Shown here one piece after another: positions 1-64,000 of a DNA stretch of 64,000 nucleotides. Origin of the DNA: Pirellulales bacterium (GTDB taxonomy: Bacteria; Planctomycetota; Planctomycetia; Pirellulales; DATAWG01). The number at the start of each line of letters is the position of its first letter. The stretch's first letter is position 1. The position numbers and the translations under genes were made by a program. A model generated the notes under the pieces. It searched no databases and was not told where the DNA came from. It saw only the letters and a list, made by a program, of their open reading frames with translations. Location of the stretch: positions 13,671 through 77,670 of the forward strand of contig DATAWG010000122.1 in NCBI GenBank assembly GCA_036267355.1, given 5' to 3'.

Positions 1-9628: not shown

Positions 9629-10204
9629 ATGCCCTCTTCGCGTTCTCCTGCCGCCAAGTCGCCACTCGCAGCAGGCACGGAACCCGGGGTCGATCATGCG
9701 CGCAATCTCCGCCGGCTGATGGCCCGGCAGGGGCTCACGCTCCGCGAACTCGCCCGGCGCAGCGGACTGAATCTGCGCACATTGAAAACCATGCTGCGCG
9801 GCAACCATCGGCCGCATGGCCGCACGTTGCAACGCTTGGCTGCCGGCTTGGGCGTGCCGGTCGACGAGCTGTTTCAGGATCCGTCGCTGTTGGTGCATCG
9901 ACTCTTCGACCGGCGGACGAATCCGGTCGTCGATCAAGTAGTGGACGAAGAACGGGAACTGTTCCACGGCTGGACGGAAGCGGAGTTTGCCGATCTCTAT
10001 AGCCGCTTCGGCCACGGCGGCCCGCTGACGCGCGACGGCACGATTGCCGTCGCCCATGCGATCAACCTCCGCCGAAGGGTGCAACAGCAAGTCGCGCTGC
10101 TGTTGGAAACCGGCGAAGCCGAATTGTTCGTCGACATCATCGATCTCTTCTACCGCCGAGTGCTCGTTGTTGACGCGGACGATGACCACGGATCACACCG
10201 ATAG
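9629..10204 (+). CDS. XRE (Cro/C1-type) helix-turn-helix transcriptional regulator
   Basis: ARNLRRLMARQGLTLRELARRSGLNLRTLKTMLRGNHRPHGRTLQRLAAGLGVPVDELF is a canonical HTH_XRE domain. The C-terminal ~100 aa are uncharacterised. Confidence 0.75.
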   Translation: MPSSRSPAAKSPLAAGTEPGVDHARNLRRLMARQGLTLRELARRSGLNLRTLKTMLRGNHRPHGRTLQRLAAGLGVPVDELFQDPSLLVHRLFDRRTNPVVDQVVDEERELFHGWTEAEFADLYSRFGHGGPLTRDGTIAVAHAINLRRRVQQQVALLLETGEAELFVDIIDLFYRRVLVVDADDDHGSHR

Positions 10205-10225
10205 ACACGGATTCGAAGCTTCTTC

Positions 10226-10313
10226 GTAGTAGGCACACTCCGTGTGCCGTCGGCGCTCCACGATGCGCTGCGTACAGTGGGCGGCGGACGGCGCACGGAG
10301 TGTGCCGGCTACT
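10226..10313. repeat. REP/MITE-like element, 'GGCACACTCCGTGTGCC' family (inverted pair)
   Basis: GTAGTAGGCACACTCCGTGTGCCGTCGGCG ... CGGCGGACGGCGCACGGAGTGTGCCGGCTACT. Homologous copies at 19811-19894 and 30731-30819. Confidence 0.8.
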
Positions 10314-10334
10314 TTGGCCAAACGCCGCGATGTG

Positions 10335-10712
10335 TCATCCGTGGTTATCGATCGCTTCCCACTTGCCGAGCGGGCAGCTTTGGTCGGCCCAGGCTAATTT
10401 GTTGAAAAAGCTGCGCTGCTGGCGAATGCGGCAACCGCAATCCGCGTGGCGGCAGATCGCGCCGTCGAACAGCGGACACGCTTTGCAGATTGCCAGCCGG
10501 GCGTCGATCTGCTGTTGGGTGCATGCAGGCATTCCCATTGCGAAATGGCGGATGGCCGAGCGTGCGAAGTTCGTCGCTCGCTTGAGCGCGGAAGGTCCTC
10601 CGGCAGTCGCGCGACCGCACCGGCACATCGGCGGCCGTTTCGAGGCGTGCGCTCTTTGCCCACATACCACGCATGTCCATCCATCTTGTGTCGCTGTGAA
10701 TTGGCAGTACAT
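10335..10712 (-). CDS. Cys-rich putative zinc-binding protein (126 aa), last gene of the phage-derived operon
   Basis: Internal ATG of track ORF 10335..10943. The ATG at 10710-10712 shares one nucleotide with the upstream stop (TGATG). N-terminal zinc-ribbon-like WTCVVCGQ...CRCG. C-terminal CKACPLFDGAICRHADCGCRI...SCPLGKW. Confidence 0.6.
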   Translation of the reverse strand: MYCQFTATQDGWTCVVCGQRAHASKRPPMCRCGRATAGGPSALKRATNFARSAIRHFAMGMPACTQQQIDARLAICKACPLFDGAICRHADCGCRIRQQRSFFNKLAWADQSCPLGKWEAIDNHG

Positions 10713-11179
10713 CAGAAAATCGGCGCGACAGTGATCGCGTCGGGCGTGCCGGTGCAGATCGTCGGGCTGCCGGAGATAAATGGGAGTGTGTAGGTCTCGG
10801 TGCAATCGAACGGCGAATCTAGCGAAATCGACCAGACGAAAAACGGCGGTTCGCCACCGTTGAAGCCGAGCGAAAATTTGATTCCGCTGCTCGAAAGCAC
10901 CAAAAATCCCTGGGCAAAGATAAAGGCCGGATCGCCGGTGCAAGACACTTCACCGAAATTGAAATCATACGTACAGCCAGGGCTCAAGCTCGCGATGGCG
11001 GAAGCATCGTTCAAGAAGCCGCAGGAACATGGTTGCTCGGCAGGCGGATAGCCAACCTCGACCGAACCGTCCGTGAAGCCGTCGCCCAGCGTGACTTGAT
11101 ACTGCGGCGGCGTTGTCCCGGCGCATCCGCACACCGAGCCGCAGCAACAATTTGGACTGAACTTGCTGAACCCGCTCAT
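10712..11179 (-). CDS. Phage-cluster protein with an N-terminal Cys cluster (155 aa)
   Basis: Internal ATG of track ORF 10712..11554; ATGA overlap with the upstream stop (11176-11179). MSGFSKFSPNCCCGSVCGCAGTTPPQYQVTLGDGF..., remainder beta-rich. No known family recognised. Confidence 0.6.
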   Translation of the reverse strand: MSGFSKFSPNCCCGSVCGCAGTTPPQYQVTLGDGFTDGSVEVGYPPAEQPCSCGFLNDASAIASLSPGCTYDFNFGEVSCTGDPAFIFAQGFLVLSSSGIKFSLGFNGGEPPFFVWSISLDSPFDCTETYTLPFISGSPTICTGTPDAITVAPIF

Positions 11180-11808
11180 GACGGGCAACTCGCCGCGAAG
11201 ACATACCAGCGTTTGGATTGCAAGTGTTGCAGGATCATCACGGCGGTTCCGGCCGCAAGTGTGTCGCCGCTTGAAAGCAGCCAGTCGTATGCGGTGACGC
11301 TGCAGCTCGAATCCTCCGTGTCGCCGCTTGTGGAATTGATTTGCCACACCTCGACGGTCGCCGAGCCGCCCGCGGAAAGAGTCGTGCTCAATTTGCCGAA
11401 ATGCCATTGCACGCCGGGCAGCGGAATTCGCTGTCCCGCCGCGGGATGCCAATACGTCAGATGCCGCTCCCCGGCCAGATAAAGCGATTGCTGCGCATCG
11501 GCGACATGTGCCAAAGCAATCGGCGTGGCGTTGCCGTCGACCGCCTCGATCCATGGATCGGCGTCGCTCGAATCGAAGCCGAACAGCGTGGCCGTCTTGT
11601 TCGTGTCGTTGGCTTCGACGGTGTCGATCAGTTCGACCAGATCGAATCCGCTATCGCCGGCAATCGCGATATTCAGGCCGAACGCGCCGGCTGTGATCTG
11701 GAGCGGATACGCCGCCGAGATCCGCATCGCACGGCGCAACTCGCTCGATACCGAATTGGCCCAGCCTGCGGTGATCGGATCGCCAGGATGCACGTGTCGG
11801 GGCGCCAA
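11176..11808 (-). CDS. Putative tail fibre/receptor-binding-like protein (210 aa)
   Basis: TTG start preceded by GGGAGG 7 nt upstream. The N-terminus HVHPGDPITAGWANSVSSEL resembles the conserved N-terminal motif of many phage fibre proteins. Gly/Ser/Thr/Asp-rich beta-type composition. Position is distal in the tail module. Confidence 0.5.
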   Translation of the reverse strand: MAPRHVHPGDPITAGWANSVSSELRRAMRISAAYPLQITAGAFGLNIAIAGDSGFDLVELIDTVEANDTNKTATLFGFDSSDADPWIEAVDGNATPIALAHVADAQQSLYLAGERHLTYWHPAAGQRIPLPGVQWHFGKLSTTLSAGGSATVEVWQINSTSGDTEDSSCSVTAYDWLLSSGDTLAAGTAVMILQHLQSKRWYVFAASCPS

Positions 11809-11829
11809 CGATCAACCTCCCGTCGAACC

Positions 11830-12678
11830 CTAATTTCCGAATTGGAACAATTGCGACAAATCGGCCGATTGGAACGGCGCGGCGCCGGTTTGCACCGACA
11901 CGATCCGTTGCCAATTGTCGTTTCCGGCGCCGGCGTCGCGGCGATAGAAATAGTTGTGGCCGTAGACGGTGTCCGGATCGAGCGTCGAGAGCACCGTCTT
12001 TACTTGGAATTTGTAATCGACGCGCCATAGTGGCGTGTTGTTCACTTGGAATTCCCGCTCCCAATTTGCCCCGATGAACAGCACCTGTTCGGTGTCGTAG
12101 CCCATGAACGACGCGTTGTTCACGCAGCCGCGCGTTTGCCGCATGCCCGACCATGGCGGCTGCGGCACCCAGCGCCACGACAAATTGATCGATTCCTCGG
12201 GAATCAAAATGCCGGGCGTGAAATCGTCTTCGACGCTGGTTCCGTCCGGCCATTTCCAGGTCCGGCCCGGCAGGCTCATATACTGAGCACCGACATCGCC
12301 GGTGGCAACAAGAAACGTTCCGTTGGGCACCGGCGGCAAACGACCGTCGGTCAAGGGAAATGGTTTGTACGTAACCGTCACCCGGGCGTAGTTGTAGTTC
12401 ACTTGAAAGCCCGCCAGGCTGATCGGCGATTCGAGCGGGCTGTCCGGCTGGAAGGGATCGATTTGGATGTCGCTCGGCCACATGCCCGGCAAGCCGTAGA
12501 AGCTGGCCGTCGGCATGTAAGAAATTTGGCTGCCGACGGCGATCCAATAACCCCACAAATCACCGACAAACGCCGGCCAATCGCCCCAGTTGATCTTGAA
12601 GACGCGCACACCGGTCATATCGCGGCGCGATAGCGAAATGCGTGGCGAGCCTTCAAGTTCTTCGAAATCGACGGGCAT
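11830..12678 (-). CDS. Putative tail tip/baseplate-like structural protein (282 aa)
   Basis: ATG ORF; Trp/Tyr/Pro-rich beta-type composition. It is the largest ORF downstream of the capsid gene. Assignment is by position only. Confidence 0.5.
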   Translation of the reverse strand: MPVDFEELEGSPRISLSRRDMTGVRVFKINWGDWPAFVGDLWGYWIAVGSQISYMPTASFYGLPGMWPSDIQIDPFQPDSPLESPISLAGFQVNYNYARVTVTYKPFPLTDGRLPPVPNGTFLVATGDVGAQYMSLPGRTWKWPDGTSVEDDFTPGILIPEESINLSWRWVPQPPWSGMRQTRGCVNNASFMGYDTEQVLFIGANWEREFQVNNTPLWRVDYKFQVKTVLSTLDPDTVYGHNYFYRRDAGAGNDNWQRIVSVQTGAAPFQSADLSQLFQFGN

Positions 12679-12754
12679 GGGAGAAGTGGTCAGGGGACAG
12701 GGGGACAGAGATCAGAACAGGAGGACGGCGGCGGGGTGGTCGGGATGCCGATGG

Positions 12755-13228
12755 TTATAGACCTTCGGAGAAACGGGCGAGCGTTTGAGAGCCGATCGCC
12801 TGTCCGGTGTGCTGGGCGGTCGTGAGCAGTTCGTCGAATCGGCTTAGCAGATGACGTATCGCATCGCGGAGTTTTTCAGTCTCGGATGATGTTTCAACAA
12901 AGCATTGCGGGATGGTGGCATTGGACGCCGCAGGCGGCTCACTTGCTTGCTCATCGACGGCCGCCAGGCGGTCGGCGATATAGACCAGGCTTTCGACACC
13001 TCGATGCGGTTGCGATCTTTGTTCTTCGCTGCGGTGGCCCCGACGCTTTGCCAACTGTTCTTCGATCCAACGGTCGCGCTGGCGAATTCGATTGGCGTGG
13101 AACTCGGCCGCTTCGTTTGGGGCCAATAGAACCGACTCGCCGGCGTCGGCTGTTGGCAGCAAAAGGATCTTCAATTGCGAGGGGCAGAATCGTGCGACCG
13201 ATTCGGGCCGAACGCCGGCGCGAATCAA
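12755..13228 (-). CDS. Helical phage-cluster protein in the -1 frame relative to the upstream gene (possible chaperone extension or very short tape-measure-like protein)
   Basis: The only start is TTG (13226-13228), overlapping the upstream TGA (13225-13227) as TTGA. Charged helical sequence (RIRQRDRWIEEQLAKRRGHRSEEQR). Confidence 0.4.
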   Translation of the reverse strand: MIRAGVRPESVARFCPSQLKILLLPTADAGESVLLAPNEAAEFHANRIRQRDRWIEEQLAKRRGHRSEEQRSQPHRGVESLVYIADRLAAVDEQASEPPAASNATIPQCFVETSSETEKLRDAIRHLLSRFDELLTTAQHTGQAIGSQTLARFSEGL

Positions 13229-13779
13229 ACTGCGGAAAATAAAGTGCCAAGGAATCGGTTTGCCGCGGCCGGATGCATCGACGCCCGGCCGCGGCTCGGC
13301 AACTTTCCCGGCGGATATTCTCCACTCGATTCGGAGGCGATCGCCATTGTTTCGGAAATCTCATCTGCTCGCTTGCCAAATCGCTCTTGAATCTCGGCCA
13401 GCGTCAAGTGCGGCTGCATGCGGCGCAATCGCAGCCACAGTTCGAAGAGAACCCCTTCGTCGCTGCGGAACCAGGCAGCCAATTCTTCCCGCGAGACTCG
13501 ATCGCCACGGCGCATGTCATCGAACGCTCGCTGCAGAATCTCTTTCGGCATCGGCTCCGATCGGTCCGCGACCGTTTCCCGCAAAGAGTGCAATGAACTG
13601 CGTCGCGCGCTCAACAAACGCCGCTCGATCTCGGCATAATGGCCGAGCGTCAGCGGCGCCAGCCGCAGCAACTGCCCATCGATCTCGATCGGCACCGAAC
13701 CCGGAATGATTACAAAAAGCCCTTCCATGCTCATCTCCGTCTTTCCTTCGCTTCGTCGTATTTGCGTATTTCGTGTCAT
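13225..13779 (-). CDS. Putative tail assembly chaperone-like protein
   Basis: Lies immediately downstream of the tail-tube-like gene. The likely true start is the ATG at 13728 (GGAG 6 nt upstream) or 13734. Helical, charged sequence. Assignment by position. Confidence 0.45.
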   Translation of the reverse strand: MTRNTQIRRSEGKTEMSMEGLFVIIPGSVPIEIDGQLLRLAPLTLGHYAEIERRLLSARRSSLHSLRETVADRSEPMPKEILQRAFDDMRRGDRVSREELAAWFRSDEGVLFELWLRLRRMQPHLTLAEIQERFGKRADEISETMAIASESSGEYPPGKLPSRGRASMHPAAANRFLGTLFSAV

Positions 13780-13817
13780 TCGTGGTTATCTCTTCTTCCG
13801 TGCCGTTCCGTCACGGT

Positions 13818-14204
13818 TCATGGCAGCGACGGTTCGGTCCAGGCCCCGTCGGTATCGAAATCGGCGACGCCGCCGATCACTTCACCCGTGTCGATATTCA
13901 CTTCGACTTTGAATGTTTTTACGAGCGCGGGCACCGTGTAGAAATGCGTGGCGTCGAGATGAAGTAGTAGCGTCACCGCGCTGCCTTCCACGATCGGCGA
14001 GCCGGCCGAGAGGTCGAATTTGAATTGAATCGCCCCGCTGCCGGATTTGACGCCCGAAAGGCTGCGCTTGAAGCCGCCGGTGGCACTCGACGCATAACGG
14101 CTCGAAACGGATTCCTTGTTGAAAAGCCATTTGGTCACCTCCGCCACCGGAGCGGAGCCGATCAACACCTGCCCGTTCTTGCCGGAAATTGGTTGCGTTG
14201 ACAC
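13818..14204 (-). CDS. Putative tail tube-like protein (128 aa)
   Basis: GTG start. All-beta composition (AIQFKFDLSAGSPIVEGSAVTLLLHLD...FKVEVNIDTGEVIGG). Size and position are similar to short major tail proteins. No direct motif proof. Confidence 0.45.
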   Translation of the reverse strand: MSTQPISGKNGQVLIGSAPVAEVTKWLFNKESVSSRYASSATGGFKRSLSGVKSGSGAIQFKFDLSAGSPIVEGSAVTLLLHLDATHFYTVPALVKTFKVEVNIDTGEVIGGVADFDTDGAWTEPSLP

Positions 14205-14228
14205 GCTCGGATTCCTTGCTGAATCGCG

Positions 14229-14741
14229 TTAGGAGGAGATACCCAGGACGACGATGCTGTACGTGATCGAGTCGGGCGACGTGTTCGAGACGCGAAGAAT
14301 CTTGTGCGTCGAGTCGACCGCCCAACCATCTTTTTTGCTCGACAACAACAGGGCGCTATCGGCGCCAATTTGCAGCAGCGATGCGGCGGATCCGCTGAAG
14401 GGAGCGGTGCATGCGTCGGCGACCGAGGAATCCAACTGCAGTGTGTCGCCGGAAGTTGTGGAGGTGTTGACCAAAAAAATTGCCTTGACGCTCGCCAGGT
14501 TGATCGAAAGCGTCGAGCCGAAAAGCGAATGCGTCAGATTCGTGAGATCGAGATCATCGTTCGTCCCCGCGGCAACCGTGCGTTGATCGGACCAGATCGT
14601 GTCGGCCTGATCGGCGGCCGAGCCGTTTGCCAGTTGATCGTCGTAGCTCAGTTGCGACGCGTCGCCCACCGTCGTCAGCGCCAATGGCTCTTGGAACAGC
14701 CAATTGATCGATGCCTTGATTTCGCTCGCCAATGTGCTCAT
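14229..14741 (-). CDS. Phage-cluster structural protein (170 aa)
   Basis: ATGA overlap with the upstream gene (14738-14741). Ser/Thr/Asp-rich beta-type sequence. Confidence 0.5.
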   Translation of the reverse strand: MSTLASEIKASINWLFQEPLALTTVGDASQLSYDDQLANGSAADQADTIWSDQRTVAAGTNDDLDLTNLTHSLFGSTLSINLASVKAIFLVNTSTTSGDTLQLDSSVADACTAPFSGSAASLLQIGADSALLLSSKKDGWAVDSTHKILRVSNTSPDSITYSIVVLGISS

Positions 14742-15169
14742 CCGGAAATCCTCGCGCAAGAGTGAAAAATGCGAACATCAAAATCGCGGGCGACCATCCA
14801 CACGCCGTCGTCTCCGTTTTCGCGTTCGATGTGATTGGCCGGCCGCATATCGAGCACCCGTCCGCCGGTCCACAGAAAATCGCGCCGATTGAAATAGCGT
14901 ACGATCATCGCTTCGATCCGCCGTGCTTCTTCGTAACTGGAGCTATAAACCGCGAACCGCACCGCTTCGGTCGCACAGGTCGTGCCGCTCGAGCTCCGTT
15001 CGAGTTGCGATTCGCCCTGCACCGACATACAGACGTACGGAAACCGGACCGGCAATTCAGCGGCGTCGCGGATCGGCGCAAGCCCCGTGTAAAGCTGCTC
15101 GATTGGCACCAAATTCAACAGCGGCCGATAGCCAGACCAATGCTCATGAATCGCGCGTTCGGCAGACAT
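14738..15169 (-). CDS. Putative tail completion/terminator-like protein (DUF3168-like, tentative)
   Basis: 143 aa. The FPYVCMSVQGE...AVRFAVYSSSYEEARRIEAMIVRYFN pattern resembles neck/tail-terminator proteins. Position is between the head-tail adaptors and the tube-like gene. Confidence 0.45.
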   Translation of the reverse strand: MSAERAIHEHWSGYRPLLNLVPIEQLYTGLAPIRDAAELPVRFPYVCMSVQGESQLERSSSGTTCATEAVRFAVYSSSYEEARRIEAMIVRYFNRRDFLWTGGRVLDMRPANHIERENGDDGVWMVARDFDVRIFHSCARISG

Positions 15170-15274
15170 GGTGGAGGAAGGGTGAGGGTGAGGGTTAGGT
15201 TTGTTGGATGCGTTTTTCGGTGACGCTACGCCGGCAGACTGCTTCGTTCCTCAAAGCCTCACAGTCTCACAGCC

Positions 15275-15919
15275 TCAAAGCCTGCGCAGCGCGTTGATCG
15301 TGAACAGGCTGGCGATCGAATCGGCGAGTTCGTAGCCGGTTACTTGGTAGATCGCGCCATCGGCGGCTTGAATGCGATTGCCGTTGTCGACCAGGATTTG
15401 CTGAGCCAAGTAGATTTTAGTGGTGACAATTCCCGATTGCCGGCCGTGCTGTTCGCTCCGGGCCGAGGTCAGCTCTTGGATTCGCGCTCGTACGGCGGAT
15501 GCGAATGGAACGAAGGTCGGCTCGACGGCGCCGCTCGGCCCCTTGGCGGCCACTTCGCGGAGAATCGTGATGAACGTGTTCAATCCTCCAGCCAGCGCGA
15601 GATTGCGGGCCGTGCATTTCCAACGCGAACCGCAAGTCGCAAGCTGCGTTTCGAGAATCGTCCACGCTTCGCCGCTCGTATCGACGATCTGATCGCCGAG
15701 TTGCGGCGGGGCGTTCAATTCCGCTGCGGCAAGGTGCCAATGCACATCGCTGGTCGTATATTTTCCGTCGCTCGCGGCAGCTTCTCGAGTGTTCACCGCG
15801 CGGCGTAGCGCTCCGGCAAGCGCCGTGGCGCCGGAGCCGTCGCATCGCCGCAACGTGGCAGGCTCGAGCGCGTCGGTCACGAGCGCGAAATCGGCTTGCG
15901 GATTGAAACTGGCGGTCAT
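15275..15919 (-). CDS. Phage-cluster head-tail joining region protein (214 aa)
   Basis: Internal ATG of track ORF 15275..16021; its ATG shares one nucleotide with the upstream TGA (TGATG at 15917-15921). Confidence 0.5.
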   Translation of the reverse strand: MTASFNPQADFALVTDALEPATLRRCDGSGATALAGALRRAVNTREAAASDGKYTTSDVHWHLAAAELNAPPQLGDQIVDTSGEAWTILETQLATCGSRWKCTARNLALAGGLNTFITILREVAAKGPSGAVEPTFVPFASAVRARIQELTSARSEQHGRQSGIVTTKIYLAQQILVDNGNRIQAADGAIYQVTGYELADSIASLFTINALRRL

Positions 15920-16134
15920 CACGTGTATCCCTGCGATCGGACTTCGAATGGATCCAGACCGATCAACTTTGCATCGCACCAATCGACGGCCGCTTCCACC
16001 GAGCGGATGTAGCTTTCCCAAGAAATGGTTTGACCGTCGATGGTGTAGGTCGGCTTCGGATTGGCCCGCAATTCAACGAGTTGCGCCAGCGCCATGCTGC
16101 GGATCGTTTCGATTTGTGCTCGATCGTTTTGCAT
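15919..16134 (-). CDS. Small phage-cluster protein (71 aa), head-tail connector region
   Basis: ATG ORF coupled to the downstream gene. KPTYTIDGQTISWESYIRSVEAAVDW resembles small phage head-completion proteins (recollection only). Confidence 0.45.
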   Translation of the reverse strand: MQNDRAQIETIRSMALAQLVELRANPKPTYTIDGQTISWESYIRSVEAAVDWCDAKLIGLDPFEVRSQGYT

Positions 16135-16192
16135 TCAGACACCTCGAGGGCCATGCATTATGGAACCAAGCTCTTGCAGCTCGGGCCGTTGT

Positions 16193-16522
16193 TCAGCCCT
16201 TGCTAGAAAGTTCGACGTTGCCAGCCGCGTTGGCCACCAGCTTTAGCGCGCCGTAGCTCGAGCAATAATCGGGGATCGGATAACCACCGCCGGCCGCGAC
16301 GGTTTGCGTGACGGCATGCCCGTCGCCATCTTGGATGGCCACGTACGTGCCCCCCGGCTGAATGGCGCCGTAGTACGTCAGGCTGGTGATCGGTGAGCCG
16401 CCGGGCACGAGCACACAGCCGTTCGCCACTTCGGTAAGATCGATTTCGGCGGTCGTCGATAGGTTGTTGGTCAACGCAAGCGCCGCGACAAACGCATGAT
16501 GGCGCCGGATGCGATTCGACAT
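16193..16522 (-). CDS. Small phage-cluster protein (109 aa), possible head decoration/accessory protein
   Basis: ATG ORF directly downstream of the capsid gene; Gly/Thr/Ala-rich beta-type composition. Confidence 0.45.
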   Translation of the reverse strand: MSNRIRRHHAFVAALALTNNLSTTAEIDLTEVANGCVLVPGGSPITSLTYYGAIQPGGTYVAIQDGDGHAVTQTVAAGGGYPIPDYCSSYGALKLVANAAGNVELSSKG

Positions 16523-16666
16523 GTGGATGGCCTTGATGGATGAATCCGCTTAGAGGCGGACAATAATTCACGGCAGACGGGGAAACAGCGGGTCCACAGC
16601 GGCGGCGGGCTATGCGACCGCGCCCGGCCGCCGCGTATCTGATCATCGCGTCTCACAGCTCGGCCC

Positions 16667-17848
16667 TCAGGAGGCCGAGTTCTGCACGACATACCGAGGT
16701 TCGAGCGTTGCCGCGGCGCCGCGTTCGCTCGCTTTGAAGCGGATCATGATGTCTTGCGTGAACTCGGCTTCGCTGTTGAGCGGAGCCTGCGTGACGGTGA
16801 TGCCCCAATTTTCCATGTAGGCAAACGCCTTGCGGAAATTGCCGAGATACCAGTTGCTCGTCGGCTCGCCGGCCAGGCTCAACCGTGCTCGCAGCAACCG
16901 GCTGGAGACGACGCGATAGCTGCCGGCCATCGGATTCGGCGCAAACGTGCGAACGGTGCTGGCGTCGGCTCGATTATCGACTTGCTCGATTTGCGTCGCG
17001 CTCACGATCCGCCGAGCGGCATGCAACAGCTCGGGGCACACGAGGATCGTGTCGGCGTTGACGATAATCGGCTCGCCGGTATTCGGATCGAGAATGTTGG
17101 CCATCACCTGCTCGGCCGCATCGACATCCGACCAATCCACGAGCGGGTTGTTCGTCTTGACGTTGATCCACGGGGCCGACGATTGATAGGTCGCGTAGCT
17201 GACTCCCTTCCAGTTGTAGCGGGCGTCGGTCGTGTTTCCGTCGATGATGCAATCGAGCAGGCGTTTCTCCTTGTTCAAGCCGAGAAACTCGCCGACTTCG
17301 CCGGCGCGCTGCAAAACGAGATGCGTGCGGTCGAAGAAGATCGCCTCCTTGGTGACCGGCACGATCATGCCGCGCTTCGTGGTGGCGGGCGTTTCGATGT
17401 AGTCTTCCGTCAGGCCGACGTGCGGGTAGACGGCCCCTTCGTCGATCGCTTCGGCCATATCGCCCATTTGCCCGATGCCGGGTATTTTTTCGCCGCTGAA
17501 ACGAGTCGGAATCGTTTCGACGATCTGCGAGGCAACGAAGGCCTCGGAGGTGAATCCCTCCATGATTTTCGAGTAGATGATCTGGCCGGTGATATTGCTG
17601 AACGTGGCCGTATCGACGGCGTCGGCAGCTTCGAGCAAATCGACATTCCCGGATTTCGCGCGCGGATCGAGCAATCGCAGAAACTCGCGGCCATCGGGAA
17701 TCGTGGCCTCGGCCAGATCGCGCAACGAGAAATCTTCGGGGCGAAGATGCTTTTCCGCCAGCGCATCGCGCAGATGGCGGCAAGCTTGTTGCGGCCCCAT
17801 GGTTTCGTAGAGGCGTTTGAGTTCCCGGTAGTTGACGGCTCGCGTCAT
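16667..17848 (-). CDS. Major capsid protein (HK97-fold type)
   Basis: Track ORF 16667..17887; ATG at 17848 has GGAG 8 nt upstream. 393 aa with typical capsid composition. It sits downstream of the portal and protease/scaffold genes; sequence includes ...TKRGMIVPVTKEAIFFDRT... and ...NWYLGNFRKAFAYMENWGITV. Confidence 0.8.
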   Translation of the reverse strand: MTRAVNYRELKRLYETMGPQQACRHLRDALAEKHLRPEDFSLRDLAEATIPDGREFLRLLDPRAKSGNVDLLEAADAVDTATFSNITGQIIYSKIMEGFTSEAFVASQIVETIPTRFSGEKIPGIGQMGDMAEAIDEGAVYPHVGLTEDYIETPATTKRGMIVPVTKEAIFFDRTHLVLQRAGEVGEFLGLNKEKRLLDCIIDGNTTDARYNWKGVSYATYQSSAPWINVKTNNPLVDWSDVDAAEQVMANILDPNTGEPIIVNADTILVCPELLHAARRIVSATQIEQVDNRADASTVRTFAPNPMAGSYRVVSSRLLRARLSLAGEPTSNWYLGNFRKAFAYMENWGITVTQAPLNSEAEFTQDIMIRFKASERGAAATLEPRYVVQNSAS

Positions 17849-17919
17849 GAAATAAGCTCCGAATTTGTGGTTCGAATCGAAAGGCAAGGAGAATCGCTTG
17901 AAGAACAGCGCGCCGTCGG

Positions 17920-18612
17920 TTAGCGCAACTGATAGGCAGCCACGTAGTCGACGTTGAGTTGCTCGCCGTTGGCGCTGCCGTTTTGGATGCCCAGCAGCGG
18001 CCGCATGACCGGGGCGGACGCAAAGCTGAACACCTGCTTGACCACCAGCAAGCCATCGATGAAGAATCTCGCTTCCGCCTGCGTGGCGCTGATCGGTTCG
18101 AACTGGGCCGTGAGCGTTTGTGGATCGCCGCCCGCCGGAGTGGAAGTGACCGTGGTCAGTTGCGAACTGCCGACCGAGGTCTGGCAGCCCCAGAGGTTGG
18201 TTCCGCCCTGCTTGAAAAACGTCATGCCGGTGTAGGAGGTCGCGGGGCCGCCGTTGTTTTCCAACAGGCTGGTCGTCGGGCTGGAAGTGTCCGAAAACCC
18301 GACGAGCACATTGGCCTGGTTCGCATTGGCTTCGGTGAACTGCACCAGCGCTTCGAAAACGATCGGTTGGTTCGCCTGAAACTGGAAGACGAATCCCGTG
18401 CCGCTCAAATACATGGCATCGTTGGCGGCCGCGGCGCCGGCGCTCGGCTCGATCATCAGCAGGCCGTTCGGCTCGGCGCCGACCGTCATGCTGCCCGTGC
18501 CCGTTTCCGACGAGGCCCAGCGCTCGCCGGCGACGAAATAATCGAAATCGTCCATGTAGCCGAACGTGCGGCGATACTTCAATTGATCCAACAGGTCGAC
18601 CAGCTTCGTCAT
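17920..18612 (-). CDS. Phage head-module protein of unknown role (230 aa, beta-sandwich-like composition)
   Basis: ATG with AAGGAA upstream. Lies between the protease/scaffold and capsid genes. No helices or motifs recognised. Confidence 0.55.
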   Translation of the reverse strand: MTKLVDLLDQLKYRRTFGYMDDFDYFVAGERWASSETGTGSMTVGAEPNGLLMIEPSAGAAAANDAMYLSGTGFVFQFQANQPIVFEALVQFTEANANQANVLVGFSDTSSPTTSLLENNGGPATSYTGMTFFKQGGTNLWGCQTSVGSSQLTTVTSTPAGGDPQTLTAQFEPISATQAEARFFIDGLLVVKQVFSFASAPVMRPLLGIQNGSANGEQLNVDYVAAYQLR

Positions 18613-18678
18613 GACAGGATTCCTTGATTGCTAGATAGAGTGAGCGAACGATTTGGTGGGGAAGCCGGACTCAGGCGA

Positions 18679-19665
18679 TCAGAGAGCCGTGATCCGCTGG
18701 GCGAAGCTCTTTGGATCCCCCGGCGACCACGGCAACTCTTTCGATTCGACCGAATGCTGGTCTTTGCTGGTCGGCCGGGCGGCGCCGAACGCGCGGGCCA
18801 GTTGCAGCCGCTCGAGAATCAGCCTTTGCCGGCCGGCGGCGTCGGCGGTCGCGCGCAATTGCTGGCGGAACAATTCCGTTTCCAGCGGACCGGCCACGCC
18901 CGCGGCTGTCAGCTCCTCCGAAATCTGGTGCTCCAAGAGCGCTGCGTCGCGCTGGGCACGCAATTGCTCCAATTCGGCGCGGAGCTGTTGAAGCTGAGCT
19001 AGCGCGGCTATCTCTTGCGCGCCGGCCGCCGGGCCGCTTATCGATGCCGCGGGTTGCCGGGCGCCATGCTCCAACAACAGCGATTCGACCAGATCGGGCC
19101 GATCCGACTTCAGCCGATCCAAAGTCAACTCTCGGATCGCCGATGGCACGGCAAGATTTTCTTCCGGCGGCGTCTGTTGACGTTGCTCGTATAAACCGCG
19201 TGTCGTCGCGGGGTCGGCCACCAAGTCGACGCTCTGCACCCGGGTGATTTCTTCGACCAGCAGGCCATCGTCGCGGCGCGATGTGCGGGCCTGCACATTG
19301 TGTGAAAAGCCGACATTCTCCGGAGCGTGCTCGGCGTCCCAAGCCAACTGTTCGGCCAACACATGCTTGGGATTGAAATGCAAATCGCCAAACAGTCCTT
19401 CGTTCGGCTTCAACGCCGCGCCGCGTATCACGCCAATCCGATCTTGATAATCGCGCGGTGAGAGCGGGCTTCCCTTGGGATGGTTTACGTTCACCTTGGC
19501 GCCTTCATAGAGCGGAACCGCTTTGGCCAATGCCTCGGGCAGATATTGCCGGCCGTTGCGCGACTGGAGGCCAAGAATCTTCACGCCGCGAATTATCCCC
19601 GCCTGCCGATCGACGCGCATCGCCACGTTTCGCGAATCGCAGAATTCCTGCAAGAGTTCGTTCAT
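18679..19665 (-). CDS. Putative prohead protease / scaffolding protein
   Basis: ATG with GAAAGGAA upstream. The N-terminal globular domain (GVKILGLQSRNGRQYLPEAL...VNVNHPKG...DLVADPATT) is followed by a coiled-coil tail (LAQLQQLRAELEQLRAQRDAALLEHQISEEL) typical of scaffold segments. Position is between portal and capsid. Confidence 0.6.
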   Translation of the reverse strand: MNELLQEFCDSRNVAMRVDRQAGIIRGVKILGLQSRNGRQYLPEALAKAVPLYEGAKVNVNHPKGSPLSPRDYQDRIGVIRGAALKPNEGLFGDLHFNPKHVLAEQLAWDAEHAPENVGFSHNVQARTSRRDDGLLVEEITRVQSVDLVADPATTRGLYEQRQQTPPEENLAVPSAIRELTLDRLKSDRPDLVESLLLEHGARQPAASISGPAAGAQEIAALAQLQQLRAELEQLRAQRDAALLEHQISEELTAAGVAGPLETELFRQQLRATADAAGRQRLILERLQLARAFGAARPTSKDQHSVESKELPWSPGDPKSFAQRITAL

Positions 19666-19810
19666 GCCATTCCTTTCCGTCGCGGATGCTCATCGCATCG
19701 AGCGAGCAAAATCCAAGAAAAAAAGCCCAACTACGGCGCTACCTTGCGACCGCAGTGGGCTTGCGCTCGAAACCGGGATCAATCGGCTCGAGACAATACT
19801 GATGTTTTTT

Positions 19811-19894
19811 GAAGCAGGCACACTGCGTGCCGACCGCCACGGCCAGGGGATGCTATGCAGCACACGCTACGGCACACGGAGCGTGCCCGCTACT
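19811..19894. repeat. REP/MITE-like element, 'GGCACAC..GTGTGCC' family, inside the phage-derived cluster
   Basis: GAAGCAGGCACACTGCGTGCCGACCGCC ... CTACGGCACACGGAGCGTGCCCGCTACT, immediately after the stop of the 19895..20077 gene. Confidence 0.75.
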
Positions 19895-20077
19895 TCACTT
19901 GTCGATGCGCTCGATCAAGCGACGAATGTGTTGGATCGTGCCATCTTGAATCGCCAATTCGATCGCCGCCTTGCCGTAAAAACCGCGGCGGAGCGATTCC
20001 GACAAAATTTCCGCCATCGCCGCTTCAAGTTGATCGACCTTCGTCTTGTTCGTCGGCGTGTCGCTCAGTGTCATCAT
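19895..20077 (-). CDS. Small phage-cluster protein (about 60 aa)
   Basis: Track ORF 19895..20092 (TTG); tandem ATG ATG at 20072-20077. Helical charged sequence downstream of the portal gene. Confidence 0.4.
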   Translation of the reverse strand: MMTLSDTPTNKTKVDQLEAAMAEILSESLRRGFYGKAAIELAIQDGTIQHIRRLIERIDK

Positions 20078-20107
20078 GGCATAAGTATACAAAAGTTCAT
20101 TACATTT

Positions 20108-21598
20108 TCAAGCGCCGAATTGAGCCACTCCCAGGGCATTCGACGCGCTTGCGTCGAGCGGCAAGGCGGCGGCGTCGATCTCGATCGGCTTTTGATTTTC
20201 GCGACGGCGCGCGGCGTGGGCCGCGAGGTTGGCCTGCTCTTGGCCGTAGTCCAAGCCGAGACGCTGGCTCCACGTTTGCGGCGATAGAATGCCGGCGGCA
20301 TTTTCGATCTGGAATCGCTGCGTCTCTTGCAATTGATCGCGGACGGCCAGCGTGGGCGCGACGCCCGCGATATCGATCGCGGTTTGCACTTCGCTCGGCA
20401 ACCGGCCGGCCACAACCGCATTCAGCACCACGCGCCACATCACCTGCAGATCGTCGGCCACTTGTTCGGCTTGCAAGCGCTGAAACATGCGCATCGCCGG
20501 GCCTTCGGCGATCATCGTCGAGGAGTAGTTGGCGTTCGAGGCGTCGGAGCTGAGCATGAATTCCGGCATTACCAGCCGCGCGGCGATCGCCCGCAGCTCG
20601 GCTTGCAAGATGGCCACGAAGTTGGCGGCATCGATGCCGGCGGCGGGAAAGTCGTAATCGACGTCGGCCTGGGCGTCGAGGATGGTGCCGGGCCCGTAAC
20701 GGCGGAAATTGGCCGATTGCCCGGTGACCGAATTCGTCACGTTCACATCGGCGCTGGCGGCGACGAATTGCTCGACCGCCCCGCGATTGCTGCGGTGATG
20801 CTTGCGAATCAGCGCGATGGCCGATTGAATCTCCGCCACCACACTCATATTGCGGAGCAGCTTTTCGGCGCGGCGAAGATTCTTGCGCACCGCGAAGTAA
20901 AGCGGCAGTCCGCGGCGAACATTGGCGTCGACATTCGCCTTGCGATGCTGGATCTGATCCGCGTCGATCGCCTGGCCGTCGACGTAGTAGGCCAGAACGG
21001 TTTCAACATCGTCGGGATCGGTGAGGACGCCGAGTCTGGCGGCCGGATTCGCTGCCTGATCGGGAGGAGTTGCGACCTGGCCCGGTTCGACGAAGCGCAC
21101 GCGAGTGGCGCCGTCGGCCGAAACAAAAAACCGTAGAAACACTTCGCCATCGCGGTCGCGGCGAAGCACGATTTCTTGTTGCCGCCGCTGCCAGTTGTTG
21201 GCCTGGATGAATTCATCGAGAACGGCTTGCACGGCCGCCACCCATGCCGCCGGAACCTGCTGGCCTTTCTTGGCGGCAGCGGAATAGGTGTGGCCGGCGC
21301 CGACGATGAAGCTGATCCGGTTTTCATGCCCATTGATCGCGAATTCGTTGCCGAGGGCCAATAGCCGGCATTGATTGCGAATTTCGCGAAGCTGCGTGTC
21401 GCTCGTTGGCCCCCAACCAAACGGAGCACCGACATCGGCATCGAATCCGACCGGGAGCCACGGCAAGCCGTCGACGTCGAACATCGCATCGCGCGGATCG
21501 ATGAAGCTGCTCCACAATTCTTCATAGGCCTCTTGGAGACGGCGCTCGAGCCGATTTAGAGTGGCGTCGTTACCCTTCAAATGGTTCGGCTGGGGCAT
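20108..21598 (-). CDS. Phage portal protein
   Basis: Track ORF 20108..21817; ATG at 21598 is preceded by GGAGGTGA. 497 aa, immediately downstream of TerL, with portal-like size and composition. Confidence 0.75.
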   Translation of the reverse strand: MPQPNHLKGNDATLNRLERRLQEAYEELWSSFIDPRDAMFDVDGLPWLPVGFDADVGAPFGWGPTSDTQLREIRNQCRLLALGNEFAINGHENRISFIVGAGHTYSAAAKKGQQVPAAWVAAVQAVLDEFIQANNWQRRQQEIVLRRDRDGEVFLRFFVSADGATRVRFVEPGQVATPPDQAANPAARLGVLTDPDDVETVLAYYVDGQAIDADQIQHRKANVDANVRRGLPLYFAVRKNLRRAEKLLRNMSVVAEIQSAIALIRKHHRSNRGAVEQFVAASADVNVTNSVTGQSANFRRYGPGTILDAQADVDYDFPAAGIDAANFVAILQAELRAIAARLVMPEFMLSSDASNANYSSTMIAEGPAMRMFQRLQAEQVADDLQVMWRVVLNAVVAGRLPSEVQTAIDIAGVAPTLAVRDQLQETQRFQIENAAGILSPQTWSQRLGLDYGQEQANLAAHAARRRENQKPIEIDAAALPLDASASNALGVAQFGA

Positions 21599-21641
21599 GG
21601 TCACCTCCTGTTTTGAGATTGGGTTCATCTTGTGAGCAGCA

Positions 21642-21704
21642 CGCGTGAAACCGCGAGCGAGCCTCCTCGCGGCCAGGGTATCGAAGCTCGCTTGCGGTTT
21701 CGCG
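21642..21704. repeat. REP-like hairpin, 'GAAACCGCAAGCGAGC' family, in the TerL-portal intergenic gap
   Basis: CGCGTGAAACCGCGAGCGAGC - 23 nt - GCTCGCTTGCGGTTTCGCG. The same architecture occurs at 27223-27287 and 25067-25129, with a half copy at 37722-37742. Confidence 0.8.
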
Positions 21705-21722
21705 TCGGCCGGTTCGAAAAAA

Positions 21723-23344
21723 CTAAACGCTGATCGGCAGCCGGTCGCCCAAGCCATCGCCTCGGCCGCGACGGTCGAACCACTCGGCCGCGAGGCGGAT
21801 TGCCATTTCGAGCGCATCGGGGCCGTCGTCGTGATCGGCCAGTGGAAATTCTTTTAGTTGCTCGACCAAGAGCCGCGTGCCGGGCGAGCCCGACTTGAAT
21901 TTGATTCGCCGGTTCGACAGGTACGGGCCGAGCCGGCGGATGCGGGTCTCTTTATTCACGCGGTTTTCGACGGCCCAGGGAACGATGCCGATCAGTTTTT
22001 GCCGGGCTAATTCGGCCGCGAATTCGCCGCCCAGCAATTCTTGGAATTGATTGGCTTCGATGCCGAATATTTCGGGACGAAAACGGCGGCAGAGGTCGAC
22101 GCCGTCGGAGACGATTTGCGGGGTCGGCCGGCGAACCAAATCCGCATCGACATAGAGCACGCCCAGCCGATCGACCGCCAACATCGCGAAGGCGGAATAA
22201 TCGCCGCGGCCCGATTCGGTCCCCTTGCTCGGATCGAGCGCCAACACTTTTAGCTGAACCACATCGGGCCAACGGTCGAACCAGAGCCAGTCGCCAAAAT
22301 ACGATTCGGGCCATTCACACAGTTCTGGATTGATCGGCACATTTTGCTTCTCGCGCTCGAATGCCGTTCGCCCGCCTTCGACGCGCATGCACATCAGCGT
22401 GTATAGATCTTCTTCCTCAGGCCAAAGCAGCATGGCGCCGGCGTTCATCTCGGCCTGATGGGCCGCGTAGAAATCGAGCGCGGCTTGCCGTGCGTCGGCG
22501 CGGTCGATTTCGGCATAGATGCGTTCCCATCGGTCCCATAGATCCATATGGTCGGGCCAGCGCTCGATGGCCTGAAAGATGCGCGATGTCCAACCGGGCG
22601 TGGCGTGCAATTCCATCGCCAGCGCTTCGCGGTGCAGGGCGGTGGCAAGATTTACCACGTTGGTGCGCTTGGTGCCGGCCTTCATCAACATGCCGTGGAA
22701 CCAGCGGCGCGAATGATCGCGGGCAAGGCTCGATTCGATATGCCGGTCGTCTTGAATATCGTCGCACACGATCAGCGTCGGCCGATCGGCGCGGCGGCGA
22801 CGGCCGCGGATGCGCTGGCCGGTGCCGAAGGCTTCGATCGTCACTCCATTGGCCAGCCGCACAGTGTTCTCGCGCCACACTTGTCCCGGTTCGGCCGCCT
22901 TGGGGTAGGCCGCCGTGAGGCGCGGATTGTCGTGCAGCTCGCTTTTCAGATTCTCCAGATGGCTGACGGCCTGGTGCTTGGCGTCGGACACGATCCAGAT
23001 ATACGGCTCGCGTGCTTCCACTGCGGCGCGGAGCACGAAGGCCAGCGAGCCGATCGTCGATTTCGCTCCGCCGCGCGGCCCGACGACGTTCAATTTTTGT
23101 CCGCGGGCCGCGTGCATTTCATCAAGGTGCGCCGCCATCCACCGGTGCATTCGCGAAGGGGCCAAGCGAACATGCTCTGGCAGAAAAGCGCGGGCCCAAT
23201 CGAGCAAGCCGGCTGGATGAAGACCGGTCGCCCCCGCATCGGCGGCCGCCATGCCGCGCTCGATCGATTCGCGCAGCAATCGAAAGCAGCGCTGGACCAC
23301 TTCGGGCGCGGCATCGCGGCGGCTGGGTGGCAAATCGTTTCGCA
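21723..23344 (-). CDS. Terminase large subunit
   Basis: Internal ATG (MRNDLPPSRR) of track ORF 21723..24020, 3 nt after the TerS-like stop. Walker A NVVGPRGGAKST, Walker B TLIVCDDIQDD. Nuclease motifs VLALDPSKG..DYSAFAM, GIEANQFQ, ADHDDGPDALEMA. Confidence 0.9.
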
Positions 23345-23347
23345 TGT

Positions 23348-23797
23348 CTATTTCTTTGCGCGGCGTTTCTTGGGCGGCCGATCGAAATCTTTGTCGGCCA
23401 GTTCGCTCAATCGAAGGAGTACCTGCTCGCGAAATCGTTTGACCGGCACTTCGCCGACAACCACCGTGCCCATCTCGCGAACGACTTCCGCGAGTTGCTC
23501 GGGCGTGATCGATTTTGGCGGCCGGCGGCCGTAACGATCGGGATACAATCGTTCCAAGGCCCAGGCCGAGGCTCGCCATTGCTTGGGGTCTTTCGAGGCT
23601 TGTTGGATGTTTCGCAGGAACGTGATTTCGGGCCCAAGCTCGGCCTTGCGAAGCTGATCGGCAAAGCCGGGTTCGCGAAGTGCCGTGTTGCGGATCGTTT
23701 CGACATGGCAGCCGACGTATTGCGCCGCCATGAGGCGAGTTCCGCCCACGGTGAGAATGGCGAAGACCTCGCGTTTCTTGGTCTCGTCTAGTTTCAC
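23348..23797 (-). CDS. Terminase small subunit-like HTH protein
   Basis: The GTG start (23795-23797) overlaps the upstream TGA (GTGA). [34 protein letters not shown] is HTH-like, and there is a basic C-terminal tail. Lies directly upstream of TerL. Confidence 0.6.
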
Positions 23798-25011
23798 TCG
23801 GCCGGCTCTCCAGGCCCACGCGGTGCCGAGGAGTTTTTCGAGCACCCGTCGGCGTTCGGCTCCGGTCGGCGATGCCCGCGCGGCGGACCGAGATATTCGA
23901 ACGACACCACCGCGCGGCCGGCCGAACCGTGATAGCCCGGGGCAAATTTTCCCTTGCCGCGGGAACCGTTTTTTTGAACGTGGATCGCGCGCCACAGCGG
24001 CGACTCACGGCAATGGGCAATCAACGCCGGATGGCTTGCGGTCACGTTAAAGCGATGTCCTTGGGAGCGGTGCAAATCGCCGACCGACTCGGCCACGCGC
24101 ATGCCGATGCCGATGCCTTGGTAGTCGGGGAGCGTGACGATTCGCGAAATGCGCCAATGCCGCCGCCGGCCGATCACCGGCAGCGTCGCGCAAAATGCGG
24201 CCGGCGATCCTTCCCACATCGCAAGATGGCAACGAGCCATCGGATTCAACTTTCCGCTCAAATAATGATGCTTCGCAAACAAACGCCAGACACGGCGGTG
24301 GCAACGAAAGAGGTCGAGCTGGATCGGCGGTCGCTGAAGACACCTCCGTTGAAACATGCAACTTGACATGTCGAGCACCCAGTCGGGCGCGAGCCACTCG
24401 GTGACGTCGTAATGACATGTCACCGCGACAAACCGGCATGCGATCTTGCCGCTGCGAATGGCCTTGGCGACGGCCGCGGATCCGACCTTGGCAACCGTGC
24501 GATCGACGACGCTGGTGAACTCGTCGAAAGCGAGGATTTGCGCCGCGCCGTCGCCGAGGCCAGCCGATCCATCCGCCATCGGATCGGCCGAGCCGCAGCC
24601 CGCGAGCGCATGCGCCAAATCGCAACGAAACCGCTCGCCGCCGCTGAGCACGTTGTAGGGCTTGATCCAAGACGGCGGCGAACTGAAGCCGACGGCCGTC
24701 AGCAATCCCGTGATTTCGCGGATCGATCGGTCGCCGAAGCAATCCACTACGGCCCGATCGTCGGGCCAACTGGCGTGCTCGACCAATCGCGGCCCGAACA
24801 GCCGCCGGGCGACCGTCGTCTTTCCGCTTCCCGAGGGGCCGACGATCAATCCGATTCGCCAATCGAGTTCGCCGGTTAGATCCGGCACTTCGACCGAAAA
24901 GCGTTGCGACACCTTTTCCGCGAGCGGCACATCGAACATCCCGGCCACCTGCTGAACGCGAAAGGAATTGAACACCGGACATTGGACGACGATGTCGAGA
25001 GGCGTGGGCAT
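23794..25011 (-). CDS. ABC-type ATPase fused to a GNAT acetyltransferase domain (COG2401-like architecture)
   Basis: Internal ATG (MPTPLDIVV) of track ORF 23794..25092. Walker [13 protein letters not shown] signature [15 protein letters not shown], Walker [14 protein letters not shown]-loop VTCHYD. The C-terminal GNAT motif A is [19 protein letters not shown]. Confidence 0.75.
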
Positions 25012-25066
25012 GAAGCGCGAGAGATCAGGGGTCAGAGGGCAGGCCAGGTACGCAAGCGACGCGGAA

Positions 25067-25129
25067 CGCGCGAAGCCGCAAGCGAGGGTCATTCGGCGTT
25101 TGGCATGGAGGCTCGCTTGCGGTTTCGCG
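25067..25129. repeat. REP-like hairpin, 'GAAACCGCAAGCGAGC' family (degenerate left arm)
   Basis: CGCGCGAAGCCGCAAGCGAGG - 23 nt - GCTCGCTTGCGGTTTCGCG, just upstream of the first gene of the phage-derived operon. Confidence 0.65.
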
Positions 25130-25140
25130 ATTCGACTAGC

Positions 25141-25770
25141 GGTGCGTCACACTTGGGATCGTGGGTCGGTCGGGGGCGGCGAATCGTCCGGGAAATCGCT
25201 TTGGCCATCCCAAAATTCAGCGTTGACGCAACACTAGCCCGAAGCGTAAGCGAGGATGCGCTCCGTTGCGGGTCGCTGTCACGAACGCAGTCATCCAATG
25301 TGCGCGCGGCTTTGCCGCCGCGGTGAGACGATGCCGCCGTTGCGGGGCTCCCTCGCTAACGCTTCGGGTTAGTGTTGCGTCCCACTCGGGATCGTGGATC
25401 GGTAGTGGGGCGGCGAATCCTCGGGCGAATCGCTTTGACCATCCCAAAACCCAGCGTTGACGCAACACTAGCCCGAAGCGTAAGCGAGGCCGGAAGCCAG
25501 GACGGATGACACCTCGCAAGATTGCGACGCACGGCGACACTAGCCCGAAGCGTAAGCGAGGATGCGCTCGGTTGCGGGTCGCCGTCACGAACGCAGTCAT
25601 CCAATGTGCGCGCGGCTTTGCCGCCTGCAGTGAGACGATGCCGCCGTTGCAGGGCTCCCTCGCTAACACTTCGGGTTAGTGTTGTGAAGATGTTGGATCG
25701 TGGGTCGGAGGGCGGCGAATCGCTTTGACGATCCCAAAATTTAGCGTTGACGCAACACTAGACTAGCGTT
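25141..25770. repeat. Tandem array A of composite palindromic units ('TAGCCCGAAGCGTAAGCGAGG' family), about 2.5 units
   Basis: Repeated modules CGAATCGCTTTGGCCATCCCAAAA..CAGCGTTGACGCAACAC, then TAGCCCGAAGCGTAAGCGAGG, then a ~115-nt core, then CCCTCGCTAACGCTTCGGGTTAGTGTTGCG. Read at about 25190-25378, 25420-25490 (truncated), 25535-25685 and 25715-25760. Confidence 0.85.
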
Positions 25771-25819
25771 ATCGGCTATAAAACTGCAAAAAAAGTCGCG
25801 GATTTTTCATGTCCAATAG

Positions 25820-25843
25820 TGTACAAGCAGGCTGCTTTGTACA
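25820..25843. promoter_or_regulatory. Near-perfect 24-bp palindrome TGTACAAGCAG-G-CTGCTTTGTACA upstream of ruvB (candidate operator)
   Basis: Read directly. It lies 40 nt upstream of the 25884 ATG and 190 nt upstream of the preferred 26034 ATG. Confidence 0.3.
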
Positions 25844-26033
25844 GTGAAAACCGGAGCCCGCTACGCTCTGCTAGAATGCCCCTATGCCCATCAGACCAAC
25901 AGGCCTGAACCAAGGACCACTACAGGCCAGCAACGCACTTTTCACCGACTACCTGCCGGCACACGAGAAGGGACCACCACCCGGCGGCAGCGGTGACAGA
26001 CACCGCTGGCGGAAAACGGTATACTGCCGGTCA

Positions 26034-27158
26034 ATGCCCGTTCGCTTCGAGCGGGTTCGATCGCCGTCCGCCGAATCCGATATTCTGAGAGCTCGGGAGC
26101 CACTCTTGCGCGAGCCGATCTTGCAAGCTGCTGCCGAGACAATCGCAGACGTCGTGGTCTCTCCGGAGGCGGATCGCGAGCTGCGGCCGCAGCGCATGCG
26201 CGATATGGTCGGGCAGCGCGAGGTTTACGCGCGGTTGGAAATCGCCGTCGACGCCGCGCAAAAGCGCGGCGAAACGCTGGGGCACATTCTGTTCGACGGA
26301 CCGCCGGGTCTCGGAAAGACCACGTTCGCGATGTGCATCCCGCGCGACTTGGGCGTTAGCTTTCAGATCGCCAGCGGGGCCGCGCTCGCCGCCCCCAAGG
26401 ATCTGATTCCCTATCTGACCAATGCCGAAGAGCGGTCGATATTGTTTATCGATGAGATCCACCGTTTGCCAAAACCGGTCGAAGAGTTTCTCTATCCGGC
26501 GATGGAGGACTTTCGGATCGACATCCTGCTGGGCGAAGGGGTCAACGCACGCACGATCAACATGCCCTTGCGGCCGTTTACGTTGATCGGCGCGACGACG
26601 CGGGCCGGCATGATTTCGGCGCCGCTTCGCGATCGGTTCCATTTGCGCGAGCATCTCGATTTTTACACCGTGGCCGAGCTGGCCGAGATCGTGGGCCGCA
26701 GCGCGGCGAAGCTGCAAGTGCCGATCGACGCGGCCAGTGCGGAGGAAATCGCCGGCCGCAGCCGGGGCACGCCGCGGCTGGCGAACAACCGCCTGCGCTG
26801 GGTTCGCGATTATGTCACCAGCAAGGCCGACGGCCGGATCAATCTCGAGTTGGCCCGCGCCGCCCTGGCGATGCAGGGAATCGACACGCTGGGCCTCGAC
26901 GGCCAAGATCGCAAATATCTGGAGACAATTATCCGCGTTTTTCATGGCGGCCCGGTGGGCGTCGAAGCGATTGCCCACACTCTGAACACCGCGACCGACA
27001 CGCTTTCCGACGAAGTCGAGCCGTTTCTGTTGCGGTCGGCGCTGGTGGTCCGCACGCCCCGCGGCCGCAAAGTGACGTCGGCCGGCTATGTGCATCTCGG
27101 CCTGGCGGTGCCCGACGAAGCAGCCGCCGAGGATCAACAGCGACGATTGTTCGGTTAA
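26034..27158 (+). CDS. ruvB: Holliday junction branch migration DNA helicase RuvB
   Basis: LRPQRMRDMVGQREV...LFDGPPGLGKTT (Walker A)...ILFIDEIHRL (Walker B)...TLIGATTRAGMISAPLRDRF...GTPRLANNRLRWVRDY. Track ORF starts at 25884; the ATG at 26034 gives a more typical N-terminus. Confidence 0.95.
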   Translation: MPVRFERVRSPSAESDILRAREPLLREPILQAAAETIADVVVSPEADRELRPQRMRDMVGQREVYARLEIAVDAAQKRGETLGHILFDGPPGLGKTTFAMCIPRDLGVSFQIASGAALAAPKDLIPYLTNAEERSILFIDEIHRLPKPVEEFLYPAMEDFRIDILLGEGVNARTINMPLRPFTLIGATTRAGMISAPLRDRFHLREHLDFYTVAELAEIVGRSAAKLQVPIDAASAEEIAGRSRGTPRLANNRLRWVRDYVTSKADGRINLELARAALAMQGIDTLGLDGQDRKYLETIIRVFHGGPVGVEAIAHTLNTATDTLSDEVEPFLLRSALVVRTPRGRKVTSAGYVHLGLAVPDEAAAEDQQRRLFG

Positions 27159-27222
27159 GCATGGGGTATACTTGCAAGCCGGGGGAGCGGCTGCGGATGC
27201 GCCGCGCGCCGTCAGACGCTGG

Positions 27223-27287
27223 CGCGCGAAACCGCAAGCGAGCTTCGAGGCCCGAGGGCGGTGGAAGCTCGCTTGCGGTTTCGCGCG
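27223..27287. repeat. REP-like hairpin, 'GAAACCGCAAGCGAGC' family
   Basis: CGCGCGAAACCGCAAGCGAGC - 23 nt - GCTCGCTTGCGGTTTCGCGCG, between ruvB and the next gene. Confidence 0.85.
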
Positions 27288-27335
27288 TGGCAGCCCCGCC
27301 CCCCAAGCCGCCGCAATTCTCGGACATCCGAAACA

Positions 27336-29609
27336 ATGACCAACGGTCTCAGCCGCCGCCAACTGGTGTGGTTCTACGCGGCGACGACATTCGTCAGCGC
27401 GTTTCTGCTGTTTCAGGTGCAGCCGATCATCAGCAAGGCCATCTTGCCTTGGTTTGGCGGAAGTCCGGCCGTTTGGACGACGGCGATGCTGTTTTTTCAG
27501 ACGTTGCTCTTCGCCGGGTATGCCTACGCCCATTTCACGCAGGCGCTGCGGCCGCGGGCCCAAGCGGTGATCCACGTCGCGCTTTTATTGCTGGCGGTCG
27601 CTGTGTATCCGATTCTGCCGGGGCCGAGTTGGAAGCCGCCGGATGGCTCCGACCCCGCCGGGCGGATCTTGCTATTGCTTGCGGTGTGCGTCGGCCTGCC
27701 GTATTTCGTCCTTTCGGCAACCGGCCCATTGGTGCAGGCATGGTTTGCCCGCGATTATCCAGGCCGCTCTCCGTATCGGCTTTATTCGCTGTCGAATGTT
27801 GGTTCGCTGTTGGCGCTGTTGACGTATCCGTTTCTTATCGAGCCCGCATTTGCGCTCGGCTTGCAAGCCGCATATTGGGAAATTGGCTTTGTCGTGTTTG
27901 GCTTGTTGTGCGGATTTCTCGCGGTGCGGGCGGGAATCGTCGGTGGGCCGTCAACCGCATGGCCGGCGGAACAAACGCTCGACGAGGCGGCTCGCGTGCA
28001 GGCCGAGGCCGGGGGCCTCGTTGTGGCGGCGCCGCCAGCGCCGGATGCGGGCAACCCTTATCGGTCGCCGGATGCCGCGGCAATCGCAAATCAAAACGCG
28101 AGTGAATCCGCCGCGGGGGGCGAGCGGTCGCCCGGGTGGGGCCGTCGGCTGCTGTGGCTCGTGCTGCCGGCGTTTGCCTCGTTGACGTTTTTGGCGACGA
28201 CAAACCATGTCTGCCAGGATGTGGCGGTGATCCCCTTCCTGTGGATCGCGCCGCTCAGTTTGTATTTGCTGTCGTTCATCATCTGCTTCGATCACGCGCG
28301 TTGGTACATGCCGCGGCTCTACGCAGTAATGACATTGCTGATGTTTCTCGCCGGCGGGTTTTGGACGACGCGCGCGCTCTGGATGCCGAAAGTCAGGCTG
28401 GATCCCGGCAATTTCGACAAAATCCAAATCGACGCGGGCTTGAGCTTCGCCGGCATGTTCTTGATTTGCATGCTTTGCCACGGCCAACTGGTTCGCCTTC
28501 GCCCCCATCCGCGGCATCTGACGATGTTCTACTTGTTGATCGCGGCCGGCGGCGCCGTCGGCGGCCTGTTGGTCAGTCTCGTCGCGCCGATCGTGTTTCA
28601 AACCGGCTACACGGAATGGACGATCGCCTTGTTGGGAGGCTGCGTTTTGGCGGTCGCCATTATGTTCGGCACGGAACAGAACGGGTTCGTGCGCCGCTAT
28701 CCCTGGCTGTTCGGCCCGGGCCTGGTGCTGTTCGCGGTGGCACTTTATATCGCGACGCTCGAGGGCATGTCTGCCAATAGCGGCGTGGTCGATGCGCGGA
28801 GAAACTTTTACGGCGTGGTCAGCGTTACCGCAGGATCGCTGGAGGTCGACGACGAATTCGAGCCGGTTCGATATTTGCTCAACGGCCGCATCAAGCACGG
28901 AATGCAGTTTCAAAACGAAACGCTTCGCGACGAACCGACGACCTATTACGGCCGCGATAGCGGCGTCGGCAGGGCCATCGAATATTTCGGCACGCGTGGG
29001 ACCGTTCGTCTCGGAGCGATCGGCCTGGGCACCGGCACGCTTGCCGCCTATGCCGCCAAGAACGATCGCTTCACGTTCTACGAAATCAATCCGCAGGTGC
29101 CGCTGGTGGCCGACAAATATTTCACCTATCTCGGCGATGCCCGAGAGCGAATGCTCCACGGCAGCGGCCAACTTGAAATCGTGATGGGCGATGCCCGGCT
29201 GTCGCTGGAACGAGAATTGACCAGCGAGCCGTCGCGCGGGTTTCAAGTGTTAGTCGTCGATGCCTTCAGCGGCGACGCGATCCCGACGCATCTAATCACC
29301 GGCGAGGCCGGCGAAATTTATCGCCGGCAACTCGATCCAGATGGCGTGTTGGCGATCCACATTTCGAATCGCTATTTGGATCTCGATCCGGTCGTGCGCG
29401 GGCTGGCCGATCATCTTCAATTCAAGGTGGTGCGAATCGACAGCCAAGGAGACGACGATCTTGGCACCTCGACCGCCGACTGGATGCTGCTGACGCGCAA
29501 CGCCGAGCTGCTGAAAACGCTCGGCAATTTCGCGGCAAAACCGCCGGCGCGCGCACGTTCGCTGTTGTGGACCGACGAGTATAGCGATCTGTTCGATATT
29601 CTGAAGTAG
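27336..29609 (+). CDS. Polytopic membrane protein fused to a spermidine-synthase-like methyltransferase-fold domain
   Basis: ATG at 27336 (MTNGLSRRQLVWFYAATTFVSAFLLFQVQPIISK). Multiple TM helices, then a C-terminal segment with VLVVDAFSGDAIPTHLIT...DPDGVLAIHISN (spermidine synthase-type fold). Confidence 0.8.
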   Translation: MTNGLSRRQLVWFYAATTFVSAFLLFQVQPIISKAILPWFGGSPAVWTTAMLFFQTLLFAGYAYAHFTQALRPRAQAVIHVALLLLAVAVYPILPGPSWKPPDGSDPAGRILLLLAVCVGLPYFVLSATGPLVQAWFARDYPGRSPYRLYSLSNVGSLLALLTYPFLIEPAFALGLQAAYWEIGFVVFGLLCGFLAVRAGIVGGPSTAWPAEQTLDEAARVQAEAGGLVVAAPPAPDAGNPYRSPDAAAIANQNASESAAGGERSPGWGRRLLWLVLPAFASLTFLATTNHVCQDVAVIPFLWIAPLSLYLLSFIICFDHARWYMPRLYAVMTLLMFLAGGFWTTRALWMPKVRLDPGNFDKIQIDAGLSFAGMFLICMLCHGQLVRLRPHPRHLTMFYLLIAAGGAVGGLLVSLVAPIVFQTGYTEWTIALLGGCVLAVAIMFGTEQNGFVRRYPWLFGPGLVLFAVALYIATLEGMSANSGVVDARRNFYGVVSVTAGSLEVDDEFEPVRYLLNGRIKHGMQFQNETLRDEPTTYYGRDSGVGRAIEYFGTRGTVRLGAIGLGTGTLAAYAAKNDRFTFYEINPQVPLVADKYFTYLGDARERMLHGSGQLEIVMGDARLSLERELTSEPSRGFQVLVVDAFSGDAIPTHLITGEAGEIYRRQLDPDGVLAIHISNRYLDLDPVVRGLADHLQFKVVRIDSQGDDDLGTSTADWMLLTRNAELLKTLGNFAAKPPARARSLLWTDEYSDLFDILK

Positions 29610-29693
29610 ACGCAAACTGCTGGTGTGCCACTGGCAAGCGCAGTCTGCCGGTGTCCGAGTTGACGCCGTCCTTGGCGGTTGATTTTCCCCCGG

Positions 29694-30710
29694 TCACTCA
29701 CCTTCCGCGATGATGCGGCGGAAAAATCCTTCCGCCGCCCAATCGTGAAACCACGTTCGCAGATCGCGGGCCAGACTGTCGATATCGAGTCGGGGCAATT
29801 CCATCATGCGCGCGATCGCCGCGCCGATCGATTGCCCTTCGATGATTGCCGAGAGCAACACGAATTGCGGCTCCGAAATCTCGTGCCGCCGGACAACGTA
29901 ATCGCGGCGCGTCACCGCCAGCCAACTCGCCGCGGCGGCCGGAATCGACGGCTCTTCACCGCGCCGCATGGCCGTGTAATACGCGTTTACCGGAAATCGA
30001 AACGCCAGCAGCTTCAAACAAGGCACCGTCTCCAAGCGAGCGTCGGGCCAACGATCCATTCCGATCGTGCGTAATTCCGTCGCTTCCAAGAGCGGCTCGC
30101 GTTCGACGCCCGGTCCGTCGAACACCTGGCTAAACGTCCATTCGAGCGTCGCCAAGTCGATCATGAAGTCGGGCCAATCGGGCGACAGCGGCTCGGACGA
30201 ATCGGCCGTGGCATCGTCGGTTGCGTCGCCGTCGGGCGCCACAATCTCAAGCGCCTCAGCGGATTCGGCCGGCTCGGAACCGGTCGGCCGGGTTTCCGCG
30301 AGAAACGCCGCGAAATTGGCCCCCAATCGATTGAGCGTGTAGCTGCGCGACGGATAGTTTTGCAGATAGGCGAAAGCAAACGCCTCGAACGTCTCGTCGC
30401 CGAGCGTCTGCTTCAATACCGGGAATTCCTCGCCGAGGCATTCCAGCAGCCGGGCGTAATACGCATTGGCGTAAATCGACAGCCGCTCGACGCTCGACAA
30501 TGCCGCCGACCGCGAAATCACCTGCTCGACTTGCTCCGGCGGCACGTCGATATGGTTCCGTGCGGCGATCGAATCCAAACCCGCCTCGACGCCCTCCGGA
30601 TGCATGATCACTGCCTGCATCCAGCGCTGCACTTTGGCCAAAGGTGATTCCGGTTCGCTCATCGTTCGATCATTCGTTTCTGGAGCCCGCGGCGCCAGCA
30701 AGAGAGACAT
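29694..30710 (-). CDS. DUF2063-family protein (BufC/HvfC-type partner of MNIO enzymes)
   Basis: LSIYANAYYARLLECLGEEFPVLKQTLGDETFEAFAFAYLQNYPSRSYTLNRLGANFAAFL matches the DUF2063 N-terminal domain. Lies directly downstream of a DUF692 gene. An alternative ATG is at 30662. Confidence 0.8.
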   Translation of the reverse strand: MSLLLAPRAPETNDRTMSEPESPLAKVQRWMQAVIMHPEGVEAGLDSIAARNHIDVPPEQVEQVISRSAALSSVERLSIYANAYYARLLECLGEEFPVLKQTLGDETFEAFAFAYLQNYPSRSYTLNRLGANFAAFLAETRPTGSEPAESAEALEIVAPDGDATDDATADSSEPLSPDWPDFMIDLATLEWTFSQVFDGPGVEREPLLEATELRTIGMDRWPDARLETVPCLKLLAFRFPVNAYYTAMRRGEEPSIPAAAASWLAVTRRDYVVRRHEISEPQFVLLSAIIEGQSIGAAIARMMELPRLDIDSLARDLRTWFHDWAAEGFFRRIIAEGE

Positions 30711-30730
30711 CGCCGTATCGTCGCATCCAA

Positions 30731-30819
30731 TGTAGCAGGCACACTCCGTGTGCCGTCTGCCTCTTGGTGTGTGTCATGCACAGAGCAGCGCCGACGGCAC
30801 ACGGAGTGTGCCTCCTACA
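30731..30819. repeat. REP/MITE-like element, 'GGCACACTCCGTGTGCC' family, between the DUF692 and DUF2063 genes
   Basis: TGTAGCAGGCACACTCCGTGTGCCGTC ... GACGGCACACGGAGTGTGCCTCCTACA. Confidence 0.85.
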
Positions 30820-30838
30820 ATAACGACATGCCGCCCCC

Positions 30839-31795
30839 TCACTCGACTTCCATCGGCACATACGCGAGCGGGTGCGGCACGCTTGAACCGGAATCGACAT
30901 ATTCGGCCGCACCGCCAGCGCTGGGCGCGACGGATTCATCGGCCGCCGATGCGCTCGGTGGCGAAAGCTCCGCCGCCATGTATTGCTTCGCCTTCAACAC
31001 TTCCGCATGCACTACTGGAAACGCCGGTATGCGGGCATCCCATTCCAAGAGCGTCGACACGCCGCCGGTGAATTGATGGGCGAGCCGGTAGAGCTCCCAA
31101 ACCGGATCGATCACATGGTTGTCGTGCGTGTCGATCAAATGTGTGCGGCAATTGCTGTGGCCGGCGAGATGAATTTGCACGATCCGCTCGTGCGGCACGG
31201 AGCGGACATATTCGAACGGATCGAAATCGTGGTTGATGCTCGACACGTAAACGTTGTTCACATCGAGCAGCAATCCGCAACCGGTTTGCTCCGCCATGCG
31301 GGAAAGAAATTCCCATTCGCTCATCGTCGAGCCGGCGAAGGTCACGTAGCTGCTCGGATTCTCGAGCACCAGCGGCCGCTCGAGAAAATCTTGCACCTGC
31401 CGTACCCGCGACACCACGTGCGAAAGCGTTTGCTCGTTGAGCGGGATCGGCAGCAAGTCGTGGGCATTCAAACTTTGCACGCCGGTCCAGCAGAGATGAT
31501 CGGAAACCCACAGCGGATTCACCGCCGCAGCCAACCGCTTCAGCTTACTGAGATATTCGAAATTGAGCGGATCGGTGCTGCCGATCGAGAGCGACACGCC
31601 GTGCATCACGATCGGATAGCGCTCGGCGATTTGATCGAGCACGTAGCGCGGCCGGCCGCCGGAATCCATGTAGTTTTCCGAAATGATTTCGAACCAATCC
31701 ACCTCGGGATTGTGTTCGAGAATATGCGGAAAATGGATCGACCTTAGGCCGACCCCAAGCCCGAGATTCGGAAGCCCCAAGCGTGGCGACGGCAT
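30839..31795 (-). CDS. DUF692 / MNIO (multinuclear non-heme iron oxidase, MbnB/BufB-like) enzyme
   Basis: [31 protein letters not shown]...[10 protein letters not shown]...WVSDHLCW...LVLENPSSY...[14 protein letters not shown]...VQIHLAGHS is a canonical DUF692 TIM-barrel signature. Confidence 0.9.
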
Positions 31796-31814
31796 GGAAA
31801 AACCCGTGGGGGAA

Positions 31815-31842
31815 GGCGACAGGCTACAGGCGACAGGCTACA
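31815..31842. repeat. 14-bp tandem direct repeat GGCGACAGGCTACA x2 in the precursor-MNIO spacer
   Basis: Read directly at 31815-31828 and 31829-31842. Confidence 0.8.
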
Positions 31843-32075
31843 GAAGGCGCGGGCGCCATGCCCACTGCCTTGAGTGGGCATGTGTATCGCTGTGGGCGAA
31901 CGTGCCCACGCAAAGCCGTGGGCAGGCACAAGGCAGCGACCGGCCTAAATTATCGCCGTGTGCCACTGGCTTTGCCAGTGCGAATCCCCGAACGGATTCG
32001 ATCCACCAGCGGAGCCAATGGCACACGGCTACAGAACTGCGACGCGGCCGTTCGTTCGTTCGGCCGTGGTTGACA

Positions 32076-32495
32076 CTACTTGGCCGGCGCTGCGCCGTAC
32101 GTTTTTCCGGCGGCTTTCATCAATTGCTCGAAGCGTTTGCGAGCCTTGGGCCAGGTTTGGGCAGTCAACGGCACATTGCACGAGCCTTTGGCTTTGCACG
32201 AATTTTCGCCCGGATGAGCGCCGCAGCCGCCTTGGCCCTTGCAGGCGTTTTCGCCGTTGCAGGTGTGCCTTTCGGCAGTCGCGCACGCGCCTTGGCCGGC
32301 GCAGGCGTTGCTCTTGCCGGCCCCTTTGCCTTTGCAAGTGTTCAAGCCACGGCAAACGTGCGGGTCGCCCAACAGCGGACTGGTCGGCTCAGCGGCCGAA
32401 GCGGCCGATTGCATTCCGACGCCGATCACTGCGCCGCCGAAGGCGGCAGCCGTCAGCCGCTGAAAATCGCGGCGACTCATCTCCGATCGCTCCAT
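32076..32495 (-). CDS. Exported Cys-rich RiPP precursor, bufferin-like (BufA2-like CxGxNxCKGxG repeats)
   Basis: Twin-arginine-like signal MSRRDFQRLTAAAFGGAVIGVGMQSAASA. Core HVCRGLNTCKGKGAGKSNACAGQGACATAERHTCNGENACKGQGGCGAHPGENSCKAKGSCN has 9 Cys and is followed by a basic tail. Lies upstream of the DUF692 and DUF2063 genes on the same strand. Confidence 0.8.
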   Translation of the reverse strand: MERSEMSRRDFQRLTAAAFGGAVIGVGMQSAASAAEPTSPLLGDPHVCRGLNTCKGKGAGKSNACAGQGACATAERHTCNGENACKGQGGCGAHPGENSCKAKGSCNVPLTAQTWPKARKRFEQLMKAAGKTYGAAPAK

Positions 32496-32574
32496 GGTTA
32501 GCTCGCTTTCTCTCTCAAGGATGTGAAACTCAGCAATAACAAAACGAAAGAATTCAACTGGGCTGTCAGTTCAT

Positions 32575-34362
32575 CTATCGCAGTGCCGACGAATCGATTA
32601 CTTCGCCTCCGGCGATCGTAAATGCCGCTTTGAGCACCGAGGGATCGATATCGTTGGGAATCAGGGTCGTATGGCAGTCGCCAAAAACCGCAAAAAAACC
32701 GTTGGACCGAACGTGCCCCAGGCCGATCAACGGCTTGGCCAAGTCTACGTCCAAATCTTCGGGTTTGGTCCAAATTAGCGCATTATCGGCTTCAACGGCC
32801 ATAATGGTCCGGCTGGTTCCGTCGGTGATGCTAGCAATTGTCGTGCCCTTATCGCCGTCGAACATGAGGCCTTTGCCGACCGGAGCGGCGAAATGCGTCA
32901 AACCACTGGCGGGATCATCTTCCGGTTCCGCGAAAACCGCCGGCATGCGAGCGATGAGCGGCTTGTTGTGCGGGCTATCCCACGGCTCGTCTAAATGGAA
33001 TTCCCGATACAAGCGGGTTTCGTCCACATACGGCAAGATTTGCACCCGCCAACTCAAGAGCGGCTTCCCATCTTTGCTGAAGATCGCTCGAGCCGGAAAT
33101 CGCCGGTATGCAGATTCGTGGTTCAAAAGCGCCAAGCCGATCTCCTTCAACCTAGCAACTGTCTGATTGCGCTGGGCCGCCGCGCGAGCCGCCTGCACTG
33201 CGGGAAGCAAAAGCGCCACCAGCACTCCGATCACTGCGACACTTACCACCGGCCCGCCCGAGCTCTTTACTGCCCAACGCACGTCGGCTCCGTCCCGCGT
33301 CGGTTTCAGGCTGTCGAACGTTCGGCCGGTCATGCGGATCATATATTTCTGCATCGCTTGTTGCACCGGGTCATCGGCTCGCGGCTGCTGCTGCGCGAGA
33401 TCGACGAGCGCCATTTGCCGGCCCATGGCCAAGCCGCGCTCGATCAGGTCTTGAAGTTCCTCGGCGGATTTCGCGTCGGCGGTGTGCAGCGTCGCCGAAA
33501 ATTCGCTCGGCTGGCGAACATCGAGCTTGATGACGCCCGACGAAATCAGCTTCGGGATTTTCAGGAAATCGGCAAATTGCGGCGGCAGCGGCGGCGCGTG
33601 GGCCAGCGCTTGATCGATCAGGCCGCGCACGGCGTCGAGCGAGAAAACGGCGGTCGCCGTGCCCGAACAATCGGTCGCTCGCAATAATTGCGTCAACTTG
33701 CTGTCGACATTCTTGGCGGCCATCATTGCCTGCAAGAAGCCGTCGGTGCCGACGACGAGCGTGCGGTCGTCGGGCATGAACAGGCCGATCGGCATCGGGC
33801 CGCGGAGCATGGCGAATTTCTTGCCGTCGAGCTCCTGAATCGCCGGATTCATTGGCTTCATTTTGGCAAACACATCGCGCCGCGAATACGCTTGCGAAAA
33901 ATGCAGAATCGCGCCGACGCTTGGCGCGTTTTCGCGCGGGCCAGCCGCTGGCCGTTCGGTCGGGCCGGACGGCGCCAATTCCGCTGGAGCGGCCATCTCC
34001 GGCGGCGCTGCCACGACAATCGCCTCCTGAATCTGCGCCGGATCAAAGCCGACCTTTTGCAGCCCGGCGGCAGTGACCACCTCGACCGGCAATAGGTCCG
34101 CAGCTTCGCCGGCAAGAATTTGTTGCGGATGCAGCACCAAGGCCGCCACGGCCGATGCGGGCACAAAGCTCAGATCGACCGCCGCGGCCTTTGATCCCGC
34201 TGAATCGGTTTGGGCCGCAGGCGCAGCAATGGCCGCAGGCGCAGCGATGGCCGCAGGCGCAGCGATTGCCGGCGGCTCATCGCCAAAGCATGGCTGCAGG
34301 CACGGGGTCATCACCATTGCAAAGCAGGCCAACGCCGCGAGCGACCATTGAACATCGCGCAT
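32575..34362 (-). CDS. DUF1559-type (pilin-like, H-X9-DG family) domain preceded by a ~380-aa secreted N-terminal domain
   Basis: ATG at 34362 (MRDVQWSLAALACFAMVMTPC = signal peptide). Internal VVSVAVIGVLVALLLPAVQAARAAAQRNQTVARLKEIGLALLNHESAYRRFP is the DUF1559 pilin-like helix. LSWRVQILPYVDE and DEPWDSPHNK are DUF1559 hallmarks. Confidence 0.75.
   Translation of the reverse strand: MRDVQWSLAALACFAMVMTPCLQPCFGDEPPAIAAPAAIAAPAAIAAPAAQTDSAGSKAAAVDLSFVPASAVAALVLHPQQILAGEAADLLPVEVVTAAGLQKVGFDPAQIQEAIVVAAPPEMAAPAELAPSGPTERPAAGPRENAPSVGAILHFSQAYSRRDVFAKMKPMNPAIQELDGKKFAMLRGPMPIGLFMPDDRTLVVGTDGFLQAMMAAKNVDSKLTQLLRATDCSGTATAVFSLDAVRGLIDQALAHAPPLPPQFADFLKIPKLISSGVIKLDVRQPSEFSATLHTADAKSAEELQDLIERGLAMGRQMALVDLAQQQPRADDPVQQAMQKYMIRMTGRTFDSLKPTRDGADVRWAVKSSGGPVVSVAVIGVLVALLLPAVQAARAAAQRNQTVARLKEIGLALLNHESAYRRFPARAIFSKDGKPLLSWRVQILPYVDETRLYREFHLDEPWDSPHNKPLIARMPAVFAEPEDDPASGLTHFAAPVGKGLMFDGDKGTTIASITDGTSRTIMAVEADNALIWTKPEDLDVDLAKPLIGLGHVRSNGFFAVFGDCHTTLIPNDIDPSVLKAAFTIAGGEVIDSSALR
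34213..34266. repeat. In-frame 18-bp tandem repeat x3 (encodes AAPAAI x3) inside the DUF1559-fusion gene
   Basis: GGCCGCAGGCGCAGC(A/G)AT at 34213-34230, 34231-34248 and 34249-34266. Confidence 0.9.
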
Positions 34363-34547
34363 CGTTCCACCCCCAATCGATTTTGTCGGCCAATGAAAGG
34401 CCCACGGCGGCAATTCCGAGGGCGAAACCACCGATTTTGCCTTTCCAGGCTAATCGTGGCCAGTAGGAGTGTCAACAATCGGCGGCATTGGTGCGGCCTG
34501 CTCCGTGCTCGTGCCTCGGAGGCGCATTTCGGCGGTCTTCGTCTCTA

Positions 34548-34636
34548 CCCACTACCCACTACCCACTAACACTAACCACTACCACCACCCACTACCCACT
34601 AACCACTAACCACTAACCACTAACCACTAACCACTG
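34548..34636. repeat. Heptanucleotide microsatellite (CCCACTA / AACCACT units, about 12 units)
   Basis: CCCACTA x3 from 34548, a degenerate middle, then five perfect AACCACT units at 34601-34635. Lies in the divergent intergenic region between 34362(-) and 34729(+). Confidence 0.9.
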
Positions 34637-34651
34637 ATTTTTTTCGCTTGA

Positions 34652-34681
34652 TTGACATTCGCTCGAACGAATTTGTACGAT
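34652..34681 (+). promoter_or_regulatory. Sigma-70-like promoter (TTGACA - 18 nt - TACGAT) for the 34729 gene
   Basis: TTGACA at 34652-34657 and TACGAT at 34676-34681. GGGAGG lies 8 nt upstream of the ATG at 34729. Confidence 0.45.
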
Positions 34682-34728
34682 GATCGACGGTCTGGGAATC
34701 ACCCGTCTTCATGAGGGAGGCTCGAACC

Positions 34729-35127
34729 ATGCATGTTCTCACGCTCACTCGCGACAAATGGAAGACTTTCAAAGAGAAGAACAATCTTTCCAAGTCGAGT
34801 TTCTTCAGCAAGGCCGACGTCGGGCCGCACATCGACAGCTTTCAAAAAGCCCTCGAAGATTGCAAGAAGAGCCCGGGCCAAAAAAGCCTGATGGCCGCGT
34901 TCAGCAAAGGCGAAACGTTGAACAAGGCCTTCGAAAAATTCATCGGCCTGAAAGAGGCCAAAGACGAACTGAAGCCCGACGCAAAGAAACAACTCGAAAC
35001 GTGGCGCGGCGAACTTTCGGCGATGGTGCAAGGCTTGGCAAAACTTTACAAATCGTCGGAAAAAGATTTGCAAGCCGGCGACACCAAGAATCTCAACTCG
35101 CAACTCGATCAGTTCGTGTTCAAATAG
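34729..35127 (+). CDS. Lys-rich helical hypothetical protein (132 aa)
   Basis: Track ORF 34711..35127; the ATG at 34729 has a good SD. Visibly lower GC. Sequence MHVLTLTRDKWKTFKEKNNLSKSSFF... Confidence 0.6.
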   Translation: MHVLTLTRDKWKTFKEKNNLSKSSFFSKADVGPHIDSFQKALEDCKKSPGQKSLMAAFSKGETLNKAFEKFIGLKEAKDELKPDAKKQLETWRGELSAMVQGLAKLYKSSEKDLQAGDTKNLNSQLDQFVFK

Positions 35128-35439
35128 GGCCGCTACACTGAATTGGCGCGCCTGAAACGAAAAACGCCTTCTCGCTGGCCGCGGCACGTTGCCCCGCGTT
35201 GCCGGCCCGGTTTCCGGCTGGGTCAGTTCACCGATCAATCGACCGTGGAGATCCGGAGCCAGTTTGGCGAGTCGGTTCCCTTCGTCAAGAAGCCCGACAG
35301 GAACTCAGACGGGAAGCCCTCGTTGTTCGAAGTCGTTTCGGGCGAACATGCGGTTTACAAACGGATCGCGGCAGGCTTCGCTTTGCCGACGAACCGCCAA
35401 CCCATACGGGCCGGCCCATTTTGCGCCGCACGCAACGGA

Positions 35440-35463
35440 GTCAGGCTGGAAAGCCTGACCTAC
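35440..35463. repeat. Small REP hairpin GTCAGGCT-GGAA-AGCCTGAC-CTAC
   Basis: Perfect 8-bp stem. An identical 24-mer occurs at 56048-56071. Confidence 0.85.
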
Positions 35464-35480
35464 GGCCGGCAGCGCTGTTA

Positions 35481-36605
35481 TCAATGCTTCGCCTTCGAAT
35501 TGGCGAGCGAGATCAGGCAGTAGGCGGTGACCAGATTTGGGTTGCCTTCCAGCCAGCGGTGGCTGGAATTGACCCACGAGCCGTCGGGCTTTTGGCGCTT
35601 GGCGATGGCTTCGAGCAGCTCGTGGCGCCAATTGTGGGAGCGGCCTTCGGCGTCGACGATTTCGTCTTGGCCCAACGCGGCAAGCGCTTTCGAGAACGTG
35701 TTGTAGTAGTAGAACAATCCGGCTTCGCGTTCGGGCATGCCGGGGTTGGCATCGAGCGTGTAGTTTTTCTTCACCCAGCCGACCGCCGCCTTGACGCGCG
35801 GATCGTCGGCCTTCACGCCGGCGTAGATCATGCTCTTCAGGCCGGTGTAGGTCATCGAGCCGTAGCTGCGCAGGCCGCCATCCGCGGTGGTTCCGGCTTC
35901 GCTGCCCCCTTCGACCGTCGGGGTGTAGTAAAAGCCGCCGTCGGGATTCTTGGCGGCGTAGGGCGTGGTGTTGGCCGGCGATTCGAAATTCTGGCAGCGC
36001 GACACGAACACCAAAGCCCGCTTGACGGCTTCGTCGTTCGGGCCGTTGCCCGCCGCCTTCAGGGCATCCATGAAGAAGCCGGTGTTCGAGAGGTCGGGCC
36101 GTTTGTGCTTGCCGTAGCCGGCGCCGCCGTATTTCACATCCGATTCTTCACCGCCCCATTGAATGCCGTTCAAAAACTTGTCGGCGTTCTTCAAGAGCGT
36201 CGTGTAGCGGCCGTCGCCGTTGGCGTCGGTGAACGCCAGCACGGCCAGCGATGTTTCATAATTCTTGACCGGCGAGTCGGGCGAATAGATGCCGCCATCC
36301 GAATGAACGAACGTTTTGATCCATTTTAGGCTCTTGGCCACGGCCGGATCGTCGGGCGAGCGTCCTTGCCGCAGCAAGGCATCGGTGCAAATCGAGGCCA
36401 TGCCGGGGCCAAGATCCTTGCCGTAGGAACCATCTTCTTGCACGCCCTTGGTAATGAGATATTCGACGCCCCGATCGACGGTTTGCTGATAGAGCTTTGC
36501 GTCCGACTCGGCCGGCGCGGCGGTATCTGCGGCGTGAGCCAAGCCTCCGACGGTTGCGCTCAAAGTGAAAATGCCCAAGGCGGCCAATAGCTTGCGGCGG
36601 ACCAT
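35481..36605 (-). CDS. Secreted prenyltransferase/squalene-oxidase-repeat (terpenoid cyclase-like alpha-alpha toroid) protein
   Basis: Signal peptide MVRRKLLAALGIFTLSATVGGLAHA. Repeated ..DGS(W/Y)G.. and ..DGGF.. motifs (QEDGSYGK, SDGGIYSP, NPDGGFYYT, KPDGSWVN) typical of this repeat family. Confidence 0.8.
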   Translation of the reverse strand: MVRRKLLAALGIFTLSATVGGLAHAADTAAPAESDAKLYQQTVDRGVEYLITKGVQEDGSYGKDLGPGMASICTDALLRQGRSPDDPAVAKSLKWIKTFVHSDGGIYSPDSPVKNYETSLAVLAFTDANGDGRYTTLLKNADKFLNGIQWGGEESDVKYGGAGYGKHKRPDLSNTGFFMDALKAAGNGPNDEAVKRALVFVSRCQNFESPANTTPYAAKNPDGGFYYTPTVEGGSEAGTTADGGLRSYGSMTYTGLKSMIYAGVKADDPRVKAAVGWVKKNYTLDANPGMPEREAGLFYYYNTFSKALAALGQDEIVDAEGRSHNWRHELLEAIAKRQKPDGSWVNSSHRWLEGNPNLVTAYCLISLANSKAKH

Positions 36606-36932
36606 GTTTCAAACTCCTTCAATTCGAGTGCTGCGGGCGAGTTCGGCGGGATCGAAAACTCGCGGACGTTGCAATAAATATGCCGTTGCTGATTACCGCG
36701 TGGCCGTGAAGAAATCCACAAGCTCTTCGGGAAACGGGTGGCAATGCAATCGAGCAAATGCCGAAAAATTCGCCGCGCGTGGCCAAAAAACCGCCGGGGC
36801 GGCGATTCTGGCGGCTCCGGAATTGCCCGGACAGGGAACTAAAGACCGCGCCCAATTCTACGTCAGCCTGGGGCGGCGTCAATCGAACGGTTCGAAAGGC
36901 CCGCATGACGTAAAGTCGCGATTTCAGCCGAG

Positions 36933-37205
36933 TTACCTTGCCCGCAGCAGTGCCATGACGGCGAGGCACACGAGCCAAAAGACGAATGCGGCAAAGCTGA
37001 TGGCGAACAGCATTTTTTGCCGCCGAGTCGGCGGCGACGGCGGCGATTCGGTCGGTAGCGGTTCGTCGGCAGAAGGCTTCGCCGCCGGCGAATTGCGAAC
37101 TGTGTTTCGCGGCGGATTACGGGTCGAGGCAGTTTCGCGGCCCGGGTCGTCCGGATCATTTTTCCGGGGCGCAGGCCGCGGCTTTCGTTGCTTCGGCCTA
37201 GCCAT
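36933..37205 (-). CDS. Small basic/Pro-rich protein with a C-terminal TM anchor (90 aa)
   Basis: Internal ATG (MARPKQRKPRP) overlaps the upstream stop by 8 nt (ATGGCTAG). C-terminal MLFAISFAAFVFWLVCLAVMALL. Confidence 0.45.
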   Translation of the reverse strand: MARPKQRKPRPAPRKNDPDDPGRETASTRNPPRNTVRNSPAAKPSADEPLPTESPPSPPTRRQKMLFAISFAAFVFWLVCLAVMALLRAR

Positions 37206-37662
37206 TCTCCTCCTCCGATGAGTCGGGCCGAAAATGGAACGATTTGCGGAAGGCGGTGTCGAAATCGTAGACGTCGTCAAAATCTTCGAGCCGATCTTCG
37301 CGCGTCTTTTTCATCCGCTTGATTTCGATCAGGTTGAACACGATGTTGCCGAAATCGCGAGTCGTGTAAATGCCCCAGCTATTCAGCACTGATTTCGCCA
37401 GATAGCCGAATTCCTCGACGGCATATTGGCGAATTGCTTCGCATAGCTCCTGGCCGGTCAAATGCCGCTCGGCCTGGCCACCCTCTTCCGGCGTCGGGAT
37501 TGGGGGCTGATCCTCTTCGTCGGAAAGCTTGTGCCGGCCCATTCCCAGCGCTTCGTGTGCATAGCCCAGCGCTTCTTCCACGAACGCATAGGCATCGAGC
37601 CGATAGCGGCGGTCGCGATTCAAGAGCTGGGCCAGCGGATGGGTGGGGTCGAGCATCGACAT
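37198..37662 (-). CDS. Minf_1886 / TIGR04138-family protein (Planctomycetes-Verrucomicrobia conserved)
   Basis: RYRLDAYAFVEEALGYAHE...HLTGQELCEAIRQYAVEEFGYLAKSVLNSWGIYTTRDFGNIVFNLIEIKRMKKTREDRLEDF matches my recollection of this family's signature. Confidence 0.7.
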   Translation of the reverse strand: MSMLDPTHPLAQLLNRDRRYRLDAYAFVEEALGYAHEALGMGRHKLSDEEDQPPIPTPEEGGQAERHLTGQELCEAIRQYAVEEFGYLAKSVLNSWGIYTTRDFGNIVFNLIEIKRMKKTREDRLEDFDDVYDFDTAFRKSFHFRPDSSEEENG

Positions 37663-37763
37663 CGTTTAGCAAGCCGCCGTTTGTTTGGGATTGGCTGGGC
37701 GACAAACAGTATTTAATTCGACGCGCGAAACCGCAAGCGAGCCGCAAGCCTCGGTCGCCGAAG

Positions 37764-37836
37764 GAACCCCTCAGCCTGCCCTCTCCCGCAAGGGGAGAGG
37801 GGTTCTGTGGAGAAGTTATTTTTCGGCCGAGCCTTA
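37764..37836. repeat. REP-like element, 'CCTCTCCC-GCAA-GGGGAGAGG' hairpin plus conserved tail GGAAGTTATTxTTCGGCCGAGC
   Basis: GAACCCCTCAGCCTGCCCTCTCCCGCAAGGGGAGAGGGGTTC, then the tail. A homologous copy lies at 55771-55843 with the hairpin module inverted. A related hairpin is at 44891-44914. Confidence 0.75.
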
Positions 37837-38664
37837 ACCACCGTGCTCGACGGCGCCGCGGTTCAACACCGTCAACACATCGGCAGCGGGGATCAACACG
37901 CGCCGATGATCTTCCGTCTCCACGAGCAATTGCCGGGCAAGAATCTCATGGGCCAGCACCCGGCTCCGGCCGGTTTGCGTCAACACGTCCGAGCCGACCG
38001 GCGGCAAATCCTTCTGCAATTGCTCATAGGTATCGTATTCGTATCGCAGGCAACATTTCAACCGCCCGCACCGGCCGGAAATTTTTGTCGGATCGAGCGT
38101 CGCCTTCTGCAATTTCGCCATTTTCATCGAAACAGGGGGCATTTCGTTGAGATGCGTGTTGCAGCACACCGGCTTGCCGCAGTCGCCGTAGTCGGCCAAC
38201 AGCTTCGCTTCATCGCGGACGCCGATTTGCCGCATTTCAATGCGTGTCTGAAATTCGGCCGCCAGCAGCCGGACCAACTCACGAAAATCGACCCGATTCT
38301 CGGCCAGGTAATAAATGACGATCCGCTCGCCGCCGAAAATGTGCTCGATGTCCACCAGCTGCATCGGCAGGGTCAATTGCTCGATCAGCCGCAGACACGA
38401 TTCGTATTCGGCACGCTGTTGGGCGATGATCCGCGATTGCTCGAGCACGTCGGCCGGGGTCATCGCTCGGAGCACTTGGCCCGAGGTCGGATTGGTGAGC
38501 TGCTTGACGGCCTCGGGCGTCGCCTCGCAAAGCACGATGCCCGTCTCGAGGCCGCGATCGGTGCGGGCGACAACCTGCGTGCCGCGGCTAGACGGGGCGT
38601 CGTCTCGGGCATTCATCACACCCAAATTCCGCATTGCCCCGTATCGAACAACGTATTTCGGCAT
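37834..38664 (-). CDS. PSP1 domain protein (YaaT/RicT-like)
   Basis: ERIVIYYLAENRVDFRELVRLLAAEFQTRIEMRQIGVRDEAKLLADYGDCGKPVCCNTHL...GRCGRLKCCLRYE is a classic PSP1 C-terminal signature. Confidence 0.85.
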   Translation of the reverse strand: MPKYVVRYGAMRNLGVMNARDDAPSSRGTQVVARTDRGLETGIVLCEATPEAVKQLTNPTSGQVLRAMTPADVLEQSRIIAQQRAEYESCLRLIEQLTLPMQLVDIEHIFGGERIVIYYLAENRVDFRELVRLLAAEFQTRIEMRQIGVRDEAKLLADYGDCGKPVCCNTHLNEMPPVSMKMAKLQKATLDPTKISGRCGRLKCCLRYEYDTYEQLQKDLPPVGSDVLTQTGRSRVLAHEILARQLLVETEDHRRVLIPAADVLTVLNRGAVEHGG

Positions 38665-38668
38665 CGAG

Positions 38669-38704
38669 GAAGGGCGGGGTGAGGGGCGAGGGGCGAGGGG
38701 CGAG
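38669..38704. repeat. G-rich heptad tract (GGGGCGA-type x4)
   Basis: GGAAGGGCGGGGTGAGGGGCGAGGGGCGAGGGGCGAG, immediately upstream of the PSP1 start codon (it reads C-rich on the coding strand). Confidence 0.85.
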
Positions 38705-38804
38705 TAAGACGGTCAAGCGCTTCTGTAAAGTTTTAGGTAGGTCGATCGCACGAGTATAGAGGAAAAACGGTGCATTCGGCCAGTGGCCGCCATGCTCTGC
38801 CTTT

Positions 38805-38850
38805 CCTCGCCCCGCGCCCCGCGCCCCTCGCCCCGCGCCCCGCGCCCCTC
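38805..38850. repeat. C-rich heptad tract (21-bp unit CCTCGCCCCGCGCCCCGCGCC x2.2), inverted relative to 38669-38704
   Basis: Read directly. It is followed by TATATT (38851-38856) and the xseA ATG at 38865. Confidence 0.85.
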
Positions 38851-38864
38851 TATATTGTTTCCGC

Positions 38865-40154
38865 ATGGACGCAGCCGCTACACAACTCGATCGCCCGCAG
38901 TTGCCGCCGGTGCTGACGGTTTCGGCTCTCACGCTTTTGATCAAGGAGGTCGTCGAAGGGAGTTTTCCGCTGGTCTGGGTCAGCGGCGAAATTTCCAATT
39001 TCTCGCGCCCGCAATCCGGACACTGCTATCTCACGCTCAAAGACGATCAGGCCCAGATCCGGGCCGTCATTTGGCGCGGCACTGCCGCCACGATCCGCTG
39101 CGATTTGCACGATGGGCTCGAAGTGATCTGCCGCGGGCATTTGGACCTCTATGCCCCCCGCGGCAGCTACCAGCTTGTCGTCGACGAGCTGCAGCCGAAG
39201 GGGCTCGGAGCACTGGAGCAGGCGCTGCGCCGGCTGCGAGAAAAGCTGGCGGCAGAAGGGCTTTTTGAGCGGGGCCGAAAGCGGCCAATTCCCGCCTTTC
39301 CACGCCGCATCGCCGTTGTCACTAGCCCCACCGGCGCCGCGATCCGCGATTTTCTGCAAGTGCTCGGCCGCCGCTGGCGAGGCTGCGATGTGCTGGTCGT
39401 GCCCGTGCGCGTGCAAGGAGTCGGATCGGCCGACGAAATCGCGCGGGCGATCGCGACCGTGAATCGGCTGCTGACGCCCATCGACGTGCTCGTCGTGGCT
39501 CGCGGCGGCGGGAGTTTGGAAGACCTGTGGGCGTTTAACGAAGAAGCGGTGGTGCGGGCGATCGCTGGCTCGCGGATTCCGGTCGTGTCGGGCGTGGGGC
39601 ATGAAATCGATGTCACCTTGGCCGATTTGGTGGCCGACCTGCGGGCGCTGACGCCCAGTGAGGCCGCCGAGCGCGTCGTGCCGGCGATCGACGACATTCG
39701 GGCCAAGCTTCGCTCTCGGCAACAGCAAATGGTCGCCGCGCTGCGCAATCGCGTCGGCAATGAGCGCCGGCGGCTCGAATCGCTCGCCGATCGGCGTGTC
39801 GTGCGGAAGCCGTTTGACCGCTTGCACGAATTGGGGCAACAATTGGACCAGTGGTCGGCGCGGTCCGAACGAGCCATCCGGCAGCGTTTGGCACAAGCCC
39901 GGCAATGCGCGACGGGAATGTCGGCGCGGCTGGAATCGCTCAGTCCACTTGGAGTGTTATCGCGCGGTTACACATTGACGACGCGGCTCGATGGCCGGCT
40001 GATCGCCGCCAGCGAGGAATTGTCGGTGGGGGATCAAATTCAGACTCGTTTCGCCCGCGGGCAGGTGATCAGCCGGGTCGAAAGCGTCGGAAATGCGGAC
40101 GGCGCGGGCGCCGCAACGGCGGATTCGCAAGATTGGCAAAATAGCAAGAGTTGA
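38865..40154 (+). CDS. xseA: Exodeoxyribonuclease VII large subunit
   Basis: LTVSALTLLIKEVVEGSFPLVWVSGEISNFSRPQSGHCYLTLKDDQAQIRAVIW (OB fold)...IAVVTSPTGAAIRDFL...VVARGGGSLEDLWAFNEE...PVVSGVGHEID.TLADLVAD.RA.TPS. Confidence 0.9.
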   Translation: MDAAATQLDRPQLPPVLTVSALTLLIKEVVEGSFPLVWVSGEISNFSRPQSGHCYLTLKDDQAQIRAVIWRGTAATIRCDLHDGLEVICRGHLDLYAPRGSYQLVVDELQPKGLGALEQALRRLREKLAAEGLFERGRKRPIPAFPRRIAVVTSPTGAAIRDFLQVLGRRWRGCDVLVVPVRVQGVGSADEIARAIATVNRLLTPIDVLVVARGGGSLEDLWAFNEEAVVRAIAGSRIPVVSGVGHEIDVTLADLVADLRALTPSEAAERVVPAIDDIRAKLRSRQQQMVAALRNRVGNERRRLESLADRRVVRKPFDRLHELGQQLDQWSARSERAIRQRLAQARQCATGMSARLESLSPLGVLSRGYTLTTRLDGRLIAASEELSVGDQIQTRFARGQVISRVESVGNADGAGAATADSQDWQNSKS

Positions 40155-40156
40155 AC

Positions 40157-40663
40157 ATGACAACTGACGACGAACAGCTTGCCGCAACAGCGGCCCCGCC
40201 AACCGCTCCGCCCGATTTTGAGAGCGCCCTCGCTCGGATGGAGGCGATCGTTTACGAATTGGAAGAGGGCCGGGTTGGATTGGCCGAAGCACTCGCCCGC
40301 TATGAAGAGGGGGTAGGTCTGTTGCGACAGTGCTTTGCACTCCTGGAAACGGCCGAACGGCGGATCGAACTGCTTACGGGCGTCGATGCGGCCGGTAATC
40401 CCGTGGTCGAGCCCTACGACGACACGGCGTCGGCCGATCAAGCCGAGCAAGGCACTCGCCGCAGCCGGCAGCGCAGCGCCGGATCGTCAAAGCCGGCCAA
40501 GGCTTCGCGGGCTCCGGCGCAGCAGGCCGCAGCCTCGCAGGCCATCGAAACACCTTCGGCAACGGATTCATCGATTCCACCCGAGCAATCGTCCCGCAGC
40601 GCGTGCGATCCCGACGCGCCGCCCGGCCCCAGCAAGATAGACTCGCCCGGCCGGCTGTTTTAG
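40157..40663 (+). CDS. xseB: Exodeoxyribonuclease VII small subunit with a long low-complexity C-terminal tail
   Basis: FESALARMEAIVYELEEGRVGLAEALARYEEGVGLLRQCFALLETAERRIELL. The track start is TTG at 40151 (overlapping the xseA stop); an in-frame ATG is at 40157. Confidence 0.85.
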   Translation: MTTDDEQLAATAAPPTAPPDFESALARMEAIVYELEEGRVGLAEALARYEEGVGLLRQCFALLETAERRIELLTGVDAAGNPVVEPYDDTASADQAEQGTRRSRQRSAGSSKPAKASRAPAQQAAASQAIETPSATDSSIPPEQSSRSACDPDAPPGPSKIDSPGRLF

Positions 40664-40681
40664 AATGGAAAATACGATTGG

Positions 40682-41035
40682 ATGCCCAACCTATTTCATT
40701 ACACAGATAGGCGCGGCTGGAATGGGATCCGGGCTCACTCGGCGTGGCGATTCCGGGCGAGCCAACCGAGGGCATCCTGGTGCCCATGCGGCGCGTGTTT
40801 TACGGGGATCGAACCGAGCGCGGCAAACCTACGAACATTAGCCATGCGGATTCGTGTGCCGAAGTCCAAGCTGCGTTATGTGTTTTGGTTCGTTGGAACC
40901 GAGGGACTAGCACCTGTCGAAAATCGCCGCGGGCGCGACAACCAATGCTACTACAGCCCAACGGATTATTCGGTTTCGGGGGAGCGGCAGTGGCGCACCG
41001 GCACTTTTGCCGAGTTGCAAGGAGACTTTGGATGA
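40682..41035 (+). CDS. Small protein A of the three-gene cassette (117 aa); tentative HYD1-type ADP-ribosyltransferase-like N-terminus
   Basis: MPNLFHYTDRRGWNGIRAHS...CGACFTGIEPS...KLRYVFWFVG resembles the (L/F)(Y/H)HYT...G.Y.T...yvf pattern of Tox-ART-HYD1 proteins, with the expected Tyr replaced by Cys. Its stop overlaps the next ATG (ATGA at 41032-41035). Confidence 0.5.
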   Translation: MPNLFHYTDRRGWNGIRAHSAWRFRASQPRASWCPCGACFTGIEPSAANLRTLAMRIRVPKSKLRYVFWFVGTEGLAPVENRRGRDNQCYYSPTDYSVSGERQWRTGTFAELQGDFG

Positions 41036-41418
41036 TTGGCGGAATCGACCTAGAGCTACCGACATGGGCTGGCGATTCTACGCTTGAACGCGCTGTTGAA
41101 GCCACCCGGCAGCTTTGGCCAGATGCCGTATTCCAGGAGGTGCTGACGGGTGATCGTTACGACACGTTCGACCAGATGCCATTTGGCGGGAAGAGACAAA
41201 TTTTCGTTTACAGAGACGTGAAGGCGGCTGATCGATGGGAGGCGATGGGTGCGGTCCCATCCTTATATAATACGATGGTTCATTTAATTACCGACCCTGG
41301 ATTCATAACGATTGTCGTCGACGAGGAAAATGAGTTCACGCGGCAAATGATCAATGCGATCTCCACTGCTCTTCGCGACGACCTTTTTTGCGCAGTTGCG
41401 CTCGCGGAGGCAGCATGA
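41032..41418 (+). CDS. Small protein B of the three-gene cassette (128 aa), unknown function
   Basis: Internal ATG (MIGGIDLELPTW) of track ORF 40744..41418; the upstream part of that ORF looks non-coding. ATGA coupling at both ends. Confidence 0.5.
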   Translation: MIGGIDLELPTWAGDSTLERAVEATRQLWPDAVFQEVLTGDRYDTFDQMPFGGKRQIFVYRDVKAADRWEAMGAVPSLYNTMVHLITDPGFITIVVDEENEFTRQMINAISTALRDDLFCAVALAEAA

Positions 41419-41912
41419 ACGCGCCGACCGCACTCACGCTGGAAGACGCCATCCGAAGGTCAGGCGAGGGCTGGATCATCGACTCGTTTGCCCCGAAAGG
41501 GTCCGGCTACAACTACGTTCTTGGGACGCTACAAAGGGTTAGCGAGCTTGCGACTTCACGATTGGGGACGTCCGCGCCCGATCTCTCGCCGCAGGCAGTC
41601 GTTGATGAATTCGAGCGTAATCCTTCCCGGGTGCGTGGGTTCTTCCAGATTCTCGGCGGCTCCAGAACTCCCAAAATGCTACTCATGGTTTGGCGAGTCA
41701 TGCAAGGCATGGAGATCGACGAAGTCGAATTGAATTATCGACGGCAGAAGCAATTTCACGTGCGAATTGTGCTGGTGTCGCCCCACGGGGAGGAAGACGT
41801 GCCCTATGAATCGTCCGACATCAATGACTTCGCGATTTTTTGGCACATCGGCACATTGCAAATCAACAATCGACCTGTCTTCGACGGTTTCTATCCCTTG
41901 CGGGTGTCTTAA
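41415..41912 (+). CDS. Small protein C of the three-gene cassette (165 aa), unknown function
   Basis: Internal ATG (MNAPTALTLEDAI) of track ORF 41388..41912. ATGA overlap at 41415-41418. Confidence 0.5.
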   Translation: MNAPTALTLEDAIRRSGEGWIIDSFAPKGSGYNYVLGTLQRVSELATSRLGTSAPDLSPQAVVDEFERNPSRVRGFFQILGGSRTPKMLLMVWRVMQGMEIDEVELNYRRQKQFHVRIVLVSPHGEEDVPYESSDINDFAIFWHIGTLQINNRPVFDGFYPLRVS

Positions 41913-41966
41913 CGAGCGGGTGGAGCGTTTTCTCGATGGAAGGTCGGCGGCGAGAGGGGGCGTTGT

Positions 41967-42920
41967 TTGAAGTTTTCCACAGCGCAATCCACCGCTCTCT
42001 CGCTCCCGTTCGCGCTCGCTGAATCGCGGCGGCGGATCGATGCGGCTCTCGATCAATATAGCCGGTTCGATGCCGGCTGCCCCGAACGGCTTGGCGAAGC
42101 GATCCGCTATTGTCTGTTGGCTCCCGGCAAGCGGCTGCGGCCGACGCTCGTGTTATGGGCGGCAGAGGCTTGCGGTTGCAGTGTGGAGGCAGCACTGCCG
42201 GCCGCGTGCGCGGTGGAAATGGTTCACACCTATTCGCTCGTGCACGACGATTTGCCGGCCATGGACGACGACGATCTCCGTCGAGGACGTGCCACATGCC
42301 ACAAAGTCTACGGCGAGGCCAACGCGATTCTGGTCGGCGACGCGCTACAAGCCCTGGCGTTCGAAGTGCTCGCGGCGGGCATTCGCCCCGCGGAGAAGGC
42401 CGTCGCTTGCATCGCGACGTTGGCCCATGCCGCCGGGGCCACCGCCCTGGTCGGCGGGCAGGCCGACGATCTGGCCCGGCAAACGGCGGAAAACGATCTG
42501 CCGCCGCGAGATCGGCCGCAGCGAGATCGGCCCTCGCTCGATCTGGCCGCGCTGGAATCGATCCACGAGCGGAAAACCGGCGCGATGTTTCACGCCTCGC
42601 TGCGATTGGGCGGATTGATCGCCGCGGCCGATCCGCGGCGGCAGGCAGCCCTGGAAGCATTCGGCCGGAAGCTCGGCCTGGCCTTTCAAATCATCGACGA
42701 TCTTCTCGACGTCGAAGGGGAAGAAGCGGCGGTGGGCAAGCGGCTCGGCAAAGACTCGAACCGCGGAAAGCTGACATTTCCGGCCGTGTTGGGCCTCGAC
42801 GAAAGCCGGCGCTACGCCCGGCAGACGATCGACGAAGCGGTCGCCGCTCTCGCGCCGCTCGCGCCGGCCGACGAGCGATTGGCAAGCATGGCACGATTCG
42901 TCCTGGAAAGGAATCAATGA
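41967..42920 (+). CDS. ispA: Polyprenyl (farnesyl/geranylgeranyl) diphosphate synthase
   Basis: First DDxxD motif in VHTYSLVHDDLPAMDDDDLRRGRATCHKVYGE. Second motif in GLAFQIIDDLLDV. TTG start (no upstream ATG). Confidence 0.85.
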   Translation: MKFSTAQSTALSLPFALAESRRRIDAALDQYSRFDAGCPERLGEAIRYCLLAPGKRLRPTLVLWAAEACGCSVEAALPAACAVEMVHTYSLVHDDLPAMDDDDLRRGRATCHKVYGEANAILVGDALQALAFEVLAAGIRPAEKAVACIATLAHAAGATALVGGQADDLARQTAENDLPPRDRPQRDRPSLDLAALESIHERKTGAMFHASLRLGGLIAAADPRRQAALEAFGRKLGLAFQIIDDLLDVEGEEAAVGKRLGKDSNRGKLTFPAVLGLDESRRYARQTIDEAVAALAPLAPADERLASMARFVLERNQ

Positions 42921-44857
42921 TCATGGCGGACGAGTTGCTTGCGACGATTCAATCTCCCGCCGATTTGCAGCGGCTTTCGCTTGCACAATTGCAGCAATTG
43001 GCCGCGGAAATGCGCGAGGCGCTTTGCAAGGTGGTCGCCGATCGGACCGCTCATTTCGCATCGAATCTGGGCGTCGTCGAGCTTTGCCTGGCCTTGCACA
43101 CGACGTTCGATTTCCGCCGCGACCGCCTGATCTGGGATACCGGGCATCAAATTTATCCGCACAAACTGATCACCGGCCGCTATTCCCATTTCGCCACCAT
43201 TCGCACGCGCGGCGGACTGATGGGCTATCCCAATCCGCACGAGAGCCCCTACGACCTGTTTATGACCGGCCACGCCGGTTGCAGTGTGTCGACCGTGCTC
43301 GGGCTGCATAGCGGCGACGAATTGCTCGGCGAGGCCGACCGGCACGCCGTTGCCGTCATTGGCGACGGTGCGTTGCCGAGCGGAATCGTGTTCGAAGCGT
43401 TGAACAACGCCGGGGGCAAGAAGCCCGCCAAGCTGTTGGTCGTGTTGAACGACAACAAGATGTCGATCTGCCCGCGCGTCGGCGGCCTGGCCGATTATCT
43501 CGATCGCTTGCGGATGAATCGCTTTTACACCGGCTTGAAACACGAAGTGGCCGGGTTACTCGATCGCTTGCCGTTGATCGGCGACAGAATCGAACGCTTG
43601 CTGTCGCTCATCAAAGACTCGATCAAGGCCGGGATGCATGGCGGAATGCACGGCGGGATGTTGTTCGAAGAATTGAATTTCCGCTATGTCGGACCGGTCG
43701 ACGGCCATAGCATTCCGCAGTTGCGCAAGTATTTGAAACTGGCCAAGGACGCCGACGGGCCGGTGCTGCTGCACGTCGTGACGGAGAAGGGGCATGGCTT
43801 CGAGCCGGCGGAAGCCGATCCGGTCTATTTCCACACGCCCGCGCCATTCGCCTGCGGCGGCGAAGCCGTGCTGCCGATCCAATCGAGTTCCTCACGCGCC
43901 TACACCGACGTTGCCAGCCAAAGCATCTCCGACCAGATGCATCGGAATCCGCGCGTCACGGTGCTCACCGCGGCGATGTGCCAAGGCAACAAACTCGAGC
44001 CGATCCGCGCAGCGTTTCCGGACCGGTTTTTCGACACCGGCATTTGCGAATCGCACGCGGTCGCGTTCGCCGCCGGACAAGCCAAGGCCGGCTTGCGGCC
44101 GATCGTCGACATTTACAGCACATTCTTGCAGCGCAGTTTCGATCAGATCTTTCAGGAAGTCGCGCTGCAGAATTTGCCGGTCACGTTCATGCTCGATCGA
44201 GCCGGCCTGACGGGGCCCGATGGGCCGACGCATCACGGCGCTTTCGACATCGGCTACATGCGATTATTCCCCAACCTGACCGTGATGGCCCCCGGCGACG
44301 AGGACGACTTGCGCGAGATGCTCGAATTCGCTCTTGCGCACGACGGGCCTGCGTCGATCCGCTATCCGAAGGCGACGGCCGAGAAGTGCAACCGGCAACG
44401 AACCGCGGTTGAATTCGGCCGAGCCGAAGTCATCGATTGGGGGACCGACGGCTTGCTGATCGCGTGCGGCACGCTACTGGGAAGCTGCATCAAGGCTGCC
44501 GCACAGTTGCGCGACGAAGGGCTCGATATCGGCGTCGTCAACGCTCGATTCATCAAGCCGCTCGACCGGGAAACCATCCTGCGGGCCATCGAGACTGCGC
44601 CGCTCGTCGTGACAGTCGAAGAAGGAGCCCTCATGACCGGCTTCGGCAGCGCCGTGCTGGAAGCCGCCGCGGATGCGGGCTTGAACACCGCGCACATCCG
44701 CCGCCTCGGCATTCCCGACCGATTTGTCGAGCACGGCGATCGGGCCGAACTGTTGGCCGAACTCGGCCTCGACGCGGCCGGAATCGCAAATTGCTGCCGT
44801 CAACTGGCCGACGACCTTGGGCTCTGCAAAGACGCCAATCGCCGCCGCGTGAGTTGA
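42917..44857 (+). CDS. dxs: 1-deoxy-D-xylulose-5-phosphate synthase
   Basis: Internal ATG (MIMADELLATIQSPADL) overlaps the ispA stop (ATGA at 42917-42920). DTGHQIYPHKLITGR, GHAGCSVSTVLG, GDGALPSGIVFEALN, ICESHAVAFAAG, LDRAGLTGPDGPTHHGAFD. Confidence 0.95.
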   Translation: MIMADELLATIQSPADLQRLSLAQLQQLAAEMREALCKVVADRTAHFASNLGVVELCLALHTTFDFRRDRLIWDTGHQIYPHKLITGRYSHFATIRTRGGLMGYPNPHESPYDLFMTGHAGCSVSTVLGLHSGDELLGEADRHAVAVIGDGALPSGIVFEALNNAGGKKPAKLLVVLNDNKMSICPRVGGLADYLDRLRMNRFYTGLKHEVAGLLDRLPLIGDRIERLLSLIKDSIKAGMHGGMHGGMLFEELNFRYVGPVDGHSIPQLRKYLKLAKDADGPVLLHVVTEKGHGFEPAEADPVYFHTPAPFACGGEAVLPIQSSSSRAYTDVASQSISDQMHRNPRVTVLTAAMCQGNKLEPIRAAFPDRFFDTGICESHAVAFAAGQAKAGLRPIVDIYSTFLQRSFDQIFQEVALQNLPVTFMLDRAGLTGPDGPTHHGAFDIGYMRLFPNLTVMAPGDEDDLREMLEFALAHDGPASIRYPKATAEKCNRQRTAVEFGRAEVIDWGTDGLLIACGTLLGSCIKAAAQLRDEGLDIGVVNARFIKPLDRETILRAIETAPLVVTVEEGALMTGFGSAVLEAAADAGLNTAHIRRLGIPDRFVEHGDRAELLAELGLDAAGIANCCRQLADDLGLCKDANRRRVS

Positions 44858-44945
44858 GCCGCACCGATCGCGGGCCGGCGTCTCCCTTCGCCTCTCCCCT
44901 TCGTGGCAGAGGGGCCGGGCCTGGGGGCGCGGCAACCGAGCCCAT

Positions 44946-46070
44946 CTAATTTTTCGTCGCCCCGATTTCAACCCAGCGGCGCTCTTCGTGCGATCGAAGC
45001 ACCGCATCGGCGACAATTTGGGCATTCAGCCCATCGAGAAAACTCGGCGCCGCCTCGCGGCGCTCGACAATCGCCGACACGAACTCCCACATGAGATCAT
45101 AGCGAAACACGGTCGCCGGGTTGCCATCGCGCGGATCGCGGGGGCTCTCGGCCGGCTTGAGAAACTCGAGCGGCACCTCGACCGGCGCGAGATCATGCCC
45201 TGTCCGGCCGATAAGAATCGTGTTCGGCAGATGCAATTGATAGACGGCCGAGCCCTCGGAGCCGTTGATCTCGGCCCATTCGTGGCCGAAGCCGCTCCGC
45301 TCATACCCCTTGGCCAGCGTGGTGCCTTCCCAAACGCCGGTCGCTCCGGAAGCGAATTCACCGAGCAAGGCCGACCAATCGTCGACATCCGAGGGAGGGC
45401 AAGCTTTGCCATCGACGGTTTGCGTCCGCGGGGCAAACCGAGCCACGGCTCCGCAAATCTGCCGCAGTGGCCCCATCAGATCGATCGCCAGATCGATGCG
45501 GTGGATCGTCATGTCGAACAGATCGCCCGCGCCGGCCTGGGCCCGATATTGCCGCCAGCCCCAACTCGTCTCGGGCCAATCCAAGAATCGCTGGCTGCGG
45601 AAATGCCGCGGCTGGCCGAGGGCCCCGCTCGCGACAAGATGCTTGAGATACCGCATCGCGGGCGCGAAACGGTAGGTAAACGCCGTCATATGCACGATGC
45701 CGGCCGCATCCGCCGCTTGATACATCCGGCTTACTTCGCCCGCATTCAGTCCCAGCGGCTTTTCGCACATCAGGTGCTTTCCGGCCTGGGCCGCGACGGT
45801 GGCGATTTCGCAATGCGTGAAATTGGGCGTCGCGATCACCAGGGCGTCGATCTCCGGATCGGCGCACAGCTCGCGGAAGTCAGTGGTGGTCTGCTTCAAT
45901 CCCCATTCGGCCCGTCGCCGTTGGAGCAAGCCCGGATCGGCGTCGCAGGCGGCCACGAGCCGCGCCCGATTGTCCAAGCGGATGGCCGGCACATGGTGAT
46001 AATCGCTGACCTTGCCGGCGCCGATCAAAGCGATTCGGACCGGCTCGTCGGTGGGTTTTTTCTCGTTCAT
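44946..46070 (-). CDS. Gfo/Idh/MocA family oxidoreductase
   Basis: The internal ATG at 46070 (MNEKKPTDEPVRIALIGAGKVSDYHHVPAI) gives the Rossmann GxGxxS motif. Also ATPNFTHCEIATVAAQAGKHLMCEKPLG. Confidence 0.85.
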   Translation of the reverse strand: MNEKKPTDEPVRIALIGAGKVSDYHHVPAIRLDNRARLVAACDADPGLLQRRRAEWGLKQTTTDFRELCADPEIDALVIATPNFTHCEIATVAAQAGKHLMCEKPLGLNAGEVSRMYQAADAAGIVHMTAFTYRFAPAMRYLKHLVASGALGQPRHFRSQRFLDWPETSWGWRQYRAQAGAGDLFDMTIHRIDLAIDLMGPLRQICGAVARFAPRTQTVDGKACPPSDVDDWSALLGEFASGATGVWEGTTLAKGYERSGFGHEWAEINGSEGSAVYQLHLPNTILIGRTGHDLAPVEVPLEFLKPAESPRDPRDGNPATVFRYDLMWEFVSAIVERREAAPSFLDGLNAQIVADAVLRSHEERRWVEIGATKN

Positions 46071-46503
46071 CGATGATTGCAAGAAAAGTCGGGCGGCCAA
46101 TGAGTTCAACGGCCGCGGAAGCCACGTTGTGACAACCGCGTTTCGGAACCGGCCAGAGTAAGCGTTTTGCGGCCGGCCGACAAGTTGCGGAGCTCCACAC
46201 GTGTCGTCGGAGAGAAGCTGCATGTTGGCCCGGCTGCCGGCGCGGCCTTTCGGCATTCGTCAATCGTTGTTCGCCATTGCGAGCGAGCCACCCGGTTCGG
46301 AAGCGACCGACTCTTGATAGTGGCGATTGATCAGATCGTTTTGCAGCCACAGAAGCTTGTTGAACGGCTGAAAAATAAACTGGACATGCTGGCTACTCGG
46401 CAAGCAAATTAGTCGCTACATTGCGCGATTATTCCAAGCTTCTCCGCGATTCCGCGAAGCGGTCTCCGGCGGCGAAACGCTTTCATTCGCACGATGGTGG
46501 ACT

Positions 46504-47898
46504 ATGAACATCACGTTGAAATGTCCGGGCTGCGGGCAGCCGCTGGCCGTGCCGCCGGATTTCGCCGGGCGGCAGGCGACGTGTCCGAAGTGCAAATCGC
46601 CGTTTTTGATTCCGGTGGCCCCGTCGCCGCCGGCAGCGAAGCCACTGCCGGTGGCGACGCCATTAGCCTTTCCTGCCGCAGCGCGATCCAGCACGCCGCC
46701 GCTGCCGCGATCCGCGCCGCCGCCATTGCCGCAATCGGCGGGGGCACATTCGGCGCCGCACGGCGGTGCGTTCGATCTCGATTCGCTCGGAATTTCGCCG
46801 GCTAGCGCTGTTTCAACCGCTGGAATTGCTCCGGTGCCGCGGAGCGTGGCGGCCGGTTCGCGGCGGTCGTCCAAAACGCCCTGGTTGGTCGGCGCAATTG
46901 CGGCCAGTGTATTTCTCCTTGCGGCTGCGGTCGGCGGGTGGATGATGTTCGGCGTTCGCTCCGGGCTCGGCGACGATCTGCGATTCATGCCCGACGACGC
47001 AAATCTGGTATTCACGATCGACGTGAAATCGCTGCTGGCGAGCGGCGTGGGGCGACGATTCAAGGAGCAATTGCCCGATCTGAAACAACTGGCCAAAAAC
47101 TCGAAAGTGAAGCCCGAGGATATCGAGCGGATGACGATGGGAGGCCGCGCGACAAATGAGCAATTCTGCGTGGTGATCCATTTCACCAAGCCGATCGCGG
47201 TCGAAGATGTGTTGCCCGGCGAGACGACCAAATCGACCGTCGGCAGCCATACCATGTATGTTCAAGCGGCGTCGGCCGCGACACAAATCGACCCGCAGTC
47301 GGTGTTGATCGGCACCGTCAAGGAAGTGCGGCAAGTGCTCGAGCGCAACGCACCGCCCAGAATTCCCGCGGCCCTCGAAGCCGCCATGACCGAAGCCGAC
47401 TTCAGCAAGCCCCTGGCGATTGCCGTCGACACCAGCGGAGTTGCGCAGCTCGTGGCCGGGCAAGGGATGGCCAATCCGATGGGGGCCACGCTGCAGCAGA
47501 TTCGCGGTTTCTCGGCTTACGCCCAGGTGGGCGACGATATCCGGCTGTATGCGGCCGCCGTCTGCAAGGATTCCGCGGCCGCTGAAAATGTCCGCAAGGA
47601 AATCGAAGGATTGAAAGCGATGGTCGCGAGCGTCAAGCCGGCCGCGCCTGCCGGGCAAAATGCCGCCGCCATGAACATGATGAATTCGCTTTCGGTCTCC
47701 ACCTCGGGCGCGACGCTGCGGGCCAGCCTAACGATCGACGCCGATACGCTCGCGGGGCCAATCATGGCGGCCCGCGCCGCCGCCAACAACGCCCTGAATG
47801 CCAGCCGCACCGCAAGGCCCGACAACGTGGGCAAACCAGCAAAGCCACGCCTGCACAAACCGAAGAAGCCCAAAAATTCGTCGGACAAGTCGAACTGA
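46504..47898 (+). CDS. Zinc-ribbon / TM-anchored hypothetical protein
   Basis: MNITLKCPGCGQPLAVPPDFAGRQATCPKCKSPFLIP (CxxC...CxxC), a Pro/Ala-rich linker, TM helix WLVGAIAASVFLLAAAVGGWMMF, then a ~300-aa domain and a basic tail. Confidence 0.65.
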   Translation: MNITLKCPGCGQPLAVPPDFAGRQATCPKCKSPFLIPVAPSPPAAKPLPVATPLAFPAAARSSTPPLPRSAPPPLPQSAGAHSAPHGGAFDLDSLGISPASAVSTAGIAPVPRSVAAGSRRSSKTPWLVGAIAASVFLLAAAVGGWMMFGVRSGLGDDLRFMPDDANLVFTIDVKSLLASGVGRRFKEQLPDLKQLAKNSKVKPEDIERMTMGGRATNEQFCVVIHFTKPIAVEDVLPGETTKSTVGSHTMYVQAASAATQIDPQSVLIGTVKEVRQVLERNAPPRIPAALEAAMTEADFSKPLAIAVDTSGVAQLVAGQGMANPMGATLQQIRGFSAYAQVGDDIRLYAAAVCKDSAAAENVRKEIEGLKAMVASVKPAAPAGQNAAAMNMMNSLSVSTSGATLRASLTIDADTLAGPIMAARAAANNALNASRTARPDNVGKPAKPRLHKPKKPKNSSDKSN

Positions 47899-47952
47899 CG
47901 GCGGGCGAAGATCTGCTGTGCGATCGACGGCTTCCTTCGTCCGCCGGCGCGC

Positions 47953-48876
47953 TTAGTCCGTCGGTTCGATGTGAACCGTTGCATCGAGAATCGAGAGTTG
48001 CGAATCCAGAAGTGCTTGTTTCACATCGTGGGCAATTTCGTGGCCGCGGCGGACCGTGAGATTGCCGTCCACCTCGACGTGGATATCGACCAGCAACGAC
48101 AGGCCGCTGCGCCGAACGCGGCATTTTTCGATCGCCGCCACTTCCGGCACCGCCGCGGCGATCCGGCGAATCTGATCGTCGACCTCCGCGGCAGGCGCCG
48201 AATCCATCACATCGTCGAGCGCACGGCGAAAAAGCCGCACACCGTTGCCCACGATAATCATGCACGCCAAAAGCGCGGCCCACGCGTCGGCCCGAATGTA
48301 GCGCGGGCCACCGACGATGGCCACCGTGATGCCGATGAACGCGGCGAGCGAAGTGATCGCGTCGCTGCGATGATGCCACGCTTCGCTGAGCAAGGCTTGG
48401 CTGCCGATCTGTCGGCCCATCCGATCGATCATCCGAAACATCAGTTCCTTGACGCCGATCACGCCCACCAGAACCACCAATGTGTAAACCGCCGGCGGCG
48501 TGCTCGGCGGATTCAACAGTGCCCGGATGCTCTGAATGGCGATGCCGACTCCGGTGGCCAGCAGCGCGACCGCGGCGACCATTGCCGAGAGCGATTCGGC
48601 TTTGCCGTGGCCGAACGGATGATTCTCGTCCGGGGGAATGGCCGCGATCCGCAATCCGCCGGAGACGACCAGCGAACTAACCACGTCGGCCAGCGATTCG
48701 ACGCCATCGGCCACAAGGGCGTAGGCCTGTCCGAGCACGCCGGCGCAAATTTTCACGGCCGCCATCAGGGCATTGAGCAGCACGCCCCAGAGAATAATGC
48801 GAATTCCGCCGGCCGCGGCCGAACTGAGCCGCTCGGCGGGAGGAGGAATTTTCGGCGGCGGCGGTTCGATCACCAT
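47953..48876 (-). CDS. Cation diffusion facilitator (CDF) family metal efflux transporter
   Basis: ALVADGVESLADVVSSLVV, HPFGHGKAESL, SEAWHHRSDAITSLAAFIG, and the C-terminal dimerisation domain VDIHVEVDGNLTVRRGHEIAHDVK. Confidence 0.9.
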   Translation of the reverse strand: MVIEPPPPKIPPPAERLSSAAAGGIRIILWGVLLNALMAAVKICAGVLGQAYALVADGVESLADVVSSLVVSGGLRIAAIPPDENHPFGHGKAESLSAMVAAVALLATGVGIAIQSIRALLNPPSTPPAVYTLVVLVGVIGVKELMFRMIDRMGRQIGSQALLSEAWHHRSDAITSLAAFIGITVAIVGGPRYIRADAWAALLACMIIVGNGVRLFRRALDDVMDSAPAAEVDDQIRRIAAAVPEVAAIEKCRVRRSGLSLLVDIHVEVDGNLTVRRGHEIAHDVKQALLDSQLSILDATVHIEPTD

Positions 48877-49061
48877 CCGTCCTTGATAACCGGCTCCTGA
48901 AGCGGTGTAAAGCAGCCGTGGCGCGAGCCTTCGGCAAAGCGAACATTAGCCGCGCCATTCTAGGGCGGGGTTTTGCGACGGTGGATTTTGCCGCCCGGGT
49001 GAGTACACTATCTGGACGCGCCCGCCTTCCCATCCCACCACGTCTTGAGCCCAGCCGAATT

Positions 49062-50189
49062 ATGAACCGAAAATTTTTTAGCGTTGCGGCCCTGTTGACC
49101 TTCATGGCGAGCGTTTATCCCGCGATCGCGGATGCGGCGCGTCCGAAGCCGCCGACCCGCGACGCGAACACGGCGGCATTGGCCGGCGCGAAAGAATTGC
49201 CCGACGGCGCGGTTCCGCCGATCGATGTCGAGGGAGATTTTATTCTCGGGCCGACGCACAATCGTGCCCCCGACATGAGCGTGCAGGCCGGCGTGCCGCA
49301 AGGAACCGTTCACAATCTGACGCTGAATTCCGCCGATAGCAAGTTGTATCCTGGCATCGCACGCGACAAGAACACGTTTGGCACTTCCGATCCCAACGAT
49401 CCGGCCAAGCTCGTGGTCACCACCAGCCATCCGGCTCCCTACACGCGGCATGTTGCCGTGTACGTGCCCAAGCAATATGTGCAGGGCACCGCGGCCCCGT
49501 TCATCGTCGGCGCCGACGGCCCCGATCGATCGCTGTTCACGGCGCTCGACAATCTCATCGCTCAGCACAAGGTGCCGGTGATGATCGGTATTTCGATCAG
49601 CAACGGCAGCGGCGATGCCCAAGGGAGCGAGCGAGGATTGGAATACGACACGATGTCGGGCCGATACGCGGAATTCGTCGAACAGGAAGTGCTGCCGCTT
49701 GTCGAGCAGGAGTGCAAAGTGAAACTCACCAAGGATCCGGAAGGCCGGGCCACGATGGGCTGCAGCTCCGGCGGATCGTGCGCCATGATCATGGCCTGGT
49801 ATCATCCCGAAATGTACCACCGCGTGCTCACCTACTCGGGCACCTATGTAAATCAGCAATGGCCATCCAATCCCGACTCGCCGCACGGCGCTTGGGAATT
49901 GCACGAACACCTGATTCCGAACAGCCCCGCCAAACCACTGCGCATCTGGATGGAAGTGGGCGACCGCGACCTGCTGAACCCGAACAGCATGCGCGACAAG
50001 ATGCACGATTGGGTGCGGGCGAACGAAGACATGGCCAAGGCCCTGGCCGCGAAGGGGTATCACTACCAATTCGTGTTCGCTCGCAACGCCGGCCATTGCG
50101 AAGGAAGCGTCAAACAGCAAACGCTGCCCGAAGCCCTGCAATGGCTGTGGGAGGGCTATTCAGCGGGGTCCAAGAGCAATGCCCGCTGA
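49062..50189 (+). CDS. Secreted putative esterase (esterase D/enterochelin-esterase-like alpha/beta hydrolase)
   Basis: ATG at 49062 gives the signal peptide MNRKFFSVAALLTFMASVYPAIADA. Nucleophile elbow GCSSGGSCAM. Also YHPEMYHRVLTYSGTY. Confidence 0.8.
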   Translation: MNRKFFSVAALLTFMASVYPAIADAARPKPPTRDANTAALAGAKELPDGAVPPIDVEGDFILGPTHNRAPDMSVQAGVPQGTVHNLTLNSADSKLYPGIARDKNTFGTSDPNDPAKLVVTTSHPAPYTRHVAVYVPKQYVQGTAAPFIVGADGPDRSLFTALDNLIAQHKVPVMIGISISNGSGDAQGSERGLEYDTMSGRYAEFVEQEVLPLVEQECKVKLTKDPEGRATMGCSSGGSCAMIMAWYHPEMYHRVLTYSGTYVNQQWPSNPDSPHGAWELHEHLIPNSPAKPLRIWMEVGDRDLLNPNSMRDKMHDWVRANEDMAKALAAKGYHYQFVFARNAGHCEGSVKQQTLPEALQWLWEGYSAGSKSNAR

Positions 50190-50464
50190 ACAACCGAACT
50201 CGATAATCTCGCGGTGCGGCTGCCGGCTCGCCTGGCAGTGTGCGCACCGCGCCGTCGCTGCACTGCTGCACAAGCCTGCAGTGGCGCTCGCTATCAGGCC
50301 AGCCGGGGTTTTTCGGTTCGACAAGCGTTTATGGCAATGGCCACGCACACCCTGGCCGCCACTGGTTTCAGCAATCGGAATCTTCTAGACTTGGGTTATT
50401 CGAGTCGCCAATCCGCCAGTTGGCTTCTTCTTAAGCCGGAACATCCGTGATGGGAGCGGAGTGT

Positions 50465-51739
50465 ATGAAATTGAAATGGTTTGTCTGCGGACTTTCTTGC
50501 TTGATGTTGGTTGCAGCTCAGCTCGAGGCCGCGGATTGGCCGCAGTGGCAGGGGCCGGATCGCAATTCCATTTCGAAAGAAACCGGCCTGTTAAAGAATT
50601 GGCCGAAAGATGGCCCTCCGTTGGCTTGGCGGGTCGGCAAGCTCGGCGGCGGCTTCAGCACGCCGTCGGTCGCCGAAGGGCGCATCTACGGCATGAGCTA
50701 TCGCGATGGAAACGAACTCGTGTGGGCCCTTAACGAAAATGGCGGCAAGCAGGAATGGGCGACGAAAACCGGCCCCGCCGAGGAGATCGGCGCGGCGGGC
50801 TTTGGCGGCGAAGGCCCACGCTGCACGCCCACCGTCGACGGCGAACTGCTCTACGCGCTCGGCCCCACAGGCCGCTTTGTTTGCCTCAACACGGCCGACG
50901 GCCAGATCGTTTGGCGCAAGAACATGAAAGACGATTTCGGCGGCCATTCCATGGCGCAATGGCATTATTGCGAATCGCCGCTTGTCGATGGCGACAAGGT
51001 GATTTGCACCCCCGGCGGCAAAGAAGCCACGGTCGTCGCGCTGAACAAGAAAACCGGCGACGTGATTTGGAAAGCCCACGTTCCGGATGGCAACGGGGCC
51101 GGCTACGCGTCGCCGATCGTGATCGACGCGGCCGGGCACCGACAATATGTCCATTTTCTCGAAGCTGGCCCCGCGGGCTTCGATGCGGAAACCGGCAAGC
51201 TGCTTTGGCGATCCAGCAAAAGCGCCACGCGCATCGCCAACGTTGCCACGCCTATTTTTCACGACGGCTGCATCTTCACCGCGGCTGCCTACGGCGGCGG
51301 CGGCGCGCTCGTGAAATTGATCGCGGAAGGCGACGGCGTTAAGGCCGAGGTGGTTTACACGACCAAGAAAATGGAAAACCACCACGGCGGCATCATCCTC
51401 GACAAAGGCTACCTCTACGGCGCCAACGGCGGAAATGGCGGCGGCTATCTCGTCTGCCTGAATTTCAAAACCGGCAAGGTTCAGTGGGACGAGCGCGCCG
51501 GCCAGCGCCGGGCCTCGAAAGGCTCGGTCGCCCTGGCCGACAACCGGATCTATTACCGGCAAGAAGACGGCACGGTGATTCTCATCGAGCCGAGTCCCAA
51601 GGAATACATCGAACACGGCCGCTTCGACCAGCCCGATCGCAGCCGCTCCCACGCCTGGGCGCATCCGGTGATCGCCAACGGCAAGCTATATCTGATCGAC
51701 CAGGACAATCTGTTCTGTTACGACGTGGCCGCGAAGTAA
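50465..51739 (+). CDS. PQQ-like beta-propeller repeat protein (BamB-like fold), secreted
   Basis: Signal [35 protein letters not shown], followed by repeated G..y......l.al....G...W propeller blades. Confidence 0.85.
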
Positions 51740-51740
51740 A

Positions 51741-52805
51741 TTCGTGGGCGAATCGCTTAGACCGTCCCAAACTCCAGCGTCGACGCCCCACTAGGCCCGA
51801 AGCGTAAGCGAGGACGCCCTCCGTTGCCGGGCGACGCCACACAAGCCCGAAGCGTTAGCGAGGACGCGCTCCGTTGCGGGCCGCCCCCAACACAAGCCCG
51901 AAGCGTAAGCGAGGATGCGCTCCGTTGCGGGTCGTCCTCACGAACGTATTGATCGAATGTGCATTTGGCTGTGCCGCCTGCAGCGAGACGATGCCGCCGT
52001 AGCGGCGCTCCCTCGCTAACGCTTCGGGTTTGTGTTGCGTTACAGCGACGAATCGTCGGGCGAATCGCTTTGGCCATCCCAAACTCCAGCGCCGACGCCA
52101 CACAAGCCCGAAGCGTAAGCGAGGACGCGCTCCGTTGCGGGCCGCCGACACGAACGTATTGATCCAATGTGCATTTGGCTGTGCCGCCCGCAGCGAGACG
52201 ATGCCGCCGTAGCGGCGCTCCCTCGCTAACGCTTCGGGTTAGTGTTGCGTGACGGCAACGAATCGCCAGGCGAATCGCTTTGGCCATCCCAAACTACAGC
52301 GTTAACGCCACGCTAGCCCGAAGCGTAAGCGAGGATGCGCTCCGTTGCGGGCCGTCCTCACGAACGTATTAATCCAATGTGCACGCGCTGTGCCGCCTGC
52401 AGCGAGACGATGCCGCCGTAGCGGCGCTCCCTCGCTAACGCTTCGGGTTAGTGTTGCGTGACAGCAACGATGTGGGGATCGTGGGCCGGCAGTTGAGGCG
52501 GCAAATCGTCCGGCGAATCGCTTTGGCCATCCCAAAATTCCAGCGTCGACGCCACACTAGCCCGAAGCGTAAGCGAGGACGCGCTCCGTTGCGGGCCGTC
52601 CTCACGAACGTATTGATCCAATGTGCATTTGGCTGTGCCGCCTGCAGCGAGACGATGCCGCCGTAGCGGCGCTCCCTCGCTAACGCTTCGGGTTAGTGTT
52701 GCGTGACAGCGACGATGCGGGGATCGTGGGCCGGCAGTTGAGGCGGCAAATCGTCCGGCGAATCGCTTTGGCCATCCCGAAATTCCAGCGTCGACGCCAC
52801 ACTAG
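51741..52805. repeat. Tandem array B of composite palindromic units ('TAGCCCGAAGCGTAAGCGAGG' family), about 5 units of 210-245 bp
   Basis: The unit marker CGAATCGCTT recurs at 51749, 52061, 52271, 52514 and 52759. Each unit carries TAGCCCGAAGCGTAAGCGAGG and its inverted partner CCCTCGCTAACGCTTCGGGTTAGTG flanking a ~115-nt core. Three extra half-sites lie at 51795-51915. Confidence 0.9.
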
Positions 52806-53338
52806 GAATATTGCACCAAGCTGAAGGTCGGGTGCGGGGCCAGCCGGGCGGCGCCTTTCAGGGCCAAAAGTTCGATCACGAAGGCGCAGCCGATCACTTT
52901 CGCGCCGGAATACTCGACCAGTTGGCAACAGGCTTGCATCGTGCCGCCGGTGGCCAAGAGATCGTCGACGAGCAACACGTTTTGACCCGACGACACACCG
53001 TCGATGTGCATCTCGAGCGTGTCGGTGCCGTATTCCAAATCGTAGTGGAAGGCGTGCGTGTCGAAGGGCAATTTGCCGGGCTTGCGCACCGGAACGAAGC
53101 CGACGCCCAATTCCAACGCCAGCGGCGCGGCGAACAAGAACCCCCGGGCCTCGGCCGCGGCCACGGCATGGATCCCCACGTCGCGGTAGTGGCCCGCCAA
53201 TTGTGCGATCGTCTCGTGGAACGCTTCCGCGGAAGCCAAAAGCGGCGTGATGTCGCGAAACAAAATGCCCGGCTTGGGAAAGTCGGGAATGGCCCGGATG
53301 TAATCGGGCAGATGAACCCCGGTCGACGCCATTGTCAT
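52802..53338 (-). CDS. apt: Adenine phosphoribosyltransferase
   Basis: IPDFPKPGILFRDITPLL...AAEARGFLFAAPLALELGVGFVPVRKPGKLP...VLLVDDLLATGGTMQA (PRPP-binding motif). Confidence 0.95.
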   Translation of the reverse strand: MTMASTGVHLPDYIRAIPDFPKPGILFRDITPLLASAEAFHETIAQLAGHYRDVGIHAVAAAEARGFLFAAPLALELGVGFVPVRKPGKLPFDTHAFHYDLEYGTDTLEMHIDGVSSGQNVLLVDDLLATGGTMQACCQLVEYSGAKVIGCAFVIELLALKGAARLAPHPTFSLVQYS

Positions 53339-53582
53339 ACGTCACCTCAAGAGATCGCGGAAAGCGGGCGCGCGGTCCAGTATAGCCCGGCGGATTGCCG
53401 TCGGCGAGCAAGGATCGAGGCGGCCGCTGGAGACAAGAAGCGTTTCGAAAACCGCAAGACAGAGGCAACACAGAGGGGGAGAGCAAGGCGGAGGGGGACA
53501 GTCCGCGCGCGAGGCGGAGGAGCGAGGCCGAGGGGGACAGTCCCCCGGCGGTTTTTGAAGCTTCTTCCGGTCGGTCCAACGG

Positions 53583-55871
53583 CTAATCGACATCCAGGCG
53601 TTCGACGAACTCGGCGAATTCCTTCCTTTGCTTTTCTTGCTGGGCGGAGAGGGTCTTCAGTTCCGCGCGAGTCTTGGCGATCAGATCTTCTTGTTCGCCG
53701 AACATCTTGACATACCGCTTGAACAACTCCGACGACTTGTCGAGTTGCTGCATGTTCAGGCGAATACGCGATTGCTCTTCTCCAATTTCCGTGATCTGCG
53801 ATTCCGCTTGGGCGCGCTGTCTTAACAAATCGGTCCGGGCAGCCAATCGCGTCGACAATTCCTTGAACGCGTCCTTCACTTGCTGCGATGTGGCCGCGGC
53901 CGAGCTATACACCAGCAGCGCGCTCGTGTCGGAGAGCACGCCCAGCCGAACTTGCTGGAGCGATCGCCGTTGCTCCTCGACGGCCAAAGTCGCCGTCTTA
54001 TGCTCCGGCACATCGAGGGCGAAGCGGTAGGTGTCGCGCGATTGTTCGGCGAGGTTCTTGGTGGAAACAAGTTTCCAGTCGGAATCGATCGGCTGCTCGA
54101 TCAAAACATGCTTGGCTCGATCGCCCGAATTCTTCATCGTATATTCTCGCCGGCGGTTGATTTTGGTCGTGGCCTGGAGAACGCCGTGGACGATCTTTAC
54201 CAGCGTGAGTTCTTCCGATCGCATGTCGTCGCCGCTGGTCGCTTCGACATTCAGATCGAGCGCGTAGCTAATGAGCCGGCTGGCGCCCGGGGCGATATCT
54301 TCGATCTGGGCGTCGCCCGCGTATTCGCCCCCGTCGAACACCGTGATCGGCCCCTGCATCAAATGGAGCTTGGTCGTGTTGTGCAGCCAAAGTCCGGAGA
54401 GCGGATGTTTCGATTGATCCGCCGGATTGTAGATGGAAACGCGCTCACCTTTGATCGGTTCGTTGACGATCGGCAGCAGCGCCGATTGCGAATGGGCGAG
54501 CGTGACGGGAGTGCCGATGGCGTAGCGAAATAATGCGCCGACCTCTTCGGCTTTTGTCTTCGGAGCGACTCCCTTTTTCAAATCGAGAGTCATATTGGGG
54601 CCGGGTCCGCCGACGACCGGCACCACGCTGGTCACCATTGGTTCTCGATTGGTGCCGAACGAGCCGCCTGCACCGAAGCCGCCCACCCCCATCCCGGCGC
54701 TCATTCCTCCGGCGCCGCCAAGACCGCCCCCGGTTTGGAACTGGTTCTTGTTCCCCAGTCGAACCGGCTTTCCACCGATCCGCAAACCGGAGTCGCCCGT
54801 CAGGGCCTCGAGATCGGCCTTGCCCGACATGTCCTGGTCGTAAGTGTGGGAAGTGAGCGTGCCGAACAATTCCGGCGCCACCCACGGCCGATCGACATAC
54901 AGCGGTTCGTAGAGATCCATGAGGAACGAGATCGGCCGGCCGCTGACGAGCGTCACCGCGACGTTTTTCCAATCGTGCTCGGTCGTGTTTTCCACGACGG
55001 CCCAGCCTTGCAGAAGCGGCGCTTCCTTGTCGTCGAGCACGAGGCGGTAGCTGGTTTTCCACACCGGCGATTCTTGGATATAGCCGACGCGCACGGTCCG
55101 TTTTCCGGTGCCGGTGAAGTTCAGCGTGACGGCCTTTTTGTCGTTGGTGTGGGCCGAGGCCAACACGGCCAACGCATCCTGAAATTCCTTGTCGAGCTTT
55201 TCGTCGAGCAGGCGAAACTCGACGATCGAATTCAGCGGAATGCTGCGCAGGCCGGTGGCCGTCTTGAGGTTCAACACATCGATGGCCTGCATGCCTTCCT
55301 TGGCGGCCGGCACTTCGCGGCGCTCCAGTCCGACAACCGTTCCTTCGACGGGATTCGGCATCGAGATCGCCAAGCGTTGCCCGCGCAATTGGAGCAGCAA
55401 ATCGGCGATGGTCGGGTTGCGTGCCAGGTCGATTGAAAACGACTTCAATTGCTTGGCCAGCGGCTCGCGCGAACCGTAGGTGACGGTGGAAACATGGCCC
55501 TGCCCAAAATCCTGCACTACCATGCTTTTGAGTAGATCGTTGATTGCCGCGGTGTCGAACCGCATTTCGACCGTGCGATTGCCGTCGATTTCGCCGCTGT
55601 GCTCGAAAAACCCGACGCCCGAGCTGAACAGCACGACCCTTTTAAGCGGAAGCTCGGCAGTCGGCGGTTCGGCCGCCTGAAGTAGCATTCCGGCGGAACC
55701 GAGCCAAGCAATAAGGGAGCAGCCGATCACGAGCCCACGGCGGCTCGGCCGATGATTAACTTTTCCGTAGCCCCCTTTCCCCTTGCGGGAGACGGCAGGC
55801 TGAGGGGTTTGAAAAACGGAAGTTATTCTTCGGCCGAGCTTAAGACACGAGCGCGCAGCATGAGCGTCCAT
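53583..55871 (-). CDS. Large secreted protein, DUF4139-like (tentative), with a C-terminal coiled coil
   Basis: VVLFSSGVGFFEHSGEIDGNRTVEMRFDTAAINDLLKSMVVQD and later GWAVVENTTEHDWKNVAVTLVSGRPISF resemble DUF4139-family proteins. The start is uncertain: a REP element (55771-55843) lies inside the N-terminal extension, and a GTG at 55730 is an alternative start. Confidence 0.55.
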   Translation of the reverse strand: MDAHAARSCLKLGRRITSVFQTPQPAVSRKGKGGYGKVNHRPSRRGLVIGCSLIAWLGSAGMLLQAAEPPTAELPLKRVVLFSSGVGFFEHSGEIDGNRTVEMRFDTAAINDLLKSMVVQDFGQGHVSTVTYGSREPLAKQLKSFSIDLARNPTIADLLLQLRGQRLAISMPNPVEGTVVGLERREVPAAKEGMQAIDVLNLKTATGLRSIPLNSIVEFRLLDEKLDKEFQDALAVLASAHTNDKKAVTLNFTGTGKRTVRVGYIQESPVWKTSYRLVLDDKEAPLLQGWAVVENTTEHDWKNVAVTLVSGRPISFLMDLYEPLYVDRPWVAPELFGTLTSHTYDQDMSGKADLEALTGDSGLRIGGKPVRLGNKNQFQTGGGLGGAGGMSAGMGVGGFGAGGSFGTNREPMVTSVVPVVGGPGPNMTLDLKKGVAPKTKAEEVGALFRYAIGTPVTLAHSQSALLPIVNEPIKGERVSIYNPADQSKHPLSGLWLHNTTKLHLMQGPITVFDGGEYAGDAQIEDIAPGASRLISYALDLNVEATSGDDMRSEELTLVKIVHGVLQATTKINRRREYTMKNSGDRAKHVLIEQPIDSDWKLVSTKNLAEQSRDTYRFALDVPEHKTATLAVEEQRRSLQQVRLGVLSDTSALLVYSSAAATSQQVKDAFKELSTRLAARTDLLRQRAQAESQITEIGEEQSRIRLNMQQLDKSSELFKRYVKMFGEQEDLIAKTRAELKTLSAQQEKQRKEFAEFVERLDVD
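55771..55843. repeat. REP-like element homologous to 37764-37836
   Basis: CCCCCTTTCCCCTTGCGGGAGACGGCAGGCTGAGGGGTTTGAAAAACGGAAGTTATTCTTCGGCCGAGCTTAA. Confidence 0.75.
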
Positions 55872-56047
55872 TTCGGGGGCTCCTCAGAAAACGGTGGGAT
55901 TGCAAAAAGACACTGTTCCGATTCGGCGAGATTTCGCCGTGCGATATTCTAAGACGACGGCGCGGCCGTTCGCAACTTCCCCGGCAATGCGCTACCGCCG
56001 CAGGTCAGACTTTCCGGTCGGACGAACGCTTACGAATAACGTGCCAT

Positions 56048-56071
56048 GTCAGGCTGGAAAGCCTGACCTAC
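56048..56071. repeat. Small REP hairpin GTCAGGCT-GGAA-AGCCTGAC-CTAC (second copy)
   Basis: Identical to 35440-35463. Confidence 0.85.
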
Positions 56072-56178
56072 GAGAAACACAGCAGCTTGCAATGTGGTGG
56101 CCAGACGCCTAGCATCAAGCGCACGGGCCGAGGGCAAGAAAACCGCTCGATGCAAAGCCGAGCCGAGGAGGCACTCCC

Positions 56179-57003
56179 ATGTCGCGACCAGGGATCGATC
56201 GGACGATTCGCGTTTTTGCGTTTGCACTTGCCGCGGCATCGCTGATGCTCGCCGCGGCGACGTGCCGGGCACAAGCGGAAATCCAAACTACGCAAACCGT
56301 CGAACACGAACGATCGATTCGCGCGGCACTCGAACGCACCATGTCGTTCGATTTCAGGGAAACGCCTCTCAAGGACGTGGCGGCGGCACTCGAGCGCGCC
56401 CTAGGCGTGCCGATCGTGCTCGACTCGAAGGCTTTGAACGACGCCGGCGTCACCGACGACACAACGTTTACCTTCAGCAAGTCGGGCATTTCCGCGCGGG
56501 CCGCCTTGGACAGCATGCTGGCGTCGAAGGACTTGAGCTGGATCATGCAACGCGATCTGCTGGTCATCACCACCGCCGATGTGGCAAAAGCCTATGTCGT
56601 GGTCCGTGTTTATCCGGTTGCGGATTTGGTGTTCATCGAACACGCCGACGCCTACGACGCCGATTTCGATTCCCTGATCGAGGTGCTTACGAGCACGATC
56701 GTGCCGCAAAGCTGGGACAGCAACGGGGGCGCCGGATCGATCGCGCCGTTCGTCGAGGCAGGCGCGCTGGTCGTCAGCCAAACGCGGGAAGTTCACGAAC
56801 GCATCGAGGCATTGCTGGCGCGGCTGCGCGCGGTGCGAGATCAGCAAGGATTACCGACCGCGCTGAAAATCGTCGGCTCGAGCGCCGATACGGCGTCTGG
56901 AGGGGTCGTTTCGGTCGAGGAAACACCCGCCAACGTGGCTGCGCAACCCACGCAATCGGCGACGCCGCGAGCCCGTTGGCAATTGCCGCGAGTTTATCGG
57001 TAG
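56179..57003 (+). CDS. Secreted hypothetical protein with an STN/secretin-N-like segment
   Basis: GAGGAGG lies 8 nt upstream of the ATG. Signal IRVFAFALAAASLMLAAATCRAQA. FDFRETPLKDVAAALERALGVPIVLD is an STN-like beta-alpha motif. Confidence 0.6.
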   Translation: MSRPGIDRTIRVFAFALAAASLMLAAATCRAQAEIQTTQTVEHERSIRAALERTMSFDFRETPLKDVAAALERALGVPIVLDSKALNDAGVTDDTTFTFSKSGISARAALDSMLASKDLSWIMQRDLLVITTADVAKAYVVVRVYPVADLVFIEHADAYDADFDSLIEVLTSTIVPQSWDSNGGAGSIAPFVEAGALVVSQTREVHERIEALLARLRAVRDQQGLPTALKIVGSSADTASGGVVSVEETPANVAAQPTQSATPRARWQLPRVYR

Positions 57004-57042
57004 GGACGTACGAAGAAGTGCGTTCGGTGTGCCGAGGCATTC

Positions 57043-57110
57043 CCGCGCTGACGCTTCGGGCTAGTTTCCCGTTGGGAACACACATACTAGCCCGAAGCGT
57101 TAGCGAGGGG
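57043..57110. repeat. Solo inverted pair of the 'TAGCCCGAAGCG' family
   Basis: CCGCGCTGACGCTTCGGGCTAGT - 20 nt - ACTAGCCCGAAGCGTTAGCGAGGGG. Single half-sites also occur near 4272-4292, 5636-5656 and 58288-58310. Confidence 0.8.
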
Positions 57111-57197
57111 GCGATGCGCGAAATCGGAAGCGAGCCGCTAAGCGTCGATCGGGAGACGGCGTGATCCCGGCCGCATCCTATTCCCTCACCCTTCCGC

Positions 57198-58037
57198 CTA
57201 CTTCGTCGCATCGAGGCCGTCGGCCAATTTGCCGAGGGCTTCGGTTTCGATCTGACGGACGCGCTCGCGCGTCAGCCCGAGCGATTGGCCGATTTCCTTG
57301 AGCGTGCGCGGTTCTTGATCTTCGAGGCCGAAGCGCATTCGCAGAACCGTCGCTTCGCGGCTATCCATCGTTTTGAGCATCGCCATGACGTGCGTGAGAT
57401 TGTCGTGGGCGAGCATCGTGTCTTCCGGGCTTTTGAGATTTTCGTCCATGATCATCTCGCCGAGCGACCAGCCCGCCTCGGTCTGATCGGTTTGCGGCGT
57501 GGAATTGTAGATGCGGATTGCTTTCTTGATGATCGGCAGCTTTTTGCGCGCGAGGCCAAGCACGCGGGCGATTTCTTCGGGCGTCGGCGTGCGGCCGAGT
57601 TCTTCGGTCAGCCGTGCGCTGGCCCGCCGCCATTTCGAGAGCAGTTCGACCATGTAGGCCGGGATGCGGATCGTCTTGGCCGAGTTGATCAGTGCCCGCT
57701 TGATCGACTGCTTGATCCAGTAGCTGGCATAGGTGCTGAAGCGGGTGCCCATCGCGGGATCGAACCCTTCGACGGCCCGAAGCAGGCCGAGATTGCCTTC
57801 TTCGATCAGATCTTGAAGGCTGAGGCCTTTGCCGGTGTAGCCGCGGGCGATATTCACCACCAGCCGCAGATTGGCCCGCACCATGCGGTCGCGGGCCCGG
57901 GTGTCGCCCAGGCCGATGGCCATGGCGAGTTCTTGTTCGTCGTTGGCCGAGAGGAGGGCCGTTTCGTTGATTTCGCGGAGATAGGTTTCCAGCGGAGTCT
58001 GAACGGCGGCGGAGGATTTGCGTCGCGGTGCGGCCAT
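57198..58037 (-). CDS. RNA polymerase sigma-70 family factor (regions 1.2, 2, 3 and 4 present)
   Basis: The internal ATG at 58037 gives MAAPRRKSSAAVQTPLETYLREINETALLS. Also RLVVNIARGYTGKGLSLQDLIEEGNLGLLRAVEGFDP..G.RFSTYASYWIKQSI and LKEIGQSLGLTRERVRQIETEALGKL. Confidence 0.9.
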   Translation of the reverse strand: MAAPRRKSSAAVQTPLETYLREINETALLSANDEQELAMAIGLGDTRARDRMVRANLRLVVNIARGYTGKGLSLQDLIEEGNLGLLRAVEGFDPAMGTRFSTYASYWIKQSIKRALINSAKTIRIPAYMVELLSKWRRASARLTEELGRTPTPEEIARVLGLARKKLPIIKKAIRIYNSTPQTDQTEAGWSLGEMIMDENLKSPEDTMLAHDNLTHVMAMLKTMDSREATVLRMRFGLEDQEPRTLKEIGQSLGLTRERVRQIETEALGKLADGLDATK

Positions 58038-58515
58038 AATTGGAAACCGGCGGTCGGGAGTGGGCGGGGAACGAGCAAGGGTGTCGATCGCGACAAACAA
58101 CCTATCGACGCGCGCAAGCCGGTTTCTCCATTCGCCTTGCCGAGCGACAAGGTGCGCCGAATGTAGGCGAGGTTCGGACGGTGCGGAAAAGACGGCCTCG
58201 GCCGATTGCACCCAGCCGAGCACTGCGCCGCAAGTTCGGAATGCCGGTTATGCGAGAAATGCGGGTGCCGGCCAAACGAACGAACACAGGCCCGAAGTGT
58301 CAGCGAGAAGGGGGGCGAAACGCGGGCCGGAGCGCGTCCGGTCGAACGTTCGATGGGGGCCTGCGAAGGCTGCCCGTCGCGGCCGGTTCGTCGCCGCGAG
58401 GTGGAGTCGCCTTGTGCGTCGAGCCGTGGTCTGTGTCGCTCATTCATCGTAGAATGGGCATCGGACGGCGCTCGCCGGTCGGTGGATCGCAAATCCGGCG
58501 TAAGTGACTACTGTC

Positions 58516-58581
58516 GAAGCGAAAGCGTGGCATCCAATTGTGAAGCGTTGAAGCGAAAGCGTGGCATCCAATTGTGAAGCG
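58516..58581. repeat. Tandem direct repeat, 32-bp unit x2 (34-bp period), upstream of the hybrid histidine kinase
   Basis: GAAGCGAAAGCGTGGCATCCAATTGTGAAGCG at 58516-58547 and 58550-58581, identical. Confidence 0.9.
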
Positions 58582-58697
58582 AGCCAACAAATCCATTTCC
58601 CGCATTGGAACGCGTTGCCTCGTGGTGAAATCAAAGCAGCAAGTTATGCGTGCGACGAACGCATGCCCGATTGCCGCTGCGTAAATAGCAGACCGCA

Positions 58698-60680
58698 ATG
58701 AGTCGTTTCATGATCCCAGGTATGGTTTCCCCCCACGAAGCCCAGGCGATGCTTGCCGCGATCGTCAGCTCGTCTGACGATGCGATCATCAGCAAAGACA
58801 TGAACGGCGTCGTCCGCAGCTGGAATCAATCCGCCGAACGTATCTTCGGCTACACGGCGGAAGAGATGGTCGGAAAGCCGATTACCGTGCTGTTCCCACC
58901 CGAGCGGCTCGACGAAGAAAACGAAATCCTGGCACGGCTCCGACGCGGCGAACAAATTGATCATTTCGAGACTGTCCGCCTACGTAAAGACGGCACGCCC
59001 GTCATCATTTCCGCCACCATATCACCCATTCTTGATCCGCAGGGAAAGTTGATTGGAGCGTCCAAGGTCGCCCGAGATATCAGCCGAAATGTCGAACTAG
59101 AAGGCCGATTTGAGGCGATCATCGCCTCTTCCGACGACGCCATCATCAGTAAAGACCTCAACGGTGTCGTGCATAGTTGGAATCGATCTGCCGAGCGGAT
59201 GTTCGGATACAGGGCGGAGGAAATTATTGGCAAATCCATTACCATTCTATTTCCACCCGATCGGCTTGACGAGGAGCCGAAGATTCTAGAACAGCTACGC
59301 CGGGGACAGCGTGTGGACCACTTCGAAACGGTCCGCGTCTGCAAGGATGGACGCAAACTGGATATTTCGGTCACCATATCTCCCATCAAAGGGCCAGCCG
59401 GGCAAATCATCGGGGTTTCCAAGGTCGCCCGCGACATTACCAGCATCAAACGTGCTCTGCGTGAACGGGAAGAACTGCTCAAACGTGAGACGGCGGCCCG
59501 CTCCGAAGCCGAACGCGTCAGCCACATGAAGGACGAGTTTCTTGCGACTCTCTCGCACGAGCTGCGCACGCCGCTGAATGCCATTCTTGGTTGGGCAACA
59601 ATTCTCCGCGCTGAGCACACCCCCACTCCTGATGTGTTGGAACAGGGCCTCGAAACGATCGAACGCAATGCGCGCGCTCAAGCCCAGCTGATTGAAGAAC
59701 TGCTCGACATGTCGCGCATCATCAATGGCAAATTGAGGCTCGACGTGCAATCCGTCGATTTGGAAGTCGTCATCAGCGAGGCCGTCGAGTCCCTTCGTCC
59801 AGCGGCAGAAGGCAAAGGCATTCGCCTCACCAAAGTTCTCGATCACAAGGGCGCGCCGATCACCGGCGATCCGAATCGACTTCAACAGGTTCTCTGGAAT
59901 CTCCTCTCCAATGCCATCAAATTCACACCGAGAGATGGGCGCGTCCAGGTATTTCTACGCCGCATCGACTCCCACGTGGAAATCCATGTTGTGGATTCCG
60001 GTCAGGGAATTTCAGCGGATTTCTTGCCGCATTTGTTTACGCGCTTCTCGCAAGCCGATACTTCGATCTCTCGTCAATACGGCGGTTTGGGACTCGGATT
60101 GGCGCTGGTCAAATCGCTCGTCGAATTGCACGGCGGCAGTGTCAAAGCTTCCAGCGAAGGTCTCGACCAGGGCGCAACGTTCATCGTGTCGCTGCCGCTG
60201 ACAGCGGTCTGCCATGAGGATCGAGAGCCGATCCTGCCGCCTGACCCCTCGACCGCTGCAACGGGTGCAATCCCCGACCTGCGCGGATTTCATGTATTAG
60301 TGATCGACGACGAGCCCGACGCGCGTAGCTTAATCCAGCATATCCTCGCAAAATGCAATGCGACCATCAGGACCGCCGCCAGCGCAGCCGAGGGCCTCGA
60401 AGCGGTCAAACAGTATCAACCGGATATGATTTTAAGCGATATTGGACTCCCCTCCGAAGACGGTTATGAATTTCTGGCGAAACTGCGTAAGCTTTCCGAT
60501 GCTGAAGGCGGCGATACGCCTGCCGTCGCGCTGACCGCATTCGCTCGTGCGGAGGACCGCCGTCGTGCCCTAATGGCCGGCTTTCAGATGCACCTCTCCA
60601 AGCCCGTCGATTCTGCCGAACTTGTCGCGGTTGCTTTGAATCTCTATACCGCCAGTCGCCGCGCGAAAGCACGCACGTGA
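58698..60680 (+). CDS. Hybrid sensor histidine kinase/response regulator (PAS-PAS-HisKA-HATPase-REC)
   Basis: Two PAS repeats (SSDDAIISKD.NGVV.SWN.SAER.FGY.AEE..GK.IT.LFPP.R). H-box SHMKDEFLATLSHELRTPLN. N/G boxes NLLSNAIKFTP and DSGQGI...GGLGLGLALV. Receiver VLVIDDEPD...MILSDIGLP...LSKP. Confidence 0.9.
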   Translation: MSRFMIPGMVSPHEAQAMLAAIVSSSDDAIISKDMNGVVRSWNQSAERIFGYTAEEMVGKPITVLFPPERLDEENEILARLRRGEQIDHFETVRLRKDGTPVIISATISPILDPQGKLIGASKVARDISRNVELEGRFEAIIASSDDAIISKDLNGVVHSWNRSAERMFGYRAEEIIGKSITILFPPDRLDEEPKILEQLRRGQRVDHFETVRVCKDGRKLDISVTISPIKGPAGQIIGVSKVARDITSIKRALREREELLKRETAARSEAERVSHMKDEFLATLSHELRTPLNAILGWATILRAEHTPTPDVLEQGLETIERNARAQAQLIEELLDMSRIINGKLRLDVQSVDLEVVISEAVESLRPAAEGKGIRLTKVLDHKGAPITGDPNRLQQVLWNLLSNAIKFTPRDGRVQVFLRRIDSHVEIHVVDSGQGISADFLPHLFTRFSQADTSISRQYGGLGLGLALVKSLVELHGGSVKASSEGLDQGATFIVSLPLTAVCHEDREPILPPDPSTAATGAIPDLRGFHVLVIDDEPDARSLIQHILAKCNATIRTAASAAEGLEAVKQYQPDMILSDIGLPSEDGYEFLAKLRKLSDAEGGDTPAVALTAFARAEDRRRALMAGFQMHLSKPVDSAELVAVALNLYTASRRAKART

Positions 60681-60793
60681 CTTTCGCTCGACGAGTTGGG
60701 GCGTTGCAAGCGGACTTCGCGGGAATTCGAAAATCGGCACGCTAGAGCGTGAACTCCAACGAAGGTTGTTCCCGACAGCGCCGAGCAACTGGT

Positions 60794-60840
60794 GAAAAAA
60801 AACGGCGTCGCTGCCGAATGAAAATCGGCAGCGACGCCGT
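60794..60840 (-). terminator. Rho-independent terminator of rpsA
   Basis: Perfect 16-bp stem ACGGCGTCGCTGCCGA / TCGGCAGCGACGCCGT (60802-60817 and 60825-60840) with a 7-nt loop. On the minus strand the hairpin is followed by T8 (A-run at 60795-60802), 35 nt after the rpsA stop. Confidence 0.85.
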
Positions 60841-60874
60841 GAATACGCGGTCTCGTTCAAGAGCCATTGCGCAC

Positions 60875-62674
60875 TTATTCGCGCGGTTCGGCGGGGCCGA
60901 TCAGCGGGCCGCTCTTGCCGCCCACGCCGCCTTTAAGCTCCACCGGCGGAGTCGAGGGGGCGGATGCGGCGGCGTGCTCGGGCTCGCGACCGTTTTCGCT
61001 GCCTTCCGCTTCTTCGGCCCATTCGACTCGTTTGCGCGATAGGCCGATCTTGCGCTCGTCGGTATCGACGCGCAAAATCTTCACTTCGATCTTGTCGCCG
61101 ACTTTGACGATTTCTTCCGGATTCTCGACCTTATGGTCGGCCAGTTCCGAAATGTGGAGCAAACCCTCCAGGCCATCTTCCAGGCCGACGAACACGCCGA
61201 AATTGGTCAATTTCGTGACCGTGCCGGTGACAAGCTGGCCGGGCTGATACTTGTTGGGAATCGAGCCGGCCCAGGGATCTTCTTCAAGCTGCTTGCGGCC
61301 CAGCGCGATCCGCCGCCGCTGCTGATCGACCGAGAGCACCTTGCATTCGATCTGCTGGCCTTTTTCCACGACTTCGCTGGGATGGCTGATCTTGCGCGTC
61401 CACGACATATCGCTGACGTGCAGCAGCCCGTCGATCCCTTCTTCGATCTCGATGAAGGCGCCGTAGTTGGTGAGATTGCGCACGGTGCCTTTGACGATTG
61501 TGCCGGGCGGATACCGGTCGGCCACCTTGTTCCAGGGGTTTTCCTGGGTCTGCTTCATGCCCAGCGAAATCTCCTGCTTCTCCTTGTTGATGCCGAGCAC
61601 GACGACATTGATTTCGTCGTCGATGTGCACCAATTCGTTGGGATGGCTGATCCGCTTGGTCCACGACATTTCGCTGATGTGCACGAGCCCTTCGATGCCC
61701 TCTTCGAGCTTCACGAAGGCCCCGTAGCTCATGACGTTGACCACCGTGCCCTTCACCACCGAGCCGACCGGATACTTGTTGCCGACTTCTTCCCACGGGC
61801 TGGCGCTCTTCTGCTTCAGGCCGAGGGCGATCTTTTCGCGCTCGCGATCGATGTGCAGAATTTGGACTTCGATTTCCTCGTCGATATGAACCATCTCCGA
61901 CGGATGGCCGATGCGGCCCCAACTCATGTCGGTGATATGCAGCAGGCCGTCGATGCCGCCGAGATCGACAAACGCGCCGAATTCGGCGATATTTTTGACC
62001 GTGCCCTTGCGGATCTGGCCGACGGCGAGCGTATCGAGGAGTTGCTTCTTCTTTTCGGTCCGTTCCTGTTCGATCAGGGCCCGGCGGCTGACGACGATAT
62101 TCCGCCGCGCTTCGTCGATTTTCAACACGATGCACTGGATCGTGCGGCCGACGTAGTCGCCGATATCGGCGGGCCGGCGGATATCGACCTGGCTGGCGGG
62201 CAGGAACACGTTCACGCCGCTGACATCGACCAGCAAGCCGCCCTTGATCTTGCGTGTCACGACGCCGGTGACGACGTCGTTTTCGTGGACGGTCTCCATG
62301 ACCTTCATCCAGTCTTCGATCTTGCGGGCTTTGCGCTTGCTGAGCGCGATCATGCCGCGCGGCTCTTCCAAGAGTTCTTGCGAGCCTTCGACCTCTTCGA
62401 CCAGAACTTTGATGACCTGCCCGACTTGGGGCGGCTCTTCATTTTCGTCCCATTCGTTGCGCGGGATTTGCCCTTCGCTTTTGTAGCCGACGTCGAGGAG
62501 GACGAAATCGTCGTCGACGCGCAAGATACGGCCATCGACGACGGAATTGACGGCCAGATCGCCGCCGCCCCATTCGAATTGATCGCCGGTGCCGCCGGCC
62601 ATGGCCGCTTCGAGCTCGCGGTCCAGCTCTTCGCTATCGACATCGAGTCCACGGATAAGATTACGATTCACCAT
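60875..62674 (-). CDS. rpsA: 30S ribosomal protein S1 (six S1 domains)
   Basis: Six repeats of the S1 motif (G..v.G.V......GafV.l..gi.Gl.hisems...). 599 aa with an extended Gly/Pro-rich C-terminal tail. Confidence 0.95.
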   Translation of the reverse strand: MVNRNLIRGLDVDSEELDRELEAAMAGGTGDQFEWGGGDLAVNSVVDGRILRVDDDFVLLDVGYKSEGQIPRNEWDENEEPPQVGQVIKVLVEEVEGSQELLEEPRGMIALSKRKARKIEDWMKVMETVHENDVVTGVVTRKIKGGLLVDVSGVNVFLPASQVDIRRPADIGDYVGRTIQCIVLKIDEARRNIVVSRRALIEQERTEKKKQLLDTLAVGQIRKGTVKNIAEFGAFVDLGGIDGLLHITDMSWGRIGHPSEMVHIDEEIEVQILHIDREREKIALGLKQKSASPWEEVGNKYPVGSVVKGTVVNVMSYGAFVKLEEGIEGLVHISEMSWTKRISHPNELVHIDDEINVVVLGINKEKQEISLGMKQTQENPWNKVADRYPPGTIVKGTVRNLTNYGAFIEIEEGIDGLLHVSDMSWTRKISHPSEVVEKGQQIECKVLSVDQQRRRIALGRKQLEEDPWAGSIPNKYQPGQLVTGTVTKLTNFGVFVGLEDGLEGLLHISELADHKVENPEEIVKVGDKIEVKILRVDTDERKIGLSRKRVEWAEEAEGSENGREPEHAAASAPSTPPVELKGGVGGKSGPLIGPAEPRE

Positions 62675-63240
62675 AAATGACTGCTTTTACTTTCGCTTGG
62701 CCGGTCTCGCGGCGTACTTATTGGCGACGGCGAGAAACAAGTCGGGCTGGCAACCGCGGGCAATTGTTGGCGGATCGGAGCGGGACTGTGTTTCCCGTTG
62801 ACTGGATCCGCAAAGCCCAACGTCCGAGAGATCGGACGCTTTGGTCGGCCACCTTCGCCCCCGAAGACCCGGCGAAAGATGCCGAGCCGGCCGGAATGAA
62901 AAAATGCCAATTTTCGGCTCCGGACTCCCCGCGCGAGGAATCAACCAACGGCCGCCAAAAGGAACCCAATATAATACCGGCCCCGGCAAGGCCCGGCAAT
63001 GGGAACTTGGGCAGGATAAATCCATAGCAAATCAATTCTCAATCGCTTCCAGCCGAACACCATACTCGTCGTAGGCGATCGACCACTTCGCGCATCTCGG
63101 TTCTGGTAGCGGTCGCCTCCGAACACGAAACGTGGCTGGTTGAAATCGCCTCCCGCGATCGGTTAGAGTGGTGCTGGCAATTTATCGTCGCGCCCGCGAT
63201 TGTCCGACCCGCCCGCCACCCCGCCCAGAGGATCCTTGCC

Positions 63241-64000: not shown

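Follow-up and report, generated by a model that had tools for sequence, protein, structure and literature searches.

The 64,000-nucleotide stretch of a Pirellulales genome analysed here (the window) contains, at positions 10335-25011 of the minus strand, a chain of about 20 phage-derived genes that is probably a vertically inherited, host-maintained derivative of a ~50 kb siphovirus, that is, a 'viriform' and a candidate system of the gene transfer agent (GTA) type. Domestication of the locus is well supported by comparison with related loci. As an apparently old, host-maintained relic inherited with the chromosome, it represents a strong candidate for the first GTA-like particle system in Planctomycetota; a literature search revealed no paper on such a system in this phylum, in agreement with the earlier note on this DNA, whose author knew of none described.

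Gene content and organization of the locus

ORF listing and translation confirmed the proposed co-directional chain, which runs from 25011 to 10335 and comprises ATPase::GNAT, TerS, TerL, portal, prohead protease/scaffold, capsid, connector and tail genes. Its genes, flanking genes and repeats are the following (strand in brackets):

g1, 23794-25011 (-): ABC-type ATPase fused to a GNAT acetyltransferase domain, packaging-associated accessory gene
g2, 23348-23797 (-): small terminase subunit TerS; phrog_4102, 2.4e-11
g3, 21723-23345 (-): large terminase subunit TerL (ATPase and nuclease); phrog_38, 8.7e-72; TIGR01630 above cut-off
g4, 20108-21598 (-): portal protein, lambda family; PF05136, 7.4e-17; phrog_21, 3e-38
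g5, 19895-20077 (-): conserved 60-aa ORF in the portal-protease gap; dN/dS 0.05 versus L003
g6, 18679-19665 (-): prohead maturation protease (residues ~1-160) fused to a helical scaffold-like C-terminus
g7, 17920-18612 (-): 230-aa protein in the decoration-protein slot; dN/dS 0.21
g8, 16667-17848 (-): major capsid protein; PF25209, 1e-16; dN/dS 0.065
g9, 16193-16522 (-): 109-aa lineage-specific ORF with a good coding score
g10, 15919-16134 (-): conserved 71-aa connector-region protein
g11, 15275-15919 (-): head completion / head closure protein; PF05521, 4.9e-6; phrog_25
g12, 14738-15169 (-): tail terminator / completion protein; phrog_347, 7e-5
g13, 14229-14741 (-): conserved 170-aa virion protein; phrog_22694, 4e-20; dN/dS 0.095
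g14, 13818-14204 (-): tail-tube-like protein; dN/dS 0.065
g15, 13225-13779 (-): chaperone-like protein; aligns to the chaperone region of prophage L168
g16, 12755-13228 (-): possible tape-measure remnant, doubtful as a gene
g17, 11830-12678 (-): conserved distal-tail / baseplate-like protein; dN/dS 0.10
g18, 11176-11808 (-): distal tail protein; dN/dS 0.14; homologues in L001-L003 and L167-L169
g19, 10712-11179 (-): Cys-rich terminal protein; no homologue in L003
g20, 10335-10712 (-): Cys-rich terminal protein; start uncertain; phrog_13558, 2e-7
M20 peptidase (pepT-like), 5709-6977: left flank
PolB-exonuclease-like gene, 7147-8031: left flank
XRE-family regulator, 9629-10204 (+): convergent; HTH_31/HTH_3; marks the conserved end of the locus
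ruvB, 25884-27158: right flank, with DUF1559 farther right
REP family 1, 10226-10317: hairpin between g20 and the XRE gene
REP family 1, 19869-19893: half-copy inside the cluster, g5-g6 gap
REP family 1, 30727-30818: outside the cluster
REP family 2, 21640-21704: hairpin inside the cluster, TerL-portal gap
REP family 2, 25066-25129: beside the right end of the cluster
REP family 2, 27223-27289 and 37726: outside the cluster
Repeat array, 25173-25780: roughly 300-bp repeat; together with a REP family 2 copy forms the region 25066-25780

Each of the six start/stop overlaps listed in the earlier note reads exactly as claimed on the minus strand (GTGA at 23794-23797, between g1 and g2; ATGA at 14738-14741 and 11176-11179; TGATG at 15917-15921 and 10710-10714; TTGA at 13225-13228). 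Profile or fold matches were obtained for the packaging, portal, protease/scaffold and capsid genes proposed there; in the tail, the chaperone-like pair looks degenerate, g16 is questionable and g14 is weakly tube-like.

Gene g1 matched phrog_11143 (1e-92) and the Pfam families AAA_22/ABC_tran and Acetyltransf_1; its homologues in Gordonia phage NHagos lie between a ParB-like gene and the terminase, and its start at 25011 is backed by the homologue in L169. The Walker A (GPRGGAKS) and Walker B (LIVCDD) motifs and the nuclease aspartates previously ascribed to TerL are visible in the translation, and AGGAGG is found upstream of the portal ATG at 21598. The small gene g5 was found in 31 of the 39 full-length related loci and g10 in 37 of them, head-only ones included; g9 is present in L169 and absent from L003. 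In the AlphaFold model of g6 (pLDDT 81), the N-terminal domain has the fold of the T4 prohead protease gp21 (5jbl, Foldseek E 2e-7; herpesvirus proteases were the next matches) and the C-terminus forms long helices; residues H62, S121 and H122 were invariant in 33 sequences. The 230-aa protein g7, described earlier as beta-rich, had no family match in Pfam or PHROG; its position is the slot of a 157-aa Phage_cement_2 / head-decoration protein in most relatives.

The window thus keeps a full DNA-packaging and head-building set and a reduced tail (terminator, g13, tube-like g14, and distal g17-g20). The g12 homologue in prophage L168 showed a weak match to Tail_completion_gp17, g13 is kept even in L025, where other tail genes are missing, and the family profile of g14 gave weak PDB matches to major tail and XkdM tube proteins (E 0.16-0.6). 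The product of g17, which comes after the tape measure in related phages, was modelled with a pLDDT of 79, and its matches to baseplate and tube-initiator proteins were weak. Homologues of g20 with lengths of 76-129 aa occur in L169, L167, and L168, the 76-aa version in one relative. Genes g15 and g16 are probably degenerate; in L003, one uninterrupted frame of 284 aa covers both halves, and the codon-adaptation values of the pair (0.116 and 0.058) are 2-3 sd below those of host genes. All other reading frames of the window copy are intact. A homology search with a 527-aa tape measure detected no full-length tape measure in the window. The window copy could be partly disabled, since the tape measure and the usual ParB-like gene are missing and g15 and g16 look decayed.

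As the earlier note had reported for the cluster and ~5 kb on either side, modules of an autonomous phage were not found in the window. Integrase, replication, and lysis genes were not detected with Pfam, PHROG, or NCBIfam over all 20 ORFs and ~10 kb of each flank; tRNA/att features were not found in the window, nor tRNA or tmRNA genes in the 64 kb. None of the 39 full-length related loci, for which domain annotation covered selected flanking families, showed integrase, replication, or lysis modules, and the L168-type tyrosine integrase, a serine recombinase, and the tape measure had no homologue in the window or in 80 genome loci (the search for an integrase relied on Pfam for selected genes and on two recombinases as homology queries). 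The locus is therefore a phage-like structural set without its own replication, integration/excision, and lysogeny control, as is characteristic of GTAs, and the window lacks the combination expected of a temperate prophage that is still functional: an integrase and its att sites, a switch for lysogeny, and modules for replication and lysis adjoining the structural genes.

The flanking ruvB, pepT, exonuclease, and XRE genes are located as described earlier. The convergent XRE gene, present at 9629-10204, is a conserved end-piece of the locus and not the incidental neighbour it had been taken for: it occupies the same position in 20-21 of the 39 loci regardless of tail type and is absent from L001-L003. 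No lysogeny-switch gene was found, although the XRE gene might conceivably act as a lysogeny-type repressor. Scans for promoters and terminators gave results at chance level. The claimed host-like composition was confirmed by a flat GC content of ~0.60 across the window and by synonymous codon use (0.236 in the cluster vs. 0.248 +/- 0.062 in 29 host genes), and copies of both claimed REP families, of which none would be expected by chance, lie inside the cluster at 19869-19893 and 21640-21704. Host-like codon use and host REPs within the cluster indicate long residence in the host. The repeats at the two cluster ends belong to different REP families and are thus not att sites. In the region 25066-25780, homology with relatives stops and the ParB-like gene is missing. 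An independent Logan contig of 14,941 bp was identical to 10230-25170 and breaks at the 10226-10317 repeat and at the repeat at 25170.

Distribution, selection, and phage relatives

The database contained 2978 capsid homologues, the best 120 of which were 57-96% identical. Capsid relatives were present in 383 species-level genomes, a count of genomes and not a share of Pirellulales; nearly all of the 80 best-matching genomes inspected were labelled Pirellulales or Planctomycetota, and three cultured strains (Aeoliella sp. SH292, A. straminimaris, and Bythopirellula polymerisocia) were among the carriers. The recurrent order is ParB-like gene, ATPase::GNAT, TerS, TerL, portal, g5, protease, decoration, capsid, g10, g11, and, at the end, XRE. 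This core order and the host genes beyond XRE recur even at 58-60% capsid identity. The conserved flank past XRE consists of pepT, GT2 (f57), f27, FMO (f41), MBL (f32), and a DEAD helicase (f36), also found to the left of the window cluster. The conserved chromosomal neighbourhood expected by the earlier note was therefore found on the XRE side but not on the ruvB side, as ruvB was absent from all 39 full-length related loci. The ParB-like gene, normally ahead of ATPase::GNAT, has been lost from the window. Both boundaries are host genes in dozens of related loci, and in several genomes, uvrC, aminotransferase, oxidoreductase, and ABC transporter genes lie between the head and packaging genes, an arrangement that would be intolerable for a mobile prophage.

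The proposed check of dN/dS revealed purifying selection, with values of 0.05-0.22 for every alignable window gene (window vs. L003), tail genes included (0.06-0.22 for g12-g14, g17, and g18). Values of dS, close to saturation in many comparisons, were similar for the cluster and its host flanks: 0.69-1.1 for cluster genes and 0.52-0.77 for flanking housekeeping genes between the window and L003, and 0.47-1.0 and 0.60-0.89, respectively, between the Aeoliella loci L032 and L065. Capsid pairwise identity correlated with that of the flanking f27 (r = 0.95) and f36 (r = 0.89), in line with the host-tracking phylogeny that the earlier note had named as support for domestication; the capsid evolved more slowly than its host neighbours (identity 0.91 vs. 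0.63 for f32). Vertical inheritance and purifying selection were found in place of a patchy, prophage-like distribution. Throughout Pirellulales, the locus has diverged in step with the host chromosome while being held under purifying selection.

In the capsid tree (neighbour-joining, midpoint-rooted, with the 80 best matches as genome sample), all genome loci formed one short-branched clade. The long-branched outgroups were bona fide phages and prophages with a tape measure, MuF, early genes, and an integrase; free relatives are represented by the ~50 kb contigs L170/L171 and integrated ones by prophage L168 in GCA_028289405.1. They share with the window the order from portal to g20, a capsid of 47-56% identity, and homologues of g10-g14, g17, g18, and g20. 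They also possess a MuF-like head protein, an SNF2 helicase, a tape measure of 527-550 aa, a fibre or spike of 994 aa, and dozens of small early genes, and L168 has a tyrosine integrase as well; none of these is present in the window or the chromosomal clade. The earlier note had named relatives within a full prophage as a refuting observation. Relatives with an integrase or early genes do exist, but their place is outside the chromosomal clade, and they have the long tape measure missing from it.

Possible function and alternative explanations

In a GTA-like system of this kind, the genes would be expressed on some host-controlled signal, possibly through the conserved convergent XRE regulator. 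The protease-scaffold and capsid proteins would assemble proheads on the portal, and TerS/TerL would load them with DNA, mostly that of the host, given that the locus cannot excise or replicate. The heads would then be closed by connector proteins, and a very short tail, or none, would be attached. The window has a reduced tail, some lineages have a swapped one, and a large 'head-only' clade has none; such swapping and loss do not fit a classical tail-dependent GTA. We tentatively consider it possible that Pirellulales carry an anciently domesticated DNA-packaging capsid machine, the selected function of which resides in the head and not in the tail. The tape measure would have been lost at the base of the clade and tails subsequently shortened, swapped, or deleted, with one whole clade retaining just the very strongly constrained ParB, ATPase::GNAT, terminase, portal, protease, decoration, capsid, and connector genes. 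This would be a new kind of viriform, unlike all described GTAs and mobile satellites, producing perhaps tail-less or trans-tailed DNA-filled capsids, or acting as a packaging engine anchored in the chromosome, from which host DNA would be launched at one fixed site.

A rather unlikely alternative is a capsid-forming island that borrows tails or interferes with phages, with selection acting on the head and packaging machine; capsids would be filled in situ and then either acquire tails supplied by an infecting phage or a different locus, or disrupt the assembly of phages, much as in cf-PICIs, yet immobile and chromosomally fixed. It would account for the large, monophyletic, short-branched clade in which ParB, ATPase::GNAT, TerS, TerL, portal, protease, decoration, capsid, g10, and g11 are directly followed by XRE, for the retention of connector genes without tails, and for the strongest constraint falling on head genes there (capsid dN/dS 0.04-0.05; identity 0.88-0.93 vs. 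0.62-0.75 for host neighbours). Moreover, no member of the chromosomal clade has the tape measure, several related loci lack the tube gene, and a preprint on cf-PICIs provides a precedent, describing tail-less capsids that can be completed by foreign tails (10.1101/2025.02.11.637232). Against it, g12-g14, g17, and g18 are present under purifying selection in the window and its clade, and the integrase, primase, and excision functions of a satellite are all absent.

That the locus is an inert remnant, i.e., a defective L168-like prophage decaying without integrase, early genes, or function, is improbable and largely refuted. Tape-measure, ParB-like, lysis, replication, and integration genes are indeed missing, g15/g16 look degenerate, and an integrase-bearing prophage of the same gene order exists; nevertheless, all other frames are intact with host-gene-like dN/dS, 383 species have the locus, its flank being conserved, the housekeeping genes nearby evolve faster than the capsid gene, and neutral decay over a dS of ~1 would have wrecked the frames. 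Between the two options left by the earlier note, the number of genomes, the conserved order and flank, dN/dS, and dS favour a maintained domesticated locus over a remnant. Least probable is a temperate phage or satellite that can still move, with functions for integration and replication that are located beyond the examined region or belong to a type not recognised. In IMG/VR, 161 related contigs are classed as viral, and in two of them primase and serine-recombinase genes adjoin the head genes. These two were rejected as a mobile form: they represent the chromosomal cluster with a separate ~14.6 kb element inserted into the portal gene, of which a C-terminal part of 397 aa and, directly beside the recombinase, an N-terminal fragment of 95 aa are left. 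The remaining IMG/VR contigs have the same host-flanked architecture; host-gene boundaries in dozens of loci and the unlike REP families at the window cluster ends also speak against mobility.

Comparison with known systems

The locus resembles the RcGTA type of Alphaproteobacteria (Rhodobacter capsulatus, Caulobacter crescentus) in being a ~15 kb head-to-tail structural cluster of host-like composition without integrase, replication, and lysis genes, in its order (terminase, portal, small ORF, protease, capsid, connectors, tube, chaperones, distal tail), and in vertical inheritance under purifying selection across an order-level clade. It is, however, not homologous: the portal is of the lambda type (PF05136/TIGR01539), the capsid belongs to PF25209, and the capsid, protease, connector, and tail proteins of the window matched no HK97 or GTA NCBIfam models. 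The HK97-type portal, protease, and capsid homologous to RcGTA g3-g5 and the GTA tail genes that define the RcGTA-like family are thus lacking, and the Pirellulales locus would represent a separate domestication event in a different phylum. It further differs in the ATPase::GNAT gene (in relatives also a ParB-like gene) ahead of TerS, in the lack of a real tape measure, in a tail module swapped or lost in many lineages, and in the conserved XRE gene capping the locus.

With cf-PICIs, the head-only Pirellulales clade shares its layout (own TerS, TerL, portal, protease, capsid, and head-tail connectors, no tails). In contrast to these patchily distributed mobile elements, defined by integrase, regulatory genes, and a primase/replication module besides the head-only module, the Pirellulales locus occupies a fixed, conserved position in the chromosome; the window has no integrase, primase, or replication module, and its copy has tail genes. 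Other experimentally known GTAs are BaGTA (Bartonella), VSH-1 (Brachyspira), Dd1 (Desulfovibrio), and VTA (Methanococcus voltae) (PMC11841831), likewise independently domesticated phage-derived particle loci. They belong to other phyla, with no sequence relationship expected, and are defined by observed particles and DNA transfer, whereas the Pirellulales locus is a candidate recognised from its genes. The divided genomes of VSH-1 and RcGTA resemble the split packaging and head modules of some Pirellulales.

Gene content and surroundings of the cluster

ORF listing and translation resolved the phage-derived locus into about 20 co-directional ORFs with short gaps, running from 25011 to 10335 on the minus strand. 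The six start/stop overlaps claimed in the earlier note (GTGA, two ATGA, two TGATG, and TTGA) were each read in the sequence exactly as claimed. Family and fold assignments are listed below.

Assigned genes of the cluster (all on the minus strand)
g1: fusion of an ABC-type ATPase and a GNAT domain (phrog_11143, 1e-92)
g2: TerS (phrog_4102)
g3: TerL (phrog_38, 9e-72; TIGR01630 above cut-off)
g4: lambda-family portal (PF05136)
g6: T4-gp21-type prohead protease with long C-terminal helices, a protease-scaffold fusion (model pLDDT 81; Foldseek E 2e-7 to 5jbl; invariant His/Ser)
g8: capsid (PF25209)
g11: head completion (PF05521)
g12: tail terminator (phrog_347)
g13: conserved virion protein (phrog_22694)
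g14: possibly tube-like (weak evidence)
g17: conserved distal-tail protein (no significant structural match)
g20: Cys-rich protein (phrog_13558)

Profile searches against PDB sequences gave nothing useful for g6, g17, and g13, and generic HTH matches or none for the XRE regulator and the ATPase::GNAT protein. The fold search with g17 yielded no significant match, only weak ones to baseplate/tube-initiator proteins. Promoter and terminator scans stayed at chance level. Overall, the window copy has a complete head and packaging set and a stub tail. A ParB-like gene and a small membrane gene, both present in three relatives (L002, L003, and L169), are absent from the whole 64 kb.

Flanking genes in the window
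5709-6977: M20 peptidase, host flank
7147-8031: PolB-exonuclease-like gene, host flank
9629-10204: XRE gene, convergent with the cluster
25884-27158: ruvB, host flank
further right of ruvB: MbnB/DUF2063 pair and a DUF1559 protein (typical of Planctomycetota), host flank

No tRNA was found in the 64-kb window. GC content was flat across it, and synonymous codon use of the cluster (0.236) equalled that of 29 host genes (0.248 ± 0.062). Two palindromic REP families have copies inside the cluster (19869-19893; 21640-21704) as well as outside. The earlier description of the cluster, including its host-like composition and its colonization by host repeats, was therefore borne out by the overlaps, the family and fold assignments, the flanks, and the tRNA, GC, codon, and REP checks.

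Homology with the nearest relatives ends at about 25130, at a REP copy and the start of an array of ~300-bp repeats. This complex array occupies the spacer between the ATPase::GNAT gene and ruvB (25173-25780) and contains internal 31-nt inverted repeats (GACGCAACACTAGCCCGAAGCGTAAGCGAGG); its start is the exact end of homology with relatives and the site of the missing ParB-like gene. The repeats at the cluster ends were rejected as att sites, as they belong to two different host REP families. A 14,941-bp Logan contig (SRR11836411; L161), an independent assembly, was 100% identical to window 10230-25170. It spans exactly the cluster, but its ends coincide with REP copies; they therefore mark an assembly break rather than evidence of excision, and we rejected it as an excised form. 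Further right, the DUF2063 (NGO1945-like) gene adjoins the MbnB/TglH/ChrH-family gene (PF05114, 7.5e-111; window 29694-31795), a pairing characteristic of loci for the modification of RiPPs or metal-related peptides.

Architecture and tail region of related loci

The capsid had 2978 database homologues, of which the best 120 were 57-96% identical. When one genome of each GTDB species was scanned by motif, relatives turned up in 383 species. The best 80 of these 383 matches served as the genome sample; almost all are labelled Pirellulales or Planctomycetota, and among them are the cultured strains Aeoliella sp. SH292, A. straminimaris ICT_H6.2, and Bythopirellula polymerisocia Pla144. One record (L001, CAVYQE010000001.1), titled "uncultured Actinomycetota bacterium", contains this Pirellulales cluster, the capsid sharing 84% identity with that of the window, and is probably mislabelled or mis-binned. 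Genes in the related loci, many of them on MAGs from long-read assemblies with frameshift errors, were predicted with a codon log-likelihood caller and grouped into families (f-numbers) by all-against-all clustering.

One architecture recurs among the 39 loci with full 10-kb flanks. Upstream lie either host genes f39/f48 or the series f35-f20-f17-f26, followed by a small transmembrane/coiled-coil gene and a ParB-like gene (f10; phrog_620). Then come the genes for ATPase::GNAT, TerS, TerL, portal, g5, protease-scaffold, a cement/decoration protein (f3; PF09956), and the capsid, and, after optional f24, a LamininG3 protein, and f11, the connector genes g10 and g11. The 3' end consists of a variable tail region, the convergent XRE gene, and host genes: f27, MBL hydrolase f32, solute-binding f50, DEAD helicase f36, glycosidase f30, pepT, GT2 f57, and FMO f41. 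These host genes recur even at loci with capsids only 58-60% identical to that of the window, whose own left flank contains f41, f27, f57, and pepT. The adjacency to ruvB, which the earlier note had suggested checking as a conserved neighbourhood, did not hold, ruvB being absent from all 39 loci.

The order ParB-ATPase::GNAT-TerS-TerL is an ordinary one for phage packaging genes; Gordonia phage NHagos, for instance, has it. No clear function was found for the upstream families f17, f26, and f35 by PHROG and Pfam, and a role in lysis would be a guess. In L169, a close relative, a papain-like Peptidase_C1 gene (1496-2266 of that locus) has been inserted into the host genes that immediately precede the ParB-like gene; at this position, the trypsin-like protease f20 and the small transmembrane/coiled-coil gene occur in other clades. 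All three are possible candidates for lysis or release functions. At the opposite end, f27 (window 3027-4112) encodes a protein of 361 aa with no Pfam match and, judged by eye, a sigma-70-region-4-type HTH near the C-terminus. It lies directly beside the XRE gene in many relatives, its divergence tracks that of the capsid most closely (r = 0.95), and it may be functionally linked to the cluster.

In the chromosomal clade, that is, the host-flanked Pirellulales copies including the window, the tail region falls into several spacing classes.

Spacing from the tube (or g13) gene to g17 in the chromosomal clade and two outgroup phages
up to 374 bp: 20 loci, without chaperone and without tape measure
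1-1.5 kb: 10 loci including the window, chaperone-like gene and a short piece
about 2.1 kb: L039, ORFs of 168 and 358 aa
about 5.6 kb: L072, four small ORFs, two on the opposite strand
2.4 kb: outgroup phages L157/L158 only, 550-aa tape measure

The g15 product of the window can be aligned with the chaperone region of the prophage L168. Genes g15 and g16 (12755-13779) lie in different frames with the TTGA overlap; L003 has one continuous 284-aa ORF. Their codon adaptation is 2-3 sd below that of host genes and the poorest in the cluster. From these sequence features, we read the pair as a degenerate chaperone/tape-measure remnant; the frame break might reflect pseudogene formation by frameshift, a programmed frameshift, or an error of assembly. 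In other lineages, the tail module is a non-homologous one (f18, f19 (= phrog_290), f21, f29, and f25). Tail genes are lacking between g10/g11 and the XRE gene in a large monophyletic clade to which Bythopirellula belongs, and in the Aeoliella loci, host genes such as glgA come right after g11. In the capsid-to-XRE regions of this head-only clade (L012, L018, L023, L030, L035, L038, L043, L046, L051, L053, L069, L048, L066, and L075), the XRE gene and host genes come immediately after g10 or, where there is one, a short g11.

Free phages, inheritance, and a model of domestication

Full prophages among the relatives, which the earlier note had regarded as speaking against domestication, do exist, but only outside the chromosomal clade. 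L168 (GCA_028289405.1) has g6-g20 in the same order as the window and a capsid 56% identical; in addition, it encodes chaperones, a 527-aa tape measure, and a 994-aa fibre, and it has small genes in a leftward block as well as a tyrosine integrase adjoining a host PQQ gene. Two further contigs of ~50 kb each (L170 and L171) encode a MuF-like protein, a 550-aa tape measure, an SNF2 helicase, and dozens of small co-directional genes. According to the capsid neighbour-joining tree (distance-based, with midpoint rooting), these three are long-branched outgroups, as are other IMG/VR contigs that encode a tape measure, and the 80 genome loci together with the window form a single shorter-branched clade. 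Neither the tape measure nor two query recombinases had a homologue in any chromosomal-clade member; integrase absence refers to selected Pfam scans and these two queries. No match to the capsid came up by tblastn among 50,697 genomes of isolated phages.

Pairwise capsid identity correlated with that of linked host genes (r = 0.95 for f27 and 0.89 for f36). Between the window and L003, all alignable cluster genes had dN/dS of 0.05-0.22 and dS of 0.69-1.1, compared to 0.13-0.16 and 0.52-0.77 for the flanking pepT, exonuclease, and L9180; between two Aeoliella species, dS was 0.47-1.0 for the cluster and 0.60-0.89 for glgA, aspC-like, ino1-like, and DEAD helicase genes, with dS often near saturation in these comparisons. 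The capsid evolved more slowly than its host neighbours (identity 0.91 vs. 0.63 for f32 and 0.83 vs. 0.77 for f36). Constraint on head genes was tightest in the head-only clade, where capsid dN/dS was 0.04-0.05 and capsids were 88-93% identical across species vs. 62-75% for flanking genes. Identity correlation, matched dS, low dN/dS, and a conserved capsid are predicted by co-divergence with the chromosome under purifying selection; a decaying or newly acquired prophage would not yield them.

The reading best supported by these comparisons is that a siphovirus head/packaging/tail module was domesticated once, long ago, in an ancestor of these Pirellulales and has since been maintained by the host. 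In our working model, the parts list would follow the logic of gene transfer agents (GTAs): proheads would be assembled by the cluster machine, matured by the protease, and filled by TerS/TerL with DNA that would be mostly chromosomal because there is no excision or replication. Alternatively, the capsid machine itself may be what is selected, and tails would be provided in trans or be lacking, by analogy with the capsid-forming cf-PICI satellites; a tail that is variable or missing across lineages is consistent with this.

In its layout and the way it evolves, the locus resembles the RcGTA-type cluster, but it falls outside that family, having a lambda-type portal, a PF25209 capsid, and no HK97 or GTA NCBIfam match. 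GTAs are known from a few lineages, namely Alphaproteobacteria, Bartonella, Brachyspira, Desulfovibrio, and Methanococcus (PMC11841831). Our full-text literature search returned nothing on such systems in Planctomycetota, and the reading, if true, would represent an independent domestication there. To our knowledge, few phages of Planctomycetota are known and little is known of their horizontal gene transfer; their cell envelopes are unusual. The locus is kept in hundreds of species, with a capsid slower-evolving than adjacent housekeeping genes, and its relatives form a rarely visible series: ~50-kb free phage, integrase-bearing prophage, tape-measure-less chromosomal cluster, swapped or stub tails, and head-only loci. 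This bears on the wider question of how often phages become domesticated into host-serving particles. Cultured strains carry the locus, which makes the production of particles and their DNA content directly testable.

Split loci and an element in the portal gene

Several genomes (L008, L017, L034, L048, L072, and L077) have host genes immediately upstream of g5 (uvrC, DUF1501, aminotransferase, GFO oxidoreductase, ABC transporter, and hydrolase), and their packaging and head modules are therefore apart. In others (L027, L030, and L066), portal and g5 are separated by inserted host-like genes. DUF2339 is also among the separating genes. In Bythopirellula, the packaging block is inverted and lies a few kb away.

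The IMG/VR contigs L093 and L094, which at first sight linked primase and recombinase genes to the head genes, were rejected as complete phage relatives: each is a chromosomal cluster with a separate ~14.6-kb element in the portal gene. The remaining IMG/VR matches had the same host-flanked architecture. This integrative element was also found in L092 and in L165 (3494-19549; IMGVR_UViG_3300035696_002901), and its cargo comprises a D5-type primase-helicase, a DUF3102 protein, an HTH protein, and a 597-aa serine recombinase. At the same portal position, a second contig carries other genes (Toprim primase and ParB_N protein), and together these look like an element family with the conserved portal gene as its attachment site.

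Follow-up and report, generated by a model that had tools for sequence, protein, structure and literature searches.

DarTG and Tre1-Tri1 are two-gene systems in which ADP-ribosylating toxins are neutralised by ADP-ribose-removing enzymes, and in which the partner can protect alone. Tre23 of Photorhabdus laumondii is an NAD+-dependent enzyme that ADP-ribosylates 23S rRNA and that is toxic in the cytoplasm unless it is bound by its immunity protein Tri23, which is encoded just downstream (PMC8661411). Tre23 is of the same kind as the Tox-ART-HYD1 domains borne by Rhs proteins, a family with a conserved H, [RK], [FY], [DE] signature (PMC3482391). In E. coli ECOR22, the CmdTAC system combines a toxin, an antitoxin and a chaperone in phage defence, with CmdT acting on RNA in its own cell (PMC11618068). 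Here, we compare these systems with a cassette of three small genes, named A, B and C, that is inserted among housekeeping genes of a Pirellulales bacterium, and we lean towards the view that it is a tripartite toxin-antitoxin-like system, possibly one that mediates abortive phage defence.

A three-gene cassette between xseB and ispA

The window, which is the whole stretch of 64,000 nucleotides that was analysed, carries between xseB and ispA three small open reading frames (ORFs) of 117, 128 and 165 aa on the forward strand that are linked by two ATGA overlaps, as the first-pass annotation of this DNA had described. The features of the region are as follows, with relatives and other lineages designated by L numbers here and below:

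38865-40154, + strand: xseA, exonuclease VII large subunit, host gene on the 5' side (ORF; Exonuc_VII_L in the L009, L012 and L013 orthologues)
40151-40663, + strand: xseB, exonuclease VII small subunit, host gene bordering the insertion on its 5' side (ORF; Exonuc_VII_S in the orthologues of relatives)
40661-40666, + strand: TAGAAT overlapping the xseB stop, 15 nt 5' of the gene A ATG (host-derived)
40664-40681, + strand: spacer of 18 nt from the xseB stop to the gene A start
40682-41035, + strand: gene A, 117 aa, stand-alone Tox-ART-HYD1-like domain (ORF, profile, motifs)
40796-40798, + strand: codon TGT (Cys39 of A), where the motif Tyr is otherwise found (alignment)
41032-41035, + strand: ATGA overlap of the A stop and B start, translational coupling
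41032-41418, + strand: gene B, 128 aa, compact alpha/beta, uncharacterised family (ORF, predicted structure)
41415-41418, + strand: ATGA overlap of the B stop and C start
41415-41912, + strand: gene C, 165 aa, uncharacterised family (ORF, predicted structure)
41913-41966, + strand: spacer of 54 nt from the C stop to the ispA start
41967-42920, + strand: ispA, polyprenyl diphosphate synthase, host gene on the 3' side of the insertion (PF00348)
42917-44857, + strand: dxs, DXP synthase, its start overlapping the ispA stop by 4 nt (ORF)

The flanking genes are ordinary host genes: the xseA orthologues of L009, L012 and L013 are 74-87% identical to the window gene, the xseB product has a long tail rich in Pro, Ala and Ser, and the dxs orthologues of relatives carry DXP_synthase_N/Transket_pyr domains. 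The lower GC content that had been noticed by eye was confirmed by counting, with values of 0.53-0.585 in the cassette versus 0.62-0.66 in the flanking genes, and the same holds for third codon positions (GC3 of 0.56-0.66 versus 0.69-0.78 in the window).

That the three genes are an insertion into an xseB-ispA-dxs string was then supported by the synteny of relatives, as reconstructed from IspA homologues and their contigs. In three of the four nearest relatives examined (L009, L011 and L012), xseB and ispA are direct neighbours, separated by 46-93 nt and lacking the cassette; in the fourth, ispA is not accompanied by xseB. A cassette at the same site was found in two other lineages of the same clade, L013/L014 and L020, and the flanks of the L013 cassette, once joined, match the empty site of L009, so that the extra DNA of L013 begins with the first start codon and ends with the last stop codon. 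Since the L013 counterpart of the 18-nt spacer is identical to the empty L009 site at about 14 of 18 positions (as counted from the alignment), the cassette appears to bring essentially no upstream DNA. In an IspA tree, carriers and non-carriers are interleaved within a single clade (support 100/99): three lineages have the cassette, and two that are interleaved with them lack it. The cassette is thus an older, polymorphic insertion that is common to a subclade and is not specific to this genome.

No promoter or mobility gene of its own is evident in the cassette. The TAGAAT hexamer pointed out at the xseB stop is indeed at that position, but it is no signal of the cassette: TAAAAT or TAGAAT is found at the same place in L009, L011, L012 and L013, and the presence of TA[AG]AAT at the xseB stop of relatives without the cassette indicates that it is host sequence rather than a cassette promoter. 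A promoter candidate for the cassette, TAGACT-17-TAGAAT, was rejected because this hexamer is kept in cassette-free relatives and because the count of promoter-like sequences is not above that of shuffled sequences. We also dismissed an ATGGAA direct repeat of 6 bp flanking the window cassette as a target-site duplication: it has no equivalent in L013, and a shared 6-mer would arise by chance in such short flanks in roughly one case out of four (a rough estimate). The cassette would then be transcribed together with the xseAB-ispA-dxs gene string; a search for RNA runs that contain this stretch gave none.

An ADP-ribosyltransferase-like protein and two partners without known relatives

The resemblance of protein A to HYD1-type ADP-ribosyltransferase (ART) toxins, first suspected from short segments of its sequence that are indeed present, gained support from profile comparisons. 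The window protein itself matches PF15633 over profile positions 1-89 of 97 with 17 bits (E 0.0093), which is below the gathering score of 25, and the L037 protein reaches 22.6 bits, while all 13 of the 13 aligned members of the A family match the profile end to end, with a best E value of 2e-5. In the other direction, a profile built from 29 A sequences retrieved 187 representative clusters, and about a dozen of the listed matches are proteins of 220-782 aa in which the domain is C-terminal (E 5e-21 to 2e-7). When ten of these longer proteins were scanned, RHS repeats and/or an RHS core were found in eight, and four passed the PF15633 cut-off (35.9, 30.1, 29.2 and 27.2 bits), two of them with an RHS core.

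The motifs also agree. The window protein carries FH6YTD, GAC39FT and D95-Y-x-V, and the corresponding [FY]HYTD, G[AV]Y[FV]T and D[YL]x[VI] motifs are aligned between the A family and the Rhs domains, H6 and Y39 of the family falling on the conserved H and Y of the Rhs-borne HYD1 domains. In terms of the HYD1 signature, H6 and D95 are invariant and the aromatic residue is Tyr in 30 of 31 A proteins, as in the Rhs domains, the exception being Cys39 of the window. No Arr-type Pfam family matched A at E<=1, and searches of PDB sequence profiles with A, B and C gave nothing below E 0.18. Altogether, the comparisons support a kinship of A, as a stand-alone protein, with the Tox-ART-HYD1 toxin domain. 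The likeness to the domain of Rhs toxins extends from end to end and the H, Y and D motifs coincide, but A is a free protein of 117 aa that has no Rhs or other delivery part, and so it does not have the layout of Rhs/T6SS polymorphic toxins, which is that of a C-terminal domain of a long delivery protein with a cognate immunity gene. It differs further in that the cassette lies among planctomycetal housekeeping genes, Planctomycetota not being listed for the Tox-ART-HYD1 family in a 2012 survey (PMC3482391), and in that, in the window, Cys replaces the motif Tyr and the score is below the Pfam cut-off.

Proteins B and C have no recognisable motif, as had been stated before, and this was borne out by the lack of matches in Pfam, NCBIfam, PADLOC, PHROGs and PDB sequences. 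B is modelled as a compact alpha/beta domain (pLDDT 86.6) that is ordered to about residue 117, and its residues G4, D6, W29, W69 and G73 are invariant; the window protein has E23 where 95% of the members have R. C is modelled with a helical N-terminal part and a beta-rich C-terminal part (pLDDT 79) and ends in an invariant but poorly modelled P-x-F-D-G-F-Y tail. Its invariant polar and aromatic residues include R94, Y131, S133, H144, F159 and Y160. At position 143, the window protein has W, against R in 98% of the members. Conservation is higher in C than in A or B. An antitoxin does not usually exceed its toxin in this respect, and C, rather than A, could be the functional core of the system.

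Foldseek searches with the B and C models, which the first-pass annotation had proposed, gave no convincing match: the best hits of B and C against the PDB, and of C against BFVD, had E values of 0.017-0.08 with TM scores of at most 0.46 and were rejected as non-matches. An assignment of B to DUF6585 was found too weak, as it was seen in 4 of 35 sequences only and at E values of at least 0.0025. Comparison of B and C with antitoxin, immunity, chaperone and ADP-ribose hydrolase families revealed no likeness, nor was any Myosin-VI-CBD-type match found in either protein. The idea of C as a SecB-like chaperone was also rejected, since C had no PDB match at E<=0.001, no SecB was among the 50 best structures listed, and no SecB family of Pfam or NCBIfam matched.

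How, then, does the cassette compare with the systems described above? For the way in which it may work, CmdTAC is the closest match, by gene order and motif class: both are three-gene operons led by a small ADP-ribosyltransferase, of the H-Y-[EDQ] type in CmdT and with H-Y-D in A at the family level. The partners are different, however, because CmdA consists of two helices with a long disordered tail while B is predicted to be a compact alpha/beta domain, and because CmdC is SecB-like while C showed no SecB among the 50 best structures listed and no match to a SecB family. Tre23-Tri23 has one partner, whereas the cassette has two, neither of which is of the Imm-My6CBD family. As for DarTG and Tre1-Tri1, a toxin gene that comes first and a highly conserved partner would fit with C being the most conserved protein and surviving alone in one lineage, but the DarTG combination of a DUF4433 toxin and a macrodomain antitoxin is not seen here: no DUF4433, macrodomain or ADP-ribosylglycohydrolase match was found in A, B or C in Pfam, NCBIfam or PADLOC at E<=1.

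Distribution, decay and possible working of the module

The A-B-C triad was found in the same order at 28 further distinct loci, which makes 29 with the window, and the recurrence of this order and of the ATGA junctions shows that the window triad is more than a chance arrangement. Wherever a locus includes sufficient upstream DNA, this order is kept, and the ATGA junctions persist at 25 (A/B) and 27 (B/C) of the 29 distinct loci. All named triad loci are from Planctomycetota. The module is also rare, since a survey of one genome each of 185,579 species contained only five loci, again all in Planctomycetota. Its neighbours vary between loci: another site lies between genes for PSD-domain and HXXSHH proteins, and in L043 the cassette is fused in frame to a DUF1559 gene. 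The GC3 of the module is below that of neighbouring genes in all 14 loci compared, as it is in the window. C had no match in plasmids or phages (PLSDB, INPHARED and IMG/VR). We conclude that A-B-C is one obligate unit, a self-contained and foreign module that is horizontally mobile and is known from Planctomycetota only.

A setting in defence islands or polymorphic toxin loci, for which the first-pass annotation had called for a survey, was not found. The neighbours are housekeeping genes, none of the loci examined has an adjacent delivery gene (Rhs, PAAR, VgrG or other), and PADLOC gave no match for the cassette proteins. The lack of defence-island neighbours and of a PADLOC match sits uneasily with a role in defence.

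When the module decays, gene A goes first. In three lineages other than the window, A is missing or disrupted although partner genes persist: L032 has a nonsense codon in A, its near-twin L021 being intact; L038 has an internal deletion within A; and in L016-19, C alone remains. No reliable locus among those examined has an intact A without B and C. In L008, A is frameshifted, C is deleted and B is kept, but this is a long-read assembly and the frameshifts in A may be errors. The deletion of C with retention of B in L008 does not fit a simple model in which C is indispensable.

In the reading as a toxin-antitoxin-like module, A would be an NAD+-dependent ADP-ribosyltransferase of the H-Y-D (Tox-ART-HYD1) type, minimal in size and active in the cytoplasm. 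Its target may be RNA, by likeness to Rhs/T6SS toxins such as Tre23, which act on RNA of the translation apparatus, and its toxicity is suggested by the same analogy and by the tolerated loss of A where partner genes stay. As no delivery domain is present in A, its action would be confined to the producing cell, which would need to restrain it. Neutralisation or regulation would fall to B and C, which the ATGA stop-start coupling would supply in a fixed proportion. C is the better candidate for the main protective role, since neither of the other proteins is as conserved, its invariant tail is poorly modelled and it survives alone in one lineage; B may be a second binder or adaptor. We assign these roles from gene position, conservation and the pattern of decay. 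A bolder version, which we consider rather unlikely, would see in the cassette a new class of "operon hitch-hiker" ART modules, devoid of promoters and mobility genes, that insert into or are excised from host gene strings with the first start and the last stop codon as exact limits and that are neutralised by two proteins of previously unseen folds, with C as an enzymatic or tail-plugging ART inhibitor that is protective alone.

The same observations may be read in terms of a non-toxic modifying or regulatory system, in which A would modify a host protein, RNA or small molecule, B and C would present the substrate or reverse the reaction, and the benefit would be limited to some niche. Arr, a minimal H-Y-D enzyme that inactivates rifamycins, offers a comparison for such a system, as does DraT-type regulation. 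The housekeeping neighbours and the lack of defence or toxin loci nearby would fit this idea, as would the failure of B and C to match any antitoxin family, the persistence of C alone in L016-19, and the high conservation of C, which has an enzyme-like look with its many invariant polar and aromatic residues. However, the closest kin that can be recognised for A are toxin domains of Rhs proteins and not Arr or DraT, the module is patchy and rare with a foreign composition, and its presence and absence alternate among close relatives. Moreover, repeated inactivation of A with its partners kept is more readily explained if A is harmful than if it is a useful enzyme, and we therefore regard a non-toxic system as unlikely.

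The window copy of A and what the module may mean

The remark that A has Cys where Tyr is expected was correct: the codon at 40796-40798 is TGT, one base from TAT, and all 30 other members have Tyr, which makes Y39C unique among 31 sequences. A contig from the source sample (depth 39) is identical to the window at every letter, while the contigs X2 and X3 from other samples do not extend over this codon. In Tre23, substitutions of H8 and Y33 abolish toxicity (PMC8661411), and in CmdT, Y41A abolishes CmdTAC defence (PMC11618068), so that the putative counterparts of the motif Tyr of A are essential in both systems.

The window copy of A is also diverging rapidly. Its terminal branch is 1.4 long, versus a median of 0.48, and it is 51% identical to its L013 counterpart, compared with 57% for B and 73% for C. 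Across 325 pairs, the identity of A follows that of C (A identity of about 0.98 x C identity + 1.5, residual sd 5.4). In the window, A has evolved about twice as fast as expected. Given the substitution of what would be the tyrosine of the NAD pocket and this fast evolution, the toxin is probably attenuated or dead in this genome, with Y39C as the likely cause of the loss of activity. B and C are still under constraint in the window: their terminal branches are of ordinary length (0.32 and 0.29) and firmly sister to L013.

It is then fairly improbable, in our judgement, that the whole cassette is a decaying relic in this genome, with A dead through Y39C and with B (R23E) and C (R143W) drifting, kept where its removal from the xseAB-ispA-dxs string would rarely be neutral. 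Each of the three window proteins does have one substitution at a column that is at least 95% conserved, the terminal branch of A is very long, and sister lineages have lost the cassette cleanly. Yet all three ORFs are intact, both ATGA junctions are kept, the branch lengths of B and C are ordinary, and C is diverging not much faster than the flanking IspA (73% versus 79-80% identity between the window and L013). General decay of the window copy is not supported by the number of deviations at conserved columns, whose total is no outlier: other apparently intact copies have one to three.

Very doubtful, finally, is a detached polymorphic-toxin cassette, in which A would serve as a reserve toxin tip accompanied by B and C as immunity genes, waiting to recombine into an Rhs gene or another delivery gene at a different place in the genome, or the whole an orphan remnant protecting against the Rhs-HYD1 toxins of competitors: the homology of the A family to Rhs C-terminal HYD1 domains, the stand-alone toxin and immunity cassettes that polymorphic toxin loci are known to keep (PMC3482391) and the resemblance of the solo C of L016-19 to an orphan immunity gene would fit, but there is no Rhs, PAAR, VgrG or delivery gene beside the loci examined, A is a complete ORF with its own start that is coupled to B in 25 of 29 loci and not a 5'-truncated tip, there are always two partner genes and not one, and the HYD1 immunity family Imm-My6CBD (PMC3482391) is matched by neither B nor C.

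The toxin-antitoxin-like reading thus remains the one that we prefer, and the locus raises the question of how a cassette that has no evident promoter or mobility gene enters and leaves operons of essential genes so cleanly. Its copies form a natural disarming series, from intact copies through Y39C, a nonsense codon and an internal deletion to a solo C. If A is active and is held by B and C, the module would be a new tripartite toxin-antitoxin or defence family, two components of which have no known relatives, and an Rhs-type HYD1 domain would join the ARTs of self-directed systems such as DarT and CmdT. It would then also be a tractable candidate for Planctomycetota, a phylum in which defence and addiction systems are poorly charted.

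Insertion of a three-gene cassette between xseB and ispA

The first-pass annotation had described three small ORFs with ATGA overlaps in a GC-poor stretch between xseB and ispA, and had taken them for an insertion. We found these genes, called A, B and C here, in the following arrangement:

40151-40663, xseB, upstream of the cassette
40682-41035, + strand, gene A, ORF of 117 aa
40796-40798, Cys39 of A (codon TGT), at an otherwise invariant motif Tyr
41032-41035, + strand, ATGA stop-start overlap of A and B
41032-41418, + strand, gene B, ORF of 128 aa
41415-41418, + strand, ATGA stop-start overlap of B and C
41415-41912, + strand, gene C, ORF of 165 aa
41967-42920, ispA, downstream of the cassette, product with PF00348
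42917-44857, dxs, after ispA

The cassette has a GC content of 0.53-0.585 and a GC3 of 0.56-0.66, whereas the flanking genes have 0.62-0.66 and 0.69-0.78. The Pfam families expected of xseA, xseB and dxs are present in the orthologues of relatives (Exonuc_VII_S for xseB). The window's XseB (170 aa; 159-167 aa in relatives) has a short Exonuc_VII_S core followed by a long low-complexity tail rich in Pro/Ala/Ser/Gln.

The window derives from soil metagenome data, and its named IspA relatives are Pirellulales. Three of the closest, L011, L009 and L012 (78%, 78% and 72% identical), have a PSP1 / xseA-xseB-ispA-dxs order without the cassette and with an xseB-ispA gap of only 46-93 nt; a fourth, L010, has no xseB adjoining ispA. 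Two other lineages carry the cassette at the same site: L013/L014 have a full A-B-C starting 18 nt after the xseB stop, as in the window, and L020 has C immediately upstream of ispA-dxs. We joined the L013 flanks and compared them with the cassette-free site of the sister L009: apart from 'GA', everything extra in L013 runs from the A start codon to the C stop codon, showing that the cassette brings essentially no non-coding DNA, no evident promoter and no mobility gene. These comparisons bear out its reading as an insertion.

In the IspA tree, carriers and non-carriers are mixed in one clade (support 100/99), with one group of the window, the empty L011 and P0022, and another of the empty L009, L013 and L020. 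The window and L013 are sisters in the B tree (100/99) and in the C tree (96/90), where L020 comes next (100/99). The insertion is old and polymorphic in this clade. The simplest history would be one insertion in the clade ancestor followed by at least two losses; alternatively, homologous recombination in the conserved flanks may have passed the cassette from one relative to another.

The first-pass annotation had also pointed to a TAGAAT hexamer, which does straddle the xseB stop, 15 nt 5' of the A start, but which is host sequence, since TAAAAT or TAGAAT stands at the equivalent position in cassette-free relatives and promoter-like matches in the region were not more numerous than in shuffled sequence. 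The end of xseB (window 40638-40666, L009, L011, L012 and L013) shares a conserved TA[AG]AAT from the last codons/stop, and 17 nt before it stands a TAGACT/TGGAC-like hexamer. Together they might form an internal ispA-dxs promoter common to the whole clade, in which case the cassette landed just downstream of it; taken alone, this pattern is not above chance.

Distribution of the module and its partner proteins

Wherever a locus offered enough sequence, homologues of A, B and C were found together and in the same order, giving 29 distinct triads including the window. The ATGA junction is retained in 25/29 triads for A/B and in 27/29 for B/C, indicating that the family as a whole is translationally coupled. 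When one genome per species was scanned for 185,579 prokaryote species, only 5 loci were found, all in Planctomycetota (Pirellulales, Planctomycetaceae and Gemmataceae), and the C family comprises 385 clusters in metagenomes. The window's cassette belongs to a wider Planctomycetota family and is not a one-off.

Its neighbours vary between loci and are ordinary genes, including a sigma-54 activator, an ECF sigma factor, an MFS transporter, FabH, an acyl-CoA ligase, an SNF2 helicase, prephenate dehydrogenase, PSD/HXXSHH pairs, a beta-lactamase-fold gene and an aldo-keto reductase. Around the loci examined there was no gene for an integrase, a transposase, Rhs or T6SS and no recognisable defence gene; the module does not lie in defence islands or polymorphic-toxin loci. 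Searches for C in plasmid, phage and viral-contig collections gave no match either. Module GC3 lies below that of neighbouring genes in 14/14 loci compared. These features mark the cassette as a conserved, foreign and mobile module.

At three loci (L003:4986-10636, L006:5367-8662 and L015:2360-7925), the cassette is flanked by a PSCyt/PSD-domain gene on one side and an HXXSHH (PF07586) gene on the other, all in one orientation. These families usually adjoin as a pair, which would make this a second case of a cassette inside a conserved gene pair. At one metagenome locus (L043:2177-3589), the C frame has no stop and reads through into a DUF1559 pilin-like gene in the same frame (N_methyl motif starting at residue 171, SBP_bac_10 after it), so that the cassette abuts the next host gene's start with no spacer; either the two genes are truly fused, or the stop was lost or mis-called.

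B and C, in which no motif had been recognised at first, gave no consistent match in Pfam, NCBIfam, PADLOC or PHROGs and none to any PDB sequence. The AlphaFold2 model of B is a confident compact alpha/beta domain with a long helix at its end (pLDDT 86.6); that of C has a helical N-terminal part, then a beta-rich part (pLDDT 79.4), and its last ~13 residues are below 50, yet contain an invariant P-x-F-D-G-F-Y. Foldseek found nothing significant for either model against the PDB (no match at E<=0.001) or for C against BFVD, and the 50 best matches listed for each model included no SecB chain, no macrodomain and no myosin-VI cargo-binding domain. Conservation is highest in C, many of whose invariant residues are polar or aromatic, and lowest in B.

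Protein A and the window's divergent copy

The likeness of A to HYD1-type ADP-ribosyltransferase toxins was upheld at family level. Window A matches nearly the whole Tox-ART-HYD1 model (PF15633) at 17 bits (E 0.009), short of the curated cut-off of 25 bits, and 13/13 members of the first A alignment match it (best E 2e-5). A profile of 29 A sequences, searched against 1.84 billion representatives, retrieved 187 clusters, mostly stand-alone proteins of 105-140 aa; about a dozen among the matches listed were longer proteins with the domain at the extreme C-terminus. Eight of the 10 longer proteins scanned had RHS repeats and/or an RHS core; four of the 10 reached the PF15633 cut-off (27-36 bits; two of these with an RHS core) and four more matched below it. 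The aligned A family and Rhs domains have [FY]-H-Y-T-D, G-[AV]-Y-[FV]-T and D-[YL]-x-[VI] in common, which is the published H / aromatic / acidic signature of Tox-ART-HYD1 (PMC3482391). These profile matches and common motifs mark A as a stand-alone relative of a toxin domain that Rhs proteins deliver and that acts in the cytoplasm; A itself has no delivery part. In the studied member Tre23, which ADP-ribosylates 23S rRNA and is blocked through binding by an adjacent immunity protein, H8 and Y33 substitutions abolish toxicity (PMC8661411). From the shared motifs, we infer that Y33 corresponds to Y39 of A.

In the Rhs domains and in 31 distinct A sequences, the Tyr of G-A-Y-F-T is invariant, with the window, where the first-pass annotation had already noted a Cys, as sole exception; a source-sample contig (depth 39) is identical to the window. 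Window A has lost the NAD-pocket tyrosine. Its terminal branch (1.4 versus a median of 0.48) is the second longest in the A tree. Over 325 locus pairs, A identity follows C identity (slope 0.98, residual sd 5.4), but between the window and L013 identity drops from 73% for C to only 51% for A and 57% for B, a residual of about -22 points. Together with the long A branch, this indicates that A and B evolve unusually fast in the xseB-ispA-resident lineage. Window B (R23E) and C (R143W) each have one change at a column conserved in >=95% of members and otherwise ordinary branch lengths, and the copy's total deviations at conserved columns are not an outlier. The window's putative toxin is probably attenuated or disarmed, with its partners retained.

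A second soil sample (run X2) contained a 1,625-nt contig matching window 40839-41278, with 1,185 nt of unrelated sequence upstream and a reported loose end of 255 nt. It could be an assembly chimera, or come from a strain whose gene A has had its 5' third replaced.

Decay patterns and a candidate toxin-antitoxin-like function

The evidence on how the module works is all indirect. Being homologous to an intracellular-acting toxin and having no delivery domain, A would act in its own cell, and the fact that it always occurs with two partners to which it is coupled stop-to-start is what toxin-antitoxin modules look like. The decay pattern points the same way. L032, a near-twin of the intact L021, has a nonsense codon in A right after D95 but intact B and C genes; in L038, residues ~25-117 of A are deleted in frame and the stub is fused to B; L016-19 have C only; and in L008 frameshifts break A and C is deleted. 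No reliable locus had an intact A without B and C; L015, the only apparent case, was rejected since its assembly is full of frameshifts.

The solo C homologue of L016 (5379-6510; also L017-L019) has its nearest counterpart in L004. It follows, after 44 nt, a gene whose 192-aa product begins with a signal-peptide-like stretch and is rich in Lys/Glu at its ends.

Among working systems, the closest analogue is the CmdTAC operon, which consists of an H-Y-[EDQ] ADP-ribosyltransferase modifying mRNA, an antitoxin and a SecB-like chaperone, aborts T4 infection, and whose toxin is dead as Y41A (PMC11618068). However, none of the tests made showed homology of B or C to CmdA or CmdC, so that the resemblance is one of design, not of membership.

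Altogether, the original interpretation of an inserted accessory module led by a HYD1-type ADP-ribosyltransferase is supported in outline, and the cassette most likely encodes a toxin with neutralising partners. By its inferred function, it would be an ADP-ribosyltransferase-based, three-component, toxin-antitoxin-like module, in which B and C represent two partner families without known relatives.
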